Assembly (NCBI GenBank): GCA_963702895.1
Contig: OY969767.1
Location: forward strand, 640,001 to 704,000
DNA length: 64,000 nt
Direction of reading: 5' to 3'
DNA from: an uncultured Elusimicrobia bacterium
GTDB taxonomy: Bacteria; Elusimicrobiota; Elusimicrobia; 2-01-FULL-59-12
How positions within the stretch are numbered: the stretch's first letter is position 1; each line of letters opens with the position of its first letter. This document shows, piece by piece, positions 1-64,000 of the stretch. Both the position numbers and the translations under genes were made by a program. The notes under the pieces are model-generated. The model made no database searches and had not been told where the DNA came from. It saw only the letters and a list, made by a program, of their open reading frames with translations.

Positions 1-1419
1 AAGGACAACGTCGATACCTACGCCTACTTTGGCGATCCGGTCTATATCTATTCGCTGAAAGATGGGATCAACGACGGTTTCCTGACGCCCTTCCGGGTGA
101 AGCAGATCCAGACGTCGCTGGACGAATACATCTACACGTCGGACGATGTCGTGGTGGAAGGCGAAATCGAGGATGGCAAAACCTACTTGGAAGAAGACTT
201 TAATCGCAGTATCGAAATTCGGGAACGGGAAAAGAAGCGCGTAGAAATCTTTATGAGCCAGATCGACCAGAACGAGAAGACCCTGGTGTTCTGTGCCAAT
301 CAGTCCCACGCCTTGCTCGTCAGAGACCTCATCAACCAAGTCAAGAAGAACCCCGACCCGAATTACTGCCAACGAGTGACCGCAGACGAAGGCGAGCTGG
401 GCGAACAATACCTGCGTGATTTCCAAGACAATGAGAAGACAATCCCGACCATCCTGACCACGTCGCAAAAGCTCTCCACGGGCGTTGACGCGCGGAATAT
501 CCGCAATATCGTCCTCATGCGCTCGATCAGGACAATGATAGAGTTCAAGCAGATCATTGGGCGGGGAACCCGGCTGTTTGACGGAAAAGATTATTTCACG
601 ATCTACGACTTCGTGAAGGCACATCTGCATTTTCAGGATCCGGAATGGGATGGCGAGCCGGTCGAGCCGGAGCCATGCCGGAAATGCGGGTCCCAGCCTT
701 GTGTCTGCGAAAGAACGCCACTAAATCCGTGTCCTGTATGTGGACAAAAGCCCTGTGTCTGCGACAGTGAGCCTTGCCCAGAGTGCGGCAAAAGGCCGTG
801 CGTTTGCCGGAAGCAGGAGAAGGTCAAGGTAAAACTGGCTGATGGAAAGGCTCGCACCATCCAGCACACAATGGCTACGACCTTTTGGCATCCGGACGGC
901 TCCCCCATTTCGGCCCAGCAATTCTTGGAATTGCTATTCGGTAAACTGCCGGAGTTCTTCAATAGTGAAGAGGAGCTTCGCGCGATCTGGAGTGCACCGG
1001 ATACGCGTGCAGGTCTCCTCCATGCTCTGGCGGAGGATGGCTACGGCAAGGCGCAACTGACCGAAATGCAGAAGATCATCGATGCCGAGAAAAGCGACAT
1101 CTACGATGTGTTGGCCTACGTCGCCTATGCGTCTGAGCCCCTCACAAGAGAACAACGGGCAGCGAAGGCCAGACCTGAAATCAGAAGGATTTTCAACAAC
1201 AAACAGCAGGCTTTCCTAGATTTTGTCCTCTCCCACTATGTCGAGGAAGGTGTTGACGAGCTCGATCAGGAGAAGCTCCGCCCCTTGCTCCTCCTGAAAT
1301 TCGGCAACGCCATCGCCGATGCGGTCGCCGAACTAGGCAGGCCAGAAGAAATCGGCAAGATCTTTGCAGGATTCCAGAAATATCTCTATCAAAAGGGTGA
1401 GCAATCCCTTGCAGCCTAG
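1..1419 (+). CDS. hsdR: Type I restriction enzyme R subunit (EcoAI/EcoEI-like), 5'-truncated by window edge
   Basis: Frame open from base 1 (KDNVDTYAYFGDPVYIYSLKDGINDGFLTP). Helicase motifs KTLVFC, LSTGVD, FKQIIGRGTRL, then an EcoEI-R-like C-terminal region. Confidence 0.9.
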   Translation, partial: KDNVDTYAYFGDPVYIYSLKDGINDGFLTPFRVKQIQTSLDEYIYTSDDVVVEGEIEDGKTYLEEDFNRSIEIREREKKRVEIFMSQIDQNEKTLVFCANQSHALLVRDLINQVKKNPDPNYCQRVTADEGELGEQYLRDFQDNEKTIPTILTTSQKLSTGVDARNIRNIVLMRSIRTMIEFKQIIGRGTRLFDGKDYFTIYDFVKAHLHFQDPEWDGEPVEPEPCRKCGSQPCVCERTPLNPCPVCGQKPCVCDSEPCPECGKRPCVCRKQEKVKVKLADGKARTIQHTMATTFWHPDGSPISAQQFLELLFGKLPEFFNSEEELRAIWSAPDTRAGLLHALAEDGYGKAQLTEMQKIIDAEKSDIYDVLAYVAYASEPLTREQRAAKARPEIRRIFNNKQQAFLDFVLSHYVEEGVDELDQEKLRPLLLLKFGNAIADAVAELGRPEEIGKIFAGFQKYLYQKGEQSLAA

Positions 1420-1479
1420 GTATCGATGGGAGATAACAGGGGTCTGTCCCGATATTCTATAGAGAGAGGGAAAACAACT

Positions 1480-1989
1480 ATGAGCGAAAATGAGAATATC
1501 CTTGAACAATACAGGCTTCTTTATGACCGAAATTGGCGTTACAATGACCTTCTTTGGAAGAACTTCCTAGCCTATGGAACTAGCTGGGCTATTCTTGTTT
1601 CCCAAGCGCAAAGCTTAGACATCCTTCGTAATAAACCATGGCCAGGTCTTGTGGTCGGTGTTATCACTTATATGCTGTCGACACTTCAGCTTAGTTTTGT
1701 TTCTGGCTTGGGACGAGCTGTTGTCCGTATTGTAAGGTTTGAACAAGAAAACAAGTATAAGCTGGTGACCCGTAATCCCACGTGGACCACTGGTTATGGT
1801 GCTTATGCAATTGCTGCCATAAGTATGACGATCTCCTCTGCTTCGTTATGTTTCGTCAGTAGCTATTTTATTAACGGATATTTCTTATGCCTGCCATTAA
1901 CAGTAATAATTCTTTGTATATCTAGCGTTTTTTTCTACAAAATATTTACAGTCCAATCTGATGTTGATCCAAAGGAGCCAAAAGTTTAA
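1480..1989 (+). CDS. Hypothetical membrane protein (about 4 TM), low GC
   Basis: ATG at 1480 after GAGAGGG. Hydrophobic segments, AT-rich relative to flanks. Confidence 0.65.
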   Translation: MSENENILEQYRLLYDRNWRYNDLLWKNFLAYGTSWAILVSQAQSLDILRNKPWPGLVVGVITYMLSTLQLSFVSGLGRAVVRIVRFEQENKYKLVTRNPTWTTGYGAYAIAAISMTISSASLCFVSSYFINGYFLCLPLTVIILCISSVFFYKIFTVQSDVDPKEPKV

Positions 1990-2289
1990 AAGCGGTGCCT
2001 TCTCTGAAAAAAGTCAAGTGAACTCCTGTAGAGCCGATAAAGAAAAATGGGAATGAGTCTTCTCTCCATCCGTCAGACGTCTGGCGGATACGATGAAATC
2101 CATCCACAATGCGAATAGTGCCAGTCGCGGCGGCGGGGACGGACCGGCAGGAGCGTAAGGCGGCTCGCCGGAACATCGCCCCATCCATCTTTTCTCCTCC
2201 GTCTTTGTTTTATAAGCTTACCACCGCCAGCCGACGGGCCGGGGTTTGCGGCCTGTCGCTGAGAATTGACCTCAAGGGAGGAGAACGTC

Positions 2290-3516
2290 ATGCCCACCGC
2301 GCCTGTCGCGACAACCACGATCGCCATCGACCAGATTCACCCCAACCCGAACCAGCCCCGGCAGTTTTTTGATCCGGAGGCCATCGAAGATCTCAAAAGA
2401 AGCATGACCGAGCGTGGACTCATCAATCCCATCTCGGTTGTGAAATCCGGGGAATGGGACTACACCATCATCGCGGGCGAGCGCCGTTACCGGGCCGCCC
2501 GGGAGCTGAAGTGGGACGAGATCGATTGCCGGATCTGGCCCAAAGAGACCAGCCCCGAAGAGGTCGAGCTCATGGCCATGGTGGAAAATGTCCAGCGGAC
2601 GGATTTGAAGCCGCTCGAGGTTGCCAAAGGCTATCAGCTCCTGTCCCGGCCGCCGTTCAACATGACTCAGACAGCGATTGCCCAACAGGTCGGGAAAACG
2701 CAGCAGGCCATCCAGCAATATCTCGCCATCGCCAATTTGGACCCCAAGGTCCAGGAAAATACAAATCGATTTGTATTTCTTGGACTGGCGCATCTTCTGC
2801 AGATCAGCCGGCTCAAAGACCCCGGCCAGCAACTGGAGATGATCGAGCAGGCCGGCAAGAACGAGTGGTCTGTGAAGGAAATGACACGAAAAGTCGATTC
2901 GATATTAGATGTGAAAGAGAGCGGCAAGGTTCGGCTGGGGATCAACGTCGCGCCGAAGGATCCGCTGGCGGGGGTATGGGAAGCTGTCCAAGGTAAGCCG
3001 GACTTCGCGCCGGAGGTGCTCTGGGAAGTGGACTATAAGGCTCATCCACTGACACCCAAGGCAAAGCGTGACGGGCAGGATGCTCTCCGCGGTTGGAATT
3101 TCTTTGTGATGGTTCCTGCTGCCGAAAGCTTCCAAGCAACATTGGCCACGTGGTTTGCACAAATGGCCAAGGCGCTCCAGGGCCAGAAAACGGAGTCGCT
3201 CGTGCCGGAAGGGGTCAAGCTCGAGCAGGAGTTGAACAGCAAGATGCGTGACATCATGGGAATGGCGGCCCAGCATCCTCAAGGAGAGACTTCAAGTCCT
3301 GCAGGGGGTCCGAGGCTGCCGCGGACCGCGCAGGAGGAGCGGGAGCTCGAAGCGATCGCGGTCCGCGGAACCCCCAAAGACGTGTATGCCTGGATCTACG
3401 GCCCGGAGAGTTTCATGACCAAGGCCGTGCCGTTTGCCACCTGGGAACAATCCGGACAATCCCCGCAGGAAGGTCTCAAAGCCATCTTGGACGGCATCAA
3501 GCGGGTTCGGGGGTAG
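2290..3516 (+). CDS. ParB/RepB/Spo0J family protein with long C-terminal extension
   Basis: NPNQPRQFF, IIAGERRYRA and ENVQRTDL motifs, then an HTH (TQTAIAQQVGKTQQAIQQYL). RBS GGAG before ATG 2290. Confidence 0.85.
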   Translation: MPTAPVATTTIAIDQIHPNPNQPRQFFDPEAIEDLKRSMTERGLINPISVVKSGEWDYTIIAGERRYRAARELKWDEIDCRIWPKETSPEEVELMAMVENVQRTDLKPLEVAKGYQLLSRPPFNMTQTAIAQQVGKTQQAIQQYLAIANLDPKVQENTNRFVFLGLAHLLQISRLKDPGQQLEMIEQAGKNEWSVKEMTRKVDSILDVKESGKVRLGINVAPKDPLAGVWEAVQGKPDFAPEVLWEVDYKAHPLTPKAKRDGQDALRGWNFFVMVPAAESFQATLATWFAQMAKALQGQKTESLVPEGVKLEQELNSKMRDIMGMAAQHPQGETSSPAGGPRLPRTAQEERELEAIAVRGTPKDVYAWIYGPESFMTKAVPFATWEQSGQSPQEGLKAILDGIKRVRG

Positions 3517-3829
3517 AGCGAGGCGGCCTTCCGGAGAGGCGGCCCCGTCCACCTGTGGAGTTCTAAATTGTCGGGGCCGTCCCGACCGATGAGAACATCA
3601 TTAGGAGGACGGGACGGCCATCCGGAACAGCGCCCCGCACAGCCGGTCGCTGACCGGCAGTAGGGGCAGTCCCTGCACCCCATAGGGGTGGCCGGGACGG
3701 CTCACCAGAGCGGCGGCGATAGGTAGTCTTATAAGAGACTTCCACTCGCTGACCCTCCGGAATGCCGATGCTCTGGAGTGCCGCCGTTCCGGAGTGCGGA
3801 CACCCTGGTGTCAGTCTCTGGGACTTTCC

Positions 3830-4345
3830 CTACAGGATCGAGGGATGGATGGGGCCGTCGGGGTCGGTTCTCCGCTTGTGCTTCTCAAAGTCCTGCACCA
3901 GCAGCCGGATGTCGGTCTCATGCATGTCCACCTTGCCTTCCAGTTTCTCCACGCGCCGGGCGATGGCCTGGTGAGCTAGCACCGCATGCCGCAGTTTCAC
4001 AAAGGCCCTCATAATCGCGATGTTGACCTGGATGGCGCGTTCGCTGTTCAGGACGCTCGACAGCATGGCGATGCCCTCTTGTGTGAACGCGAAAGGAGCG
4101 AACCTTCTTCCACCCCTGCCCCTGTTTGATATTCCAATTTGGAATGTCAAACGATGCCATTCCAGTACCGTCAGTTGGAACATGAAATCGACCGGGAAAC
4201 GTCCTGGGTTTCGTTTTACCGATTTGTTCAAGTTGAACGTTTCTACACCATAGAGTGCTGCTAAGTCTGAATCCAACATCACTTGTTGTCCTCGAATACG
4301 GTAGATACGGCTTTGAAGATCGTCCGGCAGAGTTGAGTCGTTCAT
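3830..4345 (-). CDS. ORF6N-domain DNA-binding protein
   Basis: IRGQQVMLDSDLAALYGVET...RFPVDFMFQLT...AFTQEGIAMLSSVLNSERAIQVNIAIMRAFV. Confidence 0.9.
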   Translation of the reverse strand: MNDSTLPDDLQSRIYRIRGQQVMLDSDLAALYGVETFNLNKSVKRNPGRFPVDFMFQLTVLEWHRLTFQIGISNRGRGGRRFAPFAFTQEGIAMLSSVLNSERAIQVNIAIMRAFVKLRHAVLAHQAIARRVEKLEGKVDMHETDIRLLVQDFEKHKRRTDPDGPIHPSIL

Positions 4346-4362
4346 AGAGGCCTCCTATCCCT

Positions 4363-4445
4363 TACCCCGATTCCTTCAATCACAGCTATAGGCCGGGGTA
4401 ATCCCGGCTATATCGCGCATAGCGCTTGATAGGAGGATCGGGATA
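4363..4445. repeat. Small palindromic insertion flanked by TA dinucleotides
   Basis: TA-CCCCGATTCCT...AGGATCGGGA-TA with a self-complementary interior. It splits the CATCTA|AGGGATAGGAGG motif seen intact elsewhere. Confidence 0.55.
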
Positions 4446-4470
4446 GATGGGAAACTGTTGGAAATATTCA
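4443..4470 (-). promoter_or_regulatory. TGAATA-N14-CCATCTAT motif (variant ECF-like promoter) upstream of ORF6N
   Basis: Same spacing as six other copies in the window. Confidence 0.55.
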
Positions 4471-4579
4471 TTCCTCAGACGGAGACGGCGGAATCGACGG
4501 ACGGCGAATCGGCGGGTCGGCGACGAGGGCGAGGCGGTGACCCGCCACTACGGCATGGCGGGCAGGCGCGGCGAGGAAT

Positions 4580-4717
4580 TTAGTTTGAGTTAAAGTTGAA
4601 CAGTTCGCGGACGATGGCGACGCTGATTTTGGCGGCCTTTGAGGTGTGGAGTATGCTTTGCTCGCTGACAAACTGGCTCCGCTGCTTCCGTCGATTGAGT
4701 AAGGCGTGCGGGCTCAT
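4580..4717 (-). pseudogene. 45-codon in-frame deletion derivative of the short ORF6N-like gene at 8456-8755
   Basis: MSPHALLNRRKQRSQFV...AAKISVAIVRELFNFNSN shares both ends with 8456-8755; the middle is missing. Confidence 0.7.
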
Positions 4718-4722
4718 CGAGA

Positions 4723-5067
4723 TCAGGCTGCCTTACGATGGGGTTTGAACGATTTCCTCGAAGAGACAATCTTTGCGCCTTCTGGGATGATGGCCAGGCG
4801 CGCCTTCAATAGTTTCGCGAGCTTTTCGTAAAGACCGACAAGGTGGCTGGAGTCTTCTTTCTCCAGCTTGGAGAGAAAGGACTGAGTCACATGCATGCGT
4901 GCGGCGAGCTCCACTTGGGAAATGCCCCGCATTCGCCGGAGGAGTGCGACTTGGACGGCCAGCGGCCTGTCGGCCAATTCCGCAAAGAAAGCGTCAGCAA
5001 ACTCGCGGTCTTCCTCAACGTGCTTCCATGTGTCCCTCTCAAAGGGCGATGATGTCTTTTTGATCAT
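4723..5067 (-). CDS. XRE-family HTH antitoxin (HigA-like)
   Basis: LRRMRGISQVELAARMHVTQSFLSKLE HTH. Overlaps the stop of the upstream toxin. Confidence 0.8.
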   Translation of the reverse strand: MIKKTSSPFERDTWKHVEEDREFADAFFAELADRPLAVQVALLRRMRGISQVELAARMHVTQSFLSKLEKEDSSHLVGLYEKLAKLLKARLAIIPEGAKIVSSRKSFKPHRKAA

Positions 5068-5456
5068 GGTTTTTGAACCTTCCCCGACAAGATATCCGCC
5101 ATGCGCCTAAACGCCAAGTCCAGATCCCTCCGAGGGGTCTTCATCGTCTTCTTCTCGATGGCGTGCAGAAGCCACAACTCCCGCCCCTTTAAACAGAAGA
5201 AAATGCGATAGGCAACACCCTGATACTCCCGTTTGAGTTCCCATAAGGGTTCATGGCCTTTCATCGGACGCACGCTGACATTGAGCCTGGCCGGCCAATA
5301 TTCCTGCAGCGTCAGGATATCCAAATCAAGCTTGGCGACCGCTTTCCTGCGTTGGCCATCATTTTTCAGCTCATCGATGAAGTCTTTGACAAACCCGTCT
5401 GTCCAGTTGGGAAAATACCCAACGTCCATTCTGTCCGCCTCTCCAGTATATTCCAT
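5064..5456 (-). CDS. RelE/HigB (Gp49-like) toxin; start may be ATG at 5429
   Basis: LWELKREYQGVAYRIFF...LLHAIEKKTMKTPRRDLDLA. Toxin-first order with an HTH partner. Confidence 0.8.
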   Translation of the reverse strand: MEYTGEADRMDVGYFPNWTDGFVKDFIDELKNDGQRRKAVAKLDLDILTLQEYWPARLNVSVRPMKGHEPLWELKREYQGVAYRIFFCLKGRELWLLHAIEKKTMKTPRRDLDLAFRRMADILSGKVQKP

Positions 5457-5511
5457 CTAAGGAATATCATCAACAGTCGATTCTTGGGGCCATCGCACTG
5501 CCCTCTATCCC

Positions 5512-5539
5512 TTAGATGCAGATAGTCAGAGAATATTCA
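5512..5539 (-). promoter_or_regulatory. TGAATA-N14-GCATCTAA putative ECF-type promoter
   Basis: Exact motif upstream of the HigBA-like pair. Confidence 0.65.
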
Positions 5540-5664
5540 CTTCTCAGACGGAGACGGTGAGCGGCAGACACGGGGACCCGCCACTACGGCGCGGCGGGCA
5601 GGCGCGGGGACGGGGCGAAACGGCAGACGCGGGACTCGAGACGCGGGACGCAGGACCCGGGACA

Positions 5665-5880
5665 GGCCTTCATTTGCCGAAGTCTCCCGCGGAAGAAAAG
5701 GAATTGGAAGCGATCGCGGTCCGCGGGACCCCCAAGGATGTGTACGCTTGGATCTACGGCGCGGACAGTTTCATGACCCAAGCCGTGCCGTTTGCCACAT
5801 GGGAACAACCCGGACAGACGCCCCAGGAAGGGCTCAAAACCATCCTGGCCGGCATCCGCCGGGGTGACGGCCTGAGTTAA
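5665..5880 (+). pseudogene. Duplicated fragment of the ParB C-terminal extension
   Basis: LPKSPAEEKELEAIAVRGTPKDVYAWIYGADSFMTQAVPFATWEQ closely matches the end of 2290-3516. No credible start; preceded by GACGCGG-type heptamers. Confidence 0.7.
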
Positions 5881-6014
5881 CTCGGAATCTTTTTCTGAAA
5901 GCGGGCGCAAGTAATTTCTGCCAGAAACAAAGCTCCCTCTTTGCCTTCTTTCTTTGAAGGCCTTTTAAAGTGTGGTAAGCGTCCTCGGTGTTCGCCCCGA
6001 CGTTTGTCGTTAAG

Positions 6015-6123
6015 CTGAACTCACACTTTTCTTCGTCCACATCGTCTGGACACTGTAATAGTTCGAGGTCGAGTCCCTTACGCTCAGTTTAAACGCAACC
6101 GCCCGTTAAGATTTCGACAAGGC
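6015..6123 (-). ncRNA. Putative bridge/seek RNA of IS1111 copy 1 (target and donor loops)
   Basis: Guides GAAATCT (6109-6115 rc), AACTGAG (6083-6089 rc), TATTAC (6055-6060 rc) and AGAAAAG (6026-6032 rc) sit in internal loops and match target and donor. RNA ends not determined. Confidence 0.75.
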
Positions 6124-7149
6124 GACTCGACCAAATCGATACACTTTCTCTTGGTACTTCCGCTTGTTCTTTAAGCACACCCACATAATCTCTGCCATCT
6201 TTCGCGCCACCGCCACAATCGCGACTGAGGCGGTCTTCCGTGTCTTCAAACGCTGATAGAACGATCGAAAATAGGGAGACACCTGAACAGCCGTCCACGA
6301 TGCCTCAATAAACGCATAGCGCAGGTATCGATTGCAGGACGGGATCAATCCCCCGTGGTACGTTTTACCGCCTGAGCTATACGTGCTACACACCAACCCA
6401 CAGTAAGACGCAAAGCGCGAAGCCGACGGAAATCGCTCGATCTGGTCAATTTCCAGCGACATCAGGGCGCTCAAGATCTTGCCTACCCCAGGAAAAGAAT
6501 CGACAAGCTCTCGTAAGGGGTGTTCGCTTAAGACACGATCAATCCACTCTTCGGTTGCTCGGACCTGAAGCCGAACCTCATCCAACAAGGCCATATGCGA
6601 CTTGAGCAGGTGTTGATGCATCTCGGGAAGAATCAACTCCTTCAGCCACGCCCTCCCATGAGCCCCAAACAGATCGCTGCGCTTGGGCACGTCCACATGC
6701 AGCCGGTCCAGTAAATCATGAATCCGATTCTTGATCAGCGTTTGGCTTTTGACCAACCACAATCGATGTCGCAATAACGACTTCTGCTCTCGTCGGTCAC
6801 GCGCGGGAACGTGAATCATCGGCGTCATCCCTAATCGCAACAACACCGCCTGTGCCGTCGCATCAATCTTGTCCGTCTTGATGTACGAATCCGCGATCAA
6901 CCGAGTTTTGTACGGATTGGCCAACACCGGATTCATCCCGAGATCTTCCAGAATGTCATAGGCAATGCCCCAGCTCCGTCCAGATTCCAATACACTTTGC
7001 ACCGGTTCTCCTGGAGGAATCGCCTCTTTAACTTGTGCAAGACCTTCTCGCCGTGTGGGGACTTGACCTTCCCATACAATCTCGCCAGACTCCCTCATAG
7101 CCACAACCTGACAATACTTCTTGTGATGATCAATGCCGATGGATATCAT
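6106..7149 (-). CDS. IS110-family DEDD recombinase/transposase
   Basis: SIGIDHHK, LESG, KTDKIDA, PGVG, YCGL...YSSGG. Confidence 0.95.
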   Translation of the reverse strand: MISIGIDHHKKYCQVVAMRESGEIVWEGQVPTRREGLAQVKEAIPPGEPVQSVLESGRSWGIAYDILEDLGMNPVLANPYKTRLIADSYIKTDKIDATAQAVLLRLGMTPMIHVPARDRREQKSLLRHRLWLVKSQTLIKNRIHDLLDRLHVDVPKRSDLFGAHGRAWLKELILPEMHQHLLKSHMALLDEVRLQVRATEEWIDRVLSEHPLRELVDSFPGVGKILSALMSLEIDQIERFPSASRFASYCGLVCSTYSSGGKTYHGGLIPSCNRYLRYAFIEASWTAVQVSPYFRSFYQRLKTRKTASVAIVAVARKMAEIMWVCLKNKRKYQEKVYRFGRVALSKS

Positions 7150-7568
7150 GATTTTGGGCCTCCTGGGGTTATTAAGGTGTCTTTACCGACAGCCTTGTTT
7201 ATAACTCTCTTGAGGCCCGCTTTCATATTACGCTCGGTTCTATGGAACACCCTCGCCCGCGGAACGCCGGAGAGGTCGCCAAGACTGTCGGCGACTCGCC
7301 GGATGTCTGGCGAGGCGGGGGTGAGGGCAAGGCTCCGTCGAAAGATGAGGCTGTGCCCTCACCCTTTACCCTCCCACTTACGACCGTGGAACCAGCGCCC
7401 CGACAGGTCGCCAGGGGCGACCGTAGGGGCTGTCCCTCCACCCGCAGGGTGGACGGGACGCGCTATAGGAAATTGCGGAAGCGCGGGTCTCCCACCTTGC
7501 GGCGGGAGAGGGGACAAAAAAGTGCGGCAGGTTCAGACGGCAGGACCTGGTCAATGGAAGATTTCGGG

Positions 7569-7901
7569 CTAGCGGGTAAGGCGTTGGAAGAGAATTTCCT
7601 CGAGGTCCCGTCGGCCATCGAAGATCCCATGGACATAGACCTTCTTTCCCTGGACGCGCAGGAGGATGCGGTAGGGATCGATCACGATCTCACGATAGAC
7701 ATCAAGGCCGATGGCTTTGAGTTCAGGGACCAGCCGGCTGCGATAGGGAACGGAGGTAAGCGTCCCTACGCGCTTCTCGATTTTGCGCCACAGCCTCCCG
7801 GCATTGAGTGGATTGCGCTCCGAGACAAAGGCGACGATATGCTCAAGGTCCTGCCTGGCGGCTTCTGACCAGAGAACGTCGTAGGCCGCGGGCTCATTCA
7901 T
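7569..7901 (-). CDS. RelE/ParE family toxin
   Basis: VLWSEAARQDLEHIV...YREIVIDPYRILLRV...IFDGRRDL. Overlaps the antitoxin stop. Confidence 0.8.
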   Translation of the reverse strand: MNEPAAYDVLWSEAARQDLEHIVAFVSERNPLNAGRLWRKIEKRVGTLTSVPYRSRLVPELKAIGLDVYREIVIDPYRILLRVQGKKVYVHGIFDGRRDLEEILFQRLTR

Positions 7902-8172
7902 GCGACGATAATTTCTTTTCGATGAGCTGTGAAAGTTCTTTGTGGCGGATGACGCGTCCCGAGCGGACATCGGCCTCGCTTTGCGCCGTGAGTTTGAGCA
8001 GGAGGAGGGCTTTGCGGGTGAGTTCGTAGCTCTCCACGTCCTGAACGACCGCCTTCGCCTGTCCGTTCTGTGTGATGATCATGGGCCGGCGGGTGCGATT
8101 GACGGTGGAAAGAATATCCGCCGGCCGAAGCTTTAAGTCGGTCACCGACTTGATGTCACGCTGGAGATCCAT
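7894..8172 (-). CDS. Phd/YefM family antitoxin
   Basis: DIKSVTDLK...RPMIITQNGQAKAVVQDVESYE. Confidence 0.85.
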   Translation of the reverse strand: MDLQRDIKSVTDLKLRPADILSTVNRTRRPMIITQNGQAKAVVQDVESYELTRKALLLLKLTAQSEADVRSGRVIRHKELSQLIEKKLSSHE

Positions 8173-8353
8173 AAGAGCGCTCCTGGGTTGAGAAGGATGA
8201 GTTGGTGCTAAATAGGGTGCCATAAATAGCACCATTATGCAAGCCCCATTTCCACGGAGGATCCCCACCGGCGGGCTGCCGCCGACCGGATGCGCTCTTT
8301 GATTTCGCCCAGCAATTGACCGTACGGAATTGCCATCTATATCCTCCTATCCA

Positions 8354-8381
8354 TTAGATGCGAAAAGGCGGGAAATATTCA
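8354..8381 (-). promoter_or_regulatory. TGAATA-N14-GCATCTAA putative ECF-type promoter
   Basis: Exact motif followed by GGATAGGAGG, upstream of the Phd/RelE pair. Confidence 0.65.
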
Positions 8382-8455
8382 TTCCTCAGACGGAGACGGC
8401 GGAATAGGCGGACGGCGAATCGGCGGGTCGGCGTGTCAGCGACGGGCCGAGGAAT

Positions 8456-8755
8456 TTAGTTTGAGTTAAAGTTGAACAGTTCGCGGACGATGGCGACGCT
8501 GATTTTGGCGGCATTTGAGTTGCGGAGTACGCAGGATACCATCAGGATTCCACTTTCGGTGAAGTAGTACGGGTGGTGCTCTTCCAGCATGAATTCAGGG
8601 GAGGGGAACCGCGCGATATGGCGCTTGACCGTACCTCTCAGTCGCCCCAGCGAAACTCCGTAGAGTTCTGCCACATCTTTGTCGAGCGCAACCCGTTGCC
8701 CGCGGACAAAGTGGCTCCGATGCTTCCGTCGATCGAGTAAGGCGTGCGGGCTCAT
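8456..8755 (-). CDS. Short ORF6N-domain protein
   Basis: VRGQRVALDKDVAELYGV...VKRHIARFP...FTESGILMVSCVLRN. Confidence 0.75.
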   Translation of the reverse strand: MSPHALLDRRKHRSHFVRGQRVALDKDVAELYGVSLGRLRGTVKRHIARFPSPEFMLEEHHPYYFTESGILMVSCVLRNSNAAKISVAIVRELFNFNSN

Positions 8756-8757
8756 GG

Positions 8758-9012
8758 TCAGGCGGCGTGGTGGTGAAGAATTTCGGAGATGAAGGTCTGA
8801 TAGGGAATACCGAAACTCTTCGCTTTTGCTTTGAGGTTGTTGAGATCGCCTTTATTAATCCGGATATTGAGCACGGCGTCTTTTTTCCGCTTTGAAATAT
8901 GCTCGGCAATGGCCCTGGCCATTTCTTCGAACGTCCCCCGGCTGACAGGAATGAATTCTGAAGCGGCCCTCTCAATCTCTCTTTCTTCCTTGGTAAGCTT
9001 CATCCGTTTCAT
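8758..9012 (-). CDS. BrnA/CopG-like (RHH) antitoxin
   Basis: KDAVLNIRINKGDLNNLKAKAKSFGIPYQTFISEILH. ATGA overlap with the toxin. Confidence 0.8.
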   Translation of the reverse strand: MKRMKLTKEEREIERAASEFIPVSRGTFEEMARAIAEHISKRKKDAVLNIRINKGDLNNLKAKAKSFGIPYQTFISEILHHHAA

Positions 9013-9272
9013 AGGAGGAGTCCCTTTCTGCGGTAGATGGCTGTAAACTTGCGGCTTCTGTAGGCTGTCTTCAAAAACCATTCGGCTTCGGTCTCTACAT
9101 ACGGCACGGCCCACAGATAATGCTCATACGCGAACAGCAAAATCCTCTGATGGGGCCGGCTTGGATGTTGGAGCAGATCGACCATAGGAGAGAGGGTCAG
9201 CTCCTCAAAGGACACTCCTCTTTCCCGCTTCAGCCAGTCGCTTTTGTCCGCGCTCCACCGCAGCGGCTTCAT
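9009..9272 (-). CDS. BrnT-like toxin
   Basis: WSADKSDWLKRERGVSFEE...VPYVE...FLKTAYRSRK. Confidence 0.8.
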   Translation of the reverse strand: MKPLRWSADKSDWLKRERGVSFEELTLSPMVDLLQHPSRPHQRILLFAYEHYLWAVPYVETEAEWFLKTAYRSRKFTAIYRRKGLLL

Positions 9273-9356
9273 CGACGGGCCTGATCAGTATACTGTAGGA
9301 CAAGTGTATATACAAGTGGATAGAGCTTGCGATTCATCGCCTTTGCCTCCTATCCC

Positions 9357-9384
9357 TTAGATGCAAAAACCCAATCTTTATTCA
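9357..9384 (-). promoter_or_regulatory. TGAATA-N14-GCATCTAA putative ECF-type promoter
   Basis: Exact motif upstream of the BrnT/BrnA pair. Confidence 0.65.
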
Positions 9385-9664
9385 CACCTTAGACGGAATA
9401 TGAGAAAGAACCGGACATCCCTGGGACAGACCTCGGGCCTGTCCCTGGGTCGTAGGATTTCTCTCAACAGTGGTGAGAGTTTTGGTTTTCCGGCACAGCT
9501 TAGATACGCCGAATGGTGTCAATCGCAGCAGCGAGACGGACGGTGGAGACGGCGGGGGGGCGGAGACGACGAACGGCGGAGACGGCCGGCGGCGGATCTA
9601 CGCTACCGTACGGCGGATCTTCGGGACCATACGGCGGAGACAGCGAGGGGCGGTGACGGGGAGA

Positions 9665-9855
9665 TGGGCGTATCGGAGTATGGGGGTATCGGTGTATCGG
9701 AGTCACAGCCTGAAGGCGTAACGGTGTACCGGAGTATCGGTGTATCGGAGTCACGGCCCTTACTGCGATCCTGCAGTTACTCCGATACTCCGTTACCCCG
9801 TTACCCCGTTACTCCGTTACCCCGTTACTCCGTTACCCCGTTACTCCGTTACTTC
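9665..9855. repeat. Inverted arrays of 8-mer tandem repeats (GTATCGGR facing CCGTTACY)
   Basis: Directly visible octamer runs in opposite orientation. Confidence 0.85.
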
Positions 9856-9979
9856 TTCCAGTCGGGGCGGAGACAGCGGACGGCGGATCACAGGAGCTAT
9901 GCGGCGGAGCTTTGGAACCGTGAGGTGGATCAACGCTAGCGGATGGCGGATCCGTCCTTTGTTAGATCCATGTTTGACG

Positions 9980-10150
9980 TAAAGGAGAATTACGCGATCG
10001 AGGGGTGGATGGGGCCGCGCGATGGTTTGGTGAGCCAGCACCGCATGCCGGAGTTTCATAAAGGCCCTCATGATCGCGATGTCCAGCTGGATGGCCCGCT
10101 CGCTGTTCAGGACGCTCGATCGCATGGCGATGCCCTCTTGCGCGAACACT
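9980..10150 (-). pseudogene. ORF6N C-terminal remnant
   Basis: FAQEGIAMRSSVLNSERAIQLDIAIMRAFMKLRHAVLAHQTIAR matches 3830-4345 but lacks the N-terminus. Confidence 0.75.
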
Positions 10151-10188
10151 CACACCCGACATCCCACCGACATAGTATGCTATAGCCT

Positions 10189-10701
10189 ATGCGAGTTCGA
10201 AGCACGCGCCTGTCTCCTCTGCCTTTCATGCTCCTGGTCAGCGCTCTCCTGTGCGGATGCGCGCATTCTGGGCCGCCCTCACCTGACCCGGCTTATGATA
10301 CGGCGCGGTATATGTCTTTGCAGATTGAGCAAACGAAGAAAGAAAAGACAGTCGTGGTCTGTCTGCAGTCCGATGCGGCCACCAATCGGCGTCTGGAGAC
10401 GTATATGGTTCAGTATCTCAAGAAGGATGGTTTTCAAGCCGTGGGGACCCAAGATGTTTTTACCGTTCGGCCGTCCTATGCCCCGCGCGGGCTCTTAAGT
10501 GAGCTGCGTTCGGCAAAAGTTGCTGGAATTATCGAAGTCAAGTTTTGGGGGAACATCACGCGCGAAGGGGTCCCGGAGCACTTTACACTTGAGCATCGCC
10601 GTTTGAAGGTCAAAAAGAGAGATGTGAACCAACGGTCGTGCGCCACCCTCGCGGAGGCTCTCATGCACCTCATGATCGCGATGCCGGTTGCGAAACTTTA
10701 G
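10189..10701 (+). CDS. Hypothetical lipoprotein
   Basis: Hydrophobic stretch plus lipobox-like LLCGC. Confidence 0.6.
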   Translation: MRVRSTRLSPLPFMLLVSALLCGCAHSGPPSPDPAYDTARYMSLQIEQTKKEKTVVVCLQSDAATNRRLETYMVQYLKKDGFQAVGTQDVFTVRPSYAPRGLLSELRSAKVAGIIEVKFWGNITREGVPEHFTLEHRRLKVKKRDVNQRSCATLAEALMHLMIAMPVAKL

Positions 10702-10704
10702 ATT

Positions 10705-12588
10705 CTAGCCCGAACCCCACCCCAGAGCGCGCCCGACCTGATAGACCGTAAACGAGACCAGCCAAGCGATCGTGTTCATATAGATAAACATCATCATGGG
10801 GATTTTCCAGCCGCCGGTTTCATGGCGGGCAACCGCCAAAGTCGACATGCATTGCATGGCCAGAGCAAAAAAGATCATCAGCGACACCGCTGAGAGCGGC
10901 GTCATGCCAGACCGGAGCGCTTTTTGGAGGGTCGTGCGGTCCTTCTGGTGGTTGTCCACGCGATAAATGGTCTGGAGGGTGCTCACGATCACCTCCCGAG
11001 CGGCCTGGGCGGAAAGAAGTCCAATGCCAATTTTCCAGTCGAAGCCCAGCGGGCGGATGACGGGCTCGATCAGCGTGCCAATCTGCCCGGCGAAGGAATG
11101 CCGGATCCCCTCCGGTCCCGGTTTCTTGGGATAGCTGATGAGAAACCAGAGGACGATATTGACCAGGAGAATCACGGTGCCCGCCTGCTGCAAAAAAACT
11201 TTGGTACGATCCCACATGAGCAGAACGATCACTTTAAAATCCGGTATACGGAAGGGAGGGATCTCAATAAAGAAAGGGGTGGTGGAGGATTTAAGAATCG
11301 AACTCTTCAGGATCCAGGCGGTGCCGAGTGCCGCCCCAAAGCCCACGGCGTAGAGACCCAGGAGAGTCAGCGCGCGCAGACCAAAGAAATTGCCCAAGAG
11401 GGGGATGTCGGGGACAAAGGCACCGATCAGAAGCGCGTAGACGGGCAGGCGCGCGCTGCACGTCATAAAGGGCGCCACAAAGATCGTGGCCAGCCGGTCA
11501 TGGCGGTTTTCAATCGTGCGGGTTGCCATGATGCCAGGGATGGCGCAGGCATAGGAGCTTATCAGCGGCAGAAAAGACTTCCCCTGTAGGCCAATGACAC
11601 TCAGCACTCGGTCCATCACCGCCGCCGCGCGGGGGAGATACCCGAGGTTCTCCAGGATGGCGATAAAGAAAAAAACAATCAAAATCTGCGGCAAAAAAAC
11701 CAAGACCGATCCAACGCCAGCGATCACGCCGTCCGACACAAAATCATTCCAGAATCCCTCCGGCAGCGTGTGACGGACGAAAGTCGACATCGCCATAAAT
11801 CCAGAATCGATGGCATCCATGAACGGCTTGGCCCACGAAAAGATGGCCTGAAAGACGGTCATCACCACGATCCCAAACAGGAGGGACCCCCACACGGGGT
11901 GCATCACGAAGGTGTCGACTTGGTCTGACCAGGGGTGCGGCTGCAGCGGTTTCAGGATCACGCGGTCAGCGATGTCTCGGGCCCGGCGACGGATCGCCAT
12001 CACATCCTTCGTGCTGGGAAGGATAGGAAGCCGTTGAAAGGATGGAGGCTCCGTTTTAGGCCAGCCGTCCATGAGGTCAAGGAGCGCGTCGAAGTTTTCG
12101 TCTTGGGTGGCCGAAAGCGGCACGACAGGAATGCCGAGCTCCTTCGAGAGCTTCGGAATGTCAATCGCCGAGCCCCGCCGCGCCAACTCATCGCGCATGT
12201 TCAAAAGGAGCGCCGTGGAAACCCCCATCTGAATGACTTGCAGAACGAGGTAAAGGCTTTTTTCCAGGCAGGTGCTGTCGACCAAACAGAGGACGCCTTG
12301 CGGTTTGTCGATCTCCTTCAAGGTGCCCAGGATGATTTCGGAGGCGATGCGTTCCTCTTCGGATTTGGGGATCAGGCTATAGGTGCCCGGCAGGTCGATG
12401 AGCTCGACCGACGTCTTCTCCGTTTCAAATTCACCGGTTTTCTTTTCAACGGTGGCCCCCGGGAAATTCCCCACCTTTTGGCGCAAGCCGGTCAACCGGT
12501 TAAAGAGGGTGCTCTTGCCTGAATTGGGATTGCCCGCGATGGCCAGGACCACACGCGAGGGGGTCTTGGCGCAGAGGCTCTTATCCAT
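10705..12588 (-). CDS. feoB: Ferrous iron transporter B
   Basis: GNPNSGKS, VGNFPGATVEKK, DLPGTYSL, gate motifs CAIP and CSARLPVY. Confidence 0.95.
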   Translation of the reverse strand: MDKSLCAKTPSRVVLAIAGNPNSGKSTLFNRLTGLRQKVGNFPGATVEKKTGEFETEKTSVELIDLPGTYSLIPKSEEERIASEIILGTLKEIDKPQGVLCLVDSTCLEKSLYLVLQVIQMGVSTALLLNMRDELARRGSAIDIPKLSKELGIPVVPLSATQDENFDALLDLMDGWPKTEPPSFQRLPILPSTKDVMAIRRRARDIADRVILKPLQPHPWSDQVDTFVMHPVWGSLLFGIVVMTVFQAIFSWAKPFMDAIDSGFMAMSTFVRHTLPEGFWNDFVSDGVIAGVGSVLVFLPQILIVFFFIAILENLGYLPRAAAVMDRVLSVIGLQGKSFLPLISSYACAIPGIMATRTIENRHDRLATIFVAPFMTCSARLPVYALLIGAFVPDIPLLGNFFGLRALTLLGLYAVGFGAALGTAWILKSSILKSSTTPFFIEIPPFRIPDFKVIVLLMWDRTKVFLQQAGTVILLVNIVLWFLISYPKKPGPEGIRHSFAGQIGTLIEPVIRPLGFDWKIGIGLLSAQAAREVIVSTLQTIYRVDNHQKDRTTLQKALRSGMTPLSAVSLMIFFALAMQCMSTLAVARHETGGWKIPMMMFIYMNTIAWLVSFTVYQVGRALGWGSG

Positions 12589-12829
12589 GTGTCCCGTCCT
12601 GGACGCGTACATAAATCAGGTCCCCCTCAGACTTCCGGATACAGAGGCGATATTCCATGAGCTCAATTTCAAGAGGGCCCCAGAACGGCGCCTTCCGGAT
12701 AAATCTGATCGATTCCCCCGGGCAAAAACCCAACTCAATGAGCTTGAGGCTCATGTCCTCCGGCATATCAAGGTGGTCAACAACCGCCTGTTGTCCGGGC
12801 TTCAAAGAGGAAAGGGGGAGTATCGGCAT
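12581..12829 (-). CDS. feoA: Ferrous iron transport protein A
   Basis: LKLIELGFCPGESIRFIRKAPFWGPLE, directly upstream of feoB. Confidence 0.9.
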   Translation of the reverse strand: MPILPLSSLKPGQQAVVDHLDMPEDMSLKLIELGFCPGESIRFIRKAPFWGPLEIELMEYRLCIRKSEGDLIYVRVQDGTHG

Positions 12830-12933
12830 CGCGTCCTGAGCAGGGCTCCATTCTATCCAGATTCTGCGTTGGAGGCGCTGTCTGCCTCCAACGTCCATGC
12901 ATTATACAGCAAAGTTCTTAATTAGCAGACGCC

Positions 12934-12962
12934 TTGACAGGCTGCCAGCTAATCCGTAGAAT
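12934..12962 (+). promoter_or_regulatory. sigma70-type promoter of groESL
   Basis: TTGACA-N17-TAGAAT. Confidence 0.8.
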
Positions 12963-12988
12963 TAGCAATCAGAAATTGGGAGTGCTAA
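12962..12988 (+). promoter_or_regulatory. CIRCE element (HrcA operator)
   Basis: TTAGCAATC-N9-GAGTGCTAA, one mismatch to consensus, upstream of groES. Confidence 0.9.
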
Positions 12989-13040
12989 CCGTAGTCGAAG
13001 TGCTACTACTCCACATTAATCGAACATCAGGAGGTTACGT

Positions 13041-13346
13041 ATGGCAGCAGCAACCGCAGTTCGTTTACGTCCCCTGGGCGATCGCGTCATCGTGAAGCCC
13101 ATTGAGAAGAAGGACGAAGTACGCTCCGGTCTCATCATTCCGGACACCGCGAAAGAAAAGCCCCAAGAAGGCGAAGTGATCGCGGCGGGTAAAGGGAAAA
13201 TCGGAGAAGACGGGAAACTCATCCCCATGGATGTCAAAGCGGGCGATAAAGTCCTCTATGGCAAATATTCGGGGACCGAGATCAAGATGGACAGCCAGGA
13301 ATACCTGATCATGCATCAGGACGATATCCTCGGCATTGTCGAATAG
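13041..13346 (+). CDS. groES: Co-chaperonin GroES
   Basis: [10 protein letters not shown]...[17 protein letters not shown]. Confidence 0.98.
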
Positions 13347-13349
13347 ATC

Positions 13350-13415
<66 letters not shown>

Positions 13416-13425
13416 GGAGAAAGTT

Positions 13426-15063
13426 ATGGCCAAACAACTCAAGTATCAAGACGAAGCCGCGCGCGCCATTAAATCGGGCGTGGATAAGCTGGCGAACGCC
13501 GTAGGCATCACGATGGGCCCGAAAGGCCGCTACGTGGTGCTCGACAAGAAGTTCGGATCCCCCACCATCACCAACGACGGCGTTACCATCGCCAAGGAAA
13601 TCGAGCTGGAAGACCCGTTTGAAAACATGGGGGCTCAGCTGGTGCGAGAAGTGGCCTCGAAGACCAACGACGTCGCCGGCGACGGCACCACCACCGCGAC
13701 CGTCCTGGCGCAAGCCATCGTGAACGAAGGTCTGCGCAACATCACGGCCGGAGCCAACGCCATGCACGTCAAGCGCGGCATTGAAAAAGCCGTTGAAGCT
13801 GTTGTCACCTTCATCAAGAAACTGTCCAAGCCCGTCAAAGACCAGGAGATCGAGCAGATCGCGACGATTTCCGCCAATGACCGGGAAGTGGGCAAGCTCA
13901 TCGCGGACGCGATGAAAGCCGTTGGCAAAGACGGCGTCATCACCGTCGAAGAGGGTAAGTCCGCGAGGACCGAAATTGAGAAGGTCCAGGGCATGAAGTT
14001 TGACCGCGGTTACGTGTCGCCTTACTTTGTGACCGACCCCGAACGAATGGAAACGGTCCTGGAAGACGCGGCCGTCATCATTACCGACAAAAAGGTGAGC
14101 GCGTTAAACGAAATCCTTCCCTTCCTCGAAAAGCTCTTGCAGACCGGCAATAAGCCGTTTCTGCTGGTGGCCGAAGAGGTCGAAGGCGAGGCGCTAGCGA
14201 CCTTGGTGGTTAATAAGCTTCAAGGCCGCCTCAAAGTCGCGGCGGTGAAAGCCCCCGGCTTCGGCGACCGACGCAAAGAGATGCTTCAGGACATCGCGGT
14301 CTTGACCGGCGGCAAGGTCATTTCCGAAGAACTGGGCATCAAGCTCGAGAAGGCCGAAGTCACCATGGTCGGCCACGCCAAGCGCATCATCGTGGACAAA
14401 GAAAACACGACGATTGTGGACGGCGGCGGAGACAAGAAAGAGCTGGAAAAGCGCGTTGCTCAACTCAAAAAGCAGATCGAAGACACCACGTCCGACTACG
14501 ACAAGGAAAAACTCCAGGAACGCCTTGCGAAGTTGGCCGGCGGCGTGGCCCTCATTAAGGCCGGGGCCTCTACCGAGACCGAAATGAAGGCGAAGAAATT
14601 CAAGATTGAAGACGCCATGCACGCGACCCGCGCGGGCGTTGAAGAGGGAATCGTTCCGGGCGGCGGCACCGCGCTTCTGCGCGCGGCCGACGACCTGAAG
14701 TCCTTGAAAGGCGCTGATGTGGATGAGCAGACCGGCATCAACATCATCCGCAAGGCCCTGGAAACCCCCATCCGCCGCATCGCGGAAAACGCGGGCGTTG
14801 AGGGCTCGGTCGTGGTCGACAAAGTCCGGGCCAGCTCCGACCTCAACTTCGGCTTAAATGCCGAGACGGTGGAGTACGGCGACCTCCTCAAGCAGGGTGT
14901 TGTGGACCCGGCGAAGGTGGTCCGCACGGCCCTCCAGAACGCGGCCTCGATCGCAAGCCTGCTTCTGACAGCGGAAGTCCTGATTACGGACATTCCGGAG
15001 AAGAAGGGCGCGGCGGCCGGCGGCGGCATGCCCGGCGGAATGCCCGGCGGAGACATGTATTGA
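13426..15063 (+). CDS. groEL: Chaperonin GroEL
   Basis: [26 protein letters not shown] tail. Confidence 0.99.
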
Positions 15064-15101
15064 AGGCGAACGACTAAAATAGCAAATAGATAATAGTTAA
15101 A

Positions 15102-15137
15102 CAGAAGCCCCCGGCCCTTCATGGCCGGGGGCTTCTG
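15102..15137. terminator. Hairpin terminator between convergent genes
   Basis: CAGAAGCCCCCGGCC-loop-GGCCGGGGGCTTCTG after groEL. Confidence 0.8.
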
Positions 15138-15140
15138 CAT

Positions 15141-15926
15141 TTAGAAGATGTTGGCCTCGGCTCTGAGCGGCGCTGGCGCTTCTTCGACGGTGGGGAGATA
15201 CTCGAGCAACACGCGAATATTCACCAGGCGGTCAGACCCTGGGGCCATGACCACCGTCGCTTCAACGGTTTCTTTCGTGTAGCGTCTTTCGGTCAGCTCA
15301 CGCTCCGCTCTTTCCTTCGAAAGCGCGTACTCTTTCAAGAGCTCCTCGTGGAGCTTCACTCGGATGACCGACGCCTCATTCTTGTTCATGGGGAGGAACT
15401 GCAATTCGACACGATTTAATTTGCGCCTCTCGAAATAAAAGGTGACCCGGCTCCGCGTTCCATAAACCATGACCGGCAAACTGTATTGTTCACCGCTTCG
15501 CCCTTGCGGTATCGGCAGGGCCTCCCAGAGCCATTCGTGCGCCCGCTCCTGCAGAGCGCCTTCGACGCTTCGCTCACGGAGCTTGCGGCCGAGCTTGCGT
15601 TCAACTTCGGGCAACGACATCCCGAACGTTGTGCCCAAAAGCGCTTTATGAGAGGTTGCGGTTGAAAACGGACCGTAGGCGCGTGCCTTGAGATAAAGGA
15701 AGCCAATGGCGGCCAACAGGAACAGAGCACTCACGACGGCCCACTTGGCGTGTTCCAAAGCATGTCGGTACTCGTGCTCCAATCGGTGGATGGCAGCCGC
15801 GATGGCACCGGTCAGGAGCGGAATGCTTAAAACGAGAAAATAGCGGCTGCGCTGAAATTCAAGGAGGCCCAGCAAGCTAATGGCCAATACGAGTCCCCAC
15901 ACCGTCCACCAGACAATCGAGCGCAT
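15141..15926 (-). CDS. Hypothetical membrane protein (3 N-terminal TM)
   Basis: 261-aa ORF with hydrophobic N-terminus and soluble C-terminus. Confidence 0.65.
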   Translation of the reverse strand: MRSIVWWTVWGLVLAISLLGLLEFQRSRYFLVLSIPLLTGAIAAAIHRLEHEYRHALEHAKWAVVSALFLLAAIGFLYLKARAYGPFSTATSHKALLGTTFGMSLPEVERKLGRKLRERSVEGALQERAHEWLWEALPIPQGRSGEQYSLPVMVYGTRSRVTFYFERRKLNRVELQFLPMNKNEASVIRVKLHEELLKEYALSKERAERELTERRYTKETVEATVVMAPGSDRLVNIRVLLEYLPTVEEAPAPLRAEANIF

Positions 15927-16451
15927 GGGTATTTTTTGTACGTAAGAGCCCTTTTTTCAAGGGTTATCCTGCGCCCTTGAGGAAACAGGGCTCTTCGGGG
16001 CGTCATCGGTCGTTTTGACCACTTCGCATCAAGCTCCCGGTTGTCATGTTCCCTCCGCGAATTCTGATCTTTTCGGGGGGCTCTAAGGGAAGAGCCTTGC
16101 GGGAGGATGACCCTTTCGGGGAGCGATGGTTTCTTCCGGTTTGGAGGTGCTCTTCCTTGCCCAGGACGAATAAAAAATCACATAACCATCGACTGTATTT
16201 GAGTATACTCTAGCCTGCAATTTCGATTTAAAAGGAGCTGGATATGGGAAGTAAAAAACCAAAATGGCTGGTTAAGCAGCAACGCTCGAACCTGAACGCT
16301 GCGCGCAAGGCCGCGCGCACAAAGAACCCGGGTACTAAAAATCTCGGCGTCCGGCACCTCGGCCGCCATGGCGGCGCGTTCAAGCAGGGCCACGGAGTAT
16401 AGTTTAGTCCTTTAAATCGATTCGATTCGCTGATATGCTTTAAGTCGCGCT

Positions 16452-18887
16452 ATGAGCATCTCGGCTTCTCCCTTGAAGTGCCCTAACTGCGAAGGACAAA
16501 ACCTCGACGCAGTTAGCGCGCCTTCCGGAAATTGGTTCAATTGCCCTTCCTGTGGTGGAATCTTTATTCACCACGACCTTCTCCTTTCGCTCAGCCAAGA
16601 CCCAGCCGAATGCGCCCAAGTGCTTGAGGAAACCCGATTCCTTCTCCTGCCGACGGACCGTTCTTGTCCCCAGTGTTCGCAAAAACTCTCCGATGGGAGC
16701 GCGCGCAGCAGGGGTCTTATTTTCTCCCTTTGTACGGGATGCCAAAGTTATTGGACCCATCTCGACACCTTAGAGGGGCTCGATCAGGCCATTGAATCAT
16801 CGGTCAGGCTTTCCATGGAAAACCCATGGGTGCCGTCGTTGCCCGTGCTTCCCACACCCAGCGTCATCCATGTGGACTCAGGTTTTGGGAGTCTTGTTCG
16901 GTCGTTTGCCAAACTTTTCGATCAGCTCGCAGACCGATTGAGTAAGAAACAGAAGGCTCCGCCACAACCGCAAAGAAAGATCATTCCCCAGCAGCCAGCG
17001 CCATGGGACCTGCCGGCGCTGCCGTCTACCAAGCCTGCTTCATCGGCGCCTCTGCGCGCGATGCCTCCGACGGCACCGCCGCCAAAGACCCCTGCGGTGC
17101 CTCCTGAATGGCCCCCCGGTATGAACTATCCTCTTCCACCCCTTGAACCTTCCGATTTCGATTTTGACCTTCAAAGCCTGAGCTTGGAAGGCTTTGAGAC
17201 ACCTGGCCCCGTGTCGCCCGAACCGCCGTCCATGAAGCCTGTGTCGCCGCCCAGTCCTCCCGCTGCGGCCCCGACGCCGGAACCCCAGCGGCCCGAGCCC
17301 AAAGAGACAGCCAAAGAAGAACCACCTGTGGCCGAGCCGCCCAAAGCGGAACCCATCCGGGAAACTCCTCCAAGTCCTCCGCCGATGACGGAGACGGAGA
17401 CGGAGACGGAGGAGAAACCCATCATCGCGCCGTACATCGAAGATGAACTCTTTATCGCTCCAGAACCAATACTTGAGTCTCTGCCAGAACCCCAGCATTC
17501 TCTTGAACCGGAACTGAGGCTCGGGCCTCAACCTGAAACAAAGCCCGAGCCCGAAGCCGAGCCCAAGGCCATTCCAAAAATGGAGCCTGTTCTGGAAACC
17601 CAAGCGCTTCCCGTGCCGGAACAAATGCCGCAGCCCAAGCCGGTGCCATTGCCTGAGCCTGAACCCGAGCCCGAAGCCGAGCCCAAGGCCATTCCAAAAA
17701 TGGAGCCTGTTCTGGAAACCCAAGCGCTTCCCGTGCCGGAACAAATGCCGCAGCCCAAGCCGGCGCCATTGCCTGAGCCTGAACCCGAGCCCAAAGCCGA
17801 GCCCAAGGCCATTCCAAAAATGGAGCCTGTTCTGGAAACCCAAGCGCTTCCCGTGCCGGAACAAATGCCGCAGCCCAAGCCGGTGCCATTGCCTGAGCCT
17901 GAACCCGAGCCCAAAGCCGAGCCCAAGGCCATTCCAAAAATGGAGCCTGTTCTGGAGATCAAAGCGCTTCCCGTGCCCGAACAAATGCCGCAGCCCAAAC
18001 CGGTTCCGAAAGTCGTCACTCCCATCTCCTATGTCGCGAAAAAGAAAATAAGTCTTTGGGAATCCTTCAAACAGGCATGGAACCCCCAGCCAAGCAAGAC
18101 ATCGACATCCGCGAAAACAGTGGCTCCCGCGCCGGCAAAGAAGGAGGAAAAGAAGAAAGAGCCTCTCGCCGCTCCCAAACCTGCGCCGATTCCGGCCCCG
18201 ACATCAGCTCCGCCAGTCAAGCCTGCTCCTGCGCCCAAGCCCGCGCCCGTTCCAAAACCGGCGTCCGTTCCGAAGCCCGCGCCAGCCCGCAGGCCGAAGA
18301 AGGAGAAGGTGCCGGGGGAACCGTTTGATCATGTCGGTTTTTGGCTGCCTTGGGGTTTGGGCATTCTGAGTGTGGTGCTGAGCTCTTTCCGAGAATTTGG
18401 TTTTGAGGGAGAACCCGCGATTCTCTGGGGAATCATGGGATGGGCCCTTGGGATGTTGGCCCGGAGTCTTCGAATGTATCCCTTCAAGAAACACGAGGAG
18501 GCGACTCTTGCCAATCTTCTTGAAACGAAAGGCCCTCGGGGTTGGAAAGGAATTCCGGTCGCTCTCAAGGGGACAGTTCTTCCGGCTGAGGAGGCCCAGC
18601 ACAAGAGCTTATTGATCTTCAAGCAGGGAGAGATGACGATCGCCTTAAACCGCATAGCCCGTTGGGACATTTTGCCGCGCCTCTTCGGGCTGAGCAACCC
18701 AGGCCAGATTCTCAAAGGGGAAATTCGCCTGACGGGGTGGTTCCGTGGGGGTGTTGTGCCGTGGGTGGAAATCCGTACGATCGCATCAGAAAAGACATCG
18801 CGAGCCTCCATCGTCAAAGGGTTGAGGAGAGCCCTCCCCATCATCCTCTGGATCATCGCCTTCCTGATCAACCTTTCACTTGAATAA
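16452..18887 (+). CDS. Zn-ribbon / Pro-rich repeat / C-terminal membrane domain protein
   Basis: Four CxxC pairs at the N-terminus, long Pro/Glu linker, 2 TM plus soluble domain plus TM at the C-terminus. Confidence 0.75.
17544..18005 (+). repeat. 120-bp (40-aa) intragenic tandem repeat, nearly 4 copies
   Basis: Near-identical units encoding [40 protein letters not shown]. Confidence 0.95.
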
Positions 18888-19611
18888 GACGGTTTGGGGG
18901 TATCTCGTCTTCTCTGTCGCGCTCTGCGCGCCTTGGGCCTTCGCGGAGACCGTGCTCGACGTCGGCCAACAATGGCGCGCGCATGCCTCCTCCTCTGCCG
19001 CGCCTGCTTCCGAGAGGCCGCCAGGCCCTGGTGTGGGTGCGAGCTTGAGCACCACGTCTCCGGACGATGTTTCTTGCGCGTGTGAACCCATGACGCCCAA
19101 AGAGCATCTTGATGAAGCCACGTATGCCTTCACCGGTGTCGTCGCTGAAGTGCGCGCACTGAAGAAAAATCGTCGCGAGGTGACTTTTGATGTGAATGAA
19201 ATCTTCAAAGGCTCTCCTTCGACGGAAATGAAAATCGCCGTGGAAGACTCCGGAGATCGCTGTGATTTGCCCTTGGCCGCCGGTCAGTCCTATCTTGTCT
19301 TTGCGCGGTGGGAATGGGGAAACGTCTTCACCCATCGCTGCATGGGTACCAAGCTCCTGACCAAGGCGCGTCGTGACGGTCTAGGACTGAGCGAGCAGAT
19401 GAAGGAAAAGCTCTACAGTCGGCTGCATAACGCTTGCATGGGAAGGAAGGATACGCCCTGTTGCCTCTCCTCGCTCAAGGCGATGCGGGTTAGCTATTAT
19501 GTTCCAGAGCCGGAGGATGGATGTCCGGACGGGACTGTTCCTGACCGATTGCTGTGCGCGGGAAGTTATACGTGGTGTATTCCGGATACAGCCAAGAGGG
19601 CCAGGCCCTGA
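18880..19611 (+). CDS. Secreted Cys-rich protein with TIMP/NTR-like domain
   Basis: Signal peptide (AFA|E), CACEP...AFTGVV...VNEIFKG...C...GQSYLVFA...C pattern. Confidence 0.6.
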   Translation: MNKTVWGYLVFSVALCAPWAFAETVLDVGQQWRAHASSSAAPASERPPGPGVGASLSTTSPDDVSCACEPMTPKEHLDEATYAFTGVVAEVRALKKNRREVTFDVNEIFKGSPSTEMKIAVEDSGDRCDLPLAAGQSYLVFARWEWGNVFTHRCMGTKLLTKARRDGLGLSEQMKEKLYSRLHNACMGRKDTPCCLSSLKAMRVSYYVPEPEDGCPDGTVPDRLLCAGSYTWCIPDTAKRARP

Positions 19612-20340
19612 GTGATGAGTGAAATCCTGCTGAATCTTTCGAGAGTTCGAGAGCGGATCGCCAGGGCGGCGGCAAAATCAGGCCGTAAGCCGGAAGCGAT
19701 TACGCTTGTCGCGGTGACCAAAACCTTCTCCTTGGAGCGGGTGCGTCCGGCTCTTCAGGCGGGTCTCAGGGACATTGGAGAAAACCGTGTTCAGGAAGCG
19801 CTGTCGAAATACGCTGGCATGCCGCTCGCTGCGGCCACCCCTCCCCTGTTTCACCTGATCGGACCCCTCCAGTCCAACAAAGCTAAAAAAGCGGTCGGCT
19901 TCTTTGACGTCATCCAATCGCTGGACCGGCTTGAACTTGCGCGAGACATCAATCGGCACGCCGAGGCGCAGGGCAAGAAACAGAAATGTCTTATTGAAGT
20001 GAAAATATCATCCGAGCTCACCAAATCGGGGCTACGGCCTGAGTTGCTGCCTGAATTCCTTTCTCAGCTTCTCGAGTTTCCGGCCCTTGAAATCCGCGGG
20101 CTCATGGGCATTCCCCCGCTTTCAGCCGTTGGCGAGGCTTCCAGGCCTTATTTCAAAACGCTCTACAAACTCTTCGAGTCCGCTGCTGCCAATTGTCGGA
20201 TCCGCTCCATCGGCATGGAACGATCCTCCTTCGACACCCTCTCCATGGGCATGTCCTCCGACTTCGAAACCGCCATTGAAGAAGGCTCCACGATGGTACG
20301 TCTTGGCACTGCCCTTTTTGGTGTTCGCCAAGAAGGGTAG
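19612..20340 (+). CDS. yggS: PLP homeostasis protein (YggS)
   Basis: LVAVTK, IGENRVQEA, IGPLQSNK, LSMGMSSDFETAIEEGSTMVRLG. Confidence 0.95.
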   Translation: MMSEILLNLSRVRERIARAAAKSGRKPEAITLVAVTKTFSLERVRPALQAGLRDIGENRVQEALSKYAGMPLAAATPPLFHLIGPLQSNKAKKAVGFFDVIQSLDRLELARDINRHAEAQGKKQKCLIEVKISSELTKSGLRPELLPEFLSQLLEFPALEIRGLMGIPPLSAVGEASRPYFKTLYKLFESAAANCRIRSIGMERSSFDTLSMGMSSDFETAIEEGSTMVRLGTALFGVRQEG

Positions 20341-20406
20341 TCTGAAATAAGCCCTAACGCCTCCCACCTAAAATCGACTATAATTTACGACAGATTCCTG
20401 TATTAG

Positions 20407-21222
20407 ATGACCAAGAAAATTGTGTTTGTAGGTGGCGGGAATATGGGTGAGGCTCTGATCGCGGGTCTTCTCAAGTCCGGCCATTGGAAGCCCTCCCAAA
20501 TCGTTGTCTGTGACATCCGCCACGATCAGCTTGTGAAACTCCAGCGGCGCTACAAAGTTAGAACAAGCGCCGACAGCCGTCGATCTGTTTGTGGAGCAAG
20601 CGTCATTCTGCTGGCGGTCAAACCCCAGCACATGAAGGATGTTTTAGAGGATCTTGGTCCGGTTATTAAAAAGAATCAACTCGTGTTATCGATCGCGGCA
20701 GGTGTCACAACCGCGATGATGGAAAGCTTTTTAGCGAAAGGTGTCCCTCTTGTTCGCGTCATGCCGAATACGCCGGCGCTTGTGGGGTTAGGGATGGCGG
20801 CGCTGGCTCGCGGCAAGGCCGCGCGGCAGTCACATCTGAGAATGGCGATGGGCATTCTGGGCACGGTGGGCGCTGTTGTTTCGATCCCGGAACGGGCGAT
20901 GGACGCGGTCACAGCCGTCTCGGGCTCAGGGCCGGCTTACATATTTTATGTTGCTGAAGCGATGAAGGACGCCGCGATCACCATGGGACTTGCTCCGCAG
21001 GTCGCGGATCAACTCGTTCGACAAACCATCCGAGGGGCAGGGGTGCTTCTCGCGCAGTCGCAGGAGGAGCTCAAGACCCTGCGCGCTCGCGTCACGTCCC
21101 CGGGAGGGACCACAGAGGCCGCATTAAAAATCATGGAACGGGCGAAGGTCCGTGCGATTTTCCAAAAGGCGCTGACGCGCGCCCAAGAGAGGTCAAGAGA
21201 GCTGTCTCAACTATCACACTAA
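20407..21222 (+). CDS. proC: Pyrroline-5-carboxylate reductase
   Basis: GGGNMG, RVMPNTP, SGSGPAY, VTSPGGTT. Confidence 0.97.
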   Translation: MTKKIVFVGGGNMGEALIAGLLKSGHWKPSQIVVCDIRHDQLVKLQRRYKVRTSADSRRSVCGASVILLAVKPQHMKDVLEDLGPVIKKNQLVLSIAAGVTTAMMESFLAKGVPLVRVMPNTPALVGLGMAALARGKAARQSHLRMAMGILGTVGAVVSIPERAMDAVTAVSGSGPAYIFYVAEAMKDAAITMGLAPQVADQLVRQTIRGAGVLLAQSQEELKTLRARVTSPGGTTEAALKIMERAKVRAIFQKALTRAQERSRELSQLSH

Positions 21223-21277
21223 TCCGTCGCATCGGCGGGTCCGTCAACGGCCCTGTGACGGTAGGGAGAATGTCTCA

Positions 21278-21541
21278 ATGATCATTCGTGTACGCGTGAT
21301 TCCCAATGGGATGGAAAATGAAGTGGTGGGACGCATTGGCAGTGTGGTCCGTGTCAAAGTCGTGACGCCGGAAGTCAGCGAAACGGCCAACCATGTCCTG
21401 ATCAGTTATCTCGCGGAGTTTTTTGATGTCAGACCCAAGTCGATCCATATTATGCGTGGTGAAAAGGCCAGAGAAAAAACGATTCAGGTCATCGGCCGCT
21501 CAGAAGACGAACTCAAGAGAGTGATGGACGAGATTCCATAA
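21278..21541 (+). CDS. DUF167/YggU family protein
   Basis: IRVRVIPN...AN..LI..LAEFFDV...I.RGEKAREK, in yggS-proC context. Confidence 0.75.
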   Translation: MIIRVRVIPNGMENEVVGRIGSVVRVKVVTPEVSETANHVLISYLAEFFDVRPKSIHIMRGEKAREKTIQVIGRSEDELKRVMDEIP

Positions 21542-21544
21542 ACA

Positions 21545-21597
21545 GCCGTCCGAAGTCCGACGTCCGAAGTCCGACGTCGGACGTCGCACGTCGGACG
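21545..21597. repeat. Inverted heptamer array (MGTCCGA / CGTCGGA)
   Basis: Directly visible. A related copy lies inside ileS at 24162-24234. Confidence 0.85.
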
Positions 21598-21603
21598 AAG
21601 ACC

Positions 21604-22617
21604 ATGAATTCCTTTCCTAAAACGCGGGCTTTTGTATGGAAGAACGGCCATCTTCTGGTGCTGGATCAGCGCCTCTTGCCGCAGAAGAAGGTCTGGGTGA
21701 AATGCCGCACGTGGCAGGAGGTGGCGCGCGTGATCCGAGACATGGTGGTCCGGGGCGCGCCAGCCATTGGCTGCGTGGCGGCCTACGGCGTGGTGCTGGC
21801 GGCCCGCCAGAAAGATTTACCCAGGGCTTATACCGGACTTCTCGAGGCGCGCCCCACGGCCGTCAACCTCCGCTGGGCGGTTGAGCGTATGCGCGCGGTG
21901 GTTGAGGTGACCCACGATATCGAGCGGGAGGCTCTGGCGATCGAAGAAGAAGATCGCTTGGCCAATCAGCGCATGGGGGAATACGGCGCGGCCCTTTTGC
22001 CCGAGGGTGCCGTGATGCTCACGCACTGCAATACCGGATCCCTGGCCACCGCGGGCCTCGGAACGGCGTTTGGTGTCCTGTGGACCGCCCACCGGCAGGG
22101 GAAGCTTAAGAAAGTGATGGCGACGGAAACTCGTCCGTATCTCCAAGGGGCGCGGCTGACCGCCTGGGAGCTCAAGCAAGAAAAGATCCCCTTTGAACTC
22201 ATCACGGACAATATGGCGGCACATTTTATGAAGACCGAAAAGATGGACGGGGTCATCGTGGGCGCGGACCGCATTGCGGCCAATGGGGACACCGCCAACA
22301 AGATTGGGACCTACAGCCTGGCGGTGCTGGCGCGTCAGCACAACATCCCTTTTTACGTCGCGGCGCCCACGTCGACCATTGACCTTCGCGCCGCGACGGG
22401 AGAGGGTATTCCGATTGAAGAGCGATCGACGCAAGAAGTGACCGAGATCCGCGGGGTGCCCATCGCCCCGTCGAATATCAAAGCGCGTCATCCGGCTTTT
22501 GATGTGACGCCGGCGGAATTCATCGCGGCCATCATCACCGAACGAGGGGCCGTCAAGCCCCCGTATTCGAAGACGCTCTCCCTGCTTGTTCCCAACGTCC
22601 CACTTTCGATCGTTTAA
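21604..22617 (+). CDS. mtnA: Methylthioribose-1-phosphate isomerase
   Basis: MVVRGAPAIG, RPTAVNL, THCNTGSLAT, ETRPYLQGARLT, NKIGTY. Confidence 0.95.
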   Translation: MNSFPKTRAFVWKNGHLLVLDQRLLPQKKVWVKCRTWQEVARVIRDMVVRGAPAIGCVAAYGVVLAARQKDLPRAYTGLLEARPTAVNLRWAVERMRAVVEVTHDIEREALAIEEEDRLANQRMGEYGAALLPEGAVMLTHCNTGSLATAGLGTAFGVLWTAHRQGKLKKVMATETRPYLQGARLTAWELKQEKIPFELITDNMAAHFMKTEKMDGVIVGADRIAANGDTANKIGTYSLAVLARQHNIPFYVAAPTSTIDLRAATGEGIPIEERSTQEVTEIRGVPIAPSNIKARHPAFDVTPAEFIAAIITERGAVKPPYSKTLSLLVPNVPLSIV

Positions 22618-22622
22618 ATCGT

Positions 22623-25427
22623 ATGGACTATTCCAAAACAGTCAACCTGCCGAAGACGGATTTTCCTATGAAAGCCGATCTCCCCAAACGGGAGCCGATT
22701 TGGCTGGCCCAATGGGAAAAAGAGAATGTCTATCCGGAAGCGCTGCGACGCCGCAAAGGCAATCCTAAATTTATCCTCCACGACGGCCCGCCTTACGCGA
22801 ACGGCCACCTGCACCTGGGGCATGCCCTGAACAAGATTCTGAAGGACATCATTGTGCGATCGAAGATCATGGCCGGTTTCGATGCGCCCTATGTGCCGGG
22901 CTGGGATTGTCATGGCCTTCCCATCGAGCTCCAGCTCATGAAGGAGCTCAAAGTGAAGGACAAGCACCACGTGGACCGCTTCCAGTTTCGAGAGCAAGCC
23001 AAAGCCTTTGCCCAGCGCTTTATTGACATTCAGCGCCAGGAGTTTAAGCGCATGGGTGTTCTGGGCGACTGGGACCACCCCTACCTCACGATGGAGGAGC
23101 GCTACAAGGCCAAGATCGTTTCCACGTTTGAAGAGCTTCGCGAGAAAGGCTATGTCTACAAAGGGAAGAAGCCTGTCTACTGGTGTTCAACCGATGAGAC
23201 CGCGCTCGCGGAAGCTGAGGTTGAATATGAACAGGATGTCACCCCTTCGATTTACGTGGCTTTCCCGCACGCCCGAGAGGCCCGAACATTTTTTGTGATC
23301 TGGACCACCACCCCGTGGACGCTCCCGGCCAATGTCGGGATTGCATACAACAAGGCAGAAACATATGTCTTGTACGAGACTCATCAACTCCAGCCGTCAT
23401 TCCCCCCGGCCTTAAGGGGGGAATCCATCATGTCCGTGATGGATCCCCCGCTTACGTCCCCTTCCTTTGAAACTATGGGGAGGGACAGTCCCCCAGGTGT
23501 CGGGGGGACGGCCGCGGGGGATGACAAAAAGGGGAGCTCTCGCTATATCATCGCGAAAAAACTTCTGGATGATTTTCTCCAGAAAACAGGACTCCAAGGC
23601 CGAGTCGTTGAAGAGGTCTCCGGTTCTCGGTTCAAGGACTCATCGGCACACCATCCATGGATTCAGCGGACGGTGCCGCTCCTGCCGGCAGAATTTGTCG
23701 CGATGGACACAGGAACAGGGCTCGTGCATATCGCGCCGGGTCATGGCCGCGAAGACTATGCCTTGGGACAAGCGCAGCATCCGCCACTTCCTGTCCTTTC
23801 TCCCGTCAACGACCGCGGGCTTTTCACGGAGGAAGTCCCGGAGTGGAAGGGCGAACACGTGTTCAAAGCAAACGCGAAGATCGTGGACCACCTCCAGAAT
23901 CACGGTGCGCTTCTCTATTCTGGCCAGGTCCCCCATTCGTATCCCCATTGCTGGCGCTGCCATAAGCCGGTGATCTTTCGCGCGACCGAACAGTGGTTTC
24001 TGGACATCGATAAAGACGGCCTCCGCGCGCGTCTTCTGGAGGCGCTCAAGAAGGTCACCTTCTATCCGGAGTTTGGCCGCAACCGGATCACCGGCATGGT
24101 GGAAACAAGGCCGGATTGGTGCCTGTCGCGGCAGCGGCTCTGGGGCACCGAAATCCCAGAACTGCCGTCCGAGGTCCAAGGTCCGACGCCTACTGATTCA
24201 AATAGGACGTCGGACGTCGCACGTCGGACGACAGATCCGGACATCTTTGACGTCTGGTTTGAATCCGGTATTTCCTGGGCGGCGGTGCTCCAAGCGCGGG
24301 CTGAACTGGGCTATCCGGCCGATCTGTATCTGGAGGGCTCCGATCAGCACCGCGGATGGTTTCAAGTGTCCCTCATACCGTCCGTCGCGCTTCAAAATCA
24401 GGCGCCTTATAAGTCCGTGTTGACCCATGGGTTTGTGATGGACGGAGAAGGACGACCCATGTCCAAGTCGCTCGGCAATGTCATTTCTCCCGACGAGATC
24501 ATCAAGCAGTACGGTGCGGACATCCTGCGGCTCTGGGTGGCCTCCAGCGACTATGGTGGCGACGTGCGCCTCTCTCCTGAGATCCTGAAGGGTCTGGCTG
24601 ATAACTACAGGAAGCTCCGCAATACTTTTCGCTACCTGCTCAACAACCTCGGCGATTTTGATCCTGCCCAAGACGGCACCCCGGTCAAGGACCTCACGGA
24701 GCTGGACCGCTGGGTGCTGCATCGCCTGCAGGAAGAAATCCGGGACGCCGTGAAGGCCTATGACGAGTACCAATTCCACCGGGTGACCGGCAGGCTTGTC
24801 AATTTCTGCAATGCCGAACTTTCCAGTTTCTATCTCGATGTCATCAAGGACCGCCTGTACTGTGATCCTGCTGCCTCCTCGTCGCGCCGAGCGGCACAGA
24901 CCGTGCTCCATCAGCTGGCCCAGGCGCTCCTCCGGTTGCTGGCCCCCATTCTTCCCTTCACAACAGAGGAATGCTGGCGCTTCCTGGGCAGGCCGCAATC
25001 GATTGGACTTGAGGATTTTCCGAAAGAGGATTCGGCGTATCTTGATGAGAGACGGATGGAAGGCTGGAAGAACTTGCTGGCGCTGCGGCAAAGCGTGCTG
25101 GGGGAACTTGAGAAAGCGCGCACCTCCGGCCTGTTGAAGGCGCCACGTGAGGCCAAAGCCAAGATCCGGGTGGCCGAAGCGCCGCTTGCCGAGTTTTGTA
25201 TGCGCTACGGGGCTGGACTTTCGGGCGTGATCGGCGTCAGCCAGGCGGAAGTCGTCCTGGATGCGAGCGTCGGATCCGTCCTGGTAGAGATCGTGAAGGC
25301 GGAAGGCGCCAAATGTGAGAGGTGCTGGATTTATAAGAAAGACGTCGGATCTGTTACAAAGCGTCCGGATCTTTGCCGGCGTTGTGCAGAAGCCGTTCAA
25401 GAATGGGAGACCTTATGCGAAGCATGA
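22623..25427 (+). CDS. ileS: Isoleucyl-tRNA synthetase (type 1)
   Basis: HDGPPYANGHLHLGH, GWDCHGLPIE, WTTTPWTLP, MSKS, C-terminal Zn finger. Confidence 0.98.
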   Translation: MDYSKTVNLPKTDFPMKADLPKREPIWLAQWEKENVYPEALRRRKGNPKFILHDGPPYANGHLHLGHALNKILKDIIVRSKIMAGFDAPYVPGWDCHGLPIELQLMKELKVKDKHHVDRFQFREQAKAFAQRFIDIQRQEFKRMGVLGDWDHPYLTMEERYKAKIVSTFEELREKGYVYKGKKPVYWCSTDETALAEAEVEYEQDVTPSIYVAFPHAREARTFFVIWTTTPWTLPANVGIAYNKAETYVLYETHQLQPSFPPALRGESIMSVMDPPLTSPSFETMGRDSPPGVGGTAAGDDKKGSSRYIIAKKLLDDFLQKTGLQGRVVEEVSGSRFKDSSAHHPWIQRTVPLLPAEFVAMDTGTGLVHIAPGHGREDYALGQAQHPPLPVLSPVNDRGLFTEEVPEWKGEHVFKANAKIVDHLQNHGALLYSGQVPHSYPHCWRCHKPVIFRATEQWFLDIDKDGLRARLLEALKKVTFYPEFGRNRITGMVETRPDWCLSRQRLWGTEIPELPSEVQGPTPTDSNRTSDVARRTTDPDIFDVWFESGISWAAVLQARAELGYPADLYLEGSDQHRGWFQVSLIPSVALQNQAPYKSVLTHGFVMDGEGRPMSKSLGNVISPDEIIKQYGADILRLWVASSDYGGDVRLSPEILKGLADNYRKLRNTFRYLLNNLGDFDPAQDGTPVKDLTELDRWVLHRLQEEIRDAVKAYDEYQFHRVTGRLVNFCNAELSSFYLDVIKDRLYCDPAASSSRRAAQTVLHQLAQALLRLLAPILPFTTEECWRFLGRPQSIGLEDFPKEDSAYLDERRMEGWKNLLALRQSVLGELEKARTSGLLKAPREAKAKIRVAEAPLAEFCMRYGAGLSGVIGVSQAEVVLDASVGSVLVEIVKAEGAKCERCWIYKKDVGSVTKRPDLCRRCAEAVQEWETLCEA

Positions 25428-25924
25428 CATCACGTGAAAAACTTTATGCCATTCGATTTGGAGGAATTCTCTCGATTGCCAGTGCTGTGCTCCTGCTCGA
25501 TCGGCTATCGAAGATGTGGGTGGTGCGCCATTTCGTGCTGGAAGAAAGTCGTCCGATCACCTCGTGGTTTTATCTGACCTATGTTCAAAACACAGGGAGC
25601 GCTTTTGGTTTTTTCCAGGGCAATAACAAAGCCCTTTTGATCTTGGCTTTGCTGATTTTGGTGGCGCTTCTCTACGGGGCGCGTGGTCTTTCGGAGCGAG
25701 GAGGATTTTGGGGCGCGCTCGGGGTGGCGTTGGTCCTGGGGGGCGCGCTCGGTAATATCTACGACCGCATTCAATATGGGCGGGTCATTGATTTCCTCGA
25801 CTTTCGCCTCTGGCCAGTCTTCAATATCGCGGATTCCGCGATCACGGTTGGAACCGCCTGCATCGTAATAGGTCTCTGGTGGGGCAACCGTCATCATGGA
25901 AGCGCAGAGGAGGTCAAGAGATAA
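25424..25924 (+). CDS. lspA: Lipoprotein signal peptidase II (start 25415 or 25424)
   Basis: NTGSAFG, GNIYDR, VIDFLD, WPVFNIADSAI. Confidence 0.95.
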   Translation: MTSREKLYAIRFGGILSIASAVLLLDRLSKMWVVRHFVLEESRPITSWFYLTYVQNTGSAFGFFQGNNKALLILALLILVALLYGARGLSERGGFWGALGVALVLGGALGNIYDRIQYGRVIDFLDFRLWPVFNIADSAITVGTACIVIGLWWGNRHHGSAEEVKR

Positions 25925-26069
25925 ATATGGGAGGTCCGGTTCTTGGTGAGGGGGAAGGCATGAGGAAGACGGCTCTTCGAGCACGAAGAAACGAGGGCTC
26001 AGAACGGAAGTCGTGGGTCTCCGGTCGTTGCTCCTGCGTGTGCGACGCATCTTTCAGGGAAGCCTTCTG

Positions 26070-26843
26070 ATGTTTCCGATCCTCTTTCATCTCGGACCTT
26101 TGACGATCCGGACGTACGGCGCCATGGTCGCGCTCGCTTTCGTGGCGTCGTTGTATTTGGCCAAGGCGTCGGCCCGCTATCGCAAGATTGGGGAGTCCTT
26201 TCTCCTGGACTTGGTTGCGATCTTGGTGGTCAGCGGCCTCTTGGGAGCGCGCCTCTTCTACATCCTGATCAATTTGGCTTACTTTCGTGAGCATCCGGCG
26301 GAGAGCTTCAAGGTTTGGGAAGGAGGGCTTGTTTTTTACGGCGGGTTTCTCTTGGCAACTGTGGTGGGAATCATTTTTACACGCTACCGCGGTTACGCTG
26401 TCTCGGACGTGGCGGATGTGATCGCGCCGGCACTGGCCCTCGGGCAGGGCATTGGGCGGTGGGGATGTTTGTTCGCCGGATGTTGTTACGGCAAGCCAAC
26501 GGTCCTTCCTTGGGGTGTTCGATTCAAGGATCCCTCATCGCTAGCGCCCTTGGGGATCGAACTTCAGCCCGTTCAGATTTATGAATCGGCGGGGTGTCTG
26601 CTCTTGGCGATCTTCCTTTGGCGGATGCTCGTGAGTCGAAAAGAGACGCGTGGCGATATTTTCTGGCTCTATGTTCTCCTGTACGGGGCCCTGCGGTTTC
26701 TCATCGAGCTTTTCCGCGGCGATGAGCGCGGGGCGGCGTTGGGGGGGCTTTCTCCCTCCCAACTGATCGCTCTGGGAGCGGTCCTGGTGGCAGGGAGCAT
26801 CTTTCTGGTTCGAGTGGCGTCCAGAAATGACACGCACGCTTGA
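26070..26843 (+). CDS. lgt: Prolipoprotein diacylglyceryl transferase
   Basis: LGARLFY, GGLVFYGG, GRWGC..GCCYG, PVQIYES. Confidence 0.95.
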   Translation: MFPILFHLGPLTIRTYGAMVALAFVASLYLAKASARYRKIGESFLLDLVAILVVSGLLGARLFYILINLAYFREHPAESFKVWEGGLVFYGGFLLATVVGIIFTRYRGYAVSDVADVIAPALALGQGIGRWGCLFAGCCYGKPTVLPWGVRFKDPSSLAPLGIELQPVQIYESAGCLLLAIFLWRMLVSRKETRGDIFWLYVLLYGALRFLIELFRGDERGAALGGLSPSQLIALGAVLVAGSIFLVRVASRNDTHA

Positions 26844-28041
26844 GCCCGACATCCTCTACGAGGACGCCGCGCTCCTCGTTCTTGATAAGCCCGCGGGGCT
26901 TGTCGTGCACCCGGCCCCGAGTTATAAGGGGCAAACGCTCGTGGACTGGGTGCGCGAGTATCTTGGACCGGGAGCCCCGTCCGATTTTGAGGCCATGGAC
27001 CGCCTGGGACTGGTGCACCGGCTTGACAAGGATACTTCAGGCGTGCTGGTGGTCACCAAAAGCTCGAGTGCGAAGACAGCCGTCGGCAGACAGTTTCATG
27101 ACAGACAAGTGAAAAAACAGTATGTTGCTTTTGTGCAGGGTGTTCCGCCGAAAAGAACAGGAATCATTTCTGCCCCTGTCGGAAGGTCCAAGAAGGTCCC
27201 GACGCGTATGGCGATCACCGGGACCGGCAGACCCTCAGAGACCCGTTTTGAGGTCACCGAAGCCATGAAGGAGGTTGCTCTTGTGAATCTCTATCCCAAA
27301 ACAGGACGTACCCACCAGCTGCGCGTGCATTGCGCCGCGATTGGTCATCCGATCGTGGGGGACAAGACCTACGGCGCAAGCGACAAGTGGTTGCGGGATT
27401 ATGGCGTGGCGAGGCCCCTTCTACACGCTGAAACGATTGAATTCGCGCATCCCACCACGGGCCGCACGGTTTTCTTTCAGGCACCGTGGCCCACGGACAT
27501 GAAGAAAGCGCGTTCTCTCTTTCGCCGCAGCTTTCAAGTGACCGTGTTGATGCTGATGCTTGCCTCCGCCGCGCAGGCTGCCAAGACCAAGCCGGACAGC
27601 TCGCCTGCCCCCAAGCAGAGCGCGAGCAGCGTTTCGTCGGGATCCACCGCTTCATCGGCCACTTCAGCATCGGCGATGAGGTCCCTGAAGCGAGAGATGG
27701 CGTCCTTGCGCGAGCAGTTTAAGACCTTGATCGAGGAGGTCTCTGCTCTTCAGGACCGGGTCAGCTCGGTCCAAGCCAATCTGGATGAGATGGGGGGGGC
27801 GCGTCGCCTCCGAGACCTGGAAAAGGCGATCTCGGATTTAAACGGCAAGGCCGTCGGGACCTTCACGATCTCGGAAGAAACAAAATCCCAAATGCTTGAT
27901 TTGACACGAAAGGTCAAGGCTCAGCAGGAGAGCTTCGAGCAGCTGCGCGATCAGGTCGACCGCTTGCAGCAGGAACTCATTCAATCTCGAGCCCGTGAGG
28001 AAAAAGTGTCAGATACCGTCCCAGCCGAGAGGCCTCGTTGA
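26827..28041 (+). CDS. rluD: RluA/RluD pseudouridine synthase with in-frame C-terminal signal-peptide-like and coiled-coil extension
   Basis: DKPAGLVVHP, VHRLDKDTSG, TGRTHQLRVH, plus about 180 extra aa. Confidence 0.8.
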   Translation: MTRTLEPDILYEDAALLVLDKPAGLVVHPAPSYKGQTLVDWVREYLGPGAPSDFEAMDRLGLVHRLDKDTSGVLVVTKSSSAKTAVGRQFHDRQVKKQYVAFVQGVPPKRTGIISAPVGRSKKVPTRMAITGTGRPSETRFEVTEAMKEVALVNLYPKTGRTHQLRVHCAAIGHPIVGDKTYGASDKWLRDYGVARPLLHAETIEFAHPTTGRTVFFQAPWPTDMKKARSLFRRSFQVTVLMLMLASAAQAAKTKPDSSPAPKQSASSVSSGSTASSATSASAMRSLKREMASLREQFKTLIEEVSALQDRVSSVQANLDEMGGARRLRDLEKAISDLNGKAVGTFTISEETKSQMLDLTRKVKAQQESFEQLRDQVDRLQQELIQSRAREEKVSDTVPAERPR

Positions 28042-28043
28042 GC

Positions 28044-28649
28044 ATGAAGCCCTCCCAACGCAGGAAGCGACAAGGGCTGCTCCTGGTGGTGTCGGCAGGC
28101 TCAGGCGCCGGCAAAAGCACGCTCTGCCGGATGCTTCTCGCCAAACGGAAGAACCTTGTGTTCTCTATTTCGGTCACCACCCGTCTGCCTCGCCCCGGCG
28201 AAAAAGAGGGGCAAGACTACTTCTTCGTATCGGAAGCGGCTTTTCAAGCGATGCGAAAAAGGGGGGAGCTGATCGAATGGGCGAAAGTCCACCACCACCA
28301 CTATTACGGAACCCCGCGTTCCTATGTCGAGCGGATGCGCTCCCAGGGCAAGGACGTACTGCTCGATATCGATGTCCAGGGGGCCCTGCAAGTCAAACGC
28401 AAGTTCCCAGAGGCTGTCCTCATCTTTATCACGACGCCCAGCTTCGCGGAGCTCGAAAAGCGCCTGCGCAGCAGGTCTTCGGAGACCGAAGCCCAGATCC
28501 GGCAGCGCCTGGCGGATGCCCGCCAGGAACTGAAATACCTAGGCTTTTATAACTACAATGTAGTCAATGATCGGTTACCGCTCGCCCTGAAAAGGCTCGA
28601 AGCGATCCTCGATTCTGAAACCCTCAAGATTTCAAAGAAAACAAAGTAA
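28044..28649 (+). CDS. gmk: Guanylate kinase
   Basis: SGAGKST, TTRLPRPGEKEGQDYFFV, YYGT, DIDVQGA. Confidence 0.97.
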   Translation: MKPSQRRKRQGLLLVVSAGSGAGKSTLCRMLLAKRKNLVFSISVTTRLPRPGEKEGQDYFFVSEAAFQAMRKRGELIEWAKVHHHHYYGTPRSYVERMRSQGKDVLLDIDVQGALQVKRKFPEAVLIFITTPSFAELEKRLRSRSSETEAQIRQRLADARQELKYLGFYNYNVVNDRLPLALKRLEAILDSETLKISKKTK

Positions 28650-28660
28650 GGAGACCGTAC

Positions 28661-29050
28661 ATGACAGACTTGTTTCTGGAACCCAAAGTGTTGGATTATT
28701 CTGCGGACCGATATGAATTGATCCTGATGACACTCCGGTGGGCGCGCGCCCTGAAAGCCAAAGGAACGCCGGAGAGCATGCCCGTCTTGATCGAAAAGGC
28801 CTTGAAGGACATTGTGGACCAAAAAGTGACCTTTGAGGAAATTAAGGCCAACAAGGCCCAAGAGGAAACGCCCGTCGAAGAGATACCCGTGGTGGTGTCG
28901 GTCGCCGGCGAAGGTAAAACGGAGCTTCCTCCTGATGAAGAGGAGGGAAAAAAGAGTTCTAAAAAAGAAAAAGAAAAAGGGCTAGAAGTCTCTCTTAAAA
29001 TAATGGTCTATGATCCTTCTGGGCGTAACCGGATCCATCGCAGCTTATAA
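28661..29050 (+). CDS. rpoZ: Probable RNA polymerase omega subunit (3' end uncertain)
   Basis: DRYELI...ARAL...ALKDI pattern between gmk and coaBC. Confidence 0.55.
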   Translation: MTDLFLEPKVLDYSADRYELILMTLRWARALKAKGTPESMPVLIEKALKDIVDQKVTFEEIKANKAQEETPVEEIPVVVSVAGEGKTELPPDEEEGKKSSKKEKEKGLEVSLKIMVYDPSGRNRIHRSL

Positions 29051-29564
29051 GGCGGTCGAACTCCTGAGGCTCTTCCTCAAGGCGGGGCAGGATGTCCAGG
29101 TCGTGATGACCACTCCTGCGACGCGTTTTGTGGGGGCCCTCACGTTTCAGGCGCTTTCGGGCCATGCCGTCCTGACCGATGCCACGGATCCCCAGGCCTA
29201 CCAGATGTCGCACCTGGTGCTCGCTGAGAAGGCCGACGCCATGGTCATTGCGCCCGTGAGCGCCGAGACGCTGTCTCAACTTGCCCGGGGCGGCGCCCAG
29301 GACCTCGTTTGCGCCACGGTCCTTTCCGCGCCCCGCTCCTCTTCCGGGAAGCTCAAGACACCGGTCTTCTTAGCACCCGCCATGCATGAATCGATGTGGC
29401 TGCACCCTGCGACCCAGGAGAACGTCAAAACACTCAAAAGCTACGGGTATCAATTGATCGGACCTGAACAAGGCGCCTTGGGGCGTGCGGGGGATTCCGG
29501 GACAGGCCGTATGTCAGATCCTGCCGTGATCGCCTCTGTCGTTCTTAAGCGTCGTGCGCGTTAG
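29010..29564 (+). CDS. coaC: Phosphopantothenoylcysteine decarboxylase (CoaC half)
   Basis: LGVTGSIAAYKA, APAMHESMW. Confidence 0.9.
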   Translation: MILLGVTGSIAAYKAVELLRLFLKAGQDVQVVMTTPATRFVGALTFQALSGHAVLTDATDPQAYQMSHLVLAEKADAMVIAPVSAETLSQLARGGAQDLVCATVLSAPRSSSGKLKTPVFLAPAMHESMWLHPATQENVKTLKSYGYQLIGPEQGALGRAGDSGTGRMSDPAVIASVVLKRRAR

Positions 29565-30228
29565 CCAGAAGCCCAACACCCTTCGCGACAAGAAAGTCCT
29601 GATCACAGCAGGTCCCACACGCGAATACTGGGACCCTGTCCGCTATCTGTCGAACGGCTCAAGCGGTCAAATGGGCATGGCCCTCGCCCAAGAAGCAGCC
29701 GAACTTGGCGCACGCGTCACGCTCGTCCTGGGACCCACTCCAGGACCCCTTCCTCCCCGAAGAAAGAATGTCCGGGTCGTGAGCATTGAGAGTGCCCTCG
29801 AGTTGGACAAAACAGTGCAGAAACATCTCCAAGGAGTCCATTTCTTTGTGGGTGCTGCTGCGGTATCCGATTACAGGCCGGCCGTGATCGCCAGGCAGAA
29901 AATTAAACAAAAACCGCCCTCTCTGACCCTTCAGCTTTTGCGCAATCCCGATGTCATTGCCAACGTCGCACACCGCGGGCCGAACCGGCCGCCGGTGGTG
30001 GTCGGCTTTGCGCTCGAAACGAAAGATGTCATAAGACATGCCATTCAAAAGCTGAAGCGCAAAGGGCTTGATTGGATCATCGCCAATCGCCATGCCAATC
30101 TCGGCTCCTCCGACGGCTCCGTCACCCTTCTTTCACGCTGGAACGATCGCATTACCATTGGCCGCATGAACAAGGAGCGCCTCGCGAAGCGGATCTGGAA
30201 GGCGCTGATGGAGAGGTCCGCTCCGTGA
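29554..30228 (+). CDS. coaB: Phosphopantothenate-cysteine ligase (CoaB half)
   Basis: ITAGPTRE..DPVRYLSN.SSG.MG, AAAVSDY, VGFALET. Confidence 0.9.
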   Translation: MRVSQKPNTLRDKKVLITAGPTREYWDPVRYLSNGSSGQMGMALAQEAAELGARVTLVLGPTPGPLPPRRKNVRVVSIESALELDKTVQKHLQGVHFFVGAAAVSDYRPAVIARQKIKQKPPSLTLQLLRNPDVIANVAHRGPNRPPVVVGFALETKDVIRHAIQKLKRKGLDWIIANRHANLGSSDGSVTLLSRWNDRITIGRMNKERLAKRIWKALMERSAP

Positions 30229-30245
30229 GAGATCAGGGACGAGGG

Positions 30246-31040
30246 ATGAGGGACGAGGCTCGAGAAGTCATGGAACAAGCGAAGCAGTGGCTTGAGCAGG
30301 AAAAAGTTTGGGACGACTCGCTTTACGCGACATCCAGGACTGACGCGGTGACGCGTCCCCTTGCCCGCGCGTCAAACCAGGAGCGCGCAAGCGCTTTGGC
30401 GGCGCTCTACGAGCGCTTTAAAGACTGCACCCGTTGTCCCCTCGGCACGTCGCGCATCAAGTTCGTCTTCGGGGTGGGCAGCCCCGATGCGGAGGTGCTT
30501 TTTATTGGTGAGGGACCGGGCTATGAGGAAGATCGCCGGGGTGAGCCCTTCGTAGGCAAGGCGGGGCAGCTGCTGGACCGGATGATGGCAGCGATCCATC
30601 TCTCACGCAAGGAGAATGCCTACATCGCCAATATCGTGAAGTGCCACCCCATGGCCAACCCCAAGACTCCCGATGTGCGAGGCAATGACCGGCCGCCGGA
30701 ACCGGAGGAAGTACGGGCATGCTCTCCCATCCTTCTCGCGCAAATCGCGATCCTTCAGCCGAAGGTCATCATGACGCTGGGCTCTCCTTCGACGAAGATG
30801 GTCCTGCACACCCAAGCGGCCATTACAGGACTCAGGGGAAAGCTTGTACCCTTTGATGTGGAGCATTTCTACCCACCGCTTGATCCCCACAGCGTTCAGA
30901 TCGATGAAAAAACACGGGAAGCCCTCTCCAAAACACAGGTGCTCCCCACCTTTCACCCGGCGGCGCTTCTGCGCAACCCCAACCTGAAAAAAGAATCCTG
31001 GGAAGACCTCAAGCTTCTCAAGAAACTCCTTGAGCCGTAG
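30246..31040 (+). CDS. Uracil-DNA glycosylase family 4
   Basis: CTRCPL, IGEGPG..ED..GEPFVGKAG, NIVKC.P, TFHPAALLRN. Confidence 0.92.
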   Translation: MRDEAREVMEQAKQWLEQEKVWDDSLYATSRTDAVTRPLARASNQERASALAALYERFKDCTRCPLGTSRIKFVFGVGSPDAEVLFIGEGPGYEEDRRGEPFVGKAGQLLDRMMAAIHLSRKENAYIANIVKCHPMANPKTPDVRGNDRPPEPEEVRACSPILLAQIAILQPKVIMTLGSPSTKMVLHTQAAITGLRGKLVPFDVEHFYPPLDPHSVQIDEKTREALSKTQVLPTFHPAALLRNPNLKKESWEDLKLLKKLLEP

Positions 31041-31042
31041 AT

Positions 31043-31276
31043 TAACCCGGTATCTGTGCCGTCATCCCCCCCGGCTGTAAGGGGGGGACGCCACACAACA
31101 GGCGTCCGACCGCAGTGTGTCGGATCCATCAAGTCATTTTTGAAAATGATGGACCCCGTCCGCCACACGGCAGGGCGGACGGCCCGCCGGGCGTCTGGAG
31201 GGCCGGCTAGAGCCATGCCGGGGTGACGTCTTAACTTTTCCAGCCAATCGGGGTGACGAACTGGGGATTTTGGTTA
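31043..31276. mobile_element. MITE-like repeat (TA-ACCCGGTATCT...GGGATTTTGGT-TA) containing nested REP hairpins
   Basis: Degenerate TIRs of the same family; shares its right TA with the next element. Confidence 0.5.
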
Positions 31277-31498
31277 ACCGGAAATTTTCGGTTCATTATG
31301 CCTCATCGTCTGAACTCGATGCACTTTTTTGTGCCGTCACCCCGGCGAAAGCCGGGGTCCAGTTCAACGACGATGGACTGGATCCCGGTTTTCACCGGGA
31401 TGACGACTACTGCAGCGTAATATGAAAGCGGGCCTCAAGAGAGTTATAAACAAGGCTGTCGGTAAAGACACCTTAATAACCCCAGGAGGCCCAAAATC

Positions 31499-32542
31499 AT
31501 GATATCCATCGGCATTGATCATCACAAGAAGTATTGTCAGGTTGTGGCTATGAGGGAGTCTGGCGAGATTGTATGGGAAGGTCAAGTCCCCACACGGCGA
31601 GAAGGTCTTGCACAAGTTAAAGAGGCGATTCCTCCAGGAGAACCGGTGCAAAGTGTATTGGAATCTGGACGGAGCTGGGGCATTGCCTATGACATTCTGG
31701 AAGATCTCGGGATGAATCCGGTGTTGGCCAATCCTTATAGATCACGATTGATCGCCGACTCGTTTATCAAAACAGACAAAATCGATGCAACGGCACATGC
31801 CCTGCTGCTACGTTTGGGGGTGACCCCAACAATCCACGTGCCGAGTCGAGATCGGCGGGAACAGAAAGCGCTATTGCGGCACCGACTATGGCTAGTGAAG
31901 GGACAAACGGTGATCAAGAATCGAGTTCATGATTTACTCGACCGACTTCATGTTGACGTTCCCGAACGAAGCGACTTGTTTGGAGCGCATGGCCGGGCGT
32001 GGCTGAAGGCTTTGGAGCTTCCGGAGATGCACCAGCATTTATTGAGATCCCACATGGCATTGCTCGATGAGATTCGCGTCCAAATTCGAGCGACAGAAGA
32101 ATGGATTGATCGGGTTTTAAGGGATCACCCTTTGCGCGAGCTTGTCGATTCATTTCCTGGGGTCGGCAAGATCTTAAGTGCTCTGATGGCCTTGGAAATT
32201 GACACCATTGAACGGTTTCCGACGGCTGCGCGGTTTGCATCGTACTGTGGCGTGGTGTGTAGTACCTACAGTTCAGGGGGTAAGACGTATCACGGAGGAT
32301 TGATCCCGTCTTGTAACCGCTATTTACGCTACGCATTAATCGAGGCCTGTTGGACGGCTGTATCTGTATCACCGTACTTTAAAGCCTTTTATCAGCAACG
32401 AAGAATTCGAAAGCTGTCATCGGTCGCTATTGTGGCAGTGGCCAGAAAGATGGCAGAGATCATGTGGGTATGCCTGAAGAACAAGAGGAAGTATAAGGAA
32501 AAGATGTATCGATTTGGTCGAGTCGCCTTGGCGAAATCTTAA
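31499..32542 (+). CDS. IS110-family DEDD recombinase/transposase
   Basis: Same motifs as copy 1; first 80 aa identical. Confidence 0.95.
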   Translation: MISIGIDHHKKYCQVVAMRESGEIVWEGQVPTRREGLAQVKEAIPPGEPVQSVLESGRSWGIAYDILEDLGMNPVLANPYRSRLIADSFIKTDKIDATAHALLLRLGVTPTIHVPSRDRREQKALLRHRLWLVKGQTVIKNRVHDLLDRLHVDVPERSDLFGAHGRAWLKALELPEMHQHLLRSHMALLDEIRVQIRATEEWIDRVLRDHPLRELVDSFPGVGKILSALMALEIDTIERFPTAARFASYCGVVCSTYSSGGKTYHGGLIPSCNRYLRYALIEACWTAVSVSPYFKAFYQQRRIRKLSSVAIVAVARKMAEIMWVCLKNKRKYKEKMYRFGRVALAKS

Positions 32543-32632
32543 CGGAAGCCGCGTTTAACTGCAGCGTAAGGGACCCGGCCTCGAACCATTACAGTGTCCA
32601 GACGTCGTGGACGAAGAAAAGTGTGAGTACAG
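32525..32632 (+). ncRNA. Putative bridge/seek RNA of IS1111 copy 2
   Basis: Target loop GAAATCT (32533-39) and ACTGCAG (32558-64); donor loop ATTAC (32588-92) and AGAAAAG (32615-21); each pair is separated by a hairpin. RNA ends not determined. Confidence 0.8.
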
Positions 32633-32767
32633 CTTAAGCATCAAGACGAGGCGACGGTAAGAAAAACGCTCAAATAGCTAGTCGCACCACGGCCTACTTC
32701 AAAGGCAAGGAGAGACCTTTTGTCATTAAAGAATTTACTTGCGCCCGCTTTCAGAAAAGATTCCCGG

Positions 32768-33016
32768 TTAAAGGACCATTTTCACCTGCGGATGCTCCTT
32801 GAACGCCTGGAAGAGCTCATTCCGATGCTCTTCCGAGGTGACCCAGATATCAATATGCAGCGACACGTAGCGCTTTTGGCTGCTTTCCTTGGAAAAGCTC
32901 ACCCTGTGCTCCGTGCCCCGGGTGATCGCGCCCACCGCCAGGCGCAGTCCCTCCTCGTCGGGTCCGATCACCGCATACGTCCACCAACAGGGGTACTCAA
33001 CCTTCGCTTCGACCAT
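32768..33016 (-). CDS. DUF493/YbeD family protein
   Basis: VEYPCWWTYAVIG...S.ESSQKRYVSL...HPQVKMVL. Confidence 0.8.
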   Translation of the reverse strand: MVEAKVEYPCWWTYAVIGPDEEGLRLAVGAITRGTEHRVSFSKESSQKRYVSLHIDIWVTSEEHRNELFQAFKEHPQVKMVL

Positions 33017-33126
33017 GCGATCGAGATCCTATAAAAATTCTGAGTAGACAGAATCATCAATTCGTTCCACTTTGGCTCGGATGTGTTGCGGCGAGAGGGC
33101 GCCTATGATATCTTGGGCCTGACGAT

Positions 33127-35235
33127 ATGTTTATCGAAATTGCGATGAGCCTTCCCCTGGATCGTACCTTCCACTACGAAGTGCCGGCATCGCTTCCCTG
33201 TGATGAGACGTTCATCGGACGGAGGGTGCTCGCGCCCTTTGGCAAGAAGACCCTCGTGGGCTATATCGTAGGCATTCAGCACGAGGCGCCCCCCTTTCCT
33301 GTCAAACCCATTCAGAGCATTCTTGACCATGAGCTGCTCATCGATCAGCCCTTGCTTGACCTGGCGCGTTGGGTCGCGAGTCGCTACCTCTGTTCGTTGG
33401 GGGAGGCGCTGGCTTGTATTGTGCCGCCCACCCTTGCCAAACCGAAGAGACAAGGGGCAGCGGAGAGGCAAAAGCGGACGGAGGATGAGGAAAAGATTTT
33501 AAAGGGCAATTCCTTTTCTCTTTCCCCCGATCCCTCCCCCCTCAAATTGACGCCCGGCCAGAGCGCGGCCCTGACGCCGCTTCTCGCGGCCGTGGGAGCG
33601 CGGCAGTTCAAACCTTTCTTGATCCGGGGTATCACGGATTCCGGCAAAACAGAGCTCTACCTGCGTGCGATGGATCTTACGCTCGAACAAGGGAGGCAGG
33701 CTCTTTTTCTGCTGCCTGAAATCGCTCTGACGCCTCCCTTCTTCGACCGGCTGCGGGAGCGCTACGGGGAGCAGAAGGTGGGGCTTTGGCACAGTGGCTT
33801 GTCCGAGGGTGAGCGTTACAGGACCTGGACCGGGGCTCGCCGTGGCGAGATCCAGGTCATTTTAGGCGCTCGCTCTGCCGTGTTTGCGCCTTTCCCCAAG
33901 CTGGGGCTCCTGGTGCTCGATGAGGAGCATGAAGCGACGTACAAGCAGGAAGACCGACCCCGTTATCATACGCGGGAGGTGGCGCTGCGGCGCGCGGAGC
34001 TTAGCTCCAGCGTTCTCATCATGGGGAGCGCGACCCCAAGCATCGAAAGTTATTGGAAAGCCAAAGAAGGTCTCTACACCCTTCTGGAGCTCACGTCACG
34101 GGTTGAAGAAAAGCAGCTTCCGCCCGTCGAACTCATTGATCGAAGAGCGAAGGGAGATGGGCAAAAAGCAAAGGAGAATGGCAAAGAACAAGAACAAAAG
34201 GGGGACCTTCAAGCGGCCCGTCGATCATCCCCCACTTCTCGCTTCCCGCCCTTCAGTGTGTTTTCGGAGCCGCTCCGCCTGGCCATCGAACAGCGGCTGG
34301 CCCGAAAGGAGCAGATCCTCCTCTTCGTGAATCGGCGGGGTTATACACCTTTTTTGCGTTGCTCGACGTGCGGGTGGGTGGCGCGCTGTGATCGCTGCGC
34401 GATGACGCTCACGCTCCATCATTCAGAGTCATCCCCCTACATGCAATGTCATACCTGCTCACGAAAGCAAAACGTCCCCATTCAGTGCCCCTCATGTCAG
34501 AGCATGCGTGTTCGGCAGTACGGCACAGGGACCCAAAAGGTCGAAGAGGAATTGAAAACTCTTTTCCCATTTGTGAAATTAGGCCGTCTGGATCGGGACG
34601 TGGCCGCCAAGAGAAAGCAGCATGAAAACATCTATCGTGCCTTTGCCAGCCGGGAGCTCGATGTTCTGGTGGGCACGCAGATGATCGCCAAGGGCTTCAA
34701 TTTTCCAGGCGTGACGCTCGTCGGGGTTGTCGATGCGGATGTGTCGCTCCACCTGCCTGACTTCCGGGCGGCCGAACGAACTTTTGACCTCTTAACGCAG
34801 GTGGCGGGCCGCACGGGGCGAGGCAAGTCCCGAGGTCTCGTGTATGTCCAAACGCACCATCCGGACCATTACGCCCTCCAGGCCGCGAAGCATCATGATT
34901 ATCTGCGCTTCTATGGTCGCGAGATCGAGGACCGTAAATCACTGAGCTACCCCCCCTATTGCCAATTGGTGAGTGTCATTTTACGCGCGAGCAAAGAGGA
35001 GGCAGCACATGCCGCCTCCGAAGAGCTTTATGCTCGGCTGGAGAGCGTTCATTCTGAAGCGACTCTTCTCGGTCCCTCGCCGGCCCCCTACAGCCGCTTA
35101 CGCAATCAATTCCGGTATCAGATCTTGCTCAAAGGTGCTGAAGCGTCTCTCGCGCGACTTCTCGAGGTCCTTCGTGCATGGAAACCTTCCAAGGCCTACA
35201 TGAGCGTGGATGTGGACCCGGCGGATCTGCTTTAA
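33127..35235 (+). CDS. priA: Primosomal protein N'
   Basis: GKTELY, LLPEIALT, DEEH, SATPS, NRRGY, CxxC pairs, GTQMIAKG, QVAGRTGR. Confidence 0.97.
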   Translation: MFIEIAMSLPLDRTFHYEVPASLPCDETFIGRRVLAPFGKKTLVGYIVGIQHEAPPFPVKPIQSILDHELLIDQPLLDLARWVASRYLCSLGEALACIVPPTLAKPKRQGAAERQKRTEDEEKILKGNSFSLSPDPSPLKLTPGQSAALTPLLAAVGARQFKPFLIRGITDSGKTELYLRAMDLTLEQGRQALFLLPEIALTPPFFDRLRERYGEQKVGLWHSGLSEGERYRTWTGARRGEIQVILGARSAVFAPFPKLGLLVLDEEHEATYKQEDRPRYHTREVALRRAELSSSVLIMGSATPSIESYWKAKEGLYTLLELTSRVEEKQLPPVELIDRRAKGDGQKAKENGKEQEQKGDLQAARRSSPTSRFPPFSVFSEPLRLAIEQRLARKEQILLFVNRRGYTPFLRCSTCGWVARCDRCAMTLTLHHSESSPYMQCHTCSRKQNVPIQCPSCQSMRVRQYGTGTQKVEEELKTLFPFVKLGRLDRDVAAKRKQHENIYRAFASRELDVLVGTQMIAKGFNFPGVTLVGVVDADVSLHLPDFRAAERTFDLLTQVAGRTGRGKSRGLVYVQTHHPDHYALQAAKHHDYLRFYGREIEDRKSLSYPPYCQLVSVILRASKEEAAHAASEELYARLESVHSEATLLGPSPAPYSRLRNQFRYQILLKGAEASLARLLEVLRAWKPSKAYMSVDVDPADLL

Positions 35236-35277
35236 CTATTGATTTTTCGCGAGAATTCGTATAGAAATTAATTGTTC

Positions 35278-37218
35278 ATGTACTTAAGAGCATTTCTCAT
35301 CACGCGCTGGCTCGTGGCGGTCTTAGGGAGTGGAGGATGTCTTCTGTTGACTCCTGAGACAATCCGAGCAATCGAAATAGCGCCGGCGACCGCCGCTGAC
35401 ATCTTGACGGCTTTGGGGCCGGACGCCAAGGGACTGTTAATTCAACAGCAAAACCTCCCCGACCTCTTCACCTTGACTTCCAGTCGCATCGATGAGGACG
35501 CGACGCGCTTTATTATTGTGGAGCCCTATGTCGGTGGTCGCTGGAAGGATGGGAAAGCGATCATCGAGTACGCGCGCGATTTATCTTATACGCTGGTCAG
35601 CATTTATGACAAGAAAGGGCGGCGCCAAAGAATTTATTCTGTACGGACTCAATACGCTGAGCATTTGGCACGAATACAACAGCAAGACCAGGTCGTGATG
35701 CGACCTCAAGCTTCGGCGGCCACGTCGGCGCCAAAGGAAACCTATGAAAGGCGGCAGCCCGAGCCTCAGGAAACCACTGAAACGCGGCAACCCGCGCCTC
35801 AGGAAACCACTGAAACGCGGCAGCCCGCTGTGGTGCCCGTTTCAACACCCAAGAAAACCCCGAGCCGGGAATACGAATGGGATGAATCCAAAGGAGAGTA
35901 TGTCCCTTCCGGCACCGTGAAACGTCCGGCAAGGTCCGAGGCAGCCGAGCAAACAGAGTCGGTGCAAAAAGAGCGCTCCGCAGGCGCTGAATCCTCAGCG
36001 CGTCGATCTGGGAGACTTCGGCGATATCGTCTGAGCACGACCACCGAGGAAACAAGCGGGGCTGCCGTCTCGGGTCCAGCAGCGGGCTTATCCGGCACTT
36101 CTGGAGGTTCGTCACCGCCCCAAGAGATCTGGCTGCCCACCGGATCGCCATCCAAAGGGAAGTCCGCCAAGGGCACGGTGGTCGCCGCGGCGGGCGCGAA
36201 GTGGGTGGAGCGCAAAGATGTGAGTGTCCCGGAGGCTCAAGCCCCTGCGCGTCGAACCGAAACCCGGTCTGACTCTTCAAGGTCAAAGGTCCAAAAAGAA
36301 AAAGCAGTGGAAACGCAACGAGAAAAACCGATTCAAGAACCGCCTGTTGTGGCGCAGCAAGAACAAGTGAGCGAAGAGCTCCCGGCGAAGAAGAAATCTG
36401 ACGAAACTCGTATTCAGGAGGCGCCCGTGGTCGCACGTCGTGAAGAATCGCCGGCGCCGCGGGGCGCGGTCTCGTCTCCGGAGCAGGGATCACCCCAGAA
36501 GCCTTCCGATCGTGTTCATGAAGAGTCTGTCCCTTCCACGGAAGAGCTCCTGGTTTCACCTCCAGACGATACCCACAGGCCCACCGATGAAGGAGACGCC
36601 TGGGTGCCCAAGAAGGTTGCCATGCCCACGAGTGTGGATTCTGGAATTTCCGATGTCGCTCCAGAACCGAAAAAAGTTGCCATGTTACCCAAACAAGCCC
36701 CTGTCGATAATTCTGTCGAGAAACTGCTTAAAATGTCTCCCGGAGGGAAGGAAGCGGTGACGCGAGAAGGGGACTCTTGGATGCCCAAAAAAACGTCGTT
36801 GGAGACGCCAGCGACTGAAGTCCAATTGACCCAGGAAATTCGCAGGCTTCGTGAAGAGGAGAAAAAGCGCGCCGCGCCAGCGGTGAAAACTCCGATCAAA
36901 CGCGACATCAACAATCCGGAGGAAGGCGTTCTCCCGGTGAGCTCCTTTGAGAAAATGTCCGGGCCCATGTACGGCCGCCATCGGGAGTATGAGCGCCGTT
37001 TCTATCCCGGCAAAAAGGCGAAGAGCAAGGCGCCAGAACATGATTTTTATGTCGACGAGGTTGACCGTAAAAAAGAAATCCACAACATTTATTTTTACCA
37101 ACAGCGAAAAAACAAACCGCCCAAGCTGGTTGCTGTTCAGCGTCACGAAAAAGTGTCGTTCCGAGGCAATTACGACATCGACAAAGAAGATTCTGGCAAG
37201 CTCAGTACCTATAATTGA
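35278..37218 (+). CDS. Hypothetical exported protein with long low-complexity linker
   Basis: Long ORF with N-terminal hydrophobic segment, ordered-looking termini and a 33-bp internal repeat near 35750-35825. Confidence 0.7.
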   Translation: MYLRAFLITRWLVAVLGSGGCLLLTPETIRAIEIAPATAADILTALGPDAKGLLIQQQNLPDLFTLTSSRIDEDATRFIIVEPYVGGRWKDGKAIIEYARDLSYTLVSIYDKKGRRQRIYSVRTQYAEHLARIQQQDQVVMRPQASAATSAPKETYERRQPEPQETTETRQPAPQETTETRQPAVVPVSTPKKTPSREYEWDESKGEYVPSGTVKRPARSEAAEQTESVQKERSAGAESSARRSGRLRRYRLSTTTEETSGAAVSGPAAGLSGTSGGSSPPQEIWLPTGSPSKGKSAKGTVVAAAGAKWVERKDVSVPEAQAPARRTETRSDSSRSKVQKEKAVETQREKPIQEPPVVAQQEQVSEELPAKKKSDETRIQEAPVVARREESPAPRGAVSSPEQGSPQKPSDRVHEESVPSTEELLVSPPDDTHRPTDEGDAWVPKKVAMPTSVDSGISDVAPEPKKVAMLPKQAPVDNSVEKLLKMSPGGKEAVTREGDSWMPKKTSLETPATEVQLTQEIRRLREEEKKRAAPAVKTPIKRDINNPEEGVLPVSSFEKMSGPMYGRHREYERRFYPGKKAKSKAPEHDFYVDEVDRKKEIHNIYFYQQRKNKPPKLVAVQRHEKVSFRGNYDIDKEDSGKLSTYN

Positions 37219-39092
37219 CCGGTTTTCTCTTTTTCTCATCCTTCCTCTATTATCTTGCGGGTTTGAGCGGCACGGTCCCTGCCTATCGGGACTCCGGTGA
37301 CCTCATTGCTTCCATTGATTCCTTAGGGATCGCCCACCCGCCGGGTTACGCGCTCTATGTCCTGATCGGGAAGCTCGTGGTGACCCTCCTTCCGTTTGGG
37401 AATGTCTCCTACCGTGTCAATGTGATGAGCGCGCTGTTCGCTTCCGGGGCGGTTGTCGTTCTCTATCGGGTTCTGGTGAAAGTCACACAAGAAAAAAGCG
37501 TGGTTCCGTTGATCCTCAGTGGACTTCTGGTGGTTTCGCCCGCCATGACCGCGCTTGCCCGAGTCGCTGAGATGTACACCCTCTCCGCGCTCCTGACGGC
37601 GCTGGTGGTCTTGTGTCTTCTGTCCGAGGACCCCAGAGGGCCATCCTGGGCGGCCCTGTTTCTCGGGCTGGGGCTTTCCGTGCATTTGACGCTCGTCTTC
37701 CTTGTCCCTCTTTTTCTGATCGCACCTTCTCGTACGATCACACGCAGGAGCGCCCTCTTTTTCCTTCTCGGCTTATCGATCTTTCTCTATCTCCCTCTGC
37801 GGGCCGCGCAGGACCCGGTCCTGAATTGGGGGGACCCTTCGCACTGGCGCAATTTCTGGCGAGTGGTGACGCGCGCGGACTATGGGGGGTTGAAGCTTCA
37901 CCCCCAAGAGAGTGTCCTCGCCTGGACGCCCGCACAAATCTTTCGACAGAGCCAGTATTTTCTCACCACCTTTTCGCGAGATTGGGGCTGGGGGGGACTC
38001 TTTTGGGGTGTGGTGGGTGTGGTCGTCACGATGAGGCGTGATTCCAAACGGCAGGCATGGGCCTGGGGCGTGCTCAGCGCATGGCTGCTCGCCGGGCCCG
38101 CCTTCTTCGTGTTATCGAACTTGCCCTTGGAGGCCGCAAGCACCCCAGCGATCCTTCAACCCTACGTGATCCTCCCCCTGGTGTTATGGAGCCTTTTCAC
38201 AGCCATCGGGATCCACGCCGCGATCACCCGAACCAACCACAAACGGTGGATGACGATGGCGTGCGCGGTGCTTCTCCTCGGGACAAAGTCCTGGGCGTGG
38301 CCAAACACAAGGCATGATTTCTACGCTTATGATTACGCGCGCAACCTGCTGAGAATTTTACCCCAGGATGCCGTTCTGTATGATCCGGATGACACCACCC
38401 ACTTTTCGATCCAGGTGCTTCAGCTTTTGGAGGACCGGCGGCGGGATGTGGTCTTGCTCAGCTTTTTTCGCACACGTTGGGGCTATGAGCAGATCAAGAG
38501 AAGGTGGCCGGACCTCTTGCCGCCTATTCCCATGAGAAGCGGCGACGAACTCCAGAAGGCGCTCTGGGACTATGCCGCCCGCCGGCGTCCCTTTTTCGCG
38601 GAGCTGCCCCAAAAGTTTGAGGGGCGTCCTTACCGATCTTACGGCCTTCTTTACTCGCCGACAGGCCTCTCGAGCCGTGAGTTCAACGCCACCGCCTCGC
38701 GCCGGCAGAGTCGTCTGCTTCTCGAAACCATGCTTTGCCGTGGCCGCTGTGTGACAACATCGCACCAGGATTTCTTTACCAAGCATTTGCTCGGCTACTA
38801 TGCGGCAGCCAGGAGCAATCTCGGCCTCGAGTATGCTTCCGCGAAAGACTGGCCGGAAGCGGTGCGTTATTACCAAGCGGCGCTCGAGATTGATCCTGAG
38901 CTTTCCGCCGCATGGAACAATTGGGGTATCGCCGACTTTGAGCAGCGTGATTACGCTGCCGCCGCCAAGCGCTTCCAGCGCGCGTTGAACTTTGAACCCA
39001 AGAACGAACTCTTTCAAAAAAACCTCCACCTTGCTCAAGAGCATCAAGGACAAAGAGGATCACAGACAGGGGAAAGAGTGATGAGCAGGTAG
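37215..39092 (+). CDS. DUF2723/TMEM260-like GT-C membrane glycosyltransferase with C-terminal TPR
   Basis: DSGDLI...LGIAHPPGYALY, AEMY, YLPLRA...NWGDP, TPR motifs. Confidence 0.8.
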   Translation: MTGFLFFSSFLYYLAGLSGTVPAYRDSGDLIASIDSLGIAHPPGYALYVLIGKLVVTLLPFGNVSYRVNVMSALFASGAVVVLYRVLVKVTQEKSVVPLILSGLLVVSPAMTALARVAEMYTLSALLTALVVLCLLSEDPRGPSWAALFLGLGLSVHLTLVFLVPLFLIAPSRTITRRSALFFLLGLSIFLYLPLRAAQDPVLNWGDPSHWRNFWRVVTRADYGGLKLHPQESVLAWTPAQIFRQSQYFLTTFSRDWGWGGLFWGVVGVVVTMRRDSKRQAWAWGVLSAWLLAGPAFFVLSNLPLEAASTPAILQPYVILPLVLWSLFTAIGIHAAITRTNHKRWMTMACAVLLLGTKSWAWPNTRHDFYAYDYARNLLRILPQDAVLYDPDDTTHFSIQVLQLLEDRRRDVVLLSFFRTRWGYEQIKRRWPDLLPPIPMRSGDELQKALWDYAARRRPFFAELPQKFEGRPYRSYGLLYSPTGLSSREFNATASRRQSRLLLETMLCRGRCVTTSHQDFFTKHLLGYYAAARSNLGLEYASAKDWPEAVRYYQAALEIDPELSAAWNNWGIADFEQRDYAAAAKRFQRALNFEPKNELFQKNLHLAQEHQGQRGSQTGERVMSR

Positions 39093-39200
39093 ACGGTTTT
39101 CCCGGCCTGAGCGTTTCCCTCTGTCCCCTGGCTCTGCTAGACAATAAATACAGAAAAACCTTTAATGATGCACGTCCATGATTCTTGCCTCTCACCTGCT

Positions 39201-39710
39201 ATGAGTTTGCTGCCCATTGTCAAATACGGCGATCCCGTGCTCCGCCAACACACTCCCCCTATTCCGCGCATTGATGAGGAATTGCTCCAAACGATCAGCG
39301 ACATGTTCAAGACCATGTACGCGGCGCCAGGAATTGGACTGGCTGCTAATCAGGTGGGACTCTCCAAATGTTTTGCCGTCATTGACCTGCAGCCGGAGGG
39401 CCAGAAGCGGCCGCTGGTGATCATTAATCCCGTCATTGAAGAGCGCTCGGGCACGGTCTATGAGGAAGAAGGGTGTCTTTCGATCCCTGGGTTCGCCGCC
39501 AAGATCAAACGGGCCGCGAAAGTCCGCGTTCGCGCGCTCAGCGAGCACGGTCTTCCGGTCATTCTGGAAGGAGAGGGGCTCCTGGCGCGCTGCCTGCAGC
39601 ATGAGATCGACCACTTAAACGGGAAATTCTATATCGATCACCTGCCCCTTCTTTCCCGCATGAAAATGAAGCGCGATATCGCCCTGCGCCGCAAACAAAA
39701 CCTGTTCTAA
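39201..39710 (+). CDS. def: Peptide deformylase
   Basis: GIGLAANQVG, EGCLS, QHEIDHLNG. Confidence 0.97.
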   Translation: MSLLPIVKYGDPVLRQHTPPIPRIDEELLQTISDMFKTMYAAPGIGLAANQVGLSKCFAVIDLQPEGQKRPLVIINPVIEERSGTVYEEEGCLSIPGFAAKIKRAAKVRVRALSEHGLPVILEGEGLLARCLQHEIDHLNGKFYIDHLPLLSRMKMKRDIALRRKQNLF

Positions 39711-39714
39711 AGCC

Positions 39715-39845
39715 GTCATCCCCCGTGGGTTTAAACGGGGGATCCATCCATTTCAAATGGCGTCTCATGGATCCCGTCCGCCACACGGCAGGGCGGACGG
39801 CCCGCCGGATGTGTGGAGGGCCGGCTTACGACGCGCCGGGATGAC
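39715..39845. repeat. Composite REP element with nested CCGTCCGCCACACGGCAGGGCGGACGG module
   Basis: Same inner module at about 31156-31210 and 56250-56305. Confidence 0.8.
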
Positions 39846-39873
39846 AGAACGCAGTATCAGCTACAATACCAGT

Positions 39874-40791
39874 ATGCTCAAAACTCTTTTCCTGGGCACC
39901 CCGGCCCTGGCCGTTCCGTTCCTCGAACGTCTGCATCAGTTGACGTCCATTCAAGCTGTCATCACGTCGCCAGACCAGCCGGCGGGAAGGGGCTATGAGC
40001 TCCAAGCACCACCGGTGAAGCTCGCGGCCCAGAAGCTGTCTCTTCCTGTTTGGCAGCCGGACAAGCTCAAAGACCCTTCGGTGGTGGATCGATTTCAGTC
40101 GTTTGGAGTGGATGTCGGTATCGTGGTGGCCTATGGGAAACTCATTCCCAAAAGCATCCTTTCCATCCCCAAGCACGGTTTCCTGAATGTTCATTTTTCA
40201 CTCCTCCCGAAATACCGGGGGGCCGCTCCGATACAGTGGACCCTGGTCAACGGGGAGACCGAAACGGGTGTGACCCTGTTTTGGTTGGATGAAGGGATGG
40301 ACACGGGGCCGACCTTTCTGCAAAAAAAAGAGACGATCCTCCCCGAAGACAGCGCTGAATCTCTCAGGAACAAATTGGTGGCCTCGGGCGTTGCATCCCT
40401 TACGGAAGCCTTGGCTCTTCTTGAGAGAGGAGAGATCAAACGCGTGCCGCAGACAGGGCCCGCGAGCCTTGCACCACTTCTGAAGAAAGAAGATGGCCTT
40501 CTGGACTGGTCCAAAGCGGCGCAGGCCATCGCTGACCAGATTCGCGGTCTCACACCCTGGCCAGGCGTTTATGTGCCTGGCCTCAAGATACTCAAAGCCA
40601 GAGCGCTTTCGGATTCGGCGCAGGGCGATCCGGGTACAGTCGTGAGCCTTGTTCCAGGAGAAGGGCCCGTTGTAAGATGTGGGGAAGGCGGTCTCCTGAT
40701 TCTCGAGGTTCAGCCGGAGGGGAAAAAGGCCATGGGGGCCTGGAGCTGGTGGCAAGGGGCTCGATTAAAAATAGCCGATAAGATAAGGTGA
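39874..40791 (+). CDS. fmt: Methionyl-tRNA formyltransferase
   Basis: FLGTP, VVAYG, NVHFSLLPKYRGAAPIQ, MDTG. Confidence 0.97.
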   Translation: MLKTLFLGTPALAVPFLERLHQLTSIQAVITSPDQPAGRGYELQAPPVKLAAQKLSLPVWQPDKLKDPSVVDRFQSFGVDVGIVVAYGKLIPKSILSIPKHGFLNVHFSLLPKYRGAAPIQWTLVNGETETGVTLFWLDEGMDTGPTFLQKKETILPEDSAESLRNKLVASGVASLTEALALLERGEIKRVPQTGPASLAPLLKKEDGLLDWSKAAQAIADQIRGLTPWPGVYVPGLKILKARALSDSAQGDPGTVVSLVPGEGPVVRCGEGGLLILEVQPEGKKAMGAWSWWQGARLKIADKIR

Positions 40792-40795
40792 TTTT

Positions 40796-41680
40796 ATGAA
40801 TAGCTTAAAAACATTTTTGCTCATGGTGGGTCTTGTGGCGCTCTTTCTTTTCATCGGGAAGGCGCTCGGAGGGCAGATCGGCATGGTCTACGCGTTTATG
40901 CTGGCCTGCGTGATGAACTTATTTTCCTACTGGTTTTCTGACAAGCTGGTGCTGGCCCTGTATCGGGCGAAACCCGTTCCGGAGACCGATGACACGGGCC
41001 TCGTTCGTACGGTCAGGCGCCTCGCTCAGAAGGCCAGCATCCCCATGCCCAAGGTCTATCTGATCAAATCCCCTGTTCCGAATGCTTTTGCCACGGGACG
41101 CAACCCCCAGCACGCGGCGATCGCCGCTACGACGGGGATTGTGGAGGCCCTCTCGGAGAGAGAGCTCGAAGGCGTTCTGGCGCATGAGCTCTCCCATGTG
41201 ATCCATCGAGATATCTTGATTTCAACTGTGGCGGCCACGCTGGCGGGGGCGATCATGCTGCTCCGGCAAATGGCCTGGTGGGGTTCGATGTTCGGTGGCA
41301 TGCGGCGTGACCGTGATGAGCATGGCGGGGGACTGGAGCTCCTGGTGGCGATGATCGTCGCGCCTCTGGCGGCGACGCTCATCCAGCTGGCGATTTCAAG
41401 AAGCCGTGAGTATGATGCGGACAAAGGCGGCGCTGAACTGACGGGAGATCCTCTGAGCCTGGCAAGCGCTCTCTCCAAGATCTCGGCGGGCAATGCTCAT
41501 GCGCGCGTGCCGCTCACGGACAATCCGGCGACGGCCCACCTGTTCATTTGCAACCCTCTCAAAGGTCAGGGACTGGCTTCCCTCTTTTCGACCCATCCAC
41601 CGACGGCGGAGCGAATCAAACGCCTGGAGAGCTTGGCGGGCGTCGTCACCTCTTATAAGACACCGAAGCTGATCTACTGA
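40796..41680 (+). CDS. htpX: Zn metalloprotease HtpX
   Basis: PNAFATGRNP, AHELSH, SRSREYDAD, FSTHPP. Confidence 0.95.
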   Translation: MNSLKTFLLMVGLVALFLFIGKALGGQIGMVYAFMLACVMNLFSYWFSDKLVLALYRAKPVPETDDTGLVRTVRRLAQKASIPMPKVYLIKSPVPNAFATGRNPQHAAIAATTGIVEALSERELEGVLAHELSHVIHRDILISTVAATLAGAIMLLRQMAWWGSMFGGMRRDRDEHGGGLELLVAMIVAPLAATLIQLAISRSREYDADKGGAELTGDPLSLASALSKISAGNAHARVPLTDNPATAHLFICNPLKGQGLASLFSTHPPTAERIKRLESLAGVVTSYKTPKLIY

Positions 41681-41713
41681 GCATCGCCACAGGACTCTTA
41701 ACCCGGCACCGAC

Positions 41714-42757
41714 GTGTCCACCTCAATTCATCGTAAGACCTTTCTCGACGTCCCCGGAGAGGCGCTTTTTGATTTCTTAAAGGCGCACGGACAGGCTGCG
41801 TTTCGGGCGAAGCAGATCTACGAGTGGTTTTTCCGGCGCGGCGCGGCAAGTTTTGAAGCCATGTCTGATCTTCCCGCTTCCCTTCGCGCCGCGCTGGGCG
41901 AACGCTTCCTCCTTCACCCCTTGCGCATCAGGCGAAAGGAGGAGTCGCGCCAAGACGGCACCGTACGGTACTACTTTGAAGCCCAGGACCATTCCACCGT
42001 CTCAACCGTTTATCTTCCCGAGGATGACCGACGGTCCCTCTGTCTTTCCACCCAGGTGGGTTGTGCCTACCGATGTCAGTTCTGCGCCTCCGGTCTTGTG
42101 CCTTTCAAGCGGCAGCTCAGTGCCGCGGAGATCATCGACCAAATCCTTTGGATTACCCAGGACAGTGGCCGGGTCCCCACCAACCTTCTCTTCATGGGGA
42201 TGGGCGAGCCACTCGCGAACTATACCCAAGTCGTCCAGGCGGTCCGGTGGATCACGTCCCCAGTGGGGCTCGGAATGAGCCCTTCCCGCATCACGCTCTC
42301 GACGTCCGGCCTCACCCCGCAGATCCTCAAATTGGCGGACGATCAAATCAAAGTGAAGCTCGCGATTTCTTTGCACGCCGTGCGGGACGATCTGCGGCTC
42401 AAGCTCATGCCCGTTTCCGGGAAGTTTCACGTGCGGCAGCTCATCAAAGCAGCCAAGTATTACGCCGCCAAGACCAAGGCCCCCGTCACTTTCGAATACA
42501 TCCTGCTGGACAAGGTCAACGATTTCGAGATGGACGCCAATCGCCTCGCCTATCTCATCAAGGGATTCCCGCACATGGTCAATCTCATCCCTTACAATCC
42601 CGTCGCTGGATTTTCGTATGACCGGCCGTCGATGACGTCGGTGCTGCGCTTCCAGCAGTGGCTCAAAGTCCGCGGCGTTCCGGTCTTCATCCGCAAACCC
42701 AAAGGGCTTGACATCGGATCGGCTTGCGGACAGCTGGGCGCCGCCCGCCCTTCCTGA
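41714..42757 (+). CDS. rlmN: 23S rRNA m2A2503 methyltransferase
   Basis: STQVGC...CQFC, FMGMGEP, ISLHA, ACGQL. Confidence 0.95.
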   Translation: MSTSIHRKTFLDVPGEALFDFLKAHGQAAFRAKQIYEWFFRRGAASFEAMSDLPASLRAALGERFLLHPLRIRRKEESRQDGTVRYYFEAQDHSTVSTVYLPEDDRRSLCLSTQVGCAYRCQFCASGLVPFKRQLSAAEIIDQILWITQDSGRVPTNLLFMGMGEPLANYTQVVQAVRWITSPVGLGMSPSRITLSTSGLTPQILKLADDQIKVKLAISLHAVRDDLRLKLMPVSGKFHVRQLIKAAKYYAAKTKAPVTFEYILLDKVNDFEMDANRLAYLIKGFPHMVNLIPYNPVAGFSYDRPSMTSVLRFQQWLKVRGVPVFIRKPKGLDIGSACGQLGAARPS

Positions 42758-43334
42758 TGCCATAGATGTTGTCCCCTCGAGCATCGAAGCAGTAAATCAT
42801 TAGGACGGTGGCCATTTTCCCCGGGAGAAGGAGTCCGCTCGCTCCGGCGAAATTTCTCCCTCCAATGTCCAGGCTGCAGAGGGCCGGCGTTTCGGCTTCG
42901 GCCAGCCTGCGGAACTCGGGCCTTTCCCACGAACATCAGAAGGAAGCCCTCGGACAGTCCTCGGCTGGGCACGCCCTCGCCGAAACGCCTGAAATTTCGA
43001 GTTGCTCGCCAGACTCCTTCTCCAGGGAAAGAGGATCCAACCATCGAAATCGTTAAGACTGCTTGCTGTGGGGGAGGGAGGCAGCGAGCGACTCGCGTAC
43101 GGCGGCTGGGTGGCGAGAGCGTCCAGCCGAGGATGTGTGAGCCTCGTCCTCTGATGGAAGGGAAAGAGGCGAGTTCCGCAGGCTGCTCGAGCCGCCCAGC
43201 CGGGGTGTCCGGGAGCGCTGGAGCGAGTCGCCTCCCTCCCCCACGGCGATGACTCCCCCAAAAAACATTTATCTCCTTTTGAGCATAAGAGGGCTTAACG
43301 GGAGGATGGGGGGTGACGTATAATACGAGCCGGC

Positions 43335-44282
43335 ATGAAAGAAAAGGTCCTTCCCTCACTGGCGCTTCTGGCCGCACTCACGGTTGGCTATCTCTCTTTT
43401 GACTGGGCCGTAGGAGCCATCATCCATAGCCGCAAGGTGGTGGCCGTGCCGGACCTTTCTGCCAAGTCTGTTCATGACGCTTTGAATCTCCTGGCGCCGC
43501 TGGGGCTTGGCCTGGAAAAGGACGGGGAACAGTTTGATAAACGTTTTCCGGCTGGCGCCATCGTTCACCAAACACCTTCCGCGGGGATGCAGGTGCGTGA
43601 AGGACGCATCATTCGGGTCACCTTGAGCCAGGGCGGCGAGACCCTGTTTGTTCCCAATCTGGTGAGTCAACCGCTTCGAAATGCGCAAACGACGCTGCAA
43701 AACATGGGTCTGAGCATCGGCGAGGTGGAGCACAGACCCTCTCTCAAGTTCAACAAAGACCTGGTGATGACGACGGATCCTCCTTCAGGCGCCATCATCT
43801 CCAAGAATGGCCTGGTGAACCTCGTCATCTCCGACGGGCCCCCGGGCTCGGATGTGTTGCTGATGCCGGATTTTTTGGGCGGGTCCGTCAACTCAGCGAA
43901 AGCTTGGGCGGACGAGCACCTGATCAGCGTATCGATCAAGGAGGAAACGGATATCAGCAAAGCCGAGGGAGAAGTCTTGATGCAGTCACCCTCCGCGGAT
44001 GTTCCGGTTCGTCCTACGGATCTTTTGACGCTGGTGGTCAACCGGCCCGGATTCTCCAACCCGGACGCAGGGGAAGGCGTTCGAATTTATTATGAAATCC
44101 CGCAAGGCGCGAGCGACCGTGATGTCCGCATCACGATCCTCGATGAAGCGGGGGAACGCGAAGTATTCCGCCATTCCCAGGCGCCCGGGTCGAAAGTGGA
44201 CATACGCGTCCAGCCCAAGGGCCATGCCCGCGCCCGCATCTTTGTAAATGGCGTGGTGGTTGAAGAAAAGACCTTACGATGA
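43335..44282 (+). CDS. PASTA-domain protein
   Basis: N-terminal TM and three VP(D/N)L or MPDF repeats. Confidence 0.85.
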   Translation: MKEKVLPSLALLAALTVGYLSFDWAVGAIIHSRKVVAVPDLSAKSVHDALNLLAPLGLGLEKDGEQFDKRFPAGAIVHQTPSAGMQVREGRIIRVTLSQGGETLFVPNLVSQPLRNAQTTLQNMGLSIGEVEHRPSLKFNKDLVMTTDPPSGAIISKNGLVNLVISDGPPGSDVLLMPDFLGGSVNSAKAWADEHLISVSIKEETDISKAEGEVLMQSPSADVPVRPTDLLTLVVNRPGFSNPDAGEGVRIYYEIPQGASDRDVRITILDEAGEREVFRHSQAPGSKVDIRVQPKGHARARIFVNGVVVEEKTLR

Positions 44283-44947
44283 AGACTTCTCTCAAACGCC
44301 GCATTGTGCCATCGGTCCTGTCCGCCAACTTCGCCTATTTGGCACGTGATATTGAGCTGATTCAGAAAGCGGGCGCGGAGTCTGTCCAGATCGATGTGAT
44401 GGATGGACATTTTGTTCCTAATATCACCGTGGGACCTGTCGTGGTCGAATGGCTCAGGAAGGAAAGCTCCATTTTTCTTGATGTCCATCTCATGATCGAA
44501 AACCCCCTCCAATTTCTTGAAACCTTCGCGAAGGCCGGAGCAAACCTCTTGACAGTCCATTGGGAGGCTTGCCGGGACCCCCAAGAGGCTCTCCGCGCGG
44601 TCAAGAAACTTGGGGTCAAGGTCGGCATGGCCATTAGGCCCAAGACGCCTGCCGATGTCCTCTTTCCGCTCCTGGATCAGCTGGATTATGCGCTTGTGAT
44701 GACCGTGGAGCCCGGTTTTGGTGGCCAATCCTTCATGCCGGACATGCTGGGTAAGGTCAGGGTGCTACGGGAGCGCTTGGATCAGAGCAGGAAAGCCTGC
44801 GAGCTGCAGGTGGATGGCGGCATCAACCTCAAAACGGTACAGATGGCCGCCGAGGCGGGGGCGACGTCCCTCGTGGCAGGCAGTGCCGTGTTTGGGTGTC
44901 CCGATCCGGTCAAGGCCTTTCGAGAGATCCAAAAATTGGTACAATGA
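44279..44947 (+). CDS. rpe: Ribulose-phosphate 3-epimerase
   Basis: DVMDGHFVPN, DVHLM, MTVEPGFGGQ, VDGG. Confidence 0.97.
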   Translation: MKTSLKRRIVPSVLSANFAYLARDIELIQKAGAESVQIDVMDGHFVPNITVGPVVVEWLRKESSIFLDVHLMIENPLQFLETFAKAGANLLTVHWEACRDPQEALRAVKKLGVKVGMAIRPKTPADVLFPLLDQLDYALVMTVEPGFGGQSFMPDMLGKVRVLRERLDQSRKACELQVDGGINLKTVQMAAEAGATSLVAGSAVFGCPDPVKAFREIQKLVQ

Positions 44948-44954
44948 CGCGCTT

Positions 44955-45209
44955 ATGGTGAGAATACGTTTTCAACGTGAAGGCAAGCCAGGTCAGGCCC
45001 ATTACCGCCTTGTCGCGATCGATCGTGCGGCGAAACGTGATGGCCGTCCTGTCGAAACGCTGGGCTATTACAACCCACGGCTCGAAAAAGACAAGCTTAC
45101 GATCAATGAAGTGCGGGTCAAGCACTGGTATGAAAAGGGCGCCATCCCGACTGATACGGTCAGAACGCTGCTTGTCGCGTCCGGCGCCTGGCAGCGGATC
45201 GCCTCCTAG
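44955..45209 (+). CDS. rpsP: 30S ribosomal protein S16
   Basis: MVRIRFQREGK...YRLV...RDGR..E.LGYYNP...GAIPTDTV. Confidence 0.93.
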   Translation: MVRIRFQREGKPGQAHYRLVAIDRAAKRDGRPVETLGYYNPRLEKDKLTINEVRVKHWYEKGAIPTDTVRTLLVASGAWQRIAS

Positions 45210-45240
45210 AACTCATCCCAAAAAAGAACATCTTCAGCGC

Positions 45241-45951
45241 CTGGACATCGTCACTTTATTTCCAGGGATGTTCGATGGGCCGATGACGGAGAGCCTTTTG
45301 GGGCGCGCCCGGGCGCGCGGCCTGGTGGACCTGAGGGTCCACAACCTCCGAGACTGGGCTGCGGATGAGCGCCATCGGACAGTCGATGACCGGCCCTACG
45401 GCGGCGGTCCGGGCATGGTGATCCAGGCCGAACCGATTTTTAAGGCTCTAAAGGCCATTCGGACCGAAGGAGCCAAGGTCTTTGGAAAGAAGCGCAAGCC
45501 CTATGTCGTTTATCTGTCGCCCCAGGGCAAGGTGCTCACGCAAGCTTGCGCAGCCAGTCTCTCGGTCGAGCCTTGGATTGTGCTTTTGTGCGGGCACTAT
45601 GAAGGCGTTGACGAAAGGGCGATGGCGCTCGTCGATGAAGAAATCTCGATTGGCGATTACGTTTTAACAGGCGGGGAAATCCCTGCGATGGTGCTGGCCG
45701 ATGCCGTGGTGCGCCTGGTGCCCGGTGTCGTCAAAGAGGCCGGTTCTTTACAAGAGGAGTCGTTTCAGAACGGGCGTCTGGATTATCCGCACTACACGCG
45801 CCCGGCCGTTTGGAAGGGCGTCCCAGTACCGCACGTGCTTTTGTCAGGCGATCACGCGGCGATCCGAGCGTGGCGCCTCCAGCAGGCGGAACTTGCGACC
45901 CGAAACAAGAGGCCCGATTTAGTTCGAGTCACGTTAAGGAGAAAGTCATGA
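45241..45951 (+). CDS. trmD: tRNA (guanine37-N1)-methyltransferase; start codon uncertain
   Basis: [53 protein letters not shown]. Confidence 0.92.
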
Positions 45952-46379
45952 AAGTCACCATCGATTCCGTTGAACAGTCTTTCCTGAAGAAAAATATCCC
46001 GACTTTTCGTGTCGGTGACCACGTGCGCGTCACCCTCAAGATCGTCGAAGGCGAAAGCGAGCGCCTCCAGGCTTTTGAGGGAACGGTCATTCGCCTGCGC
46101 GGCCATGGCTTGTCCGCGATGTTTACGGTTCGAAAAATCTCCTTTGGTGTGGGCGTCGAACGAACGCTTCCGCTTCACTCCCCGCGCATCGAAAAGCTCG
46201 AAGTTCTCCGCTCAGGGCACGTCCGGCGCTCGCGGCTCTACTTCCTCCGAGACCGAACGGGCAAGGCGGCGCGCTTGGATGAGAAATCGGACCGCCGGGA
46301 GGAGAATGTTCCTGTCGTCCCAACGCCACCCTTGGCCAAGGCCCCCGTTTCGGCCACGGCTCCCGTCGCGCGACCTTAA
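45948..46379 (+). CDS. rplS: 50S ribosomal protein L19
   Basis: FRVGDHVRV...ERLQAFEG...[14 protein letters not shown]...[10 protein letters not shown]. Confidence 0.97.
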
Positions 46380-46382
46380 ACC

Positions 46383-47030
46383 ATGGCAGTTCGCCGAAAG
46401 AATCGGCGATCCATCAGCCTCTTTCGTTTTGACCAACCCTATTTAAAGCGGCACGGCCTCATCGCCGGCGTCGATGAAGCGGGTCGTGGTCCCTTGGCTG
46501 GACCGGTGGTGGCCGGGGCCGTCATCCTCCCTTCCACTTGGCGGCACTCCTTGCTTGACGATAGTAAAAAGCTCTCTGCCCAAACACGGGAATCCATTTT
46601 TTCGGAGCTTCAAGCGCAGGCGCTCGCGATCGGGGTCGGGATTGTGGAAGCGCACGAGATCGACCGACTCAATATCCGACAAGCGAGTTTTGTCGCGATG
46701 CGGCGCGCGCTCTCGCGCCTCCAGGTGAGGCCCTCCTATGCGCTCGTCGATGGATTTCGCATTCCGGACTGTGTTCTGCCTCATGCCGGCATCGTTCAGG
46801 GCGATGCTCAAAGCGCCCATATCGCCGCGGCCTCTGTCATCGCGAAGGTGACCCGGGACCGGCTCATGGACCTCTGGCACCAAAAGTATCCCGCATACGG
46901 CTTTTGCCGCCATAAAGGGTACGGAACTCCCGAGCACTTGGCCGCTCTTTCCCGCCACGGCCCCTCTCCCATACATAGGAGATCCTTTGCTCCGGTTGCT
47001 TTGGCTGATAGGACGTTGGTAGAGGGTTAG
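46383..47030 (+). CDS. rnhB: Ribonuclease HII
   Basis: GVDEAGRGPLAGPV, DSKKL, AAASVIAKVTRD, HKGYGT. Confidence 0.97.
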   Translation: MAVRRKNRRSISLFRFDQPYLKRHGLIAGVDEAGRGPLAGPVVAGAVILPSTWRHSLLDDSKKLSAQTRESIFSELQAQALAIGVGIVEAHEIDRLNIRQASFVAMRRALSRLQVRPSYALVDGFRIPDCVLPHAGIVQGDAQSAHIAAASVIAKVTRDRLMDLWHQKYPAYGFCRHKGYGTPEHLAALSRHGPSPIHRRSFAPVALADRTLVEG

Positions 47031-47341
47031 GCCGCTTTCTTAAGGGGGGCTGGCTTATCTTGGGTGATCATCATTTTCATCCCCAGAGAACGAACAAGTT
47101 GCCTAAGATTTTCGAAGCGTGGGTTTCCATTCTTTGAAAGCATTCGAAAGAGATGTTCTCTGCTCACATCGGCCTTCCTGGCTAGCCTGCGAATGCCGCC
47201 ATGGGCCTCGGCCACATGCCGTAAAGCCAGCAAAAAAACACCATCGTCATCATCCTCAAGACAGGCATTCAGGTAGTCCAGAGCGTATTTTGGGTCTTTC
47301 AGCCGTTCCATGAGGTCCTGATGATAATGTGATCGCTTCAT
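47027..47341 (-). CDS. Addiction-module antidote (HTH, HI1420-like)
   Basis: YLNACLED...FLLALRHVAEAHGG..LA...SREHLFRMLS..GNP.F. Confidence 0.85.
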   Translation of the reverse strand: MKRSHYHQDLMERLKDPKYALDYLNACLEDDDDGVFLLALRHVAEAHGGIRRLARKADVSREHLFRMLSKNGNPRFENLRQLVRSLGMKMMITQDKPAPLKKAA

Positions 47342-47676
47342 GACGCTTGTCTCCTTAAGTGGCATTCCCAGAAAGACTTCGCCAAGAGGATGTCTTTGCT
47401 CTGCGTGCTCTTGTCGCCGCCGAGGAGGAGCAAGAGAACAGTTTTTCCTTCTTGGCCAAAATAGATCCTATATCCCGGTCCGATATGGATTCGCAATTCA
47501 TAAACACCCGCGCCGACGCTTGAACAATCACCTAGAAGTCCTCGCTCGATACGCGTAAGACGCTTGTCTATCGCTACTCTTGCGGCTGTGTCTTTTAAGC
47601 GATTGAACCAGACGCGATACGGATAGCTGCCATCCGGTGCCTGAAAGTAGTCGATGAACCGCGGGGCAACCTCCAC
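47338..47676 (-). CDS. Addiction-module killer, RelE/HigB-like (HI1419-like)
   Basis: GDCSSVGAGVYELRIHIGPGYRIYF...LLLGGDKSTQSKDI. Confidence 0.88.
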   Translation of the reverse strand: MEVAPRFIDYFQAPDGSYPYRVWFNRLKDTAARVAIDKRLTRIERGLLGDCSSVGAGVYELRIHIGPGYRIYFGQEGKTVLLLLLGGDKSTQSKDILLAKSFWECHLRRQAS

Positions 47677-47733
47677 GCCTGCCTCCTTGATAGTAACACA
47701 TAAGCTACTGACCGACCAAGCGGCCTCCTATCC

Positions 47734-47816
47734 TTAGATGCGAAAGTGGACGATTTATTCATGGATCATGAAGATCGCCGTCGAAGAATGAATAAAAATC
47801 CAACTTTTGCATCTAA
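47734..47816. promoter_or_regulatory. Divergent pair of TGAATA-N14-GCATCTAA motifs (47734-61 minus; 47789-816 plus)
   Basis: Two exact copies back to back, facing the TA pair and yraN. Confidence 0.7.
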
Positions 47817-47821
47817 GGGAT

Positions 47822-48184
47822 ATGGACACCCTAGCGCTTGGCTTATGGGGGGAACGGGAAGCCGCCCGCTATTTGAAAGCGCGTGGCCTTGCGGTGCTGG
47901 AGCATCACTATCGCCAAAAGTGGGGGGAGATTGATCTCGTCTGCAAGGATCGTGACACCTGGGTCTTTGTCGAAGTCAAAACGAGGTCCAAACTCTATGA
48001 GCCTGGGGCCTTAGGCGCCATTGGCCAGGCCAAACGCCAGAAGCTTGCCCGCACGGCCATGAGCTATATGAAGTCTCAGCGAATCGAAGGACAGGCGATG
48101 CGTTTTGATGTTGTTGTGATTGAGGACGGTGAAATGGAATGGATTCAAAATGCTTTTGAACTCCCATCGCGCTATACCTGCTGA
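47822..48184 (+). CDS. yraN: YraN family nuclease
   Basis: G..GE..A..YL..G, GEIDLV, VFVEVKTR, RFDVV. Confidence 0.92.
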   Translation: MDTLALGLWGEREAARYLKARGLAVLEHHYRQKWGEIDLVCKDRDTWVFVEVKTRSKLYEPGALGAIGQAKRQKLARTAMSYMKSQRIEGQAMRFDVVVIEDGEMEWIQNAFELPSRYTC

Positions 48185-48201
48185 ACAGAAGGAGGCTAGG
48201 T

Positions 48202-49734
48202 GTGATCGCTAAAGTTGACACCTTGTGCTTGTCTGGCGTGGAGGCGGCTCCTGTGCAGGTGGAGGTGAGCCTCGCGAAGGGGTTCCCGACGTTTTCCATC
48301 GTCGGGCTGCCGGACGCGTCCGTCCGCGAGGCGAAGGACAGGGTGGTGGCCGCGATCCGGAATTCCGGTTTTAGTTTTCCCTCTCGGCGCGTGACGGTGA
48401 ACCTTGCTCCGGCGGATGTCCGAAAGGAAGGCGCGAGTTTTGATCTGGCGATTGCCGTGGGGATCCTCACCGCCTCGGAAGCCATTGTCCTGAAGCGTTG
48501 GCCGCGGTGCTACTGGCTGGGGGAGCTCGCGCTCGACGGCTCCATTCGCGCTGTTCGCGGGGTGCTTCCGATGGGGAGAAGCCTTTCCCGGCATCCCGGA
48601 GCGGCCTTGGCGCTTCCGCAGGGCAACCTGACGGAGGTGAGCTGCTTGCCGGGCCTCAAGCTCTTTCCCTTCCAGCGCTTAACGGAGGTCGTGAACTGGC
48701 TGCAGGCCGAAGGGGATCCTCAAGCCCTTCGCCATGAGCCCGCCTGGACGCCCGCGGAACAGACCGCTCTCGTCGATTTGGCGGATGTCAAAGGCCAACG
48801 GATGGCCAAGCGGGCCCTCGAAATTGCCGCTGCGGGACGGCACCACATGCTCATGCTGGGAGCTCCCGGAACGGGGAAGTCCATGCTGGCGCAGGCCTTG
48901 CCCGGGATTCTTCCTTCCTGGACGCTCCAGGAGGCGCTGGACGCGACGCAGGTCTATTCCGCGGCAGGACAGATCGTGGGCACAGGCCTCATCAGCTCCC
49001 GGCCTTTTCGAAGCCCGCACCACACCGTTTCGACCGTCGCCCTCCTGGGGGGTGGCGATATTCCTGGTCCGGGCGAAATATCACTCGCCCATCGCGGGGT
49101 TCTGTTTATGGACGAGCTTCCAGAGTTTCGTCGTGATGCCCTGGAGGCGCTTCGGCAACCCCTGGAACAAGGGGTCATCCAGATCCAGCGGGCCCGCGGT
49201 CGCGCCAAATTTCCAGCTGATTTCCTGATGATTGGAGCGATGAACCCCTGTCCCTGCGGTTACCTCGGACACCCCAAGCGGGAATGCGAGTGCAACCCCT
49301 ACCGCATCCAGCGCTATATGGGGAAAGTGTCCGGCCCGGTTCTCGACCGAATGGACCTTCATGTGGAGCTTCCCGCTCTCAAAGTGGAAGAGCTCTTTGA
49401 ATCCACCGTCCACGCGGAATCTTCGGTCCATGTTCGAGAGCGTGTGCAGCGGGCGCGCCTCATTCAGGAAGAGCGCTACCAGCATTTCCGAGGCCGACCG
49501 CGTGACAACGCGCATCTTCAGCCCAAGGAGCTGCCGCGCTATTGCGCCCTTTCCTCCGACGGAGAATCGATCCTCAAGGCGGCTGTCGAACACCTGGGGC
49601 TTTCCGCGCGGGCCTTTGACCGGATCAAAAAAGTGTCCAGGACCATCGCTGACCTCGAAGGGGGACAAACGATCGAAGCTCGGCATATCGCGGAGGCGAT
49701 TCAGTACCGATGCCTGGACCGCCATCGCAGCTAA
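48202..49734 (+). CDS. comM: ComM/YifB Mg-chelatase-like AAA+ ATPase
   Basis: VGLPD..VRE, NLAPAD, GELALDG, GAPGTGKS, FRSPHH, AMNPCPCG. Confidence 0.95.
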   Translation: MIAKVDTLCLSGVEAAPVQVEVSLAKGFPTFSIVGLPDASVREAKDRVVAAIRNSGFSFPSRRVTVNLAPADVRKEGASFDLAIAVGILTASEAIVLKRWPRCYWLGELALDGSIRAVRGVLPMGRSLSRHPGAALALPQGNLTEVSCLPGLKLFPFQRLTEVVNWLQAEGDPQALRHEPAWTPAEQTALVDLADVKGQRMAKRALEIAAAGRHHMLMLGAPGTGKSMLAQALPGILPSWTLQEALDATQVYSAAGQIVGTGLISSRPFRSPHHTVSTVALLGGGDIPGPGEISLAHRGVLFMDELPEFRRDALEALRQPLEQGVIQIQRARGRAKFPADFLMIGAMNPCPCGYLGHPKRECECNPYRIQRYMGKVSGPVLDRMDLHVELPALKVEELFESTVHAESSVHVRERVQRARLIQEERYQHFRGRPRDNAHLQPKELPRYCALSSDGESILKAAVEHLGLSARAFDRIKKVSRTIADLEGGQTIEARHIAEAIQYRCLDRHRS

Positions 49735-49927
49735 CCGGGAATCTCCGGTTCTATGTAACCCCCTCGCCCGCGGAACGCGGGAGAGGGCGGGGGTGAGGGC
49801 AGGTTTACGTCGGAAGATGAGGTTGTGCCCTCACCCTTCACCCTCTCCCACCTGGCGGCGGGAGAGGGGATTCATAAGTGCAACTGGCTCAGACGGACGG
49901 GACCGCTCTGCTGAAGATTCCGGGCTC
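49732..49927. mobile_element. Uninterrupted MITE-like repeat (TA-ACCGGGAATCT...AGATTCCGGGC); empty-site analogue for IS copy 1
   Basis: Homologous to 5878-5890 joined to 7235-7569. Confidence 0.75.
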
Positions 49928-50070
49928 ATGAACTTGACTCTGCGTCATGGCCGTGGCGCTGACCGGCGATCCATCAGAACCATAAAAAAGAGGGATTCTC
50001 CGACAGAAATATCCGGGGATGACGGCATGGCAGAAATAAATATCAATTGACAAACCGGAGGTGATCGACT

Positions 50071-50955
50071 ATGAATAGTGAGCTTCAAAGCGAAATTCGC
50101 TGTGTTCTTGATAGTGATCCGGATTATCCGTCGAGTCTGCGCGACATTCCGGACAAGCCCGATGTTCTTTATGTCCAAGGACGCTGGCCGTTGCCGGAAG
50201 AAGTGATGAAGATCGGGATCGTAGGCGCGCGGCGCGCGACCCCCTATGGCATGGACGCCGCCGCGAGGATCTCTTCGGATTTGTCGCAGCAAGGGGCCCT
50301 GATCATCAGCGGCCTGGCGATGGGAATAGATGCCTGCGCTCATCGGGCGTGCCTCAAAGAAGGAGGGTGGACCGTGGCCGTCTTGGGACATGGGTTCGGG
50401 CACGAGTACCCTCGAGACAATGCGAGGCTTTCGAAGGATCTTGCGGAGAAAGGGACTTTGATTACGGAATTTGATTTCGACGTTCCGCCGCGGCCCCAAC
50501 ATTTCCCGCGCCGTAACCGAATTATCTCGGGCCTTTCCAGAGGGGTCGTCGTGGTTGAGGCCGGGGAGCATTCCGGTGCCCTGATCACCGCGCGCTACGC
50601 GGCGGAACAGGGGAGGGATGTCTTTGTGGTTCCCGGGAGCATTTTCAACTGGCAAAGCAAGGGGTGTCACCGTCTTATTAAGGAAGGGGCAAGGCTTATC
50701 GAATCGGCACAAGATCTACTCGAAGAGTACGGCGCAAAAGCGCCTGGGGTGAGAGCCTCCTCAAAGGAATTGCCCCCGCTGAGCCCCGCCGAGCAAGAGC
50801 TTTTGGGGCATCTCAATTCCGTGCCGCTTTCCGTCGATGAATTGGCCGAGCTGACAGGCCACAGAGTTGATCGGTTGGCGGAAGTCCTGCTATCTTTGGA
50901 GCTCAAAGGATTAATTATGAACATGTCTGGACATCGTTATGCTACGCACAACTAA
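50071..50955 (+). CDS. dprA: DNA-processing protein DprA
   Basis: IVGAR, SGLAMGID, FPRRNRIISG, SGALITA. Confidence 0.95.
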   Translation: MNSELQSEIRCVLDSDPDYPSSLRDIPDKPDVLYVQGRWPLPEEVMKIGIVGARRATPYGMDAAARISSDLSQQGALIISGLAMGIDACAHRACLKEGGWTVAVLGHGFGHEYPRDNARLSKDLAEKGTLITEFDFDVPPRPQHFPRRNRIISGLSRGVVVVEAGEHSGALITARYAAEQGRDVFVVPGSIFNWQSKGCHRLIKEGARLIESAQDLLEEYGAKAPGVRASSKELPPLSPAEQELLGHLNSVPLSVDELAELTGHRVDRLAEVLLSLELKGLIMNMSGHRYATHN

Positions 50956-53224
50956 GAAAAAGGCTGTTCCGAAGCGGGAGTCGCCAGCCCCCAAGCGGAA
51001 GGGCGGGCGTTCGCTCGTCATTGTGGAGTCCCCCACGAAGCAGAAGACGATCGCGAAGTTCCTGGGCAGCGGCTACACCATTATGGCGACACTCGGCCAC
51101 ATTCGCGATCTGCCGTCACGCTCCATCGGCATCGATGAAGCCCATGATTTTGAGCCTCAATATGTGATCCTTCCCAAAGCCAAAAAGGTGATCCCTGGTC
51201 TTAAAGACGCCATCAAAGGAGTGGAACAGGTGTTTCTGGCGACCGACTTCGACCGTGAAGGCGAGGCCATCGCTTGGCACGTCTCCGAGGTGCTCAAGAT
51301 CCCCCGCGACCGGATGTCGCGTATCACGTTCCATGAAATCACTCAGTCGGCTATCCAGGATTCGCTCGCCCATCCGCGCGAGGTGGATATGACGCTCGTG
51401 CAATCCCAGCAGGCGCGCCGGGTCCTCGACAGGATCGTGGGATACAAACTGTCTCCTCTTTTATGGGAAAAGGTGCGCAAGGGGCTTTCCGCCGGTCGCG
51501 TGCAGTCGGTGGCCTTGAGGCTCCTGGTCGAACGAGAGCGCGAGATCAATGCTTTTAAGTCGCAGGATTACTGGAGTATCGAGGCCCATCTCAAGAAAGG
51601 GACCGGCCATCCTTTTCTCGCGAGCCTGGTCGAGATCCATCACGAAAAAATTGAGAGGACCTCCGTTTCGAAGCTTTTCGCGGATGATTACCGAGTCACC
51701 ACGACGACCCTGGCGGAAGAAAAACACGTGAAGACCCTTGTCGACCGATTGAAGACGGCGGCCTACAAGGTCCAGAAAATCATTCGCAAGGAAGCCCGAC
51801 GCGCTCCCGCGCCGCCTTTCATGACGGCGACGCTCCAACAGGACGCTTCGCGGCGTGTTGGATTCTCCGCGGTCAAAACCATGGTGATCGCGCAGCAACT
51901 CTACGAAGGCGTTGATCTTGGCAAAGAGGGGTTTACCGGTCTTATTACCTACATGCGAACGGACTCCATGAACGTCGCGGCCACGGCTCAGGAAGAAGCA
52001 AAAAAGTTTATTAAGGCTCATTACGGCGAAAACTTCCTGCCCGCGCAGGTGAGGGTTTATAAAACGAAAGCCAAAAGCGCGCAGGAAGCTCACGAAGCCA
52101 TCCGGCCCACCTCCGTCACACGGACGCCGGAGCTGGTGAAGCAGTTTCTTTCCAGCGATCAGTTCAAGCTCTATGAGATCATCTGGCGCCGCTTTGTCGC
52201 CAGCCAAATGGCGGATGCCGTTTTTGATACGGTGAGCATTGAAATTGACGCGAAAGTTCAAGGGGATCCTAAGTCTTACCTCTTCCGGGCCAGCGGCCGC
52301 ACCGTGAAGGCCTCAGGCTACTTGAAGGTGTATGAAGACCCCGAAGAGAAAGAAGCCGCCGCCCAAGACCAAGGGCAAAAGCTTCCGGCCCTTCATGAGC
52401 AGGACGCGCTGGATCTGGTCGAGCTCTTGCCCCATGCTCACAAAACAGAGCCGCCGCCCCGGTTCAACGAGGCGAGCCTCATCAAGATGCTCGAGCGGCA
52501 TGGCATTGGACGTCCGTCGACGTACGCCCCGATTCTGCAAACGATCATTGGAAGAGGGTATGTGCGCGACGAGAACCGCCGTTTGCATCCCAGCGATTTG
52601 GGCATCCATGTGACCGAACTGCTCATCGGTCATTTCCCGGAAATTGTGGACTTAAGCTTCACGGCGAAAGTGGAAGACCATCTGGACAACATCGCGCAGG
52701 GCTCAAGCGCATGGGCGAGCGTCATCAAGGAATTCTACACGCCGTTCATGAAGGACCTGGAAAATGCGAAAAACAATATCGTCACAAAACCCTATGAACC
52801 CAAGGAATCCGGTGAGATGTGTTCGAAATGCGGCGCGCCGATGCTCATCCGCGAGAGCCGGTTCGGGAGATACCTGAGCTGCAAGAGCTATCCGGCTTGT
52901 AAGAACAAGGTTTCACTCGATTCCAATGGCAAGAAGATTGTGCCGGAAGTGGTCGACAAAAATTGCGACACCTGCGGCAAGCACTTGGTCAAACGCTTTG
53001 GGCGTCGCGGACCGTTTTTGGCCTGCTCCGGTTACCCGGAGTGCAAGACCACCTACTCCGTCGACAAAGAGGGCCATGTGACCCTGCGTCCTCCTCCTCA
53101 GATGACGGACAAGAAATGTGAAAAGTGCGGCAAGCCGATGCTCCTGCGTGTGGGCAAGCGCGGTCCTTTTCTCACCTGTTCGGGCTTCCCGCGCTGCCGC
53201 AACTTAAAAAAGGCAACCGCCTAA
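50939..53224 (+). CDS. topA: DNA topoisomerase I
   Basis: IVESP, ATDFDREGE, SAGRVQS, ITYMRTDS, AHEAIRPT, Zn ribbons. Confidence 0.98.
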   Translation: MLRTTKKKAVPKRESPAPKRKGGRSLVIVESPTKQKTIAKFLGSGYTIMATLGHIRDLPSRSIGIDEAHDFEPQYVILPKAKKVIPGLKDAIKGVEQVFLATDFDREGEAIAWHVSEVLKIPRDRMSRITFHEITQSAIQDSLAHPREVDMTLVQSQQARRVLDRIVGYKLSPLLWEKVRKGLSAGRVQSVALRLLVEREREINAFKSQDYWSIEAHLKKGTGHPFLASLVEIHHEKIERTSVSKLFADDYRVTTTTLAEEKHVKTLVDRLKTAAYKVQKIIRKEARRAPAPPFMTATLQQDASRRVGFSAVKTMVIAQQLYEGVDLGKEGFTGLITYMRTDSMNVAATAQEEAKKFIKAHYGENFLPAQVRVYKTKAKSAQEAHEAIRPTSVTRTPELVKQFLSSDQFKLYEIIWRRFVASQMADAVFDTVSIEIDAKVQGDPKSYLFRASGRTVKASGYLKVYEDPEEKEAAAQDQGQKLPALHEQDALDLVELLPHAHKTEPPPRFNEASLIKMLERHGIGRPSTYAPILQTIIGRGYVRDENRRLHPSDLGIHVTELLIGHFPEIVDLSFTAKVEDHLDNIAQGSSAWASVIKEFYTPFMKDLENAKNNIVTKPYEPKESGEMCSKCGAPMLIRESRFGRYLSCKSYPACKNKVSLDSNGKKIVPEVVDKNCDTCGKHLVKRFGRRGPFLACSGYPECKTTYSVDKEGHVTLRPPPQMTDKKCEKCGKPMLLRVGKRGPFLTCSGFPRCRNLKKATA

Positions 53225-53364
53225 TCTTGTGCGTCATCCCCCCCGGTCGTAAGGGGGGGATCCATCGTTTCTTCTCAGTACATGATGGACCCCGGCTGAA
53301 GGCATGCCGGGGTGACGGCATAATTTCCTGTAAGGTATTTCCCTGATATTCCATAATAGTCCCC

Positions 53365-54249
53365 TTGGACCAACTGATTCATCGATTCCTCATGTATTTA
53401 CGGGCGGAACGTAACGCCTCTCCTCACACCCTTCGCGCCTATCAGCATGACCTGGCGGCCTACAGCGCGTTCGTGAAGAGCCAATATCCGCGCCTGTCCA
53501 TGGACCACAAGCATCGGCTCGTGGTGCGTGATTATTTGGCCCACCTGCACGATAAAAATCTCAAGCGCGCGACCGTTCACAGGGCCATTGCCGTTCTCCG
53601 GGCTTTCTACAAGTTTCTGCTGCAGGAAGGGGTGAGCTCCCAAACTCCCTTCGCGGGTCTTCCGATGCCAAAGCGCGAACAGCGGCTGCCACGCTTTTTG
53701 GCCGAGGCCGAAATGGCCCGGCTTCTTGAGATGCCGGCCGTTGGCCGGGGGCTTCTTGCGATGCGTGACGCCGCGCTGCTTGAGTTATTGTATTCTTCGG
53801 GTTTGAGGATCCAGGAACTCGCTGGGCTCAACATCGAAGATCTTGACCTCTGGGGCGGGATGGTCCGCGTCTTTGGAAAGGGGGGGAGGGAAAGGATGGT
53901 CCCGGTTGGAGAAACCGCGCAGAAGCGCCTGCATGCCTATATCAGCGCGCGCGCCCCGAAGCGGGAACGTGCCGCGCCGCTTTTCACCAACGCGCGCGGG
54001 GGGAGGCTCTCGGACCGGGGCGCGCGACTGGTCGTCACCCGCTGGGTTGAAAAGGCCTCGATCCAGCAGCGCGTGAGCCCCCATTCTTTTCGCCACTCCT
54101 TTGCCACACACCTCTTGAACAGGGGATGTGACCTGAAGGCGGTTCAGGACATGCTGGGACACAGGAATCTGGCCACCACCCAGATTTATACCCATGTGTC
54201 CGCGGAACACCTCAAAAAAGTGTACGAAAGGGCCCATCCCAGAGCTTGA
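53365..54249 (+). CDS. xerC: Tyrosine recombinase XerC-like
   Basis: YSSGLR, GKG, PHSFRHSFATHLL, LGH...TTQIYTH, in dprA-topA-xerC synteny. Confidence 0.85.
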   Translation: MDQLIHRFLMYLRAERNASPHTLRAYQHDLAAYSAFVKSQYPRLSMDHKHRLVVRDYLAHLHDKNLKRATVHRAIAVLRAFYKFLLQEGVSSQTPFAGLPMPKREQRLPRFLAEAEMARLLEMPAVGRGLLAMRDAALLELLYSSGLRIQELAGLNIEDLDLWGGMVRVFGKGGRERMVPVGETAQKRLHAYISARAPKRERAAPLFTNARGGRLSDRGARLVVTRWVEKASIQQRVSPHSFRHSFATHLLNRGCDLKAVQDMLGHRNLATTQIYTHVSAEHLKKVYERAHPRA

Positions 54250-54437
54250 TGAGCGCAGGTCTCGGCACTCCCCTTCTCCCGGCGCAGGCGACGGGAGAAG
54301 GTTGGGATGAGGGCACGGCCTTGCCCTCACCCAGTCGCCAGACATCTGGCGACCGCCCTCTCCCACCCATGGCGGGAGAGGGTTTTCAAGCGCGAAAAAC
54401 GCCCGATTTAACAGAAGTAACGAAATGCTAAAAAGCA

Positions 54438-54466
54438 TTGACAATACAATCCGTCGCCGCTAGACT
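54438..54466 (+). promoter_or_regulatory. sigma70-type promoter
   Basis: TTGACA-N17-TAGACT, 22 nt before ATG 54489. Confidence 0.75.
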
Positions 54467-54488
54467 TGCTCTAGCCAAGGGGGGCATT

Positions 54489-55181
54489 ATGAAAACACGC
54501 ATACTATTGGTCGAAGACGATCCAGCGCTCCGAAAACTCCTCAAGGAAGCCCTTCCGGAGAGCATTTTTATTATTGATATCGCGGAAACGGGCCGGGAAG
54601 GCCTGGACATGATCGTCAAACGTAAACCCGATCTCATTCTCCTCGACTGGAACCTTCCCGACTTGAACGGATTCGAGGTCTGCAAGTACATCAAGCAAAA
54701 CAAGGACTGCGCGCACATTCCCATCATCATGGTGACGGCCTATTCGGAGCTCAATCGCAAGGTGTCGGCGCTCGATGTCGGGGCAGACGACTATATCACC
54801 AAGCCGTTTGAGATCGAGGAGCTCATCGCCCGCGTCAAAGCGGTTCTGCGCCGCCGGCAGGGCGGCGCGCCCGAGGAAGCCATTACGAAAGAAAATGTGA
54901 TGATCAACCTCACGACCTATACGGTGGAGGTCGACAAGAAGCCGGTCATCCTCACGGCCAAAGAATTTGACCTTCTGTATGTGCTCATGAAAAACGCGGG
55001 GAGGATCCTCACCCGGGAATTTCTCCTCGAGCGCATCTGGGGCTACGCGGTGGACGTGTCCACGCGTACCGTCGACGTCCATATCCGGCGCCTGCGCAAG
55101 AAGTTGGGGACCAAACATGAGGACCTGATTCAAACCTATCGCGGTGTCGGGTATAAGTTCAAGGATGATGCTCGACGGTAG
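54489..55181 (+). CDS. OmpR/PhoB-family response regulator
   Basis: VEDD, LLD, GADDYITKPF, LTAKEFDLL, RTVDVHIRRLRKKL, RGVGY. Confidence 0.95.
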   Translation: MKTRILLVEDDPALRKLLKEALPESIFIIDIAETGREGLDMIVKRKPDLILLDWNLPDLNGFEVCKYIKQNKDCAHIPIIMVTAYSELNRKVSALDVGADDYITKPFEIEELIARVKAVLRRRQGGAPEEAITKENVMINLTTYTVEVDKKPVILTAKEFDLLYVLMKNAGRILTREFLLERIWGYAVDVSTRTVDVHIRRLRKKLGTKHEDLIQTYRGVGYKFKDDARR

Positions 55182-55192
55182 GCCATGATCCG

Positions 55193-56131
55193 ATGGAGCG
55201 ATCGCCTCATGCCGTTATCCTGGTCGCCGATGATGAAGAGGCCGTCGCGACCCTCCTCAAAGATGCTCTGGAAAGCCTCCACTATGAAGTGCGCGTCGCC
55301 TATAACGGTGAAGAGGCCATGCGACAGATCCGGTCCAGCCCGCCTGACCTTCTCCTCCTCGATATTATGATGCCTGGAATGAGCGGCTACGATGTTTGCA
55401 GACAGGTGAAATCCGATGTGTTCTTGCGCCATATCCCGGTGATGCTTCTGACCGCCAAGGTGGGCACGAGCAGCAAAGTCACCGGCCTTGAGCAGGGCGC
55501 CGATGACTATCTGACCAAGCCCTTCGAGATGGCCGAGCTCTTGGCCCGGATCCGAACGCTTCTGCGCCGGACACGCCTGGGGCTTGAGGCGAACCCCCTC
55601 TCGCGCCTGCCCGGCAATGTGACCATCGAAAATGAGATCGTCAAGCGCATTGAGAGCCAAACGCCCTTTGCCGTCCTCTACATCGATTTAAACGATTTTA
55701 AGGCCTACAACGACATCTACGGCTTCGTGAAGGGGGATGAGGTGATCCGCGCGACCTCCAGGATCGTGCTCACCCAGTCCCTTTCGGCAGAGGGCTTTGT
55801 GGGCCATATCGGAGGGGATGATTTCATCGTGGTCGCGCGACCAGACCAGGCCGAAAGCCTGGCCAAGGGCATGATCAAGGCCTTTGACGCGAAGTCCCCG
55901 GATTTCTACACCCCTGAAGACCGCGCAAGAGGCTATATTGAGACCAAAGACCGCCGGGGCGAGTTGACGCGTTTCCCGCTCTTGTCGATCGCCATCGGCG
56001 TGGCCACGACCCAGGTCCGCCCCTTAACCTCCCTGGGTGAGGTCTCCAAGATCGGCACGGAACTGAAGCGTTTCGCGAAAGAGCGCAAACACCATGGATC
56101 GTTTTATGCGATTGATCGAAGAAAAATATAA
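55193..56131 (+). CDS. REC-GGDEF protein (GGDDF variant)
   Basis: Receiver domain plus NPLSRLPGN, FKAYND.YG..GD, HIGGDDF. Confidence 0.9.
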   Translation: MERSPHAVILVADDEEAVATLLKDALESLHYEVRVAYNGEEAMRQIRSSPPDLLLLDIMMPGMSGYDVCRQVKSDVFLRHIPVMLLTAKVGTSSKVTGLEQGADDYLTKPFEMAELLARIRTLLRRTRLGLEANPLSRLPGNVTIENEIVKRIESQTPFAVLYIDLNDFKAYNDIYGFVKGDEVIRATSRIVLTQSLSAEGFVGHIGGDDFIVVARPDQAESLAKGMIKAFDAKSPDFYTPEDRARGYIETKDRRGELTRFPLLSIAIGVATTQVRPLTSLGEVSKIGTELKRFAKERKHHGSFYAIDRRKI

Positions 56132-56331
56132 ACGCTTAGAGTTGTCATCCCGGCGTGTTGTAAGCCGGCCCTCCACACATCCGGCGGGCCGGGTCGCCGG
56201 GCGTGTGGAGACCCGGGATCCATCATGTATTTTGACGTCGATGATGGACCCCGTCCGCCACACGGCAGGGCGGACGGCCCGCCGGATGTGTGGAGGGCCG
56301 GATTACGGATCTCCGGGGTGACGTCCTTTTT

Positions 56332-57018
56332 ATGAAATATAAGATTCTTGTCGTCGAAGATAGTAAGACTGACGCGGAAGCCCTGGCCACGGCCTGTCAA
56401 CTGGGTGGGTTTCAGACGTCCCTGGCGGATTCGGGAGAAAAGGCCCTGGAAATGGTCTGGACCTGGAAGCCGGACATGCTCCTCTTGGACCTATCCCTTC
56501 CCGGGATTAATGGCAAGGAAGTTTGCCGTATTCTTCGCGAGGATGACCGGGGGAAAGCCATCCCGCTCATCATGGTCTCCGTCGCCAAGGAACGGGGAGA
56601 TATCCTCGCGGGTTTTGCGGCCGGCACGGATGACTATCTGACCAAGCCCGTCGAGCCCCAAGAGCTCGTCGCCCGCATGAACGCGGTCCTGCGCCGCTAC
56701 CACAAGAAGAATGGCGAAGGAGAGATCCTCAAAGTCGGCAAGGTGATGCTCGACCTCTCCAAGCACCGCGTGGAGGTGGGAGGGGAGCTCGTGAAGCTCA
56801 CCGGCAAGGAATTCGGGCTTCTCGAAGTCATGATGAAAAAGTCCGGCCGCGTGCTCTCCCGACAATTTCTGCTGGAATACGTTTGGGGTTATGAAGAAGA
56901 AGTGCTCACCCGCACCATCGACATGCACATCGCCCGGCTTCGCCAGAAGCTCGGTGACGAAGGCCGGGAGCGCATCCAGACGGTGGAACGCTTCGGCTAC
57001 CGCTTCTCCGACGAATAA
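56332..57018 (+). CDS. OmpR/PhoB-family response regulator
   Basis: VEDS, LLD, DDYLTKP, RTIDMHIARLRQKL. Confidence 0.93.
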   Translation: MKYKILVVEDSKTDAEALATACQLGGFQTSLADSGEKALEMVWTWKPDMLLLDLSLPGINGKEVCRILREDDRGKAIPLIMVSVAKERGDILAGFAAGTDDYLTKPVEPQELVARMNAVLRRYHKKNGEGEILKVGKVMLDLSKHRVEVGGELVKLTGKEFGLLEVMMKKSGRVLSRQFLLEYVWGYEEEVLTRTIDMHIARLRQKLGDEGRERIQTVERFGYRFSDE

Positions 57019-57751
57019 TCTCCAAAGCACACATGCCTTCTCTCGCGGACTTCTTTGCGGAAGGGAGGCTGGTTTCATCCGTGCGCGAGGAGATTCCTGG
57101 CGCCGTCTCGGTTGGGCGTACCCCCCATCCCCCGTCTCCGACGGGGAGTGAGGACGCCCAACCTTCGACGGCCTGCCGAATCTCACGCGCATCTCCAGAA
57201 ACCAGCCTCCCTTCCGCAGGCATTGAAGTGACCGTTTCCGTTGGGATACTCAGCGCTAACCGGAACCTTTCTGTTCAAGTCCCCGCCATTGCTCCATTGG
57301 CGGGTGCGTCTTATAGGCCGGTCGTCGCATGCTTTTGCTGTTCAAAGAGGAAATTGGGGCCGGCAAGCCGTCGGACACTCCTTATCACAAATGCTGCAAT
57401 CATTGAAAAGACTTGATGTGCAGATGACCCAGACCTCCATTGAGGCATGTGCTGAACCGAAGAGCTTGGTCAGATGAGCATGCTCGCTCTTCACGCACAT
57501 GTTGATCGATGTGTCGTCAACCCATGTCGTAGGAAATGCTTCAAACAAGAGCTGTTTCTTGCACAACAGCTATGGAAAGCTGGCCCTGGTCTCCAGAGTC
57601 GTGCGTGGGATTGGACAAGCCGTCGAAGGTTGGGCGTCCTCACTCCCCGTCGGAGACGGGGGATGGGGGGTACGCCCAACCGAGACGGCGGCAACAATCC
57701 CCTCGCACGACTCTGGAGACCAGGGCCAGATCCCGTCGATCTTTCCGATCT

Positions 57752-57816
57752 GTAACCTTCCTTTTACAATCTTTTTACACCGCCGTAACACCCATGTGAC
57801 AGCATACCGCTATACT
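57752..57816 (+). promoter_or_regulatory. Five hexamers at exact 11-bp period plus -10 TATACT (OmpR/PhoB-type boxes)
   Basis: GTAACC 57752, TTTACA 57763, TTTACA 57774, GTAACA 57785, GTGACA 57796, TATACT 57811. Confidence 0.7.
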
Positions 57817-57836
57817 CTTCTCAGGAGGACAACCTT

Positions 57837-58223
57837 ATGGAACGCCGACTCTTAATGATTGACGACGACATCGCGCTGGGCAAGCTCGTGCAGGAGTTCT
57901 TGACCGGCGAAGGCTGGAGCTGCTATTGGGTCGATAACGGCGAAGAAGGCTATCAAGAAGCCCTGGCGCTTAAGCCCGATGTGATCCTCCTCGATCTGAA
58001 TTTGCCGGGCGTCGGCGGCATGGAGCTTTGTCACCGGATGAAGGGCGACCCACGCCTTTCGCATATTCCGATTGTGATTTTAACAGGGGCCTACAAGGAA
58101 GTGCGCGACCGGGTGAGGGGCCTCGAGCGCGGCGCGGACGACTATATCCTAAAGCCGTTTGATTTGGACATTCTTCTGGCGCGGCTCAACAGCATCTCGC
58201 GGGTCAAAGGCAAAGTCGCCTAG
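57837..58223 (+). CDS. Single-domain response regulator (receiver only)
   Basis: IDDD, LLDLNLP, GADDYILKPF; no output domain. Confidence 0.9.
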   Translation: MERRLLMIDDDIALGKLVQEFLTGEGWSCYWVDNGEEGYQEALALKPDVILLDLNLPGVGGMELCHRMKGDPRLSHIPIVILTGAYKEVRDRVRGLERGADDYILKPFDLDILLARLNSISRVKGKVA

Positions 58224-58288
58224 CACGTCATTCCGGCGAAAGACGGAATCCAGAACTGGACCCCGACTTTCGTCGGGGTGACCAAATA

Positions 58289-58325
58289 AAAAGGGACAGT
58301 CCTAAGGACTGTCCCCTTCTGTTTC
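58289..58325. terminator. Probable bidirectional terminator
   Basis: AAAAA-GGGACAGTCC-TAA-GGACTGTCCC-CTTCTGTTT between convergent genes. Confidence 0.65.
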
Positions 58326-58364
58326 TTCGTCTAAAAAATAGGCCTTGGTGAACGGCTGCGCTGA

Positions 58365-60587
58365 CTACCGCCGAGGCTCCTGATCACCATACTGCGCGCC
58401 AGCCCCTCGACGTGCCGCCGCCGCGGCCCCACGAGCGCTCGTGCTTCCCCCTGCGGCGGTGTTCGCCATCGCGTTCTGTCGAGCGAGGGCTTCGTTGGCT
58501 TCATCGGTCGGCACGACGGCGCCATTTGCGTTTTTCTTGAACATCTTGACGCGGCCTTCCCCTGGCGCCACCCTTCTTAGCATATAGCCGTCATAATCGA
58601 CGGTTTCCATGTTGACATGGTATCGAGCGGCTTCACCAGGTGCCGTAATATCTTTAGAGACCCAGGTGACTTTCATGCCCGAGACGCCATCGTTTCCAGA
58701 TTCTTGGTAAAAGGTTTTGCCCATGAGACCCTCAGGGTTGGATGGCAGGCGACGGGACGGGTCAATCGCGGCTTGGAAAGAGTCTCGTGCGCCTGGCAGT
58801 TGCGTGACGGTTATGGGAATGGACTGGCTCACGGGACCAGTGACAGACAGGTCAATGCCGAGCCCCATGAGGGCCGCCCCCGCGACGATTGGAATGGCAT
58901 TCTTGCCAAGAGCTGTATACCACGGCCCGGTGTTGGGCATCTTCGTGACATCGCCCTTGGTGGCATCTTCTGGATTGTCTTTTTTCCTGTTCAGCCATCC
59001 AGCGATTAAGCTGACAAGAACAATCGCAGCTAAAGCTATCCATCCTAAAACGGGTATTCCTCCGAAAACCATGGCCATACTGCCGATCATGCTGAGGGCC
59101 GACATGGCGAGAGAGGCGAACCCGCTCCACGAGAAGCCATTCTGTCCCATGGCAAACCCCGAAGCAAATGTGCCTATGGCACTCGCAACAATCCCGATGA
59201 CACCGAGCGTTTTGCCGAGTGTTGTCAGGGAGCTCCAACCTTTTGCCGCAGCATCTGCCACATGGGTTAAAGAATTCGGAAGCATGTTCAAGGCAGCGGT
59301 ACTGGCTGCACCTATCGCGCCAGCAATGGCGCCTATCTTGCCCATTGTGCTGCCAGTTACCCCACTGGTATCGTTATCGCTGTCGTCCTGATCGTTGATA
59401 TCGTCTACGTCCGTATCGTCTGTCGTATCAGTGGTCGTGTCATCCGTCGTGTCATCCGCAGTGTTGTCATCCGTCGTGTCATCTCCGTCGTCCGGCACCG
59501 GTGGTGTGTTTCCAATCGGTGTGTTGGGGTCGGTGAGATCAGGCGGTTTATTTTCAATCACTGTGTTGGGGTCGTCTATTGACGTGTTGGGGTCAGCAAT
59601 ATTTTGGATGGGATTGACGGAGTCGTCATCCGAAACGGTGGGCGAAGGGGGGCGGGCGCCGCCATCGGCCAGCGTGGCCGTGGCAAATTGCCGGCCCGTG
59701 GCTGTGCCTGAAAAGGAGTTGTTGGTGGCGGTACCAGCACTTGTTGTGTTGGTGCTCCCCGAACCCTGGCCCCCCGTTGTAGACCCCGTACCGTTGGTCA
59801 CGTTGCTCCCCGAACTCTGGCCCCCCGTTGTAGACCCCGTACCATGGACCAGATCTAGGTTTTCAACAGGCAGGTTGAGGAAGCCAGGCCCATCGATTTT
59901 TCCTACCACTTTCGTGCCGTTGTAGATGGTGTAGGTTTTAAAGTCGATGCTATAGCCCTGCGGGAGAGACAGCACGTTCCCCTGGGTATCACGGATCACG
60001 ATGCCGCTTCCGTCGCGCGTGATGGCCAAGTCGATGGGTTGATCCTCCCCTACCAGCTTCAATTGGGCGTTGGGCTTCAGAATGCTCGAGGGGTCCTTCG
60101 GGATTCCGGCAGATTCGGCCGGCAGGCGGAAGAAGCCGGGGCCCTGGATCTGCCCGGCGACTTTGTTGTTGAAGTAAATCGTGTTCGTTTGTAAGTCGAC
60201 GGTGTAGCCGCTCGGCAGGGAAAGGGGCTGACCCTGGGCATCGCGGACGACGATGCCGCTTCCTTCGCGCGTGATGGCAACATCCTTCGTACTCCCCAGA
60301 AGCGTGAGCTTGGCGTTAGTTCCCAATAAGGGGCTGTCGGGATTCAATACTTGTTCCGACGGCAGGTCCAGAAAGTTGGGGGCCTTCAGTTGCCCGGCCG
60401 GTTTTCCCAAGTAATAAAGGGTGCCGGTTTCGAAATTGATGCCGGTCCCTTCAGGCAGAGAGACGAGCTGGCCAGAGTCGTCCCGAAGGATAATGCCGCT
60501 GCCGCTCCGGGTGACGCGGACGTTGAGCTTGTCATCGAAGAGAGAAAGGTCACCGTTTGTCACGATGGTGGGGGCTGTTGTGCTCAT
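58365..60587 (-). CDS. Uncharacterised 740-aa protein: three 80-aa repeats, acidic linker, hydrophobic helices, conserved C-terminal domain
   Basis: Long ORF whose C-terminal part is paralogous to 60584-62806. Confidence 0.85.
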   Translation of the reverse strand: MSTTAPTIVTNGDLSLFDDKLNVRVTRSGSGIILRDDSGQLVSLPEGTGINFETGTLYYLGKPAGQLKAPNFLDLPSEQVLNPDSPLLGTNAKLTLLGSTKDVAITREGSGIVVRDAQGQPLSLPSGYTVDLQTNTIYFNNKVAGQIQGPGFFRLPAESAGIPKDPSSILKPNAQLKLVGEDQPIDLAITRDGSGIVIRDTQGNVLSLPQGYSIDFKTYTIYNGTKVVGKIDGPGFLNLPVENLDLVHGTGSTTGGQSSGSNVTNGTGSTTGGQGSGSTNTTSAGTATNNSFSGTATGRQFATATLADGGARPPSPTVSDDDSVNPIQNIADPNTSIDDPNTVIENKPPDLTDPNTPIGNTPPVPDDGDDTTDDNTADDTTDDTTTDTTDDTDVDDINDQDDSDNDTSGVTGSTMGKIGAIAGAIGAASTAALNMLPNSLTHVADAAAKGWSSLTTLGKTLGVIGIVASAIGTFASGFAMGQNGFSWSGFASLAMSALSMIGSMAMVFGGIPVLGWIALAAIVLVSLIAGWLNRKKDNPEDATKGDVTKMPNTGPWYTALGKNAIPIVAGAALMGLGIDLSVTGPVSQSIPITVTQLPGARDSFQAAIDPSRRLPSNPEGLMGKTFYQESGNDGVSGMKVTWVSKDITAPGEAARYHVNMETVDYDGYMLRRVAPGEGRVKMFKKNANGAVVPTDEANEALARQNAMANTAAGGSTSARGAAAAARRGAGAQYGDQEPRR

Positions 60588-62806
60588 TTGTTTTCAACCT
60601 CCGAGTTATCAGCCGCTCCCCCGTTATGGGCAGCGGCGACAGATCCATCAGGACTTGTGACATTGCTGGCGGCGGCCATGGAATACGCGCGCACTCGACC
60701 GATGGCATCGTTGCCCGCTCGTGTCGCGACCACAGCGCCATTGGCGTCGCGCTCGAAAATAGGGACATAGGAATCCGACGGATCGTTCGGGCCAACCATG
60801 GCGCCTTTATAATTAAGGCTGAGCATGTTCACGGAATAAGTCGCGGCTTTATCCTTCGTCGGCATGGAGTCCTGGGACACATAGACCACCTTGTCAGGTG
60901 TGACCCCGTTGTTTTCAGAGCTCTGAATAAAAACTTTCCCTAATACGCCAGTGCCGATCCCGGGCAGTTTGCCGCCGCCAACGGAGGTGTCGAGGGCGTT
61001 TCTCCAGCCGGTCAGCTCGCTCGCCTTGATGGCGATGGATTTGTCGGAGGGTCCCTCTAAGCCCAGGTTGAGCCCCAAGGCCATGAGCGCCGCGGCAGAG
61101 GTGATCATAAATACGTTTTTGCTTCCCAGGCTCTTGTACCAGGGCTTGGGCTCGGCGTACTTTTTCTCTTGGGCAACCACCTTCTGACCGTTGGCGGATG
61201 TGGTCTGGCTCGTTGGCGTCGTCTGCGTGGCTGGGACTGGCGGTACATCGCCGGGGCCGCCTTCTTCGTTGTCCTTCTTTTTTTTATGACCGAGCCAATA
61301 GCCAAGCGCCATGATGAGGCCGGCGACCATGGCCGAGTAGCCCACGCCCCATTTGAAAATAGCATCAAAACCCTGCATAAAGCTTGTAACAGACGGGACC
61401 AAGCTGACGATCCCTGTCCATGCGGACTGGCCCTCCTGGAGATTGCCCAGCGCCATTCCCAAAGCAAAGAGCGAAAAACCTCCGCCGATCATGCCCACGA
61501 GCGCCATGGGATTGGATTTCATGCGCTGGCCTAGCGAGGTTTCTGATCCGGCCGAAGCTCCGGCGCCCGCGCCTTTTTCGGTGATCTCCTCAGGGCCCCT
61601 AAGCCCCGCTGCCATTTCCCCGGCTGCCTGGTCATTCATGCTTGCACCGATGAGATTGCCCTCGCTGTCGTAAACCCTTGTTACGGTTTTGTCAGAATAT
61701 TGAACGTTGGGATTGACGTTGCCCTTTTCGTCAAAAAAGTTTCCTGAAGATGCAGGACCAGTCTCTTTCACGACGGTAACACCCGTCTCGGCAAATACTT
61801 TGCTTTCTCCCGGCTTCATCGAGGCTATGGTCTGCGCATAGCGCGCGCTGTTCGCCCTTGCTTCGTCCGCAGACCAAAGGGCCGTGCTCACCACTTTTCG
61901 TGCCGTGTCAGCATTGTACGTGCTGATCGATTTACCGTTGCCGAGGGGCACGGTGTATTCTGTTTTGCCGCCAACGGTTTGCGTTGTGACACGTGGGTCA
62001 TACAATGGATCCGCTTCGTTAAAGGACTTTCCTCCTATTAGGTGCTGATCAAAGGGGACGGTGTTTCCATCCGAATAGGTAGTAGCAGTGGGGTTGCGTG
62101 GTTTCACATAGGGTGCTGAAAGGTCAGCTGTTCCGATCTTGCTCGTTGTGCTGCTTAAAGGTGTTCCGTTCACAATGGCATTCTTGATATTGTGCGCACT
62201 GGCGCCAGCGATAGAGTGATCGGCATTCGCCGTGTCAAGATATCCTGCGACCTCTCCGTTGCTGCCCTTCAGTTCAAAATAACCTACGCCGTTCTGATCC
62301 TTTGCCATAGCACCAACTTTATAGGACACACCGTTTTTCCCAGCAAAAGTCACTGTCTGCCCTGTGACTATCTTTTGACCACCGTAATCAATCCCATCTG
62401 TAACGGGAGTAAAAGTAAGCTGTGTAGCGGGTACCGGGGCGGCGGCCTGTGAATGCGAAGCAACAAGCGGAGTGGGTGCCGGGGCGGCGGCCTGTGAATG
62501 CGAAGAAACAAGCGGAGCGGGTGGCGTAGCAGGAGGAGTGGGTGTCGGATAACCAGGAAATGGCGGTAATGATTGATGCAAATCCCCAGTAGACCGGAAT
62601 GTCCCAAGGGTAGTGTGACCATCTACGATAGTTGTAACTCCATTATTCGGTGAATAGGAAAGTTGATAGTTCCCGCCGAGACTACTAAAGTGGTCGCCAT
62701 TGGGCACAAGTATCTTGTTATTGATCAGATCTCTATAGGCAGTAACGGCATTGCCATTAGGCATTGTTAATACAATTTTCTCATACGGTGATGTGATTGA
62801 GCTCAT
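60584..62806 (-). CDS. Uncharacterised 740-aa protein, paralogue of the downstream gene
   Basis: Long ORF, RBS GAGG, ATGA overlap with the next gene. Confidence 0.85.
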   Translation of the reverse strand: MSSITSPYEKIVLTMPNGNAVTAYRDLINNKILVPNGDHFSSLGGNYQLSYSPNNGVTTIVDGHTTLGTFRSTGDLHQSLPPFPGYPTPTPPATPPAPLVSSHSQAAAPAPTPLVASHSQAAAPVPATQLTFTPVTDGIDYGGQKIVTGQTVTFAGKNGVSYKVGAMAKDQNGVGYFELKGSNGEVAGYLDTANADHSIAGASAHNIKNAIVNGTPLSSTTSKIGTADLSAPYVKPRNPTATTYSDGNTVPFDQHLIGGKSFNEADPLYDPRVTTQTVGGKTEYTVPLGNGKSISTYNADTARKVVSTALWSADEARANSARYAQTIASMKPGESKVFAETGVTVVKETGPASSGNFFDEKGNVNPNVQYSDKTVTRVYDSEGNLIGASMNDQAAGEMAAGLRGPEEITEKGAGAGASAGSETSLGQRMKSNPMALVGMIGGGFSLFALGMALGNLQEGQSAWTGIVSLVPSVTSFMQGFDAIFKWGVGYSAMVAGLIMALGYWLGHKKKKDNEEGGPGDVPPVPATQTTPTSQTTSANGQKVVAQEKKYAEPKPWYKSLGSKNVFMITSAAALMALGLNLGLEGPSDKSIAIKASELTGWRNALDTSVGGGKLPGIGTGVLGKVFIQSSENNGVTPDKVVYVSQDSMPTKDKAATYSVNMLSLNYKGAMVGPNDPSDSYVPIFERDANGAVVATRAGNDAIGRVRAYSMAAASNVTSPDGSVAAAHNGGAADNSEVENK

Positions 62807-62859
62807 CCGAGTCGTCCTCTCATTCTTACCCCAATGCTCTTTTCTAGGTGGCTGGGAAT

Positions 62860-62913
62860 AGTTTGACGTTTTAGTGTTACAAGCGGGTTAATTGAATGTT
62901 ACATTTCGGTTAA
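62860..62913 (-). promoter_or_regulatory. Four hexamers at exact 11-bp period (OmpR/PhoB-type boxes) upstream of the 740-aa pair
   Basis: Minus strand TTAACC-N5-GTAACA-N5-TTAACC-N5-GTAACA-N9-CAAACT. Confidence 0.6.
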
Positions 62914-63196
62914 ATCCGCCTTCCCGGATGGCCTATGCCTCCGACGGAGAACCCCAAAATGGCATAGGTCCTTTGGCGAAGGTATATAGGCCCATAAAAT
63001 GGCGCGAAAAATCGAGAAACGAGAAGCGAGAAACCAGAGCTGAGAGCAAAAAAATGGGGGTAATTTTTGCCCGATTGGCCTGGGCCTTTCGACTACTAAA
63101 ACATGGGCCCTATGGAAAAATATATTAGACGAAAAGGGGAAGGTCCAATGGCGAGCAGCATGAATAACGTTCCCAAAGAGTTCATAGCAAAAATGA

Positions 63197-63550
63197 CAAA
63201 GCAGAGACACGAAAGCAAAAACTCAGAGCAGAAATCTCGTATTTCTGCTTTGTGGCTTTGCTTTCGTCGGTCTGCTTTGTCAGTTCTGTTTTGATCTTTG
63301 AGAAAGATCCAGCTTTCAGAGCAGAATCACCAAAGCAGAGACACGAACGCAAAAACACAACGCAGAAATCTCAGAGTTCTGCTTTTGCTTTCGTCGGTCT
63401 GCTTTGAGGGCTCTGCTTTGCTCTTTGAGAAAGATCCAGCTCTCAGAGCAGAATCACCAAAGCAGAGACACGAACGCAAAAACTCAGAGCAGAAATCTCA
63501 GAGTTCTGCTTTTGCTTTCGTCGGTCTGCTTTGAGGGCTCTGCTTTGTTC
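63197..63550. repeat. Three tandem 127-134-bp palindromic units
   Basis: Units start at 63197, 63331 and 63458; each reads CAAAGCAGA...TCTGCTTTG. Confidence 0.9.
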
Positions 63551-63668
63551 TTTTGCTTTCATGGCAATCCCCCCACCCACCCTCCCCTTGCACACGCAGG
63601 AAGCCAGTCACCCTTCCGCCGTCCGTCTCTTCCGCCGCCCGCCTCTTCCGGCGTCTCCGTCTGAAGAA

Positions 63669-63696
63669 TGAATATCTCCCGCGTTTCTGCATCTAA
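63669..63696 (+). promoter_or_regulatory. TGAATA-N14-GCATCTAA putative ECF-type promoter
   Basis: Exact motif preceded by CGTCTCCGTCTGAAGAA, as in the 4-9 kb copies. Confidence 0.65.
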
Positions 63697-63773
63697 ATAG
63701 TAGGAAGGGATCTCAGAACAGAGAGCACGGATTCAGGAAACCGGTCTAGCGACAGTTCCTGGGGAGGATCGAC

Positions 63774-64000
63774 ATGACGAAACAGGCCAAGCCACGAGCA
63801 GGTCGAAAAGACCATCGACAGATCATGGGCCGCAGCCGTAAGGGGGAGGCTCAATTTCCTGTCGCTCCTCTTCGCGGCGCGCTGCCGGCGGACTACGCCG
63901 ACACGTTTCGACGACTCAAGCGGCGCATCGAACAGGAACGGATGCGGGTTGTCCTCTCGGCCCATTCGGCGATGGTCTTGCTCTATTGGGATCTGGGTCG
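63774..64000 (+). CDS. DUF1016/YhcG-like nuclease-domain protein, 3'-truncated by window edge
   Basis: RBS GGAGG; my translation gives ...LPADYADTFRRLKRRIEQERMRVVLSAHSAMVLLYWDLG, typical of a YhcG N-terminus. Confidence 0.75.
   Translation, partial: MTKQAKPRAGRKDHRQIMGRSRKGEAQFPVAPLRGALPADYADTFRRLKRRIEQERMRVVLSAHSAMVLLYWDLG

Follow-up and report, generated by a model that had tools for sequence, protein, structure and literature searches.

Promoters of the σE type have a 16-nt spacing and a −10 element of the TCTAA form. For σE itself, the consensus is given in the available part of the source as GGAACTT at −35 and GTC at −10 (PMC6648896). In the streptococcal ComDE–ComX system and in the staphylococcal and lactobacillus SigH systems, an alternative sigma factor drives DNA-import and recombination genes below a kinase phosphorelay, as far as the accessible text of these reports goes (PMC7665891, PMC3486894, PMC3364868, PMC12378983). 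Kinase-linked control of ECF factors without a membrane anti-sigma factor is found, in the excerpts at hand, for EcfP/PknT (ECF43), ECF32 and ECF39 (PMC8999054, PMC7826278): EcfP, which has no DAED acids, is phosphorylated on threonine by a Ser/Thr kinase, and in ECF32 and ECF39 a separate regulator protein controls transcription of the sigma gene. Finally, PhyR, of the ECF15 general stress response, carries in one chain an N-terminal degenerate sigma-like domain and a C-terminal receiver, and is paired with histidine kinases. The accessible portions of six sources deal with PhyR, with ECF genes whose transcription is under two-component control, with phosphorylation on Ser/Thr and with N-terminal extensions, and do not describe a receiver–ECF fusion (PMC8103513, PMC7826278, PMC9239204, PMC12378983, PMC6648896, PMC8999054). 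The portion of the PMC7826278 supplement at hand contains seven 'receiver' matches, none of which is such a fusion. Our search of full-text literature, as far as the texts were available, found nothing on a receiver–ECF fusion or on control of competence in Elusimicrobiota; subscription reviews, in which a prior mention is possible, lay outside its scope.

The window analysed here is a 64-kb stretch (G000:640001-704000) of the 2.72-Mb single-contig genome of an uncultured Elusimicrobia bacterium, named G000 below. A preliminary description had taken seven copies of a TGAATA-N14 motif in this window as promoters of a candidate ECF-sigma regulon for competence or DNA stress. The existence of the repeated motif is confirmed, and the ECF-promoter and competence reading appears supported by the comparative sequence analysis, most of the checks that had been proposed with it having turned out in its favour. 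The motif is likely to be an ECF promoter with −35 element GAATAW, 16 nt and −10 element TCTAA, and is likely read by a receiver-fused, AlgU/RpoE-like sigma factor (REC-sigma) encoded outside the window. More broadly, we think it probable that the motif is the promoter of a kinase-switched receiver–ECF sigma for DNA-import and recombination genes, for its own operon and for many accessory genes. REC-sigma resembles RpoE/AlgU (ECF02) in its specificity loop (FRGEASF versus FRGDSAF), and RpoE/AlgU promoters have the same shape as the motif. It differs from RpoE/AlgU in having an N-terminal receiver, a neighbouring histidine kinase and no RseA/MucA anti-sigma factor, in its −35 element GAATAW, in an almost invariant Met of sigma4 where σE has Arg, and in its apparent targets, which are competence and accessory genes. 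With ComDE–ComX and SigH, it would share the role that we propose for it from sequence, that of a kinase-linked alternative sigma for DNA-import and recombination genes. Unlike in those systems, receiver and sigma form a single ECF02-like polypeptide in a host with an outer membrane, the Elusimicrobiota family has no identified peptide pheromone, and comEA, ssb and pilins are not covered. PhyR likewise combines a receiver and an ECF-like domain in one chain, whereas in REC-sigma the domain order is reversed and the residues for DNA contact are intact; its operon shows neither a NepR nor an EcfG partner and has a matching promoter. In contrast to EcfP as described in the excerpt, REC-sigma keeps the DAED acids and its acceptor would be the receiver Asp; in contrast to ECF32 and ECF39, its receiver is fused to the sigma. 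Competence regulons under an alternative sigma and promoters of the RpoE type are already familiar; what appears to be undescribed is the fusion of a receiver to the sigma, together with the sensor operon and the large number of accessory targets.

The features are the following, in window coordinates unless prefixed by G000.

3830..4345, minus strand: ORF6N protein, 171 aa (Pfam PF10543, E 6e-30)
4443..4470, minus strand: variant putative promoter copy with 2 mismatches; the ORF6N gene starts 97 nt downstream
4723..5456, minus strand: Gp49/HigB-like toxin and HTH antitoxin (PF05973, PF01381)
5445..5473, minus strand: separate sigma70-like promoter (9/12 consensus matches, palindromic spacer), between motif and toxin–antitoxin (TA) pair
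5512..5539, minus strand: putative promoter copy, exact
7569..8268, minus strand: Phd antitoxin and ParE toxin (PF02604, PF05016)
8235..8336, minus strand: 33-codon stub; its codons 1-20 correspond to those of the DUF1016 gene behind site 890002
8354..8381, minus strand: putative promoter copy, exact
8456..9272, minus strand: BrnT-like toxin (profile from relatives, E 3e-11), CopG-type antitoxin and short ORF6N
9357..9384, minus strand: putative promoter copy, exact; a sigma70-like promoter comes next at ~9287-9315
47027..47676, minus strand: Gp49/HigB-like toxin and HI1420-type antitoxin, between rnhB and yraN
47734..47761, minus strand: putative promoter copy, exact, back to back with the copy at 47789
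47789..47816, plus strand: putative promoter copy, exact; yraN ATG 5 nt downstream
47822..48184, plus strand: yraN (UPF0102; PF02021)
48202..49734, plus strand: comM (PF01078, PF13541, PF13335)
50071..50955, plus strand: dprA
63669..63696, plus strand: putative promoter copy, exact
63774..64000, plus strand: start of a 375-aa DUF1016/YhcG gene that continues past the window end
G000:2625500-2626564, minus strand: REC-sigma gene, last in its operon

All seven copies lie at the positions and on the strands first reported, six of them exact and the one at 4443-4470 with 2 mismatches, and each is aimed at a gene, as had been claimed; shuffled versions of the window contain 0.17 copies on average and 2 at most, compared with the 7 real ones. 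It had also been said that GGATAGGAGG follows most copies, which does not hold, the exact GGATAGGAGG being present behind 3/7 only. In the 4443 copy, ~80 nt separate its CATCT from AAGGGATAGGAGG, which directly follows in a paralogue at G000 891121; the −10 element of this copy is probably interrupted by an insert of ~80 nt. Not all copies in the window are independent, those at 4443, 8354 and 9357 being similar to a duplicated island near 890 kb. The statement that the motif drives all four TA pairs is overstated: sites are indeed aimed at all four, but at 5512 and 9357 a sigma70-like promoter belonging to the pair itself lies between the site and the genes, so that the motif would be a second, upstream input, and phd-parE lies behind the DUF1016 stub. 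The true Phd start is probably further downstream than annotated. The TA pair at 47027..47676 separates rnhB and yraN, which adjoin each other in relatives. As the yraN ATG is only 5 nt behind the 47789 site, a leaderless transcript is predicted there. Further along, a hairpin-rich gap of 336 nt separates comM from dprA, and no terminator-like site was called in it.

Over the whole of G000, the full motif with a 14-nt spacer occurs in 25 exact and 10 one-mismatch copies, and none was found at 0-1 mismatch with spacers of 12, 13, 15 or 16 nt; the 14-nt spacer noted in the window is thus strict genome-wide. A weight-matrix scan, which the preliminary description had suggested, gives 37 sites above 25 bits, with the next best at 14.5 and 0 in two shuffles. 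The sequences upstream of recA in relatives define a conserved core, GAATAW-N16-TCTAA, that is shorter than the motif first described, and GAATA-N17-TCTAA is present in 37 copies in G000 compared with 1-3 for N15, 16, 18 and 19. The flanks are lineage-specific (GCA/GGGAT in G000, GCC/CAGTT in G006, GGG in G005). A σB-like reading of GGGATA was dropped because this flank is not conserved outside the genus, and a LexA box was rejected because the motif is asymmetric, not a palindromic or repeated operator, and no site precedes lexA (G000:1322558-1323169). Relatives do not share the CCGTC/CCGAC word found upstream, the information over positions −29 to −1 being 0.23 bits or less. In the family, the core is enriched in 11/11 genomes, with 8-37 copies each versus 0-4 in reversed controls; a genome of the same order outside the family (G011) has 4 copies versus a control of 1, 29 other genomes have 0-11 (controls 0-9), and the 393 non-family genomes of a 401-genome phylum sample have at most 12, near their controls.

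The position of start codons behind the sites was examined for 145 sites from seven genomes (140 after de-duplication, with three G007 sites left out). At 41/140 sites, a reading frame of at least 55 codons opens with ATG or GTG at +3 to +9 behind TCTAA, with a peak at +5 to +7, compared with 7.2% at random positions and 67/1126 behind lone TCTAA. A second cluster at 14-20 nt leaves room for a ribosome site. An automated test in G000 finds a start within 120 nt for 27/37 sites, compared with 10 on the opposite strand. The clustering 5-7 nt behind the motif is as would be expected for leaderless transcripts from an ECF promoter. The sites are aimed at genes and not oriented at random, and the motif is not confined to a mobile repeat, in line with what had been predicted for a promoter.

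Four of the 37 exact-core sites of G000 head competence or recombination genes, namely recA, comEC, yraN-comM-dprA and a four-helix-bundle gene followed by comF; one heads the sigma operon, and 4 more precede a secreted tail-collar-like protein, a Spy/CpxP-like protein and two small proteins. The exact-core site at G000:2521114 has no evident gene behind it and was counted as chance. Of the genes that had been proposed as a check, comEC and recA are preceded by the motif, as is an operon with an ECF sigma gene. A site precedes recA in 8/9 of the family loci shown, one of them with a 17-nt spacer, G005 recA having none, and none was seen by eye at recA of 21 loci outside the family. It precedes comEC in 8/10 family loci versus 0/22 others (at most 1 mismatch), comF in 6/6 annotated family genomes, and comM in 10/11 family genomes, the contig of G010 being short. 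In five genomes the site lies before yraN and in six between yraN and comM (G001 has both); since it shifts between the two genes across genera, it follows comM-dprA rather than a fixed position. The site is thus kept, with diverged spacers, before recA, comEC, comF and (yraN-)comM-dprA across genera. Genes for radC, recQ, a PLD nuclease, a PD-(D/E)XK nuclease and restriction–modification lie behind sites in single relatives (74 of 122 candidate ORFs scanned); one query found no radC in G000. On the other hand, no site lies at ssb or at six pilin-type gene starts, which had been named for the same check, and no clear comEA was recognized: HHH_3 matches occur in 3/11 genomes, that of G000 inside a pilin-type cluster. 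A common upstream site is present at comEC, comF, dprA, comM and recA, which would then be controlled together as in a competence regulon; comEA, ssb and the uptake pilus do not appear to come under the same control.

These targets could be read differently. The same promoter and REC-sigma might run a general programme for the envelope, host contact or DNA stress, with recombination genes among its targets, and leave the cells non-transformable. The Spy/CpxP-like periplasmic protein and the secreted tail-collar-like protein, both of them conserved targets, would fit such a programme, as would the RpoE-like nature of REC-sigma, the accessory genes that head 28/37 sites in G000, and the lack of a clear comEA and of sites at pilins and ssb. 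We nevertheless find this reading rather unlikely, given a conserved core made up of comEC, comF, comM, dprA and recA. Moreover, ComM is transformation-specific according to the accessible part of a recent study (10.1101/2024.10.21.619469), and the regulated set of Legionella, as excerpted, consists of comEA, comEC, comM, radC and comF without pilins (PMC12378983). The DNA-stress half of the original 'competence or DNA stress' proposal is the weaker one: LexA exists separately (over the cut-off in 9/11 genomes) with its gene devoid of a site, and no uvr or ruv genes were found among the 37 sites of G000 or the 74 relative genes scanned. The competence half appears supported.

To return to the proposed promoter for DNA import and recombination, the sigma genes of G000 are five of ECF type, two RpoS-like genes and a split rpoD. 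Sigma genes were listed with TIGR02937 in G000, G004, G005, G006, G007 and G010, with partial lists for five more genomes, and the ECF proteins were placed in a quick tree of 71 rows without bootstrap, from which group-2 sigmas and rows missed by the profile were left out. The only ECF clade common to the six listed genomes is that of REC-sigma, in which all 11 family genomes are represented. An RpoS-like group-2 sigma is present in all six as well, which counts against REC-sigma as the reader. A direct search found REC-sigma in 11/11 family genomes and in G011, and in 0/29 others; all matches better than E 1e-25 in the 401-genome sample come from family genomes. As the genomes with both sigma and motif form one clade, this co-occurrence represents one evolutionary event and not independent replication. 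G011, which has REC-sigma but no more than 4 sites (control 1), comEC being without one, also counts against REC-sigma. None of the other four ECF genes of G000 has a site. The first candidate, the ECF at G000:1127958-1128569, outscores REC-sigma on the RpoE model TIGR02939 (146 versus 111 bits), which counts against REC-sigma; it was set aside since neither G004 (98% complete, 24 sites) nor G005 (92%, 8 sites) has a member of its clade. The ECF at G000 893441, near two sites, was rejected as well: it has an anti-sigma-like neighbour of its own, and its clade has no representative in G005 or G006.

The operon with its motif is stronger evidence for REC-sigma than the phyletic co-occurrence. 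In G000 it encodes, in order, a PorV-like barrel, an Ig-domain protein with a C-terminal sorting-type tail, a TPR protein, a HAMP-HisKA-HATPase kinase and REC-sigma. A collar-like gene follows the Ig-domain gene inside the operon in some genomes, and stands alone with its own site in G000, G004 (twice) and G007. The operon site is present in 7/7 resident copies with a visible start, five contigs being too short to show it; it lies just upstream in G000, G003, G005, G006, G007 and G010, and has a 17-nt spacer in G004. The kinase gene directly precedes the REC-sigma gene in 15/15 loci. The genes downstream vary by genome (transglycosylase, mfd-like and others), with no RseA/MucA anti-sigma gene among them, and the resident operons contain neither an anti-sigma gene nor a second ECF gene. 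Extra copies of the operon occur in G006 and G008 beside MobC/relaxase-like or integrase-like genes, one with a variant site, one without a site and one cut. A metagenome search with the sigma part gave at least 80 loci; of 7 examined, three belong to the family, one of them apparently the same element as the extra copy of G006, and no new operon start was obtained. With the full REC-sigma alignment, a search of the genome collection found no orthologue among 79 loci, receiver-domain matches being dominant. The best viral match (34%; 1 examined of at least 80) is a plain ECF without a receiver.

REC-sigma has sigma2 and sigma4 (PF04542, PF08281) without sigma3, the architecture of a group 4 ECF. 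It scores 81 bits with TIGR02937 (cut-off 42.9) and 111 bits with the RpoE equivalog TIGR02939, which is below the cut-off of 236. The nearest solved sigma factors are AlgU and σE (PDB entries 6in7, 8z6g, 1or7 and 6jbq; E 3e-39 to 4e-34). The σE residues Phe64, Trp73, Arg76 and Asn80, which matter for promoter melting and the −10 pockets according to the part of the source available (PMC6648896), have equivalents kept in 71, 70, 68 and 67 of 71 homologues, and the GTVMSRL of sigma4 is nearly invariant. In region 2.2, the acidic pair of DAED is kept in 70/71 and 71/71; these acids are required for core binding, as stated in the accessible text (PMC8999054). The Gln-Glu of AlgU and σE in the same region is replaced family-wide by Ala/Ser and mostly His, a loss that could weaken core binding. 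The catalytic residues of the receiver are all kept (Asp10 in 63/63, Asp53 in 65/65, Thr/Ser83 in 67/67 and Lys105 in 68/68). In the AlphaFold model (mean pLDDT 84, pTM 0.62), the receiver, sigma2 and sigma4 are all folded, and the relative placement of the domains is not resolved by the model. The family is narrow, with 66 clusters having strong sigma-part scores; in a search of 1.8 billion proteins, six full-length REC-sigma representatives come out on top and multi-receiver proteins occupy the lower ranks.

It could be asked at this stage whether another sigma reads the promoter, for example the RpoE-like ECF at G000:1127958, with REC-sigma acting as a PhyR-like decoy or being a mere target. 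That ECF is the most RpoE-like by score, the large Atlas clusters nearest to REC-sigma are PhyR proteins (score 0.90), and the Gln-Glu pair of region 2.2 is lost. We judge this quite unlikely: besides the absence of the clade of that ECF from G004 and G005, the promoter- and polymerase-binding regions of PhyR are degenerate according to the available excerpt (PMC8103513), whereas the DNA-contact residues and DAED acids of REC-sigma are nearly invariant. In addition, REC-sigma has no PhyR Pfam match at E 1e-4, its domain order is opposite to that of PhyR, and the resident operons provide no anti-sigma or second ECF gene.

Most genes behind the motif are accessory. The first gene is of this kind at 28/37 sites in G000 (TA, DUF1016, four-helix bundle, ORF6N, Y1 transposase), the accessory heads comprising 12 TA, 6 DUF1016, 5 other four-helix-bundle, 2 ORF6N and 2 Y1 transposase remnants. 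Conversely, 7/8 DUF1016, 5/6 BrnT-like, 3/3 HI1420-type and 1/1 Y1 genes of G000 lie within ~400 nt behind a site, as do 6/10 four-helix-bundle genes (7 with a matrix-only site); of the nine ORF6N matches, several of which are fragments, only 2 are directly behind one. Accessory genes have also settled between promoter and core gene. In G000 a four-helix-bundle gene precedes comF; in G005 an ORF6N gene, itself behind a variant site, precedes comEC; and in G001 a Y1 gene that has a site of its own precedes yraN. Y1 transposases are common as first genes, and the island copies share upstream CCGTC-rich repeat DNA, several of them being duplicates. Such insertions, the Y1 first genes, the repeat DNA and the flanks homogenised within each lineage would fit a mobile unit that spreads small cassettes and has the motif as its end or target, with an incidental likeness to promoters. 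We find this very improbable, since spacers and wider flanks vary in most copies (34/37 G000 sites are left after de-duplication), the site is kept before recA, comEC and comM in housekeeping context across eight genera, it occurs once per gene and does not form paired ends, and start codons accumulate at a distance that fits a transcript start.

For the receiver–ECF sigma as reader of the promoter, the following course of events can be proposed. A signal at the envelope would activate the histidine kinase, which would phosphorylate Asp53 of REC-sigma, as suggested by the intact catalytic residues and the fixed gene pairing. Phosphorylation would then release the sigma domain or strengthen its binding to core polymerase, which would suit an operon without an anti-sigma gene. 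Transcripts would begin ~6 nt behind TCTAA, judging from the start-codon spacing, and the site observed at the operon itself could provide positive feedback. Through the sites observed before comEC, comF, comM, dprA and recA, and before yraN, radC or recQ in some genera, these genes would be co-induced, perhaps giving a competence-like state. Accessory genes that bring this promoter with them or acquire it would be expressed upon entry of DNA. We may go one step further, tentatively and with slightly less belief than doubt: a response regulator with a working sigma factor as its output, in effect ComE and ComX in one chain, would run a self-amplifying competence switch, ORF6N, DUF1016, four-helix-bundle, TA, restriction–modification and Y1-transposase genes would have repeatedly joined its promoter to act on single-stranded DNA entry, and mobile elements would carry copies of the switch of their own.

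If this is true, REC-sigma would be a direct kinase-to-sigma switch, in which the regulator phosphorylated on Asp is itself the promoter-specificity subunit, a mode that is not listed in the accessible parts of the ECF reviews and classification searched. The sigma factor, its kinase and ~140 natural promoters might serve as an inducible orthogonal switch. The promoter also offers a testable common context for widespread but uncharacterised gene families, placing DUF1016, four-helix-bundle and BrnT-like genes behind one and the same element, and it would bring a competence regulon under an ECF sigma in a diderm uncultured lineage.

The window and the source genome (G000) contain a related pair of islands, at window positions 2266-10700 and G000 885500-891200. 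Both carry a ParB-like gene and stacked TA, ORF6N and DUF1016 cassettes, with 8-nt tandem arrays and hairpin repeats rich in CCGTC lying between the cassettes. In the window, a type I restriction gene precedes the island, and IS110-family transposases are encoded at two positions:

6106-7149, IS110-family transposase, 347 aa, within the cassette island
31499-32542, IS110-family transposase, 347 aa

Elsewhere in the source genome, at 2036410-2039539, a 1551-nt unit comprising the promoter and a DUF1016 gene is repeated three times in tandem; two of the three DUF1016 genes are truncated (269 aa). Promoters also occur as divergent back-to-back pairs, with a spacing of about 45-55 nt, in the source genome and three relatives from the same family:

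window 47734-47816, source genome
G001:C23
G007:C1:320120
G009:C175

Additional copies of the operon encoding the histidine kinase and the receiver-fused sigma factor (REC-sigma) lie on mobile-looking DNA in two relatives (G006:C4, G006:C14 and G008:C71), the G006:C4 copy being found with a ParB-like gene, a RadC-like gene and a receiver-less sister sigma. The sigma operon of the source genome has a PorV-like gene whose product, at 315 aa compared with about 374 aa in relatives, ends in an unrelated tail; in addition, rpoD is divided between two reading frames (G000:C1:1428354-1431565). Assembly indels may lie behind both.

At window 58365-62806, the minus strand carries two genes of 740 aa each, arranged in tandem, and neither gave a Pfam match.

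A 59-aa Cys-containing protein (G000 350923) and a 111-aa Spy/CpxP-like protein (G000 188953), whose sites are present in several genera, may be regulon components. At G000 149258-151000, a site is followed by ORF6N, and further downstream lie a 57-aa Flp-pilin-like ORF and a small secretin gene; a Tad-like locus could therefore be transcribed from the promoter of the site. Finally, one XerC/D-type recombinase gene (window 53365-54249) lies 3′ of topA, itself located after dprA, and another lies behind recA in the source genome; given these positions, both recombinases could be co-transcribed from regulon promoters.

Follow-up and report, generated by a model that had tools for sequence, protein, structure and literature searches.

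Programmable, RNA-guided recombination by IS1111/IS110 elements and the natural retargeting of their guides have already been published (Siddiquee 2024, PMC11187229; Durrant 2024), and the elements described below add no new mechanism. According to the consulted parts of Siddiquee 2024 (PMC11187229), the 3' RNA of ISEc11, ISPa11, ISKpn4 and ISPst6 was found by experiment to be required and to be programmable, and redirection in nature was seen between two relatives, ISEc11 and ISXne4, with transposases 72% identical. Here we analyze two elements located in a 64,000-nt stretch of DNA from an uncultured Elusimicrobia bacterium (the window), which an earlier note, made from the sequence, had proposed to carry re-programmed guides. 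We consider it very probable that both are insertion sequences of the IS1111 group (IS110 family), each encoding a DEDD recombinase and a guide RNA of ~125 nt (seekRNA/bridge RNA).

Elements, ends and transposases

The two copies in the window (Table 1) represent two types, with 100% identity within each type among five copies genome-wide (two of type 1 and three of type 2). The second copy of type 1, at genome positions 416569-417912, is identical to copy 1, and the two further copies of type 2 are identical to copy 2. The right flanks are unique to each of the five copies, indicating independent insertions, and the orientation of insertion relative to the repeat terminus is the same in all of them. 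The subterminal inverted repeats (TGAAAGCGGGC and GCCCGCTTTCA) are perfect and 11 bp long, within the 7-17 bp of the IS1111 group, and short terminal extensions, of 7 nt on the left and 6-7 nt on the right, separate them from the ends of the element. As is usual in this group, the non-coding region is short upstream of the transposase gene (83 nt in copy 2, 31416-31498) and long downstream (217 nt, 32543-32759). There is no target duplication and only an AG core is common to flank and end, in line with the site specificity of the IS1111 group. If the ends abutted, they would form a candidate junction promoter, TTGCGC and TAATAT with a spacer of 17 nt in type 2 and of 18 nt in type 1; by sequence inspection, such candidates were present in 14 of 17 elements.

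Both transposases have the DEDD RuvC-like N-terminal and the IS116/IS110/IS902 C-terminal domains of the IS1111 group (PF01548, E 9e-20 and 7e-19; PF02371, E 7e-22 and 3e-22) and match the NF033542 model, 'IS110 family RNA-guided transposase', with 229 and 234 bits at a cutoff of 140. Residues D7, E55, D93 and D96 were invariant in an alignment of 23 sequences. In the region of the GL-P----S(T)G motif, the SG falls within a conserved STYSSGGKT, where S258, S259, G260 and G261 vary little or not at all, while the P position is occupied by C in the window proteins and by N in the consensus. The C-terminal domain is homologous to the IS621 recombinase (E 2.3e-08 to 8wt6).

Table 1. Features of the two elements, their proposed guides and their target repeats in the window
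Feature	Position	Strand	Remark
IS copy 1 (type 1), 1344 bp	5889..7232	minus	IS1111-type insertion sequence
IS copy 2 (type 2), 1344 bp	31416..32759	plus	IS1111-type insertion sequence
Type 1 transposase CDS, 347 aa	6106..7149	minus	PF01548 + PF02371; NF033542
Type 2 transposase CDS, 347 aa	31499..32542	plus	PF01548 + PF02371; NF033542
Subterminal inverted repeat pair, copy 1	7215-7225 and 5896-5906		
Left subterminal inverted repeat TGAAAGCGGGC, copy 2	31423..31433	plus	partner GCCCGCTTTCA at 32743-32753
Type 1 guide-RNA scaffold	6010..6136	minus	covariance-model match, 116 bits; overlaps last CDS codons
Type 2 guide-RNA scaffold	32512..32637	plus	covariance-model match, 108 bits
Type 1 left target guide TCGAAATC	6110..6117	minus	loop 1 5' strand, complement of right flank
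Type 2 left target guide GCGAAATC	32531..32538	plus	loop 1 5' strand, complement of right flank; codons A-K-S, then stop
Type 1 right target guide AAACTGAG	6083-6090	minus	copies left flank; handshake CG at 6081-6082
Type 2 right target guide AACTGCAG	32557-32564	plus	copies left flank; handshake CG at 32565-32566
Loop 2 5' strand ATTAC, type 2	32588..32592	plus	complement of left-end bases 2-6 (donor guide)
Loop 2 3' strand AAGAAAAG, type 2	32614..32621	plus	copies final right-end bases (donor guide)
Target half at copy 1 right end (GTTAACTCGGAAT)	5876..5888	plus	repeat terminus
Target half at copy 1 left end, CT core + CGGTTC	7233..7240	plus	MITE-like repeat interior
Uninterrupted repeat terminus AGATTTC	7559..7565	plus	7/7 complement of GAAATCT
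Left/main part of ~155-bp MITE-like repeat cut by copy 2	31275..31415	plus	starts TAACCGGAAAT, ends ..CTACTGCAG
Terminal 12 bp of this repeat (ATTCCCGGTTAA)	32760..32771	plus	split off by copy 2

Proposed guide-RNA scaffold and donor loop

In both types the scaffold spans the stop codon of the transposase gene and contains two internal loops, as do seekRNAs and bridge RNAs; the order in type 2 is helix P1, loop 1, helices P2 and P3, and loop 2. An RNAalifold consensus of 20 sequences comprised 23 base pairs, with compensatory changes at 11 (one pair, for example, is UA in 7 sequences, CG in 6 and GC in 4), and thus has the helix-bounded loops of a structured seekRNA or bridge RNA. The earlier note had proposed an outer stem beginning with CCTTG.CG. 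The CCTTG, paired with TAAGG, is indeed the conserved helix, but in the family consensus the CG before TAAGG lies outside the stem and varies with the two bases that open the left end of the element. The CGTAAGG directly following the variable 7-mer was seen in both copies. The covariance model matched exactly the five IS copies in this genome and, in the rest of the phylum, gave matches in 2 of 150 genomes, and the scaffold was found in 19 of the 80 metagenomic loci fetched. Rfam 15 gave no family match at the gathering score across the whole window, guide-RNA region included.

The second loop is able, on sequence, to pair with the element's own ends. Its 5' strand tracks the variants of the left end (AGT/ACT, AAT/ATT, AAC/GTT, AGG/CCT and GGT/ACC), and in the comparison with left-end bases 2-6 the longest common substring was 4.1 for cognate and 2.8 for non-cognate combinations. 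The 3' strand reads AGAAAAG or AGAGAAG, matching the right end; in the loci L088 and L089 the variant AGAGAAG is present in the loop and at the right end alike. In loop 2, AGAAAAG is followed by two bases (TG, AT or GA) that depart from the handshake rule of IS621.

Putative target guides, flanks and repeat termini

The left guide is located in the final codons of the transposase gene, which ends with V-A-L-A-K-S and the stop codon in copy 2 and with V-A-L-S-K-S and the stop codon in copy 1; the GAAATCT that had been assigned to this region lies at 32533-32539. The variable 7-mers named in the earlier note were also recovered, ACTGCAG at 32558-32564 and AACTGAG of copy 1 as its reverse complement CTCAGTT at 6083-6089, and the targets had been reconstructed correctly as GGAAT-CT-CGGTT (copy 1) and GGAAT-CT-GCAGT (copy 2). 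The right-guide 8-mer of the own type matched the left flanks at 7, 8 and 8 of 8 positions in type 2 and at 6 and 6 of 8 in type 1, compared with only 3-4 of 8 for the 8-mer of the other type, indicating a match beyond chance. The left guide matched the five local sites at 5, 5, 6, 5 and 7 of 8 positions, which is poorer than in most relatives. The handshake dinucleotide CG is identical to the first two bases of the element.

The suggestion that one guide is fixed while the other has diverged fits our data, as the left guides differ by one outermost base and the right guides at 4 of 8 positions. The further suggestion that the diverged guide follows different repeat interiors holds clearly for type 2, with 14 uninterrupted ACTGCAG|ATTCC sites and three occupied perfect sites in the genome, but not for type 1, for which the genome contains no perfect site. 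The two type 1 copies (T1a and T1b) lie in two different repeat families, with one mismatch each at the same position of the right guide; it is a true mismatch at T1a and a possible G-U wobble at T1b.

Covariation of guides and flanks in the 3' ends of homologous elements, which the earlier note had put forward as a check, was observed in 15 relatives from metagenomes, and also in L088 and L089, two hold-out genomes left out of model building. With the same offset freedom in cognate and non-cognate comparisons throughout, the six variable bases of the right guide gave a cognate mean of 4.85 (n=20 junctions of this IS lineage) and a non-cognate mean of 2.12 (n=372), where none of the 372 non-cognate pairs reached 6/6 and 9 reached at least 5/6. 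For the eight bases of the left guide the respective means were 6.33 (n=18) and 3.36 (n=286). In 20 of 20 junctions the left end begins with the handshake dinucleotide, be it of class CG, AT or GT. The hold-outs agreed, with 9/9 at the left junction of L088 and 8/8 at the expected distance in L089; in the relative L007 the left flank fitted at just 4/8 (by eye) and the left guide at 7/8.

Flank-like segments might, on the other hand, be passive copies of the junction, left for example by imprecise excision, and not functional guides. In the window, the 3' strand of loop 1 resembles the left junction for an uninterrupted stretch of 12-13 bases (ACTGCAG+CGTAA), and capture could yield the same arrangement. 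We find this highly improbable, given that the segments occupy fixed positions in a helix-bounded loop with compensatory base-pair changes, that the other strand complements, rather than copies, the opposite flank, and that the same segment is present in all three type 2 copies at different sites. Moreover, in most relatives the match to the flank is continued by just two bases of the end.

The targets are termini of MITE-like repeats with the common end AGATT[C/T]CCGG, and the left guide matches the terminus common to several families of these repeats; the 7/7 match of GAAATCT to the variant at 7559, pointed out before, was confirmed. Two of the three type 2 sites are in one MITE family and are thus not independent sequence contexts. 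The third, T2c, belongs to a different repeat family and has the identical 8-mer; its unoccupied relative reads AACCGCAG, with one mismatch. Two near-matching sites outside repeats, AACGGAG|ATTCC and AACAGAG|ATTTC, are both unoccupied, suggesting that base pairing may not be the sole determinant. In addition, a GC-rich hairpin ends 13-15 nt from the junction in three of the five left flanks (T1a, T2a and T2b), and a target stem-loop is described as a second determinant for ISPpu10 in the consulted part of a preprint (10.64898/2026.03.19.712850). The empty sites and the hairpins could mean that the choice of site depends mainly on the repeat being recognized by the protein or through its DNA structure (its TIR or a GC-rich hairpin beside the site) and that the guide matches are secondary or incidental. 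This explanation seems unlikely to us: T2c has no adjoining hairpin and is in another repeat family, yet its 8-mer is exact, and covariation over relatives with unrelated targets would be impossible for a fixed protein-DNA code. A hairpin might supplement the pairing but could not take its place.

In the RNA-guided mechanism that we favor, by analogy with ISEc11 and IS621, the RNA would be produced, bound by the recombinase and used to guide insertion. Helix P1 would enclose loop 1 as the target loop, with a 5' strand, (G/T)CGAAAUC followed by U, that may pair with the right-flank strand and the core, and a 3' strand (AACUGCAG in type 2, AAACUGAG in type 1) whose partners would be the left-flank complement, the AG core and the CG with which the element begins. 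Helices P2 and P3 would enclose loop 2 as the donor loop, its strands matching left-end bases 2-6 and the right-end AGAAAAG. The excised circle would carry the junction promoter (TTGCGC, 17 or 18 nt, TAATAT), and the recombinase-RNA complex would insert the circle at CT/AG cores with flanks that pair with loop 1. The common left guide would anchor both types on the terminus of several MITE-like repeat families. Through the four bases at which the right guides differ, type 2 would be directed to one abundant MITE family, at its end ..AACTGCAG|ATTCC.., and type 1 would be directed to sites reading ..AAC(A/C)GAG|ATTCC...

The two types are identical over their first 319 nt, after which the identity drops abruptly from 100% to ~75%, ranging from 56 to 90% per 50-column window; their transposases are 88% identical. 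We tentatively propose an 'anchor and explore' scheme, which we hold to be possible and would not call probable, where the half-guide in the last codons stays fixed on the terminus of a repeat superfamily, only the free half-guide mutates, and sub-lineages partition different repeat families and, where they reside together, swap modules by recombination. The 319-nt identical 5' block beside ~75% identity would correspond to such a module swap. Alternatively, with the same mechanism, the two types may have entered the lineage separately, pre-set for their targets, instead of one having been re-programmed in this genome, and the 5' 319 nt would have been exchanged later, through either homologous recombination or gene conversion, a history to which we assign a little less than an even chance. 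The divergence between the types is far above that within them, and the abrupt switch of identity is a recombination signature. Proteins 86, 82, 78 and 74% identical were found in metagenomes elsewhere (the closest proteins are unnamed metagenomic ones), thus the lineage extends beyond this genome, and no close relative was found at E <= 1e-60 among 60 related genomes. However, both guides fit the repeat termini of this genome and the left guide is common to the two types, for which diversification within a repeat-carrying host lineage is the simplest explanation.

Comparison with described RNA-guided elements

The two types make up a natural guide-retargeting pair, with closely related proteins, donor ends and one half-guide in common and a four-base difference in the other, represented by five independent insertions and 14 empty sites within one closed genome. 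Such a pair can show how many changes to the guide suffice for an RNA-guided recombinase to switch sites, at which guide positions mismatches are tolerated and whether neighboring hairpins are relevant. The alignment of the family and its covariance model delimit a sub-family of the guide RNAs of IS1111 elements, with members in Elusimicrobiota and in environmental metagenomes, that is absent from Rfam. If the 'anchor and explore' scheme were true, half-site reprogramming together with module exchange would be the natural route of IS1111 radiation within a genome.

In the consulted parts of the published accounts, a closely similar architecture is that of the seekRNA elements ISEc11, ISXne4, ISPa11, ISKpn4 and ISPst6 (PMC11187229). 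They share with the elements described here a transposase of the DEDD type with 330-350 aa, inverted repeats in subterminal position, a transposase gene followed by a long non-coding region, and a short structured RNA by the stop codon with one segment per target strand. They also lack target duplication and have a circle-junction promoter, for which we found a candidate. In contrast, our transposases are unrelated to theirs at the level of named elements, and what was proven there by experiment is predicted here from sequence. Unlike ISEc11 and ISXne4, the retargeted variants here share one genome, 88% of amino acids, one half-guide and an identical 319-nt 5' module.

IS621 (Durrant 2024, PMC11208160; Hiraizumi 2024, PMC11208158), as far as the consulted parts describe it, similarly has a target loop, a donor loop and a CT/AG core, and the 3' strand of its target loop (PMC11208158) consists, like ours, of a guide, the core and a 2-nt handshake guide matching the donor. 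The RNA, however, is at the 3' end of our elements and not at the 5' end, meaning that the orientation of the element relative to the guide is opposite to that in IS621. The elements described here also differ from IS621 in their long subterminal inverted repeats, in a loop 2 5' strand that pairs with 4-5 bases only and excludes the core, and in the dinucleotide after the donor guide, which breaks the handshake rule.

Insertion into repeats has parallels as well, judging from the consulted parts of these reports. ISPpu10, with its 'sequence-structure dual match' (10.64898/2026.03.19.712850), resembles three of our five sites in the GC-rich stem-loop beside the target, and its targets, which are intergenic, are in repeated elements as ours are; it belongs, though, to the IS110 group, whereas one site here has no hairpin and a role of the hairpin is hypothetical. 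IS4321/IS5075, which target the terminal repeats of the Tn21 family, likewise use a terminal-repeat position as landing site. In Coxiella burnetii, IS1111 in QMITE2 repeats (PMC5896051) also has a specific landing site within the repeat and splits off the repeat end, but the repeat family and the host phylum are other than ours, and in the genome described here two guide variants partition related termini.

Two co-resident IS1111 elements and their junctions

Both elements of the window, copy 1 (type 1) and copy 2 (type 2), encode a 347-aa protein with DEDD_Tnp_IS110 and Transposase_20 domains, which scored above the NCBIfam cutoff for 'IS110 family RNA-guided transposase'. The transposase gene is preceded by 83 nt and followed by 217 nt of non-coding DNA, and the element ends carry a perfect subterminal inverted repeat of 11 bp (TGAAAGCGGGC / GCCCGCTTTCA), with a left terminal extension of 7 nt (CGTAATA) and a right one of GAAAAG in type 2 or GAAAAAG in type 1. 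Subterminal inverted repeats and a longer downstream non-coding region are defining features of the IS1111 group (PMC11187229; PMC11208160). The closed 2.72-Mb genome holds two copies of type 1 (T1a and T1b, the latter being copy 1) and three of type 2 (T2a, which is copy 2, T2b and T2c), with 100% identity within each type. Since the right flanks of the copies are unique and the left flanks are repeats, the five copies represent five separate insertions.

Positions of the elements and associated features, and junctions of the five genome copies (window numbering unless genome is stated; junctions in element orientation)
Feature	Position	Strand	Description
Copy 1 (type 1, T1b)	5889-7232	minus	1344 bp
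Copy 2 (type 2, T2a)	31416-32759	plus	1344 bp; orientation opposite to copy 1
Block identical between types	31416-31734 and 6914-7232		319 nt, 100% identity
Host repeat of copy 2	31275-31415 + 32760-32771; genome copies e.g. C1:2487356-2487508
T2a junctions			..CTACTGCAG / CGTAAT...GAAAAG / ATTCCCGGTTAA
T2b junctions			left ..CAACTGCAG, right ATTCCCGGTTAG
T2c junctions			left ..CCAACTGCAG, right TTTTCGGGTTAA
T1a junctions			left ..TCAACAGAG, right ATTCCCGGTTAG
T1b junctions			left ..GAACCGAG, right ATTCCGAGTTAA

The strings on which the earlier note had built its target guides were present as described: ACTGCAG was found at 32558-32564 and the reverse complement of AACTGAG at 6083-6089, CGTAAGG follows directly after the 7-mer, and GAAATCT lies within the last codons of the transposase gene with the stop codon adjoining. 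When extended to 8-mers, the right guide of type 2 (AACTGCAG) matched its own left flanks at 7/8, 8/8 and 8/8 positions and that of type 1 (AAACTGAG) at 6/8 and 6/8, or 7/8 for T1b if the G-U wobble is counted, compared with 3-4 of 8 matches across types. For the shared left guide (reverse complement GATTTCG(C/A)), matches to the right flanks of the five copies numbered 5, 5, 6, 5 and 7 of 8 positions; its best fit was to the variant of the repeat terminus found at 7559-7565.

Types 1 and 2 are identical over their first 319 nt, made up of the left end and 237 coding nt; beyond this point identity drops abruptly to 56-90% per 50 columns (~75%). This pattern is that of a recombination or gene-conversion mosaic, which arose before each type was copied. 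The two identical blocks of the window form inverted repeats that face each other over 24 kb, and inversion of the segment in between could result. Within the guide region the types differ in the outermost base of the left guide, the loop of the inner hairpin, four right-guide positions, two bases of helix P1 (3' arm) and a few loop bases. Both types have the same donor guides and also the same donor ends, except that type 1 has an additional A at its right end.

The predicted guide RNA scaffold

Relatives were collected from metagenomes (224 confirmed, 80 of these kept), and 19 of the 80 loci, with 42-71% protein identity, had the same scaffold arrangement, located at the stop codon or downstream of it. 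The remaining 61, in which the search pattern found no scaffold, were excluded from all counts; they represent more distant relatives or cut contigs (for example, L018 and L025 are cut and L020 has a divergent scaffold). One relative, L007, with a TGA stop, was missed by the first pattern and is absent from the guide/flank and handshake counts.

The fold of a 20-sequence alignment consisted of three helices. P1, with the inner end CCUUG/UAAGG, encloses a large internal loop containing a small inner hairpin, and a second internal loop lies between P2 and P3. Two-sided changes preserve pairing at 11 of the 23 predicted pairs, as exemplified by one P1 pair that is UA in seven sequences, CG in six and GC in four. 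Single sequences folded by minimum free energy had z-scores of 0.08 and -0.95, no better than shuffles; thus, the structure rests on covariation and not on energy. No match to Rfam was obtained at gathering scores for the whole window. When searched with a covariance model derived from the alignment, this genome gave matches solely at the five elements, and the model together with BLAST revealed no orphan guide-RNA genes of the kind of ssr9 of ISPpu9; among other genomes of the phylum, 2 of 150 sampled contained matches.

We rejected the reading of the left guide by the transposase in a constant frame as a family rule, as it was seen in only 6 of 21 scaffolds. Six loci (L009, L010, L017, L019, L021 and L022) have 90-250 nt extra between the conserved transposase C-terminus and P1. 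The YTAR motif after the left guide is kept in relatives, whether or not it is used as a stop codon. In the metagenomic relative L066 (1793-1939), loop 1 is present and loop 2 absent, with the 5' arm of P2 nearly abutting ..TCAGAAAAG and the flank; the donor loop may have been lost from this locus by deletion.

Covariation of guides with flanks and element ends

In loop 1, the target loop, the 5' strand is the left guide, which reads the right flank, and the 3' strand is the right guide, which reads the left flank; loop 2, the donor loop, matches the ends of the element itself. We compared guides at fixed scaffold positions with their own and with all non-cognate junctions, with equal offset freedom throughout. 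Over the six variable bases that precede the constant AG in the right guide, cognate junctions gave a mean of 4.85 (n=20, minimum 4), versus 2.12 for non-cognate junctions (n=372), among which nine pairs reached at least 5 and none 6. For the eight bases of the left guide the corresponding means were 6.33 (n=18, minimum 5) and 3.36 (n=286; nine pairs with at least 6, none at 7). The guide/flank covariation that the earlier note had proposed as a check was borne out in homologous elements on both sides. Counted from the far end inward, the right guide matched in 5, 17, 18, 20, 17, 20, 20 and 20 of 20 junctions, indicating that it is read over ~7 bases with the core included, and the left guide is read over ~6-7 bases counted from the core.

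Two hold-out genomes, L088 and L089, were kept out of model building, and their reading was partly by eye. In L088 a 9-base string of guide plus handshake was exact at the left junction and the left guide fitted at 6/8 positions, and in L089 an 8-base match was found at the expected distance. L007 was contrary, its left flank fitting at only 4/8 positions, but its right flank at 7/8 (by eye).

The handshake dinucleotide, which separates the right guide from TAAGG, was the same as the dinucleotide at the start of the element in 20/20 junctions, in the three classes CG, AT and GT. The same layout of the target loop (guide, core and a 'handshake' guide matching the donor) is described for IS621 (PMC11208158). 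The 5' strand of loop 2 tracks the variants of the left end (AGT/ACT, AAT/ATT, AAC/GTT, AGG/CCT, GGT/ACC), and its 3' strand reads AGAAAAG, as does the right end, or AGAGAAG in L088 and L089, where the right ends are also AGAGAAG. The IS621 handshake rule, by which the dinucleotide after AGAAAAG in loop 2 should correspond to the first dinucleotide of the right flank, gave no fit. These two bases (alignment columns 116-117, window 32622-32623) are TG with left ends starting in CG, AT with AT and GA with GT.

Target repeats and comparison with known systems

Copy 2 lies in a MITE-like repeat of 153-155 bp with the terminal inverted repeat TARCCGG(A/G)AATCT and a 3-bp TAR duplication, full copies reading TA(A/G)CCGGAAATCTTCGGTTC...GACAACTGCAGATTCCCGG(T/C)TA(A/G). 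It has two internal GC hairpins. The insertion point of type 2 is between ..CTGCAG and ATTCC.., at 12 bp from the right end of the repeat, and the genome contains 14 uninterrupted ACTGCAG + ATTCC sites plus three occupied ones. At C1:1380381-1380682 of the genome, the right half of the MITE is present in three tandem copies ~105 bp apart, each with the type 2 site intact. T2c is hosted by a different repeat family; the unoccupied relative of this repeat has AACCGCAG + TTTTC, with one guide mismatch.

Several other repeat families of the genome have the same 11-13-bp terminus with different interiors, sharing the ending AGATT(C/T)CCGG(C/T)TA. The type 1 copies lie in two such families, at the variants AACAGAG and AACCGAG, and the perfect type 1 site, AACTGAG + ATTCC, was not found in the genome. 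Thus, the left guide is anchored on the terminus that the repeat families share, and the right guide reads the interior of the particular repeat. This division, proposed in the earlier note, is clear for type 2 with its 14 free sites and weaker for type 1, which lacks a perfect site.

At three of the five sites (T1a, T2a at window 31371-31401, and T2b) the left flank contains a GC-rich hairpin, the end of which lies 13-15 nt from the insertion point, and none adjoins T2c. These hairpins recall the target stem-loop of ISPpu10, reported as a second determinant in a preprint (10.64898/2026.03.19.712850). Two near-matching non-repeat sites are empty, and by analogy a flanking hairpin might be a second determinant that explains this.

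By analogy with ISEc11 and IS621, the abutted ends would form a junction promoter candidate, TTGCGC-N17-TAATAT in type 2 and with N18 in type 1, and similar candidates were present in 14 of 17 elements. A search of public sequencing runs listed no RNA run for this sequence, from which nothing is concluded; two runs contained ~10% of the sampled words. In the predicted recombinase-RNA complex, strands would be exchanged at the CT/AG core once loop 2 has paired to the circle junction and loop 1 to the target.

The type 2 protein was absent from all 60 related genomes searched (E <= 1e-60), and a scan of genome contigs gave one distant locus of 30% identity; the closest protein relatives (P0002-P0005) are 86, 82, 78 and 74% identical. 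The elements belong to an unnamed, well-supported IS1111 sub-family whose members come from Elusimicrobiota and environmental metagenomes. Keyword searches of the open-access literature returned no description of two IS1111 variants in one genome with one half-guide in common and the other divergent, which is not to claim its absence from print. Insertion of an IS1111 element in a MITE is known from QMITE2 of Coxiella (PMC5896051). For IS1111, the guide-RNA mechanism, the 3' location and programmability have already been published, as has natural redirection between relatives (ISEc11/ISXne4 and ISEc21/ISMch6, ~72% identical; PMC11187229). The two types add to this known mechanism a natural pair retargeted at one half-site.

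Follow-up and report, generated by a model that had tools for sequence, protein, structure and literature searches.

Tandem proteins without signal peptides at a conserved Elusimicrobiota locus: possible translocator- or pore-like subunits of a cell-contact apparatus

Type III translocators are often encoded by two neighbouring genes. According to the accessible part of PMC6140923, SctE and SctB (YopB/YopD, IpaB/IpaC) lack a Sec signal and carry hydrophobic segments, one or two per protein, that enter a foreign membrane. In Tke5, a member of the BTH_I2691 family, Gly/Ala-rich predicted transmembrane helices make up the pore region; behind them comes a beta-rich domain that binds membranes, the last domain being Ig-like (PMC12909789, accessible sections). 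The Myxococcus Kil system combines Tad-like contact killing with a needle-less type III system (T3SS*), its delivery step being left open in the accessible text (PMC12075869). Omnitrophota, in turn, encode giant proteins that contain SecA-like domains and whose genes adjoin Tad/T2SS-like loci (bioRxiv 10.1101/2023.11.21.568195 and 10.64898/2026.06.07.730766, both available in part), and the first of these preprints suggests that such domains may serve to secrete the giant "or accessory proteins". In the available portions, "pore" and "translocon" do not occur in the first preprint, nor "pore-forming" and "translocon" in the second, and neither describes signal-less hydrophobic partners or a shared operator. 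The gene pair described here lies in the same kind of neighbourhood. Our preferred reading, held tentatively, is that it encodes putative exported, membrane-inserting, translocator- or pore-like subunits of a cell-contact apparatus to which the Tad pilus and giant membrane proteins of this lineage also belong.

In the window, a 64,000-nucleotide stretch of DNA, gene A (P0002; 60584..62806) and gene B (P0001; 58365..60587) lie on the minus strand and encode 740 aa each. They are coupled by an ATGA stop/start overlap (60584..60587, minus strand), closely preceded by a GGAGG ribosome site that lies within A; the junction sequence, which reads ...GGAGGTTGAAAACAAATGA, agrees with the initial annotation in this respect. 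Neither gene has an upstream in-frame start. Protein A consists of a variable N-terminal region, Pro/Ala linkers, Gly/Ala-rich hydrophobic helices (residues 431-507; 61286..61516, minus strand) ending before HKKKKDN, and a conserved C-domain (residues 553-730; 60617..61150, minus strand). Protein B begins with three repeats of about 80 aa (residues 9-240; 59868..60563, minus strand), each containing a beta module of about 70 aa that is modelled as a small beta domain; 32-41 residues per 83-84 are identical between repeats. A low-complexity linker rich in Gly/Ser/Thr, Pro and Asp/Thr follows (residues 241-414; 59346..59867, minus strand; pLDDT <50), so that both the repeats and the Asp/Thr tract reported from the sequence are present. 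Next come Gly/Ala-rich hydrophobic helices (residues 415-534; 58986..59345, minus strand), three of them confident (440-532), which end before RKKDN, and the conserved alpha/beta C-domain (residues 553-729; 58401..58931, minus strand), for which no fold match was found. A and B are 33% identical across the C-terminal 373 aa (A371-738; E 3e-43), and the shared motif proposed for this region occurs exactly as given.

The proposed contrast between variable N-termini and a conserved C-terminal domain extends to the family: mean identity to B is 0.07 in the repeats versus 0.31 in the C-domain (16 rows). The N-terminal parts had been called unrelated; they are indeed variable, but the B-type module is not arbitrary, since it recurs, one copy each, in five other members. 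The lower GC suspected in the 5' DNA of A is borne out by GC3, which is 0.44 in the first 250 codons versus 0.68 in codons 430-740 (genome median 0.67, 5th percentile 0.55). The Ser/Thr-rich starts are real but modest, with 24% and 28% Ser/Thr in residues 2-26 of the two proteins against a family range of 4-40%.

The family is small. Twenty-nine sequences were aligned. Of 11 genomes from one Elusimicrobiota family, 7 carry one or two copies, always at the same locus, and the closed genome has only two. With two genome copies and a single locus, the family does not form an expanding array of polymorphic toxins. The label "polymorphic family" therefore fails in its usual sense: the chromosomal locus is fixed, there are no orphan cassettes, a downstream immunity gene would not fit (the gaps between family gene and receiver gene are 32-203 bp in seven genomes), and variation sits at the N-terminus, whereas polymorphic toxin systems have a conserved N-terminal trafficking part and a variable C-terminal toxin. 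A fixed two-component A+B pair is likewise doubtful, because two genomes have a single copy, in two the copies flank the receiver gene, and no single clade unites the upstream copies. Within the Elusimicrobiota family the C-domains are 17-48% identical. No convincing match was found outside it: profile A2 matched none of 395 outside genomes, and profile A3 matched 7 of 290 weakly (E 3e-4 to 9e-3), the three of these seven that were inspected aligning mainly over hydrophobic segments. It should be noted that very diverged members might escape such profile searches, strong matches having been obtained only in family f1. No family member occurs in 68 candidate viral stretches, a metagenome scan returned one locus, and word-index protein searches returned the query alone or with one member. 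In one public run, three short contigs agree with parts of gene B to within 0-1 differences; this run may be the source sample.

As the initial annotation had anticipated, no known family accounts for these proteins: Pfam, NCBIfam, PHROGs and PDB searches gave the family no assignment. In PDB sequence searches no hit of the C-terminal profile fell below E 0.19 and none of the N-module below E 0.022. The C-domain is well predicted (pLDDT 86), and Foldseek at E<=0.001 found no PDB match for either model and none in a viral library for the C-domain. In structural comparison the C-domain reached a best Z of 4.8 (rmsd 3.0, 41 aligned), and the helical region a best Z of 9.5 (rmsd 2.2, 84 aligned, CorB), a score generic for helix bundles. 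The VIA rows spanned the helices only, with the beta core and N-module barely covered; thus the absence of a match is no proof of a new fold. A complex prediction with four C-domain copies scored 0.01. Literature searches, whose coverage excludes most subscription papers, found no paper on this family. The novelty lies in the protein family and in its failed membership tests against known ones, not in a mechanism.

How, then, does the pair compare with the systems outlined above? The absence of a classical signal peptide is supported for A and B, whose first 110 aa contain no uncharged hydrophobic 12-mer (KD>=1.8), and for 21 of 22 full-length or near-full-length members, the exception having an Ala/Thr run at residue 51; these calls come from our own heuristic on hydrophobic stretches, not from SignalP. 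Nevertheless, composition is extracellular-like: A and B rank 14th and 17th among 1139 ORFs of at least 300 aa, and 32 of the top 40 extracellular-like ORFs have an N-terminal hydrophobic stretch, versus 35% of 764 control ORFs. In being neighbours, lacking a Sec signal and carrying hydrophobic segments, the pair resembles SctE/SctB. It differs in that the genome has no SctV/FlhA export gate, no chaperone neighbour was seen on inspection, the paralogues carry an additional conserved C-domain, and single-copy genomes occur. At E<=0.1, no translocator family of Pfam or NCBIfam matched the 29 members, and SseC-family is absent among the Pfam hits.

The secretion-system check returned no type III, IV, VI or VII marker. 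FHIPEP, VirB4, VipB, WXG100 and sheath families each gave no match in the closed genome, which is 98% complete; these searches covered the type III export apparatus (PF00771, its control being positive in 4 of 14 genomes) and the T6SS (PF05943 and PF04984). The likeness to BTH_I2691/VasX-like effectors (NF041559) consists of Gly/Ala helices followed by a C-terminal beta-rich domain. Residues B399-534 match positions 679-822 of 858 of this T6SS effector model, weakly and in only one of nine proteins (E 2.6e-4; 19.6 bits versus a cut-off of 150), and this match, far below the cut-off, may be compositional. Here, moreover, there is no MIX-type match, T6SS sheath gene, adaptor or immunity gene, and the C-domain matched nothing, whereas that of Tke5 is Ig-like (PMC12909789, accessible sections). 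The Kil system, compared by description only, shares a Tad apparatus in a contact context and differs in its T3SS* export gate, which is absent here (PMC12075869, accessible text). Cargo of the T9SS/PorV type needs an N-terminal Sec signal and a C-terminal Ig-like sorting domain, and neither was found.

The proteins carry two to three Gly/Ala-rich hydrophobic helices, and Gly+Ala makes up 0.345 of the family's hydrophobic segments (42 segments, not independent of one another) versus 0.220 genome-wide (1569 segments), in line with the translocator- or pore-like character suggested initially. Being Gly/Ala-rich and Leu/Phe-poor relative to the genome's own membrane segments, they speak against the main alternative, itself rather unlikely, that these are polytopic inner-membrane or envelope proteins of the producer, inserted N-out without a cleavable signal and exposing the variable N-terminal region to the periplasm or the cell surface as an adhesin or scaffold of the Tad/giant-protein apparatus. 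The last helix, whose hydrophobicity equals that of a true anchor (KD 2.6 in B), is followed in most members by KKKDN-type basic patches; this favours that alternative, since a basic patch after a helix fits the positive-inside rule for the cell's own membrane. In several members, however, what follows is a long Thr/Pro/Gln linker and not a cytoplasmic loop, and for an N-terminal region of 400 aa to cross the membrane without a signal peptide would be unusual. An envelope location would need no immunity gene, would agree with the lack of secretion systems of the translocator-using types, and would suit the TSP3-type Asp repeat (PF02412; E 0.0018), typical of extracellular proteins, found in 1 of 29 members; the regulon and co-loss described below apply to it as they do to the preferred reading.

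The pair is preceded by an operator (62875..62914, minus strand) of four half-sites at an 11-bp pitch, TTTAACC-N4-TGTAACA-N4-ATTAACC-N4-TGTAACA. Relatives have it ahead of the family gene as well, and Tad and giant-protein operons share it. The strict pattern, drawn after a looser scan had been inspected, has 17 matches in the genome (12 intergenic) versus 0-2 in 10 dinucleotide shuffles; the looser position-weight scan is not enriched by count (27 versus 16-25). Sites lie at the gene pair (twice), the receiver gene, the TPR/OmpA-kinase operon, the Tad secretin operon, tadG, a 12,887-aa giant and a PorV-like gene. In relatives G002, G005, G009 and G010 the operator precedes tadG, PorV-like or giant-type genes, while the Tad regions of G004 and G006 have no strict match.

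In all four contiguous assemblies, 13-17 kb separate the family gene from the Tad ATPase. Among the 11 genomes, an at least 77%-identical Tad ATPase orthologue occurs in nine and the giant N-domain in ten; G007 (95% complete), the only near-complete relative in which the family gene is missing, has neither. These losses form two separate gaps on one 475-kb contig. They concern one lineage and may reflect hitch-hiking, because the gap lacking the family genes also lacks the neighbouring TPR/OmpA and kinase genes. A suspected loss of the SpoIID-like regulon gene in G007 was discarded, two homologues being kept there. A 733-aa piece of the 4,068-aa giant matched none of five relatives, which is uninformative. 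The family proteins are not core Tad parts, which would be present wherever Tad is: of 151 relatives, 110 have Tad ATPase homologues, yet most of these belong to families in which no member was detected, and ten Tad loci of other families contain none. Distant homologues of the TPR/OmpA neighbour lie in type IV pilus operons, again with no family member (12 loci). A more specific version of the preferred reading, in which the pair is the translocon of a new contact-dependent delivery system, the Tad pilus making contact and giant membrane proteins with a SecA-like motor exporting signal-less substrates that they recognise by the conserved C-domain, is in our opinion unlikely. If it is true, the family would supply the earliest candidates both for a substrate and for a pore of the giant-protein machines in Elusimicrobiota and Omnitrophota-like bacteria.

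Downstream, a standalone receiver-domain gene (57837..58223, plus strand) is a fixed neighbour and the only clearly real small gene nearby by inspection; neither a small chaperone gene nor an immunity gene was noticed beside the pair. A hairpin (58293..58315) separates the receiver gene from the convergent gene B, and the 141-bp gap would not accommodate an ordinary immunity gene. The receiver is 94-99% identical in seven other genera, and its gene has the operator box at 57773-57790. Two OmpR-type regulators (receiver plus Trans_reg_C), inferred candidates for operator binding, flank a receiver-GGDEF gene (54438..57018, plus strand). A neighbouring protein matches the CTD/FlgD_ig family; the family proteins do not.

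With a Cache kinase, a hybrid kinase, the receiver and the OmpR regulators adjacent, the pair could be a membrane accessory or sensor of this two-component cascade, the N-terminus serving as input and the C-domain as cytoplasmic output. In seven genomes the family gene has a fixed place, flanked by the receiver gene on one side and the TPR/OmpA-kinase operon on the other; it was lost with the kinase in the same G007 gap, and autoregulated feedback genes often carry their regulator's box. Against this, none of the 29 members has a signalling domain (Pfam, NCBIfam), related kinase and regulator genes adjoin Tad in other families where no member was detected, and the C-domain has diverged far more than the receiver; such a role is quite improbable. 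Finally, pore-forming bacteriocins released by lysis or vesicles, independently of Tad and the giants, are very unlikely: the lack of a signal peptide, the colicin-like order of variable N-terminus and conserved C-terminal membrane module and the foreign-looking codon use in the 5' part of A would fit, but the locus is stable and chromosomal across seven genera rather than mobile, no immunity or lysis gene fits, and no colicin family appears among the Pfam/NCBIfam matches.

Under the preferred reading, that of translocator- or pore-like subunits, we infer both export and pore formation. An OmpR-type regulator would switch on the pair, the Tad operons and the giant operons together. The proteins would remain soluble in the cytoplasm, an SRP54 able to capture them not having been found, and the putative subunits would likely be exported on contact with another cell and insert into its membrane. 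They would bypass Sec on their way out, and the Tad/giant-protein machinery, which has a helicase-like motor, is the most plausible exit. It counts against this that Tad and T2SS draw their substrates from the periplasm. The conserved C-domain may act as an export/assembly or membrane-docking module, while the Gly/Ala helices would enter the membrane of the target cell and the N-termini, which change fast, may set target specificity. One copy would suffice, second copies having probably arisen more than once.

Giants beside Tad loci are suspected of predation, and the accessible parts of the literature name no substrate or membrane-breaching component. If the family proteins instead belong to the producer's own membrane, they would be lineage-specific envelope proteins of modest significance. 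The C-domain, for which no fold match was detected, and the regulon-defining operator are a further yield. The small size of the family makes expression and assays practicable, and with them the question of substrate and membrane breaching becomes testable.

The tandem genes A (window positions 60584–62806) and B (58365–60587) are real 740-aa ORFs on the minus strand joined through an ATGA overlap, as the initial annotation proposed, and its description of the features that follow also stands. Their common C-terminal part is 33% identical across the last ~370 residues (E 3e-43), the three N-terminal repeats of B share 32–41 identical residues of 83–84, and the 5′ part of A is low in GC (GC3 0.44 in the first 250 codons vs. 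a genome median of 0.67). In the AlphaFold2 model, B has three small beta domains, followed by a disordered linker (residues 236–444), by three helices (440–532), and by the conserved C-terminal domain (C-domain), which, modelled alone from 29 aligned sequences, gave a pLDDT of 86.5 and a pTM of 0.65. The N-terminal beta repeat of B is found again, one copy each, in five other members of the family; A-type N-termini are mostly unrelated to one another.

Searched exhaustively, 1.8 billion representatives yielded 21 proteins at E ≤ 0.001, including both queries; of ten names checked, seven read "hypothetical protein" and three entries are nameless. Eight further members, in five genomes, were reached by walking out from the receiver gene, a standalone receiver-domain gene beside B. 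Profile A2, built before five of these were aligned, gives those five (two each in G004 and G008, one in G006) E values between 1.7e-30 and 2.6e-20; the G009 gene reaches no better than E 0.0026 and is counted as a member by position and architecture. That no known family is recognizable is borne out, as Pfam, NCBIfam, and PHROGs families each match at most 1 of 29 members. The closed 2.72-Mb genome containing the window (G000, 98% complete) has exactly two copies, A and B, and a pair is also encoded in a public record titled "Elusimicrobia bacterium". A family gene is present in 7 of the 11 genomes of the window's Elusimicrobiota family (6 of 7 among those at least 90% complete); three fragmented same-genus genomes are uninformative on absence, because the anchoring receiver gene is missing there too. 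Profile searches of outside genomes gave no convincing match beyond this Elusimicrobiota family, to which the genes are confined, at a fixed locus. A contig-end fragment encoding a Gly/Ala/Met-rich hydrophobic hairpin (L090; genome G470, family f14) matches the profile weakly (E 3e-4), probably by composition.

The gene is single copy in G006 and G009, and the receiver gene sits between both copies in G004 and G008. In the C-domain tree, A and B lie closer together than either lies to the paired copies in G004, G008, and G010. A single group of the five upstream copies, defined only after the 29-row tree had been seen, was rejected (p-AU 6e-10, 11 rows). Duplication, or homogenisation, therefore occurred more than once, which makes a fixed two-part translocon of A and B unlikely.

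The receiver gene itself (window 57837–58223) is 94–99% identical across 8 genera, much more conserved than the genes around it (topA ~70%, GGDEF gene ~63%). Three tandem ~127-bp palindromic repeats (63179–63555) separate the pair's promoter from a DUF1016/YhcG gene, and two related MITE-like inverted elements (57056–57218 and 57580–57729; 121 nt, 88%) each carry a terminal inverted repeat.

Four half-sites at an 11-bp pitch (62875–62914) lie 5′ of A and are kept before the family gene in relatives; their spacing resembles that of OmpR/PhoB boxes, and two OmpR-type genes adjoin the locus. A two-half-site pattern finds 17 sites in G000 vs. 0–2 in each of 10 shuffles, a count that is partly circular because the pattern was fixed once a looser scan had been seen; 12 of the 17 are intergenic, although ~82% of the genome is ORF-internal. 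Such operator sites precede the pair (two sites), the receiver gene, a TPR/OmpA-kinase operon, the secretin operon of the Tad pilus, tadG, and the gene for a 12,887-aa giant protein. Others precede genes for a PorV-like protein and an Ig-repeat protein, as well as an operon that includes pilin-like genes. The pattern occurs in all 11 family genomes (2–17 sites each; reversed control 0 in nine, 1 in two), and therefore has independent support; the same kinds of genes follow it in several of them. No strict match lies in the Tad region of either G004 or G006.

The TPR/OmpA-kinase operon also encodes an FtsH-like AAA/M41 protease (L020:8030–9667; G000 711,029–712,669), retained in G007. In both single-copy genomes, a gene just 3′ of the Tad operon encodes a low-complexity protein of ~935 aa that seems to start with a signal peptide (G009, L062:224–3037; G006, L059:1–1517, continuing into L018); in G009 it is led by a four-half-site operator that is nearly identical. 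Neither protein aligns to the other or to the family, and neither has a match in G000.

The family gene lies 13–17 kb from the Tad ATPase in G000, G004, G005, and G006. In G007 (95% complete), a single 475-kb contig shows two gaps. The first runs from the receiver gene, retained even here, to a kinase without its receiver part, with the family gene gone; the second runs from a LuxR-type gene to mazG, with the whole Tad and giant-protein island (~98 kb in G000) gone. Among the 11 genomes, the giant N-domain is absent from G007 alone, and all but G007 and G001 (73% complete) have the close orthologue of the Tad ATPase. This co-loss represents one lineage, in which the first gap could have removed the family gene along with the kinase. 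Since Tad homologues are common across the class (110 of 151 genomes) and the giant N-domain is rare outside the family (weak matches in 4 of 242 genomes), the family genes follow the giant-protein version of the locus rather than Tad itself. Another giant is 4,068 aa long, and a 733-aa piece of it matches DEAD/ResIII weakly, in agreement with the SecA-like domains that are among the features described for Omnitrophota giants (bioRxiv 10.1101/2023.11.21.568195; 10.64898/2026.06.07.730766). A remaining Tad ATPase paralogue of G007 (L061; C6:47591–48679) has one TGA within the match, and is possibly a decaying second Tad locus.

The lack of a signal peptide holds across the family, an N-terminal hydrophobic stretch being absent, by a heuristic, from 21 of the 22 members that are complete or nearly so. 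Yet among 1139 ORFs ranked for extracellular-like composition (Ser/Thr/Asn/Gly-rich, Arg/Glu/Leu-poor), A comes 14th and B 17th, and most of the 40 highest-ranked ORFs (32) do carry such a stretch. G000 has four secretins (type IVa pilus operon, type II secretion operon, and two Tad loci) and no matches to FHIPEP, VirB4, VipB, WXG100, or sheath families, with controls positive; its whole genome likewise has no SRP54/FtsY match, with 14 of 14 control genomes positive. Genes for MotA, MotB, and a 649-aa FliG-plus-TPR protein (L022:5036–9166; G000 2,298–2,302 kb) lie ~2.6 kb downstream of an operator site; a flagellar export gate was not found in G000. The main alternative to export, possible but less likely, is that A and B are proteins of the producer's own envelope. 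A signalling accessory, a role that the adjoining receiver and OmpR-type genes bring to mind, is improbable, and a colicin-like toxin more improbable still.

The family's helices are pore-former-like, with a Gly+Ala fraction of 0.345 in hydrophobic segments vs. 0.220 for the genome. Residues 399–534 of B weakly resemble the BTH_I2691 effector model toward its C-terminal end, at one eighth of the cut-off score. Tke5, of that family, is described as forming a pore from Gly/Ala-rich helices and as ending in a beta-rich membrane-binding domain (PMC12909789); since B scores far under the cut-off, the comparison is an analogy. We tentatively regard A and B as exported translocator or pore proteins, a reading to which we give somewhat less than an even chance; they would leave the producer by a non-Sec route and would insert in the membrane of another cell.
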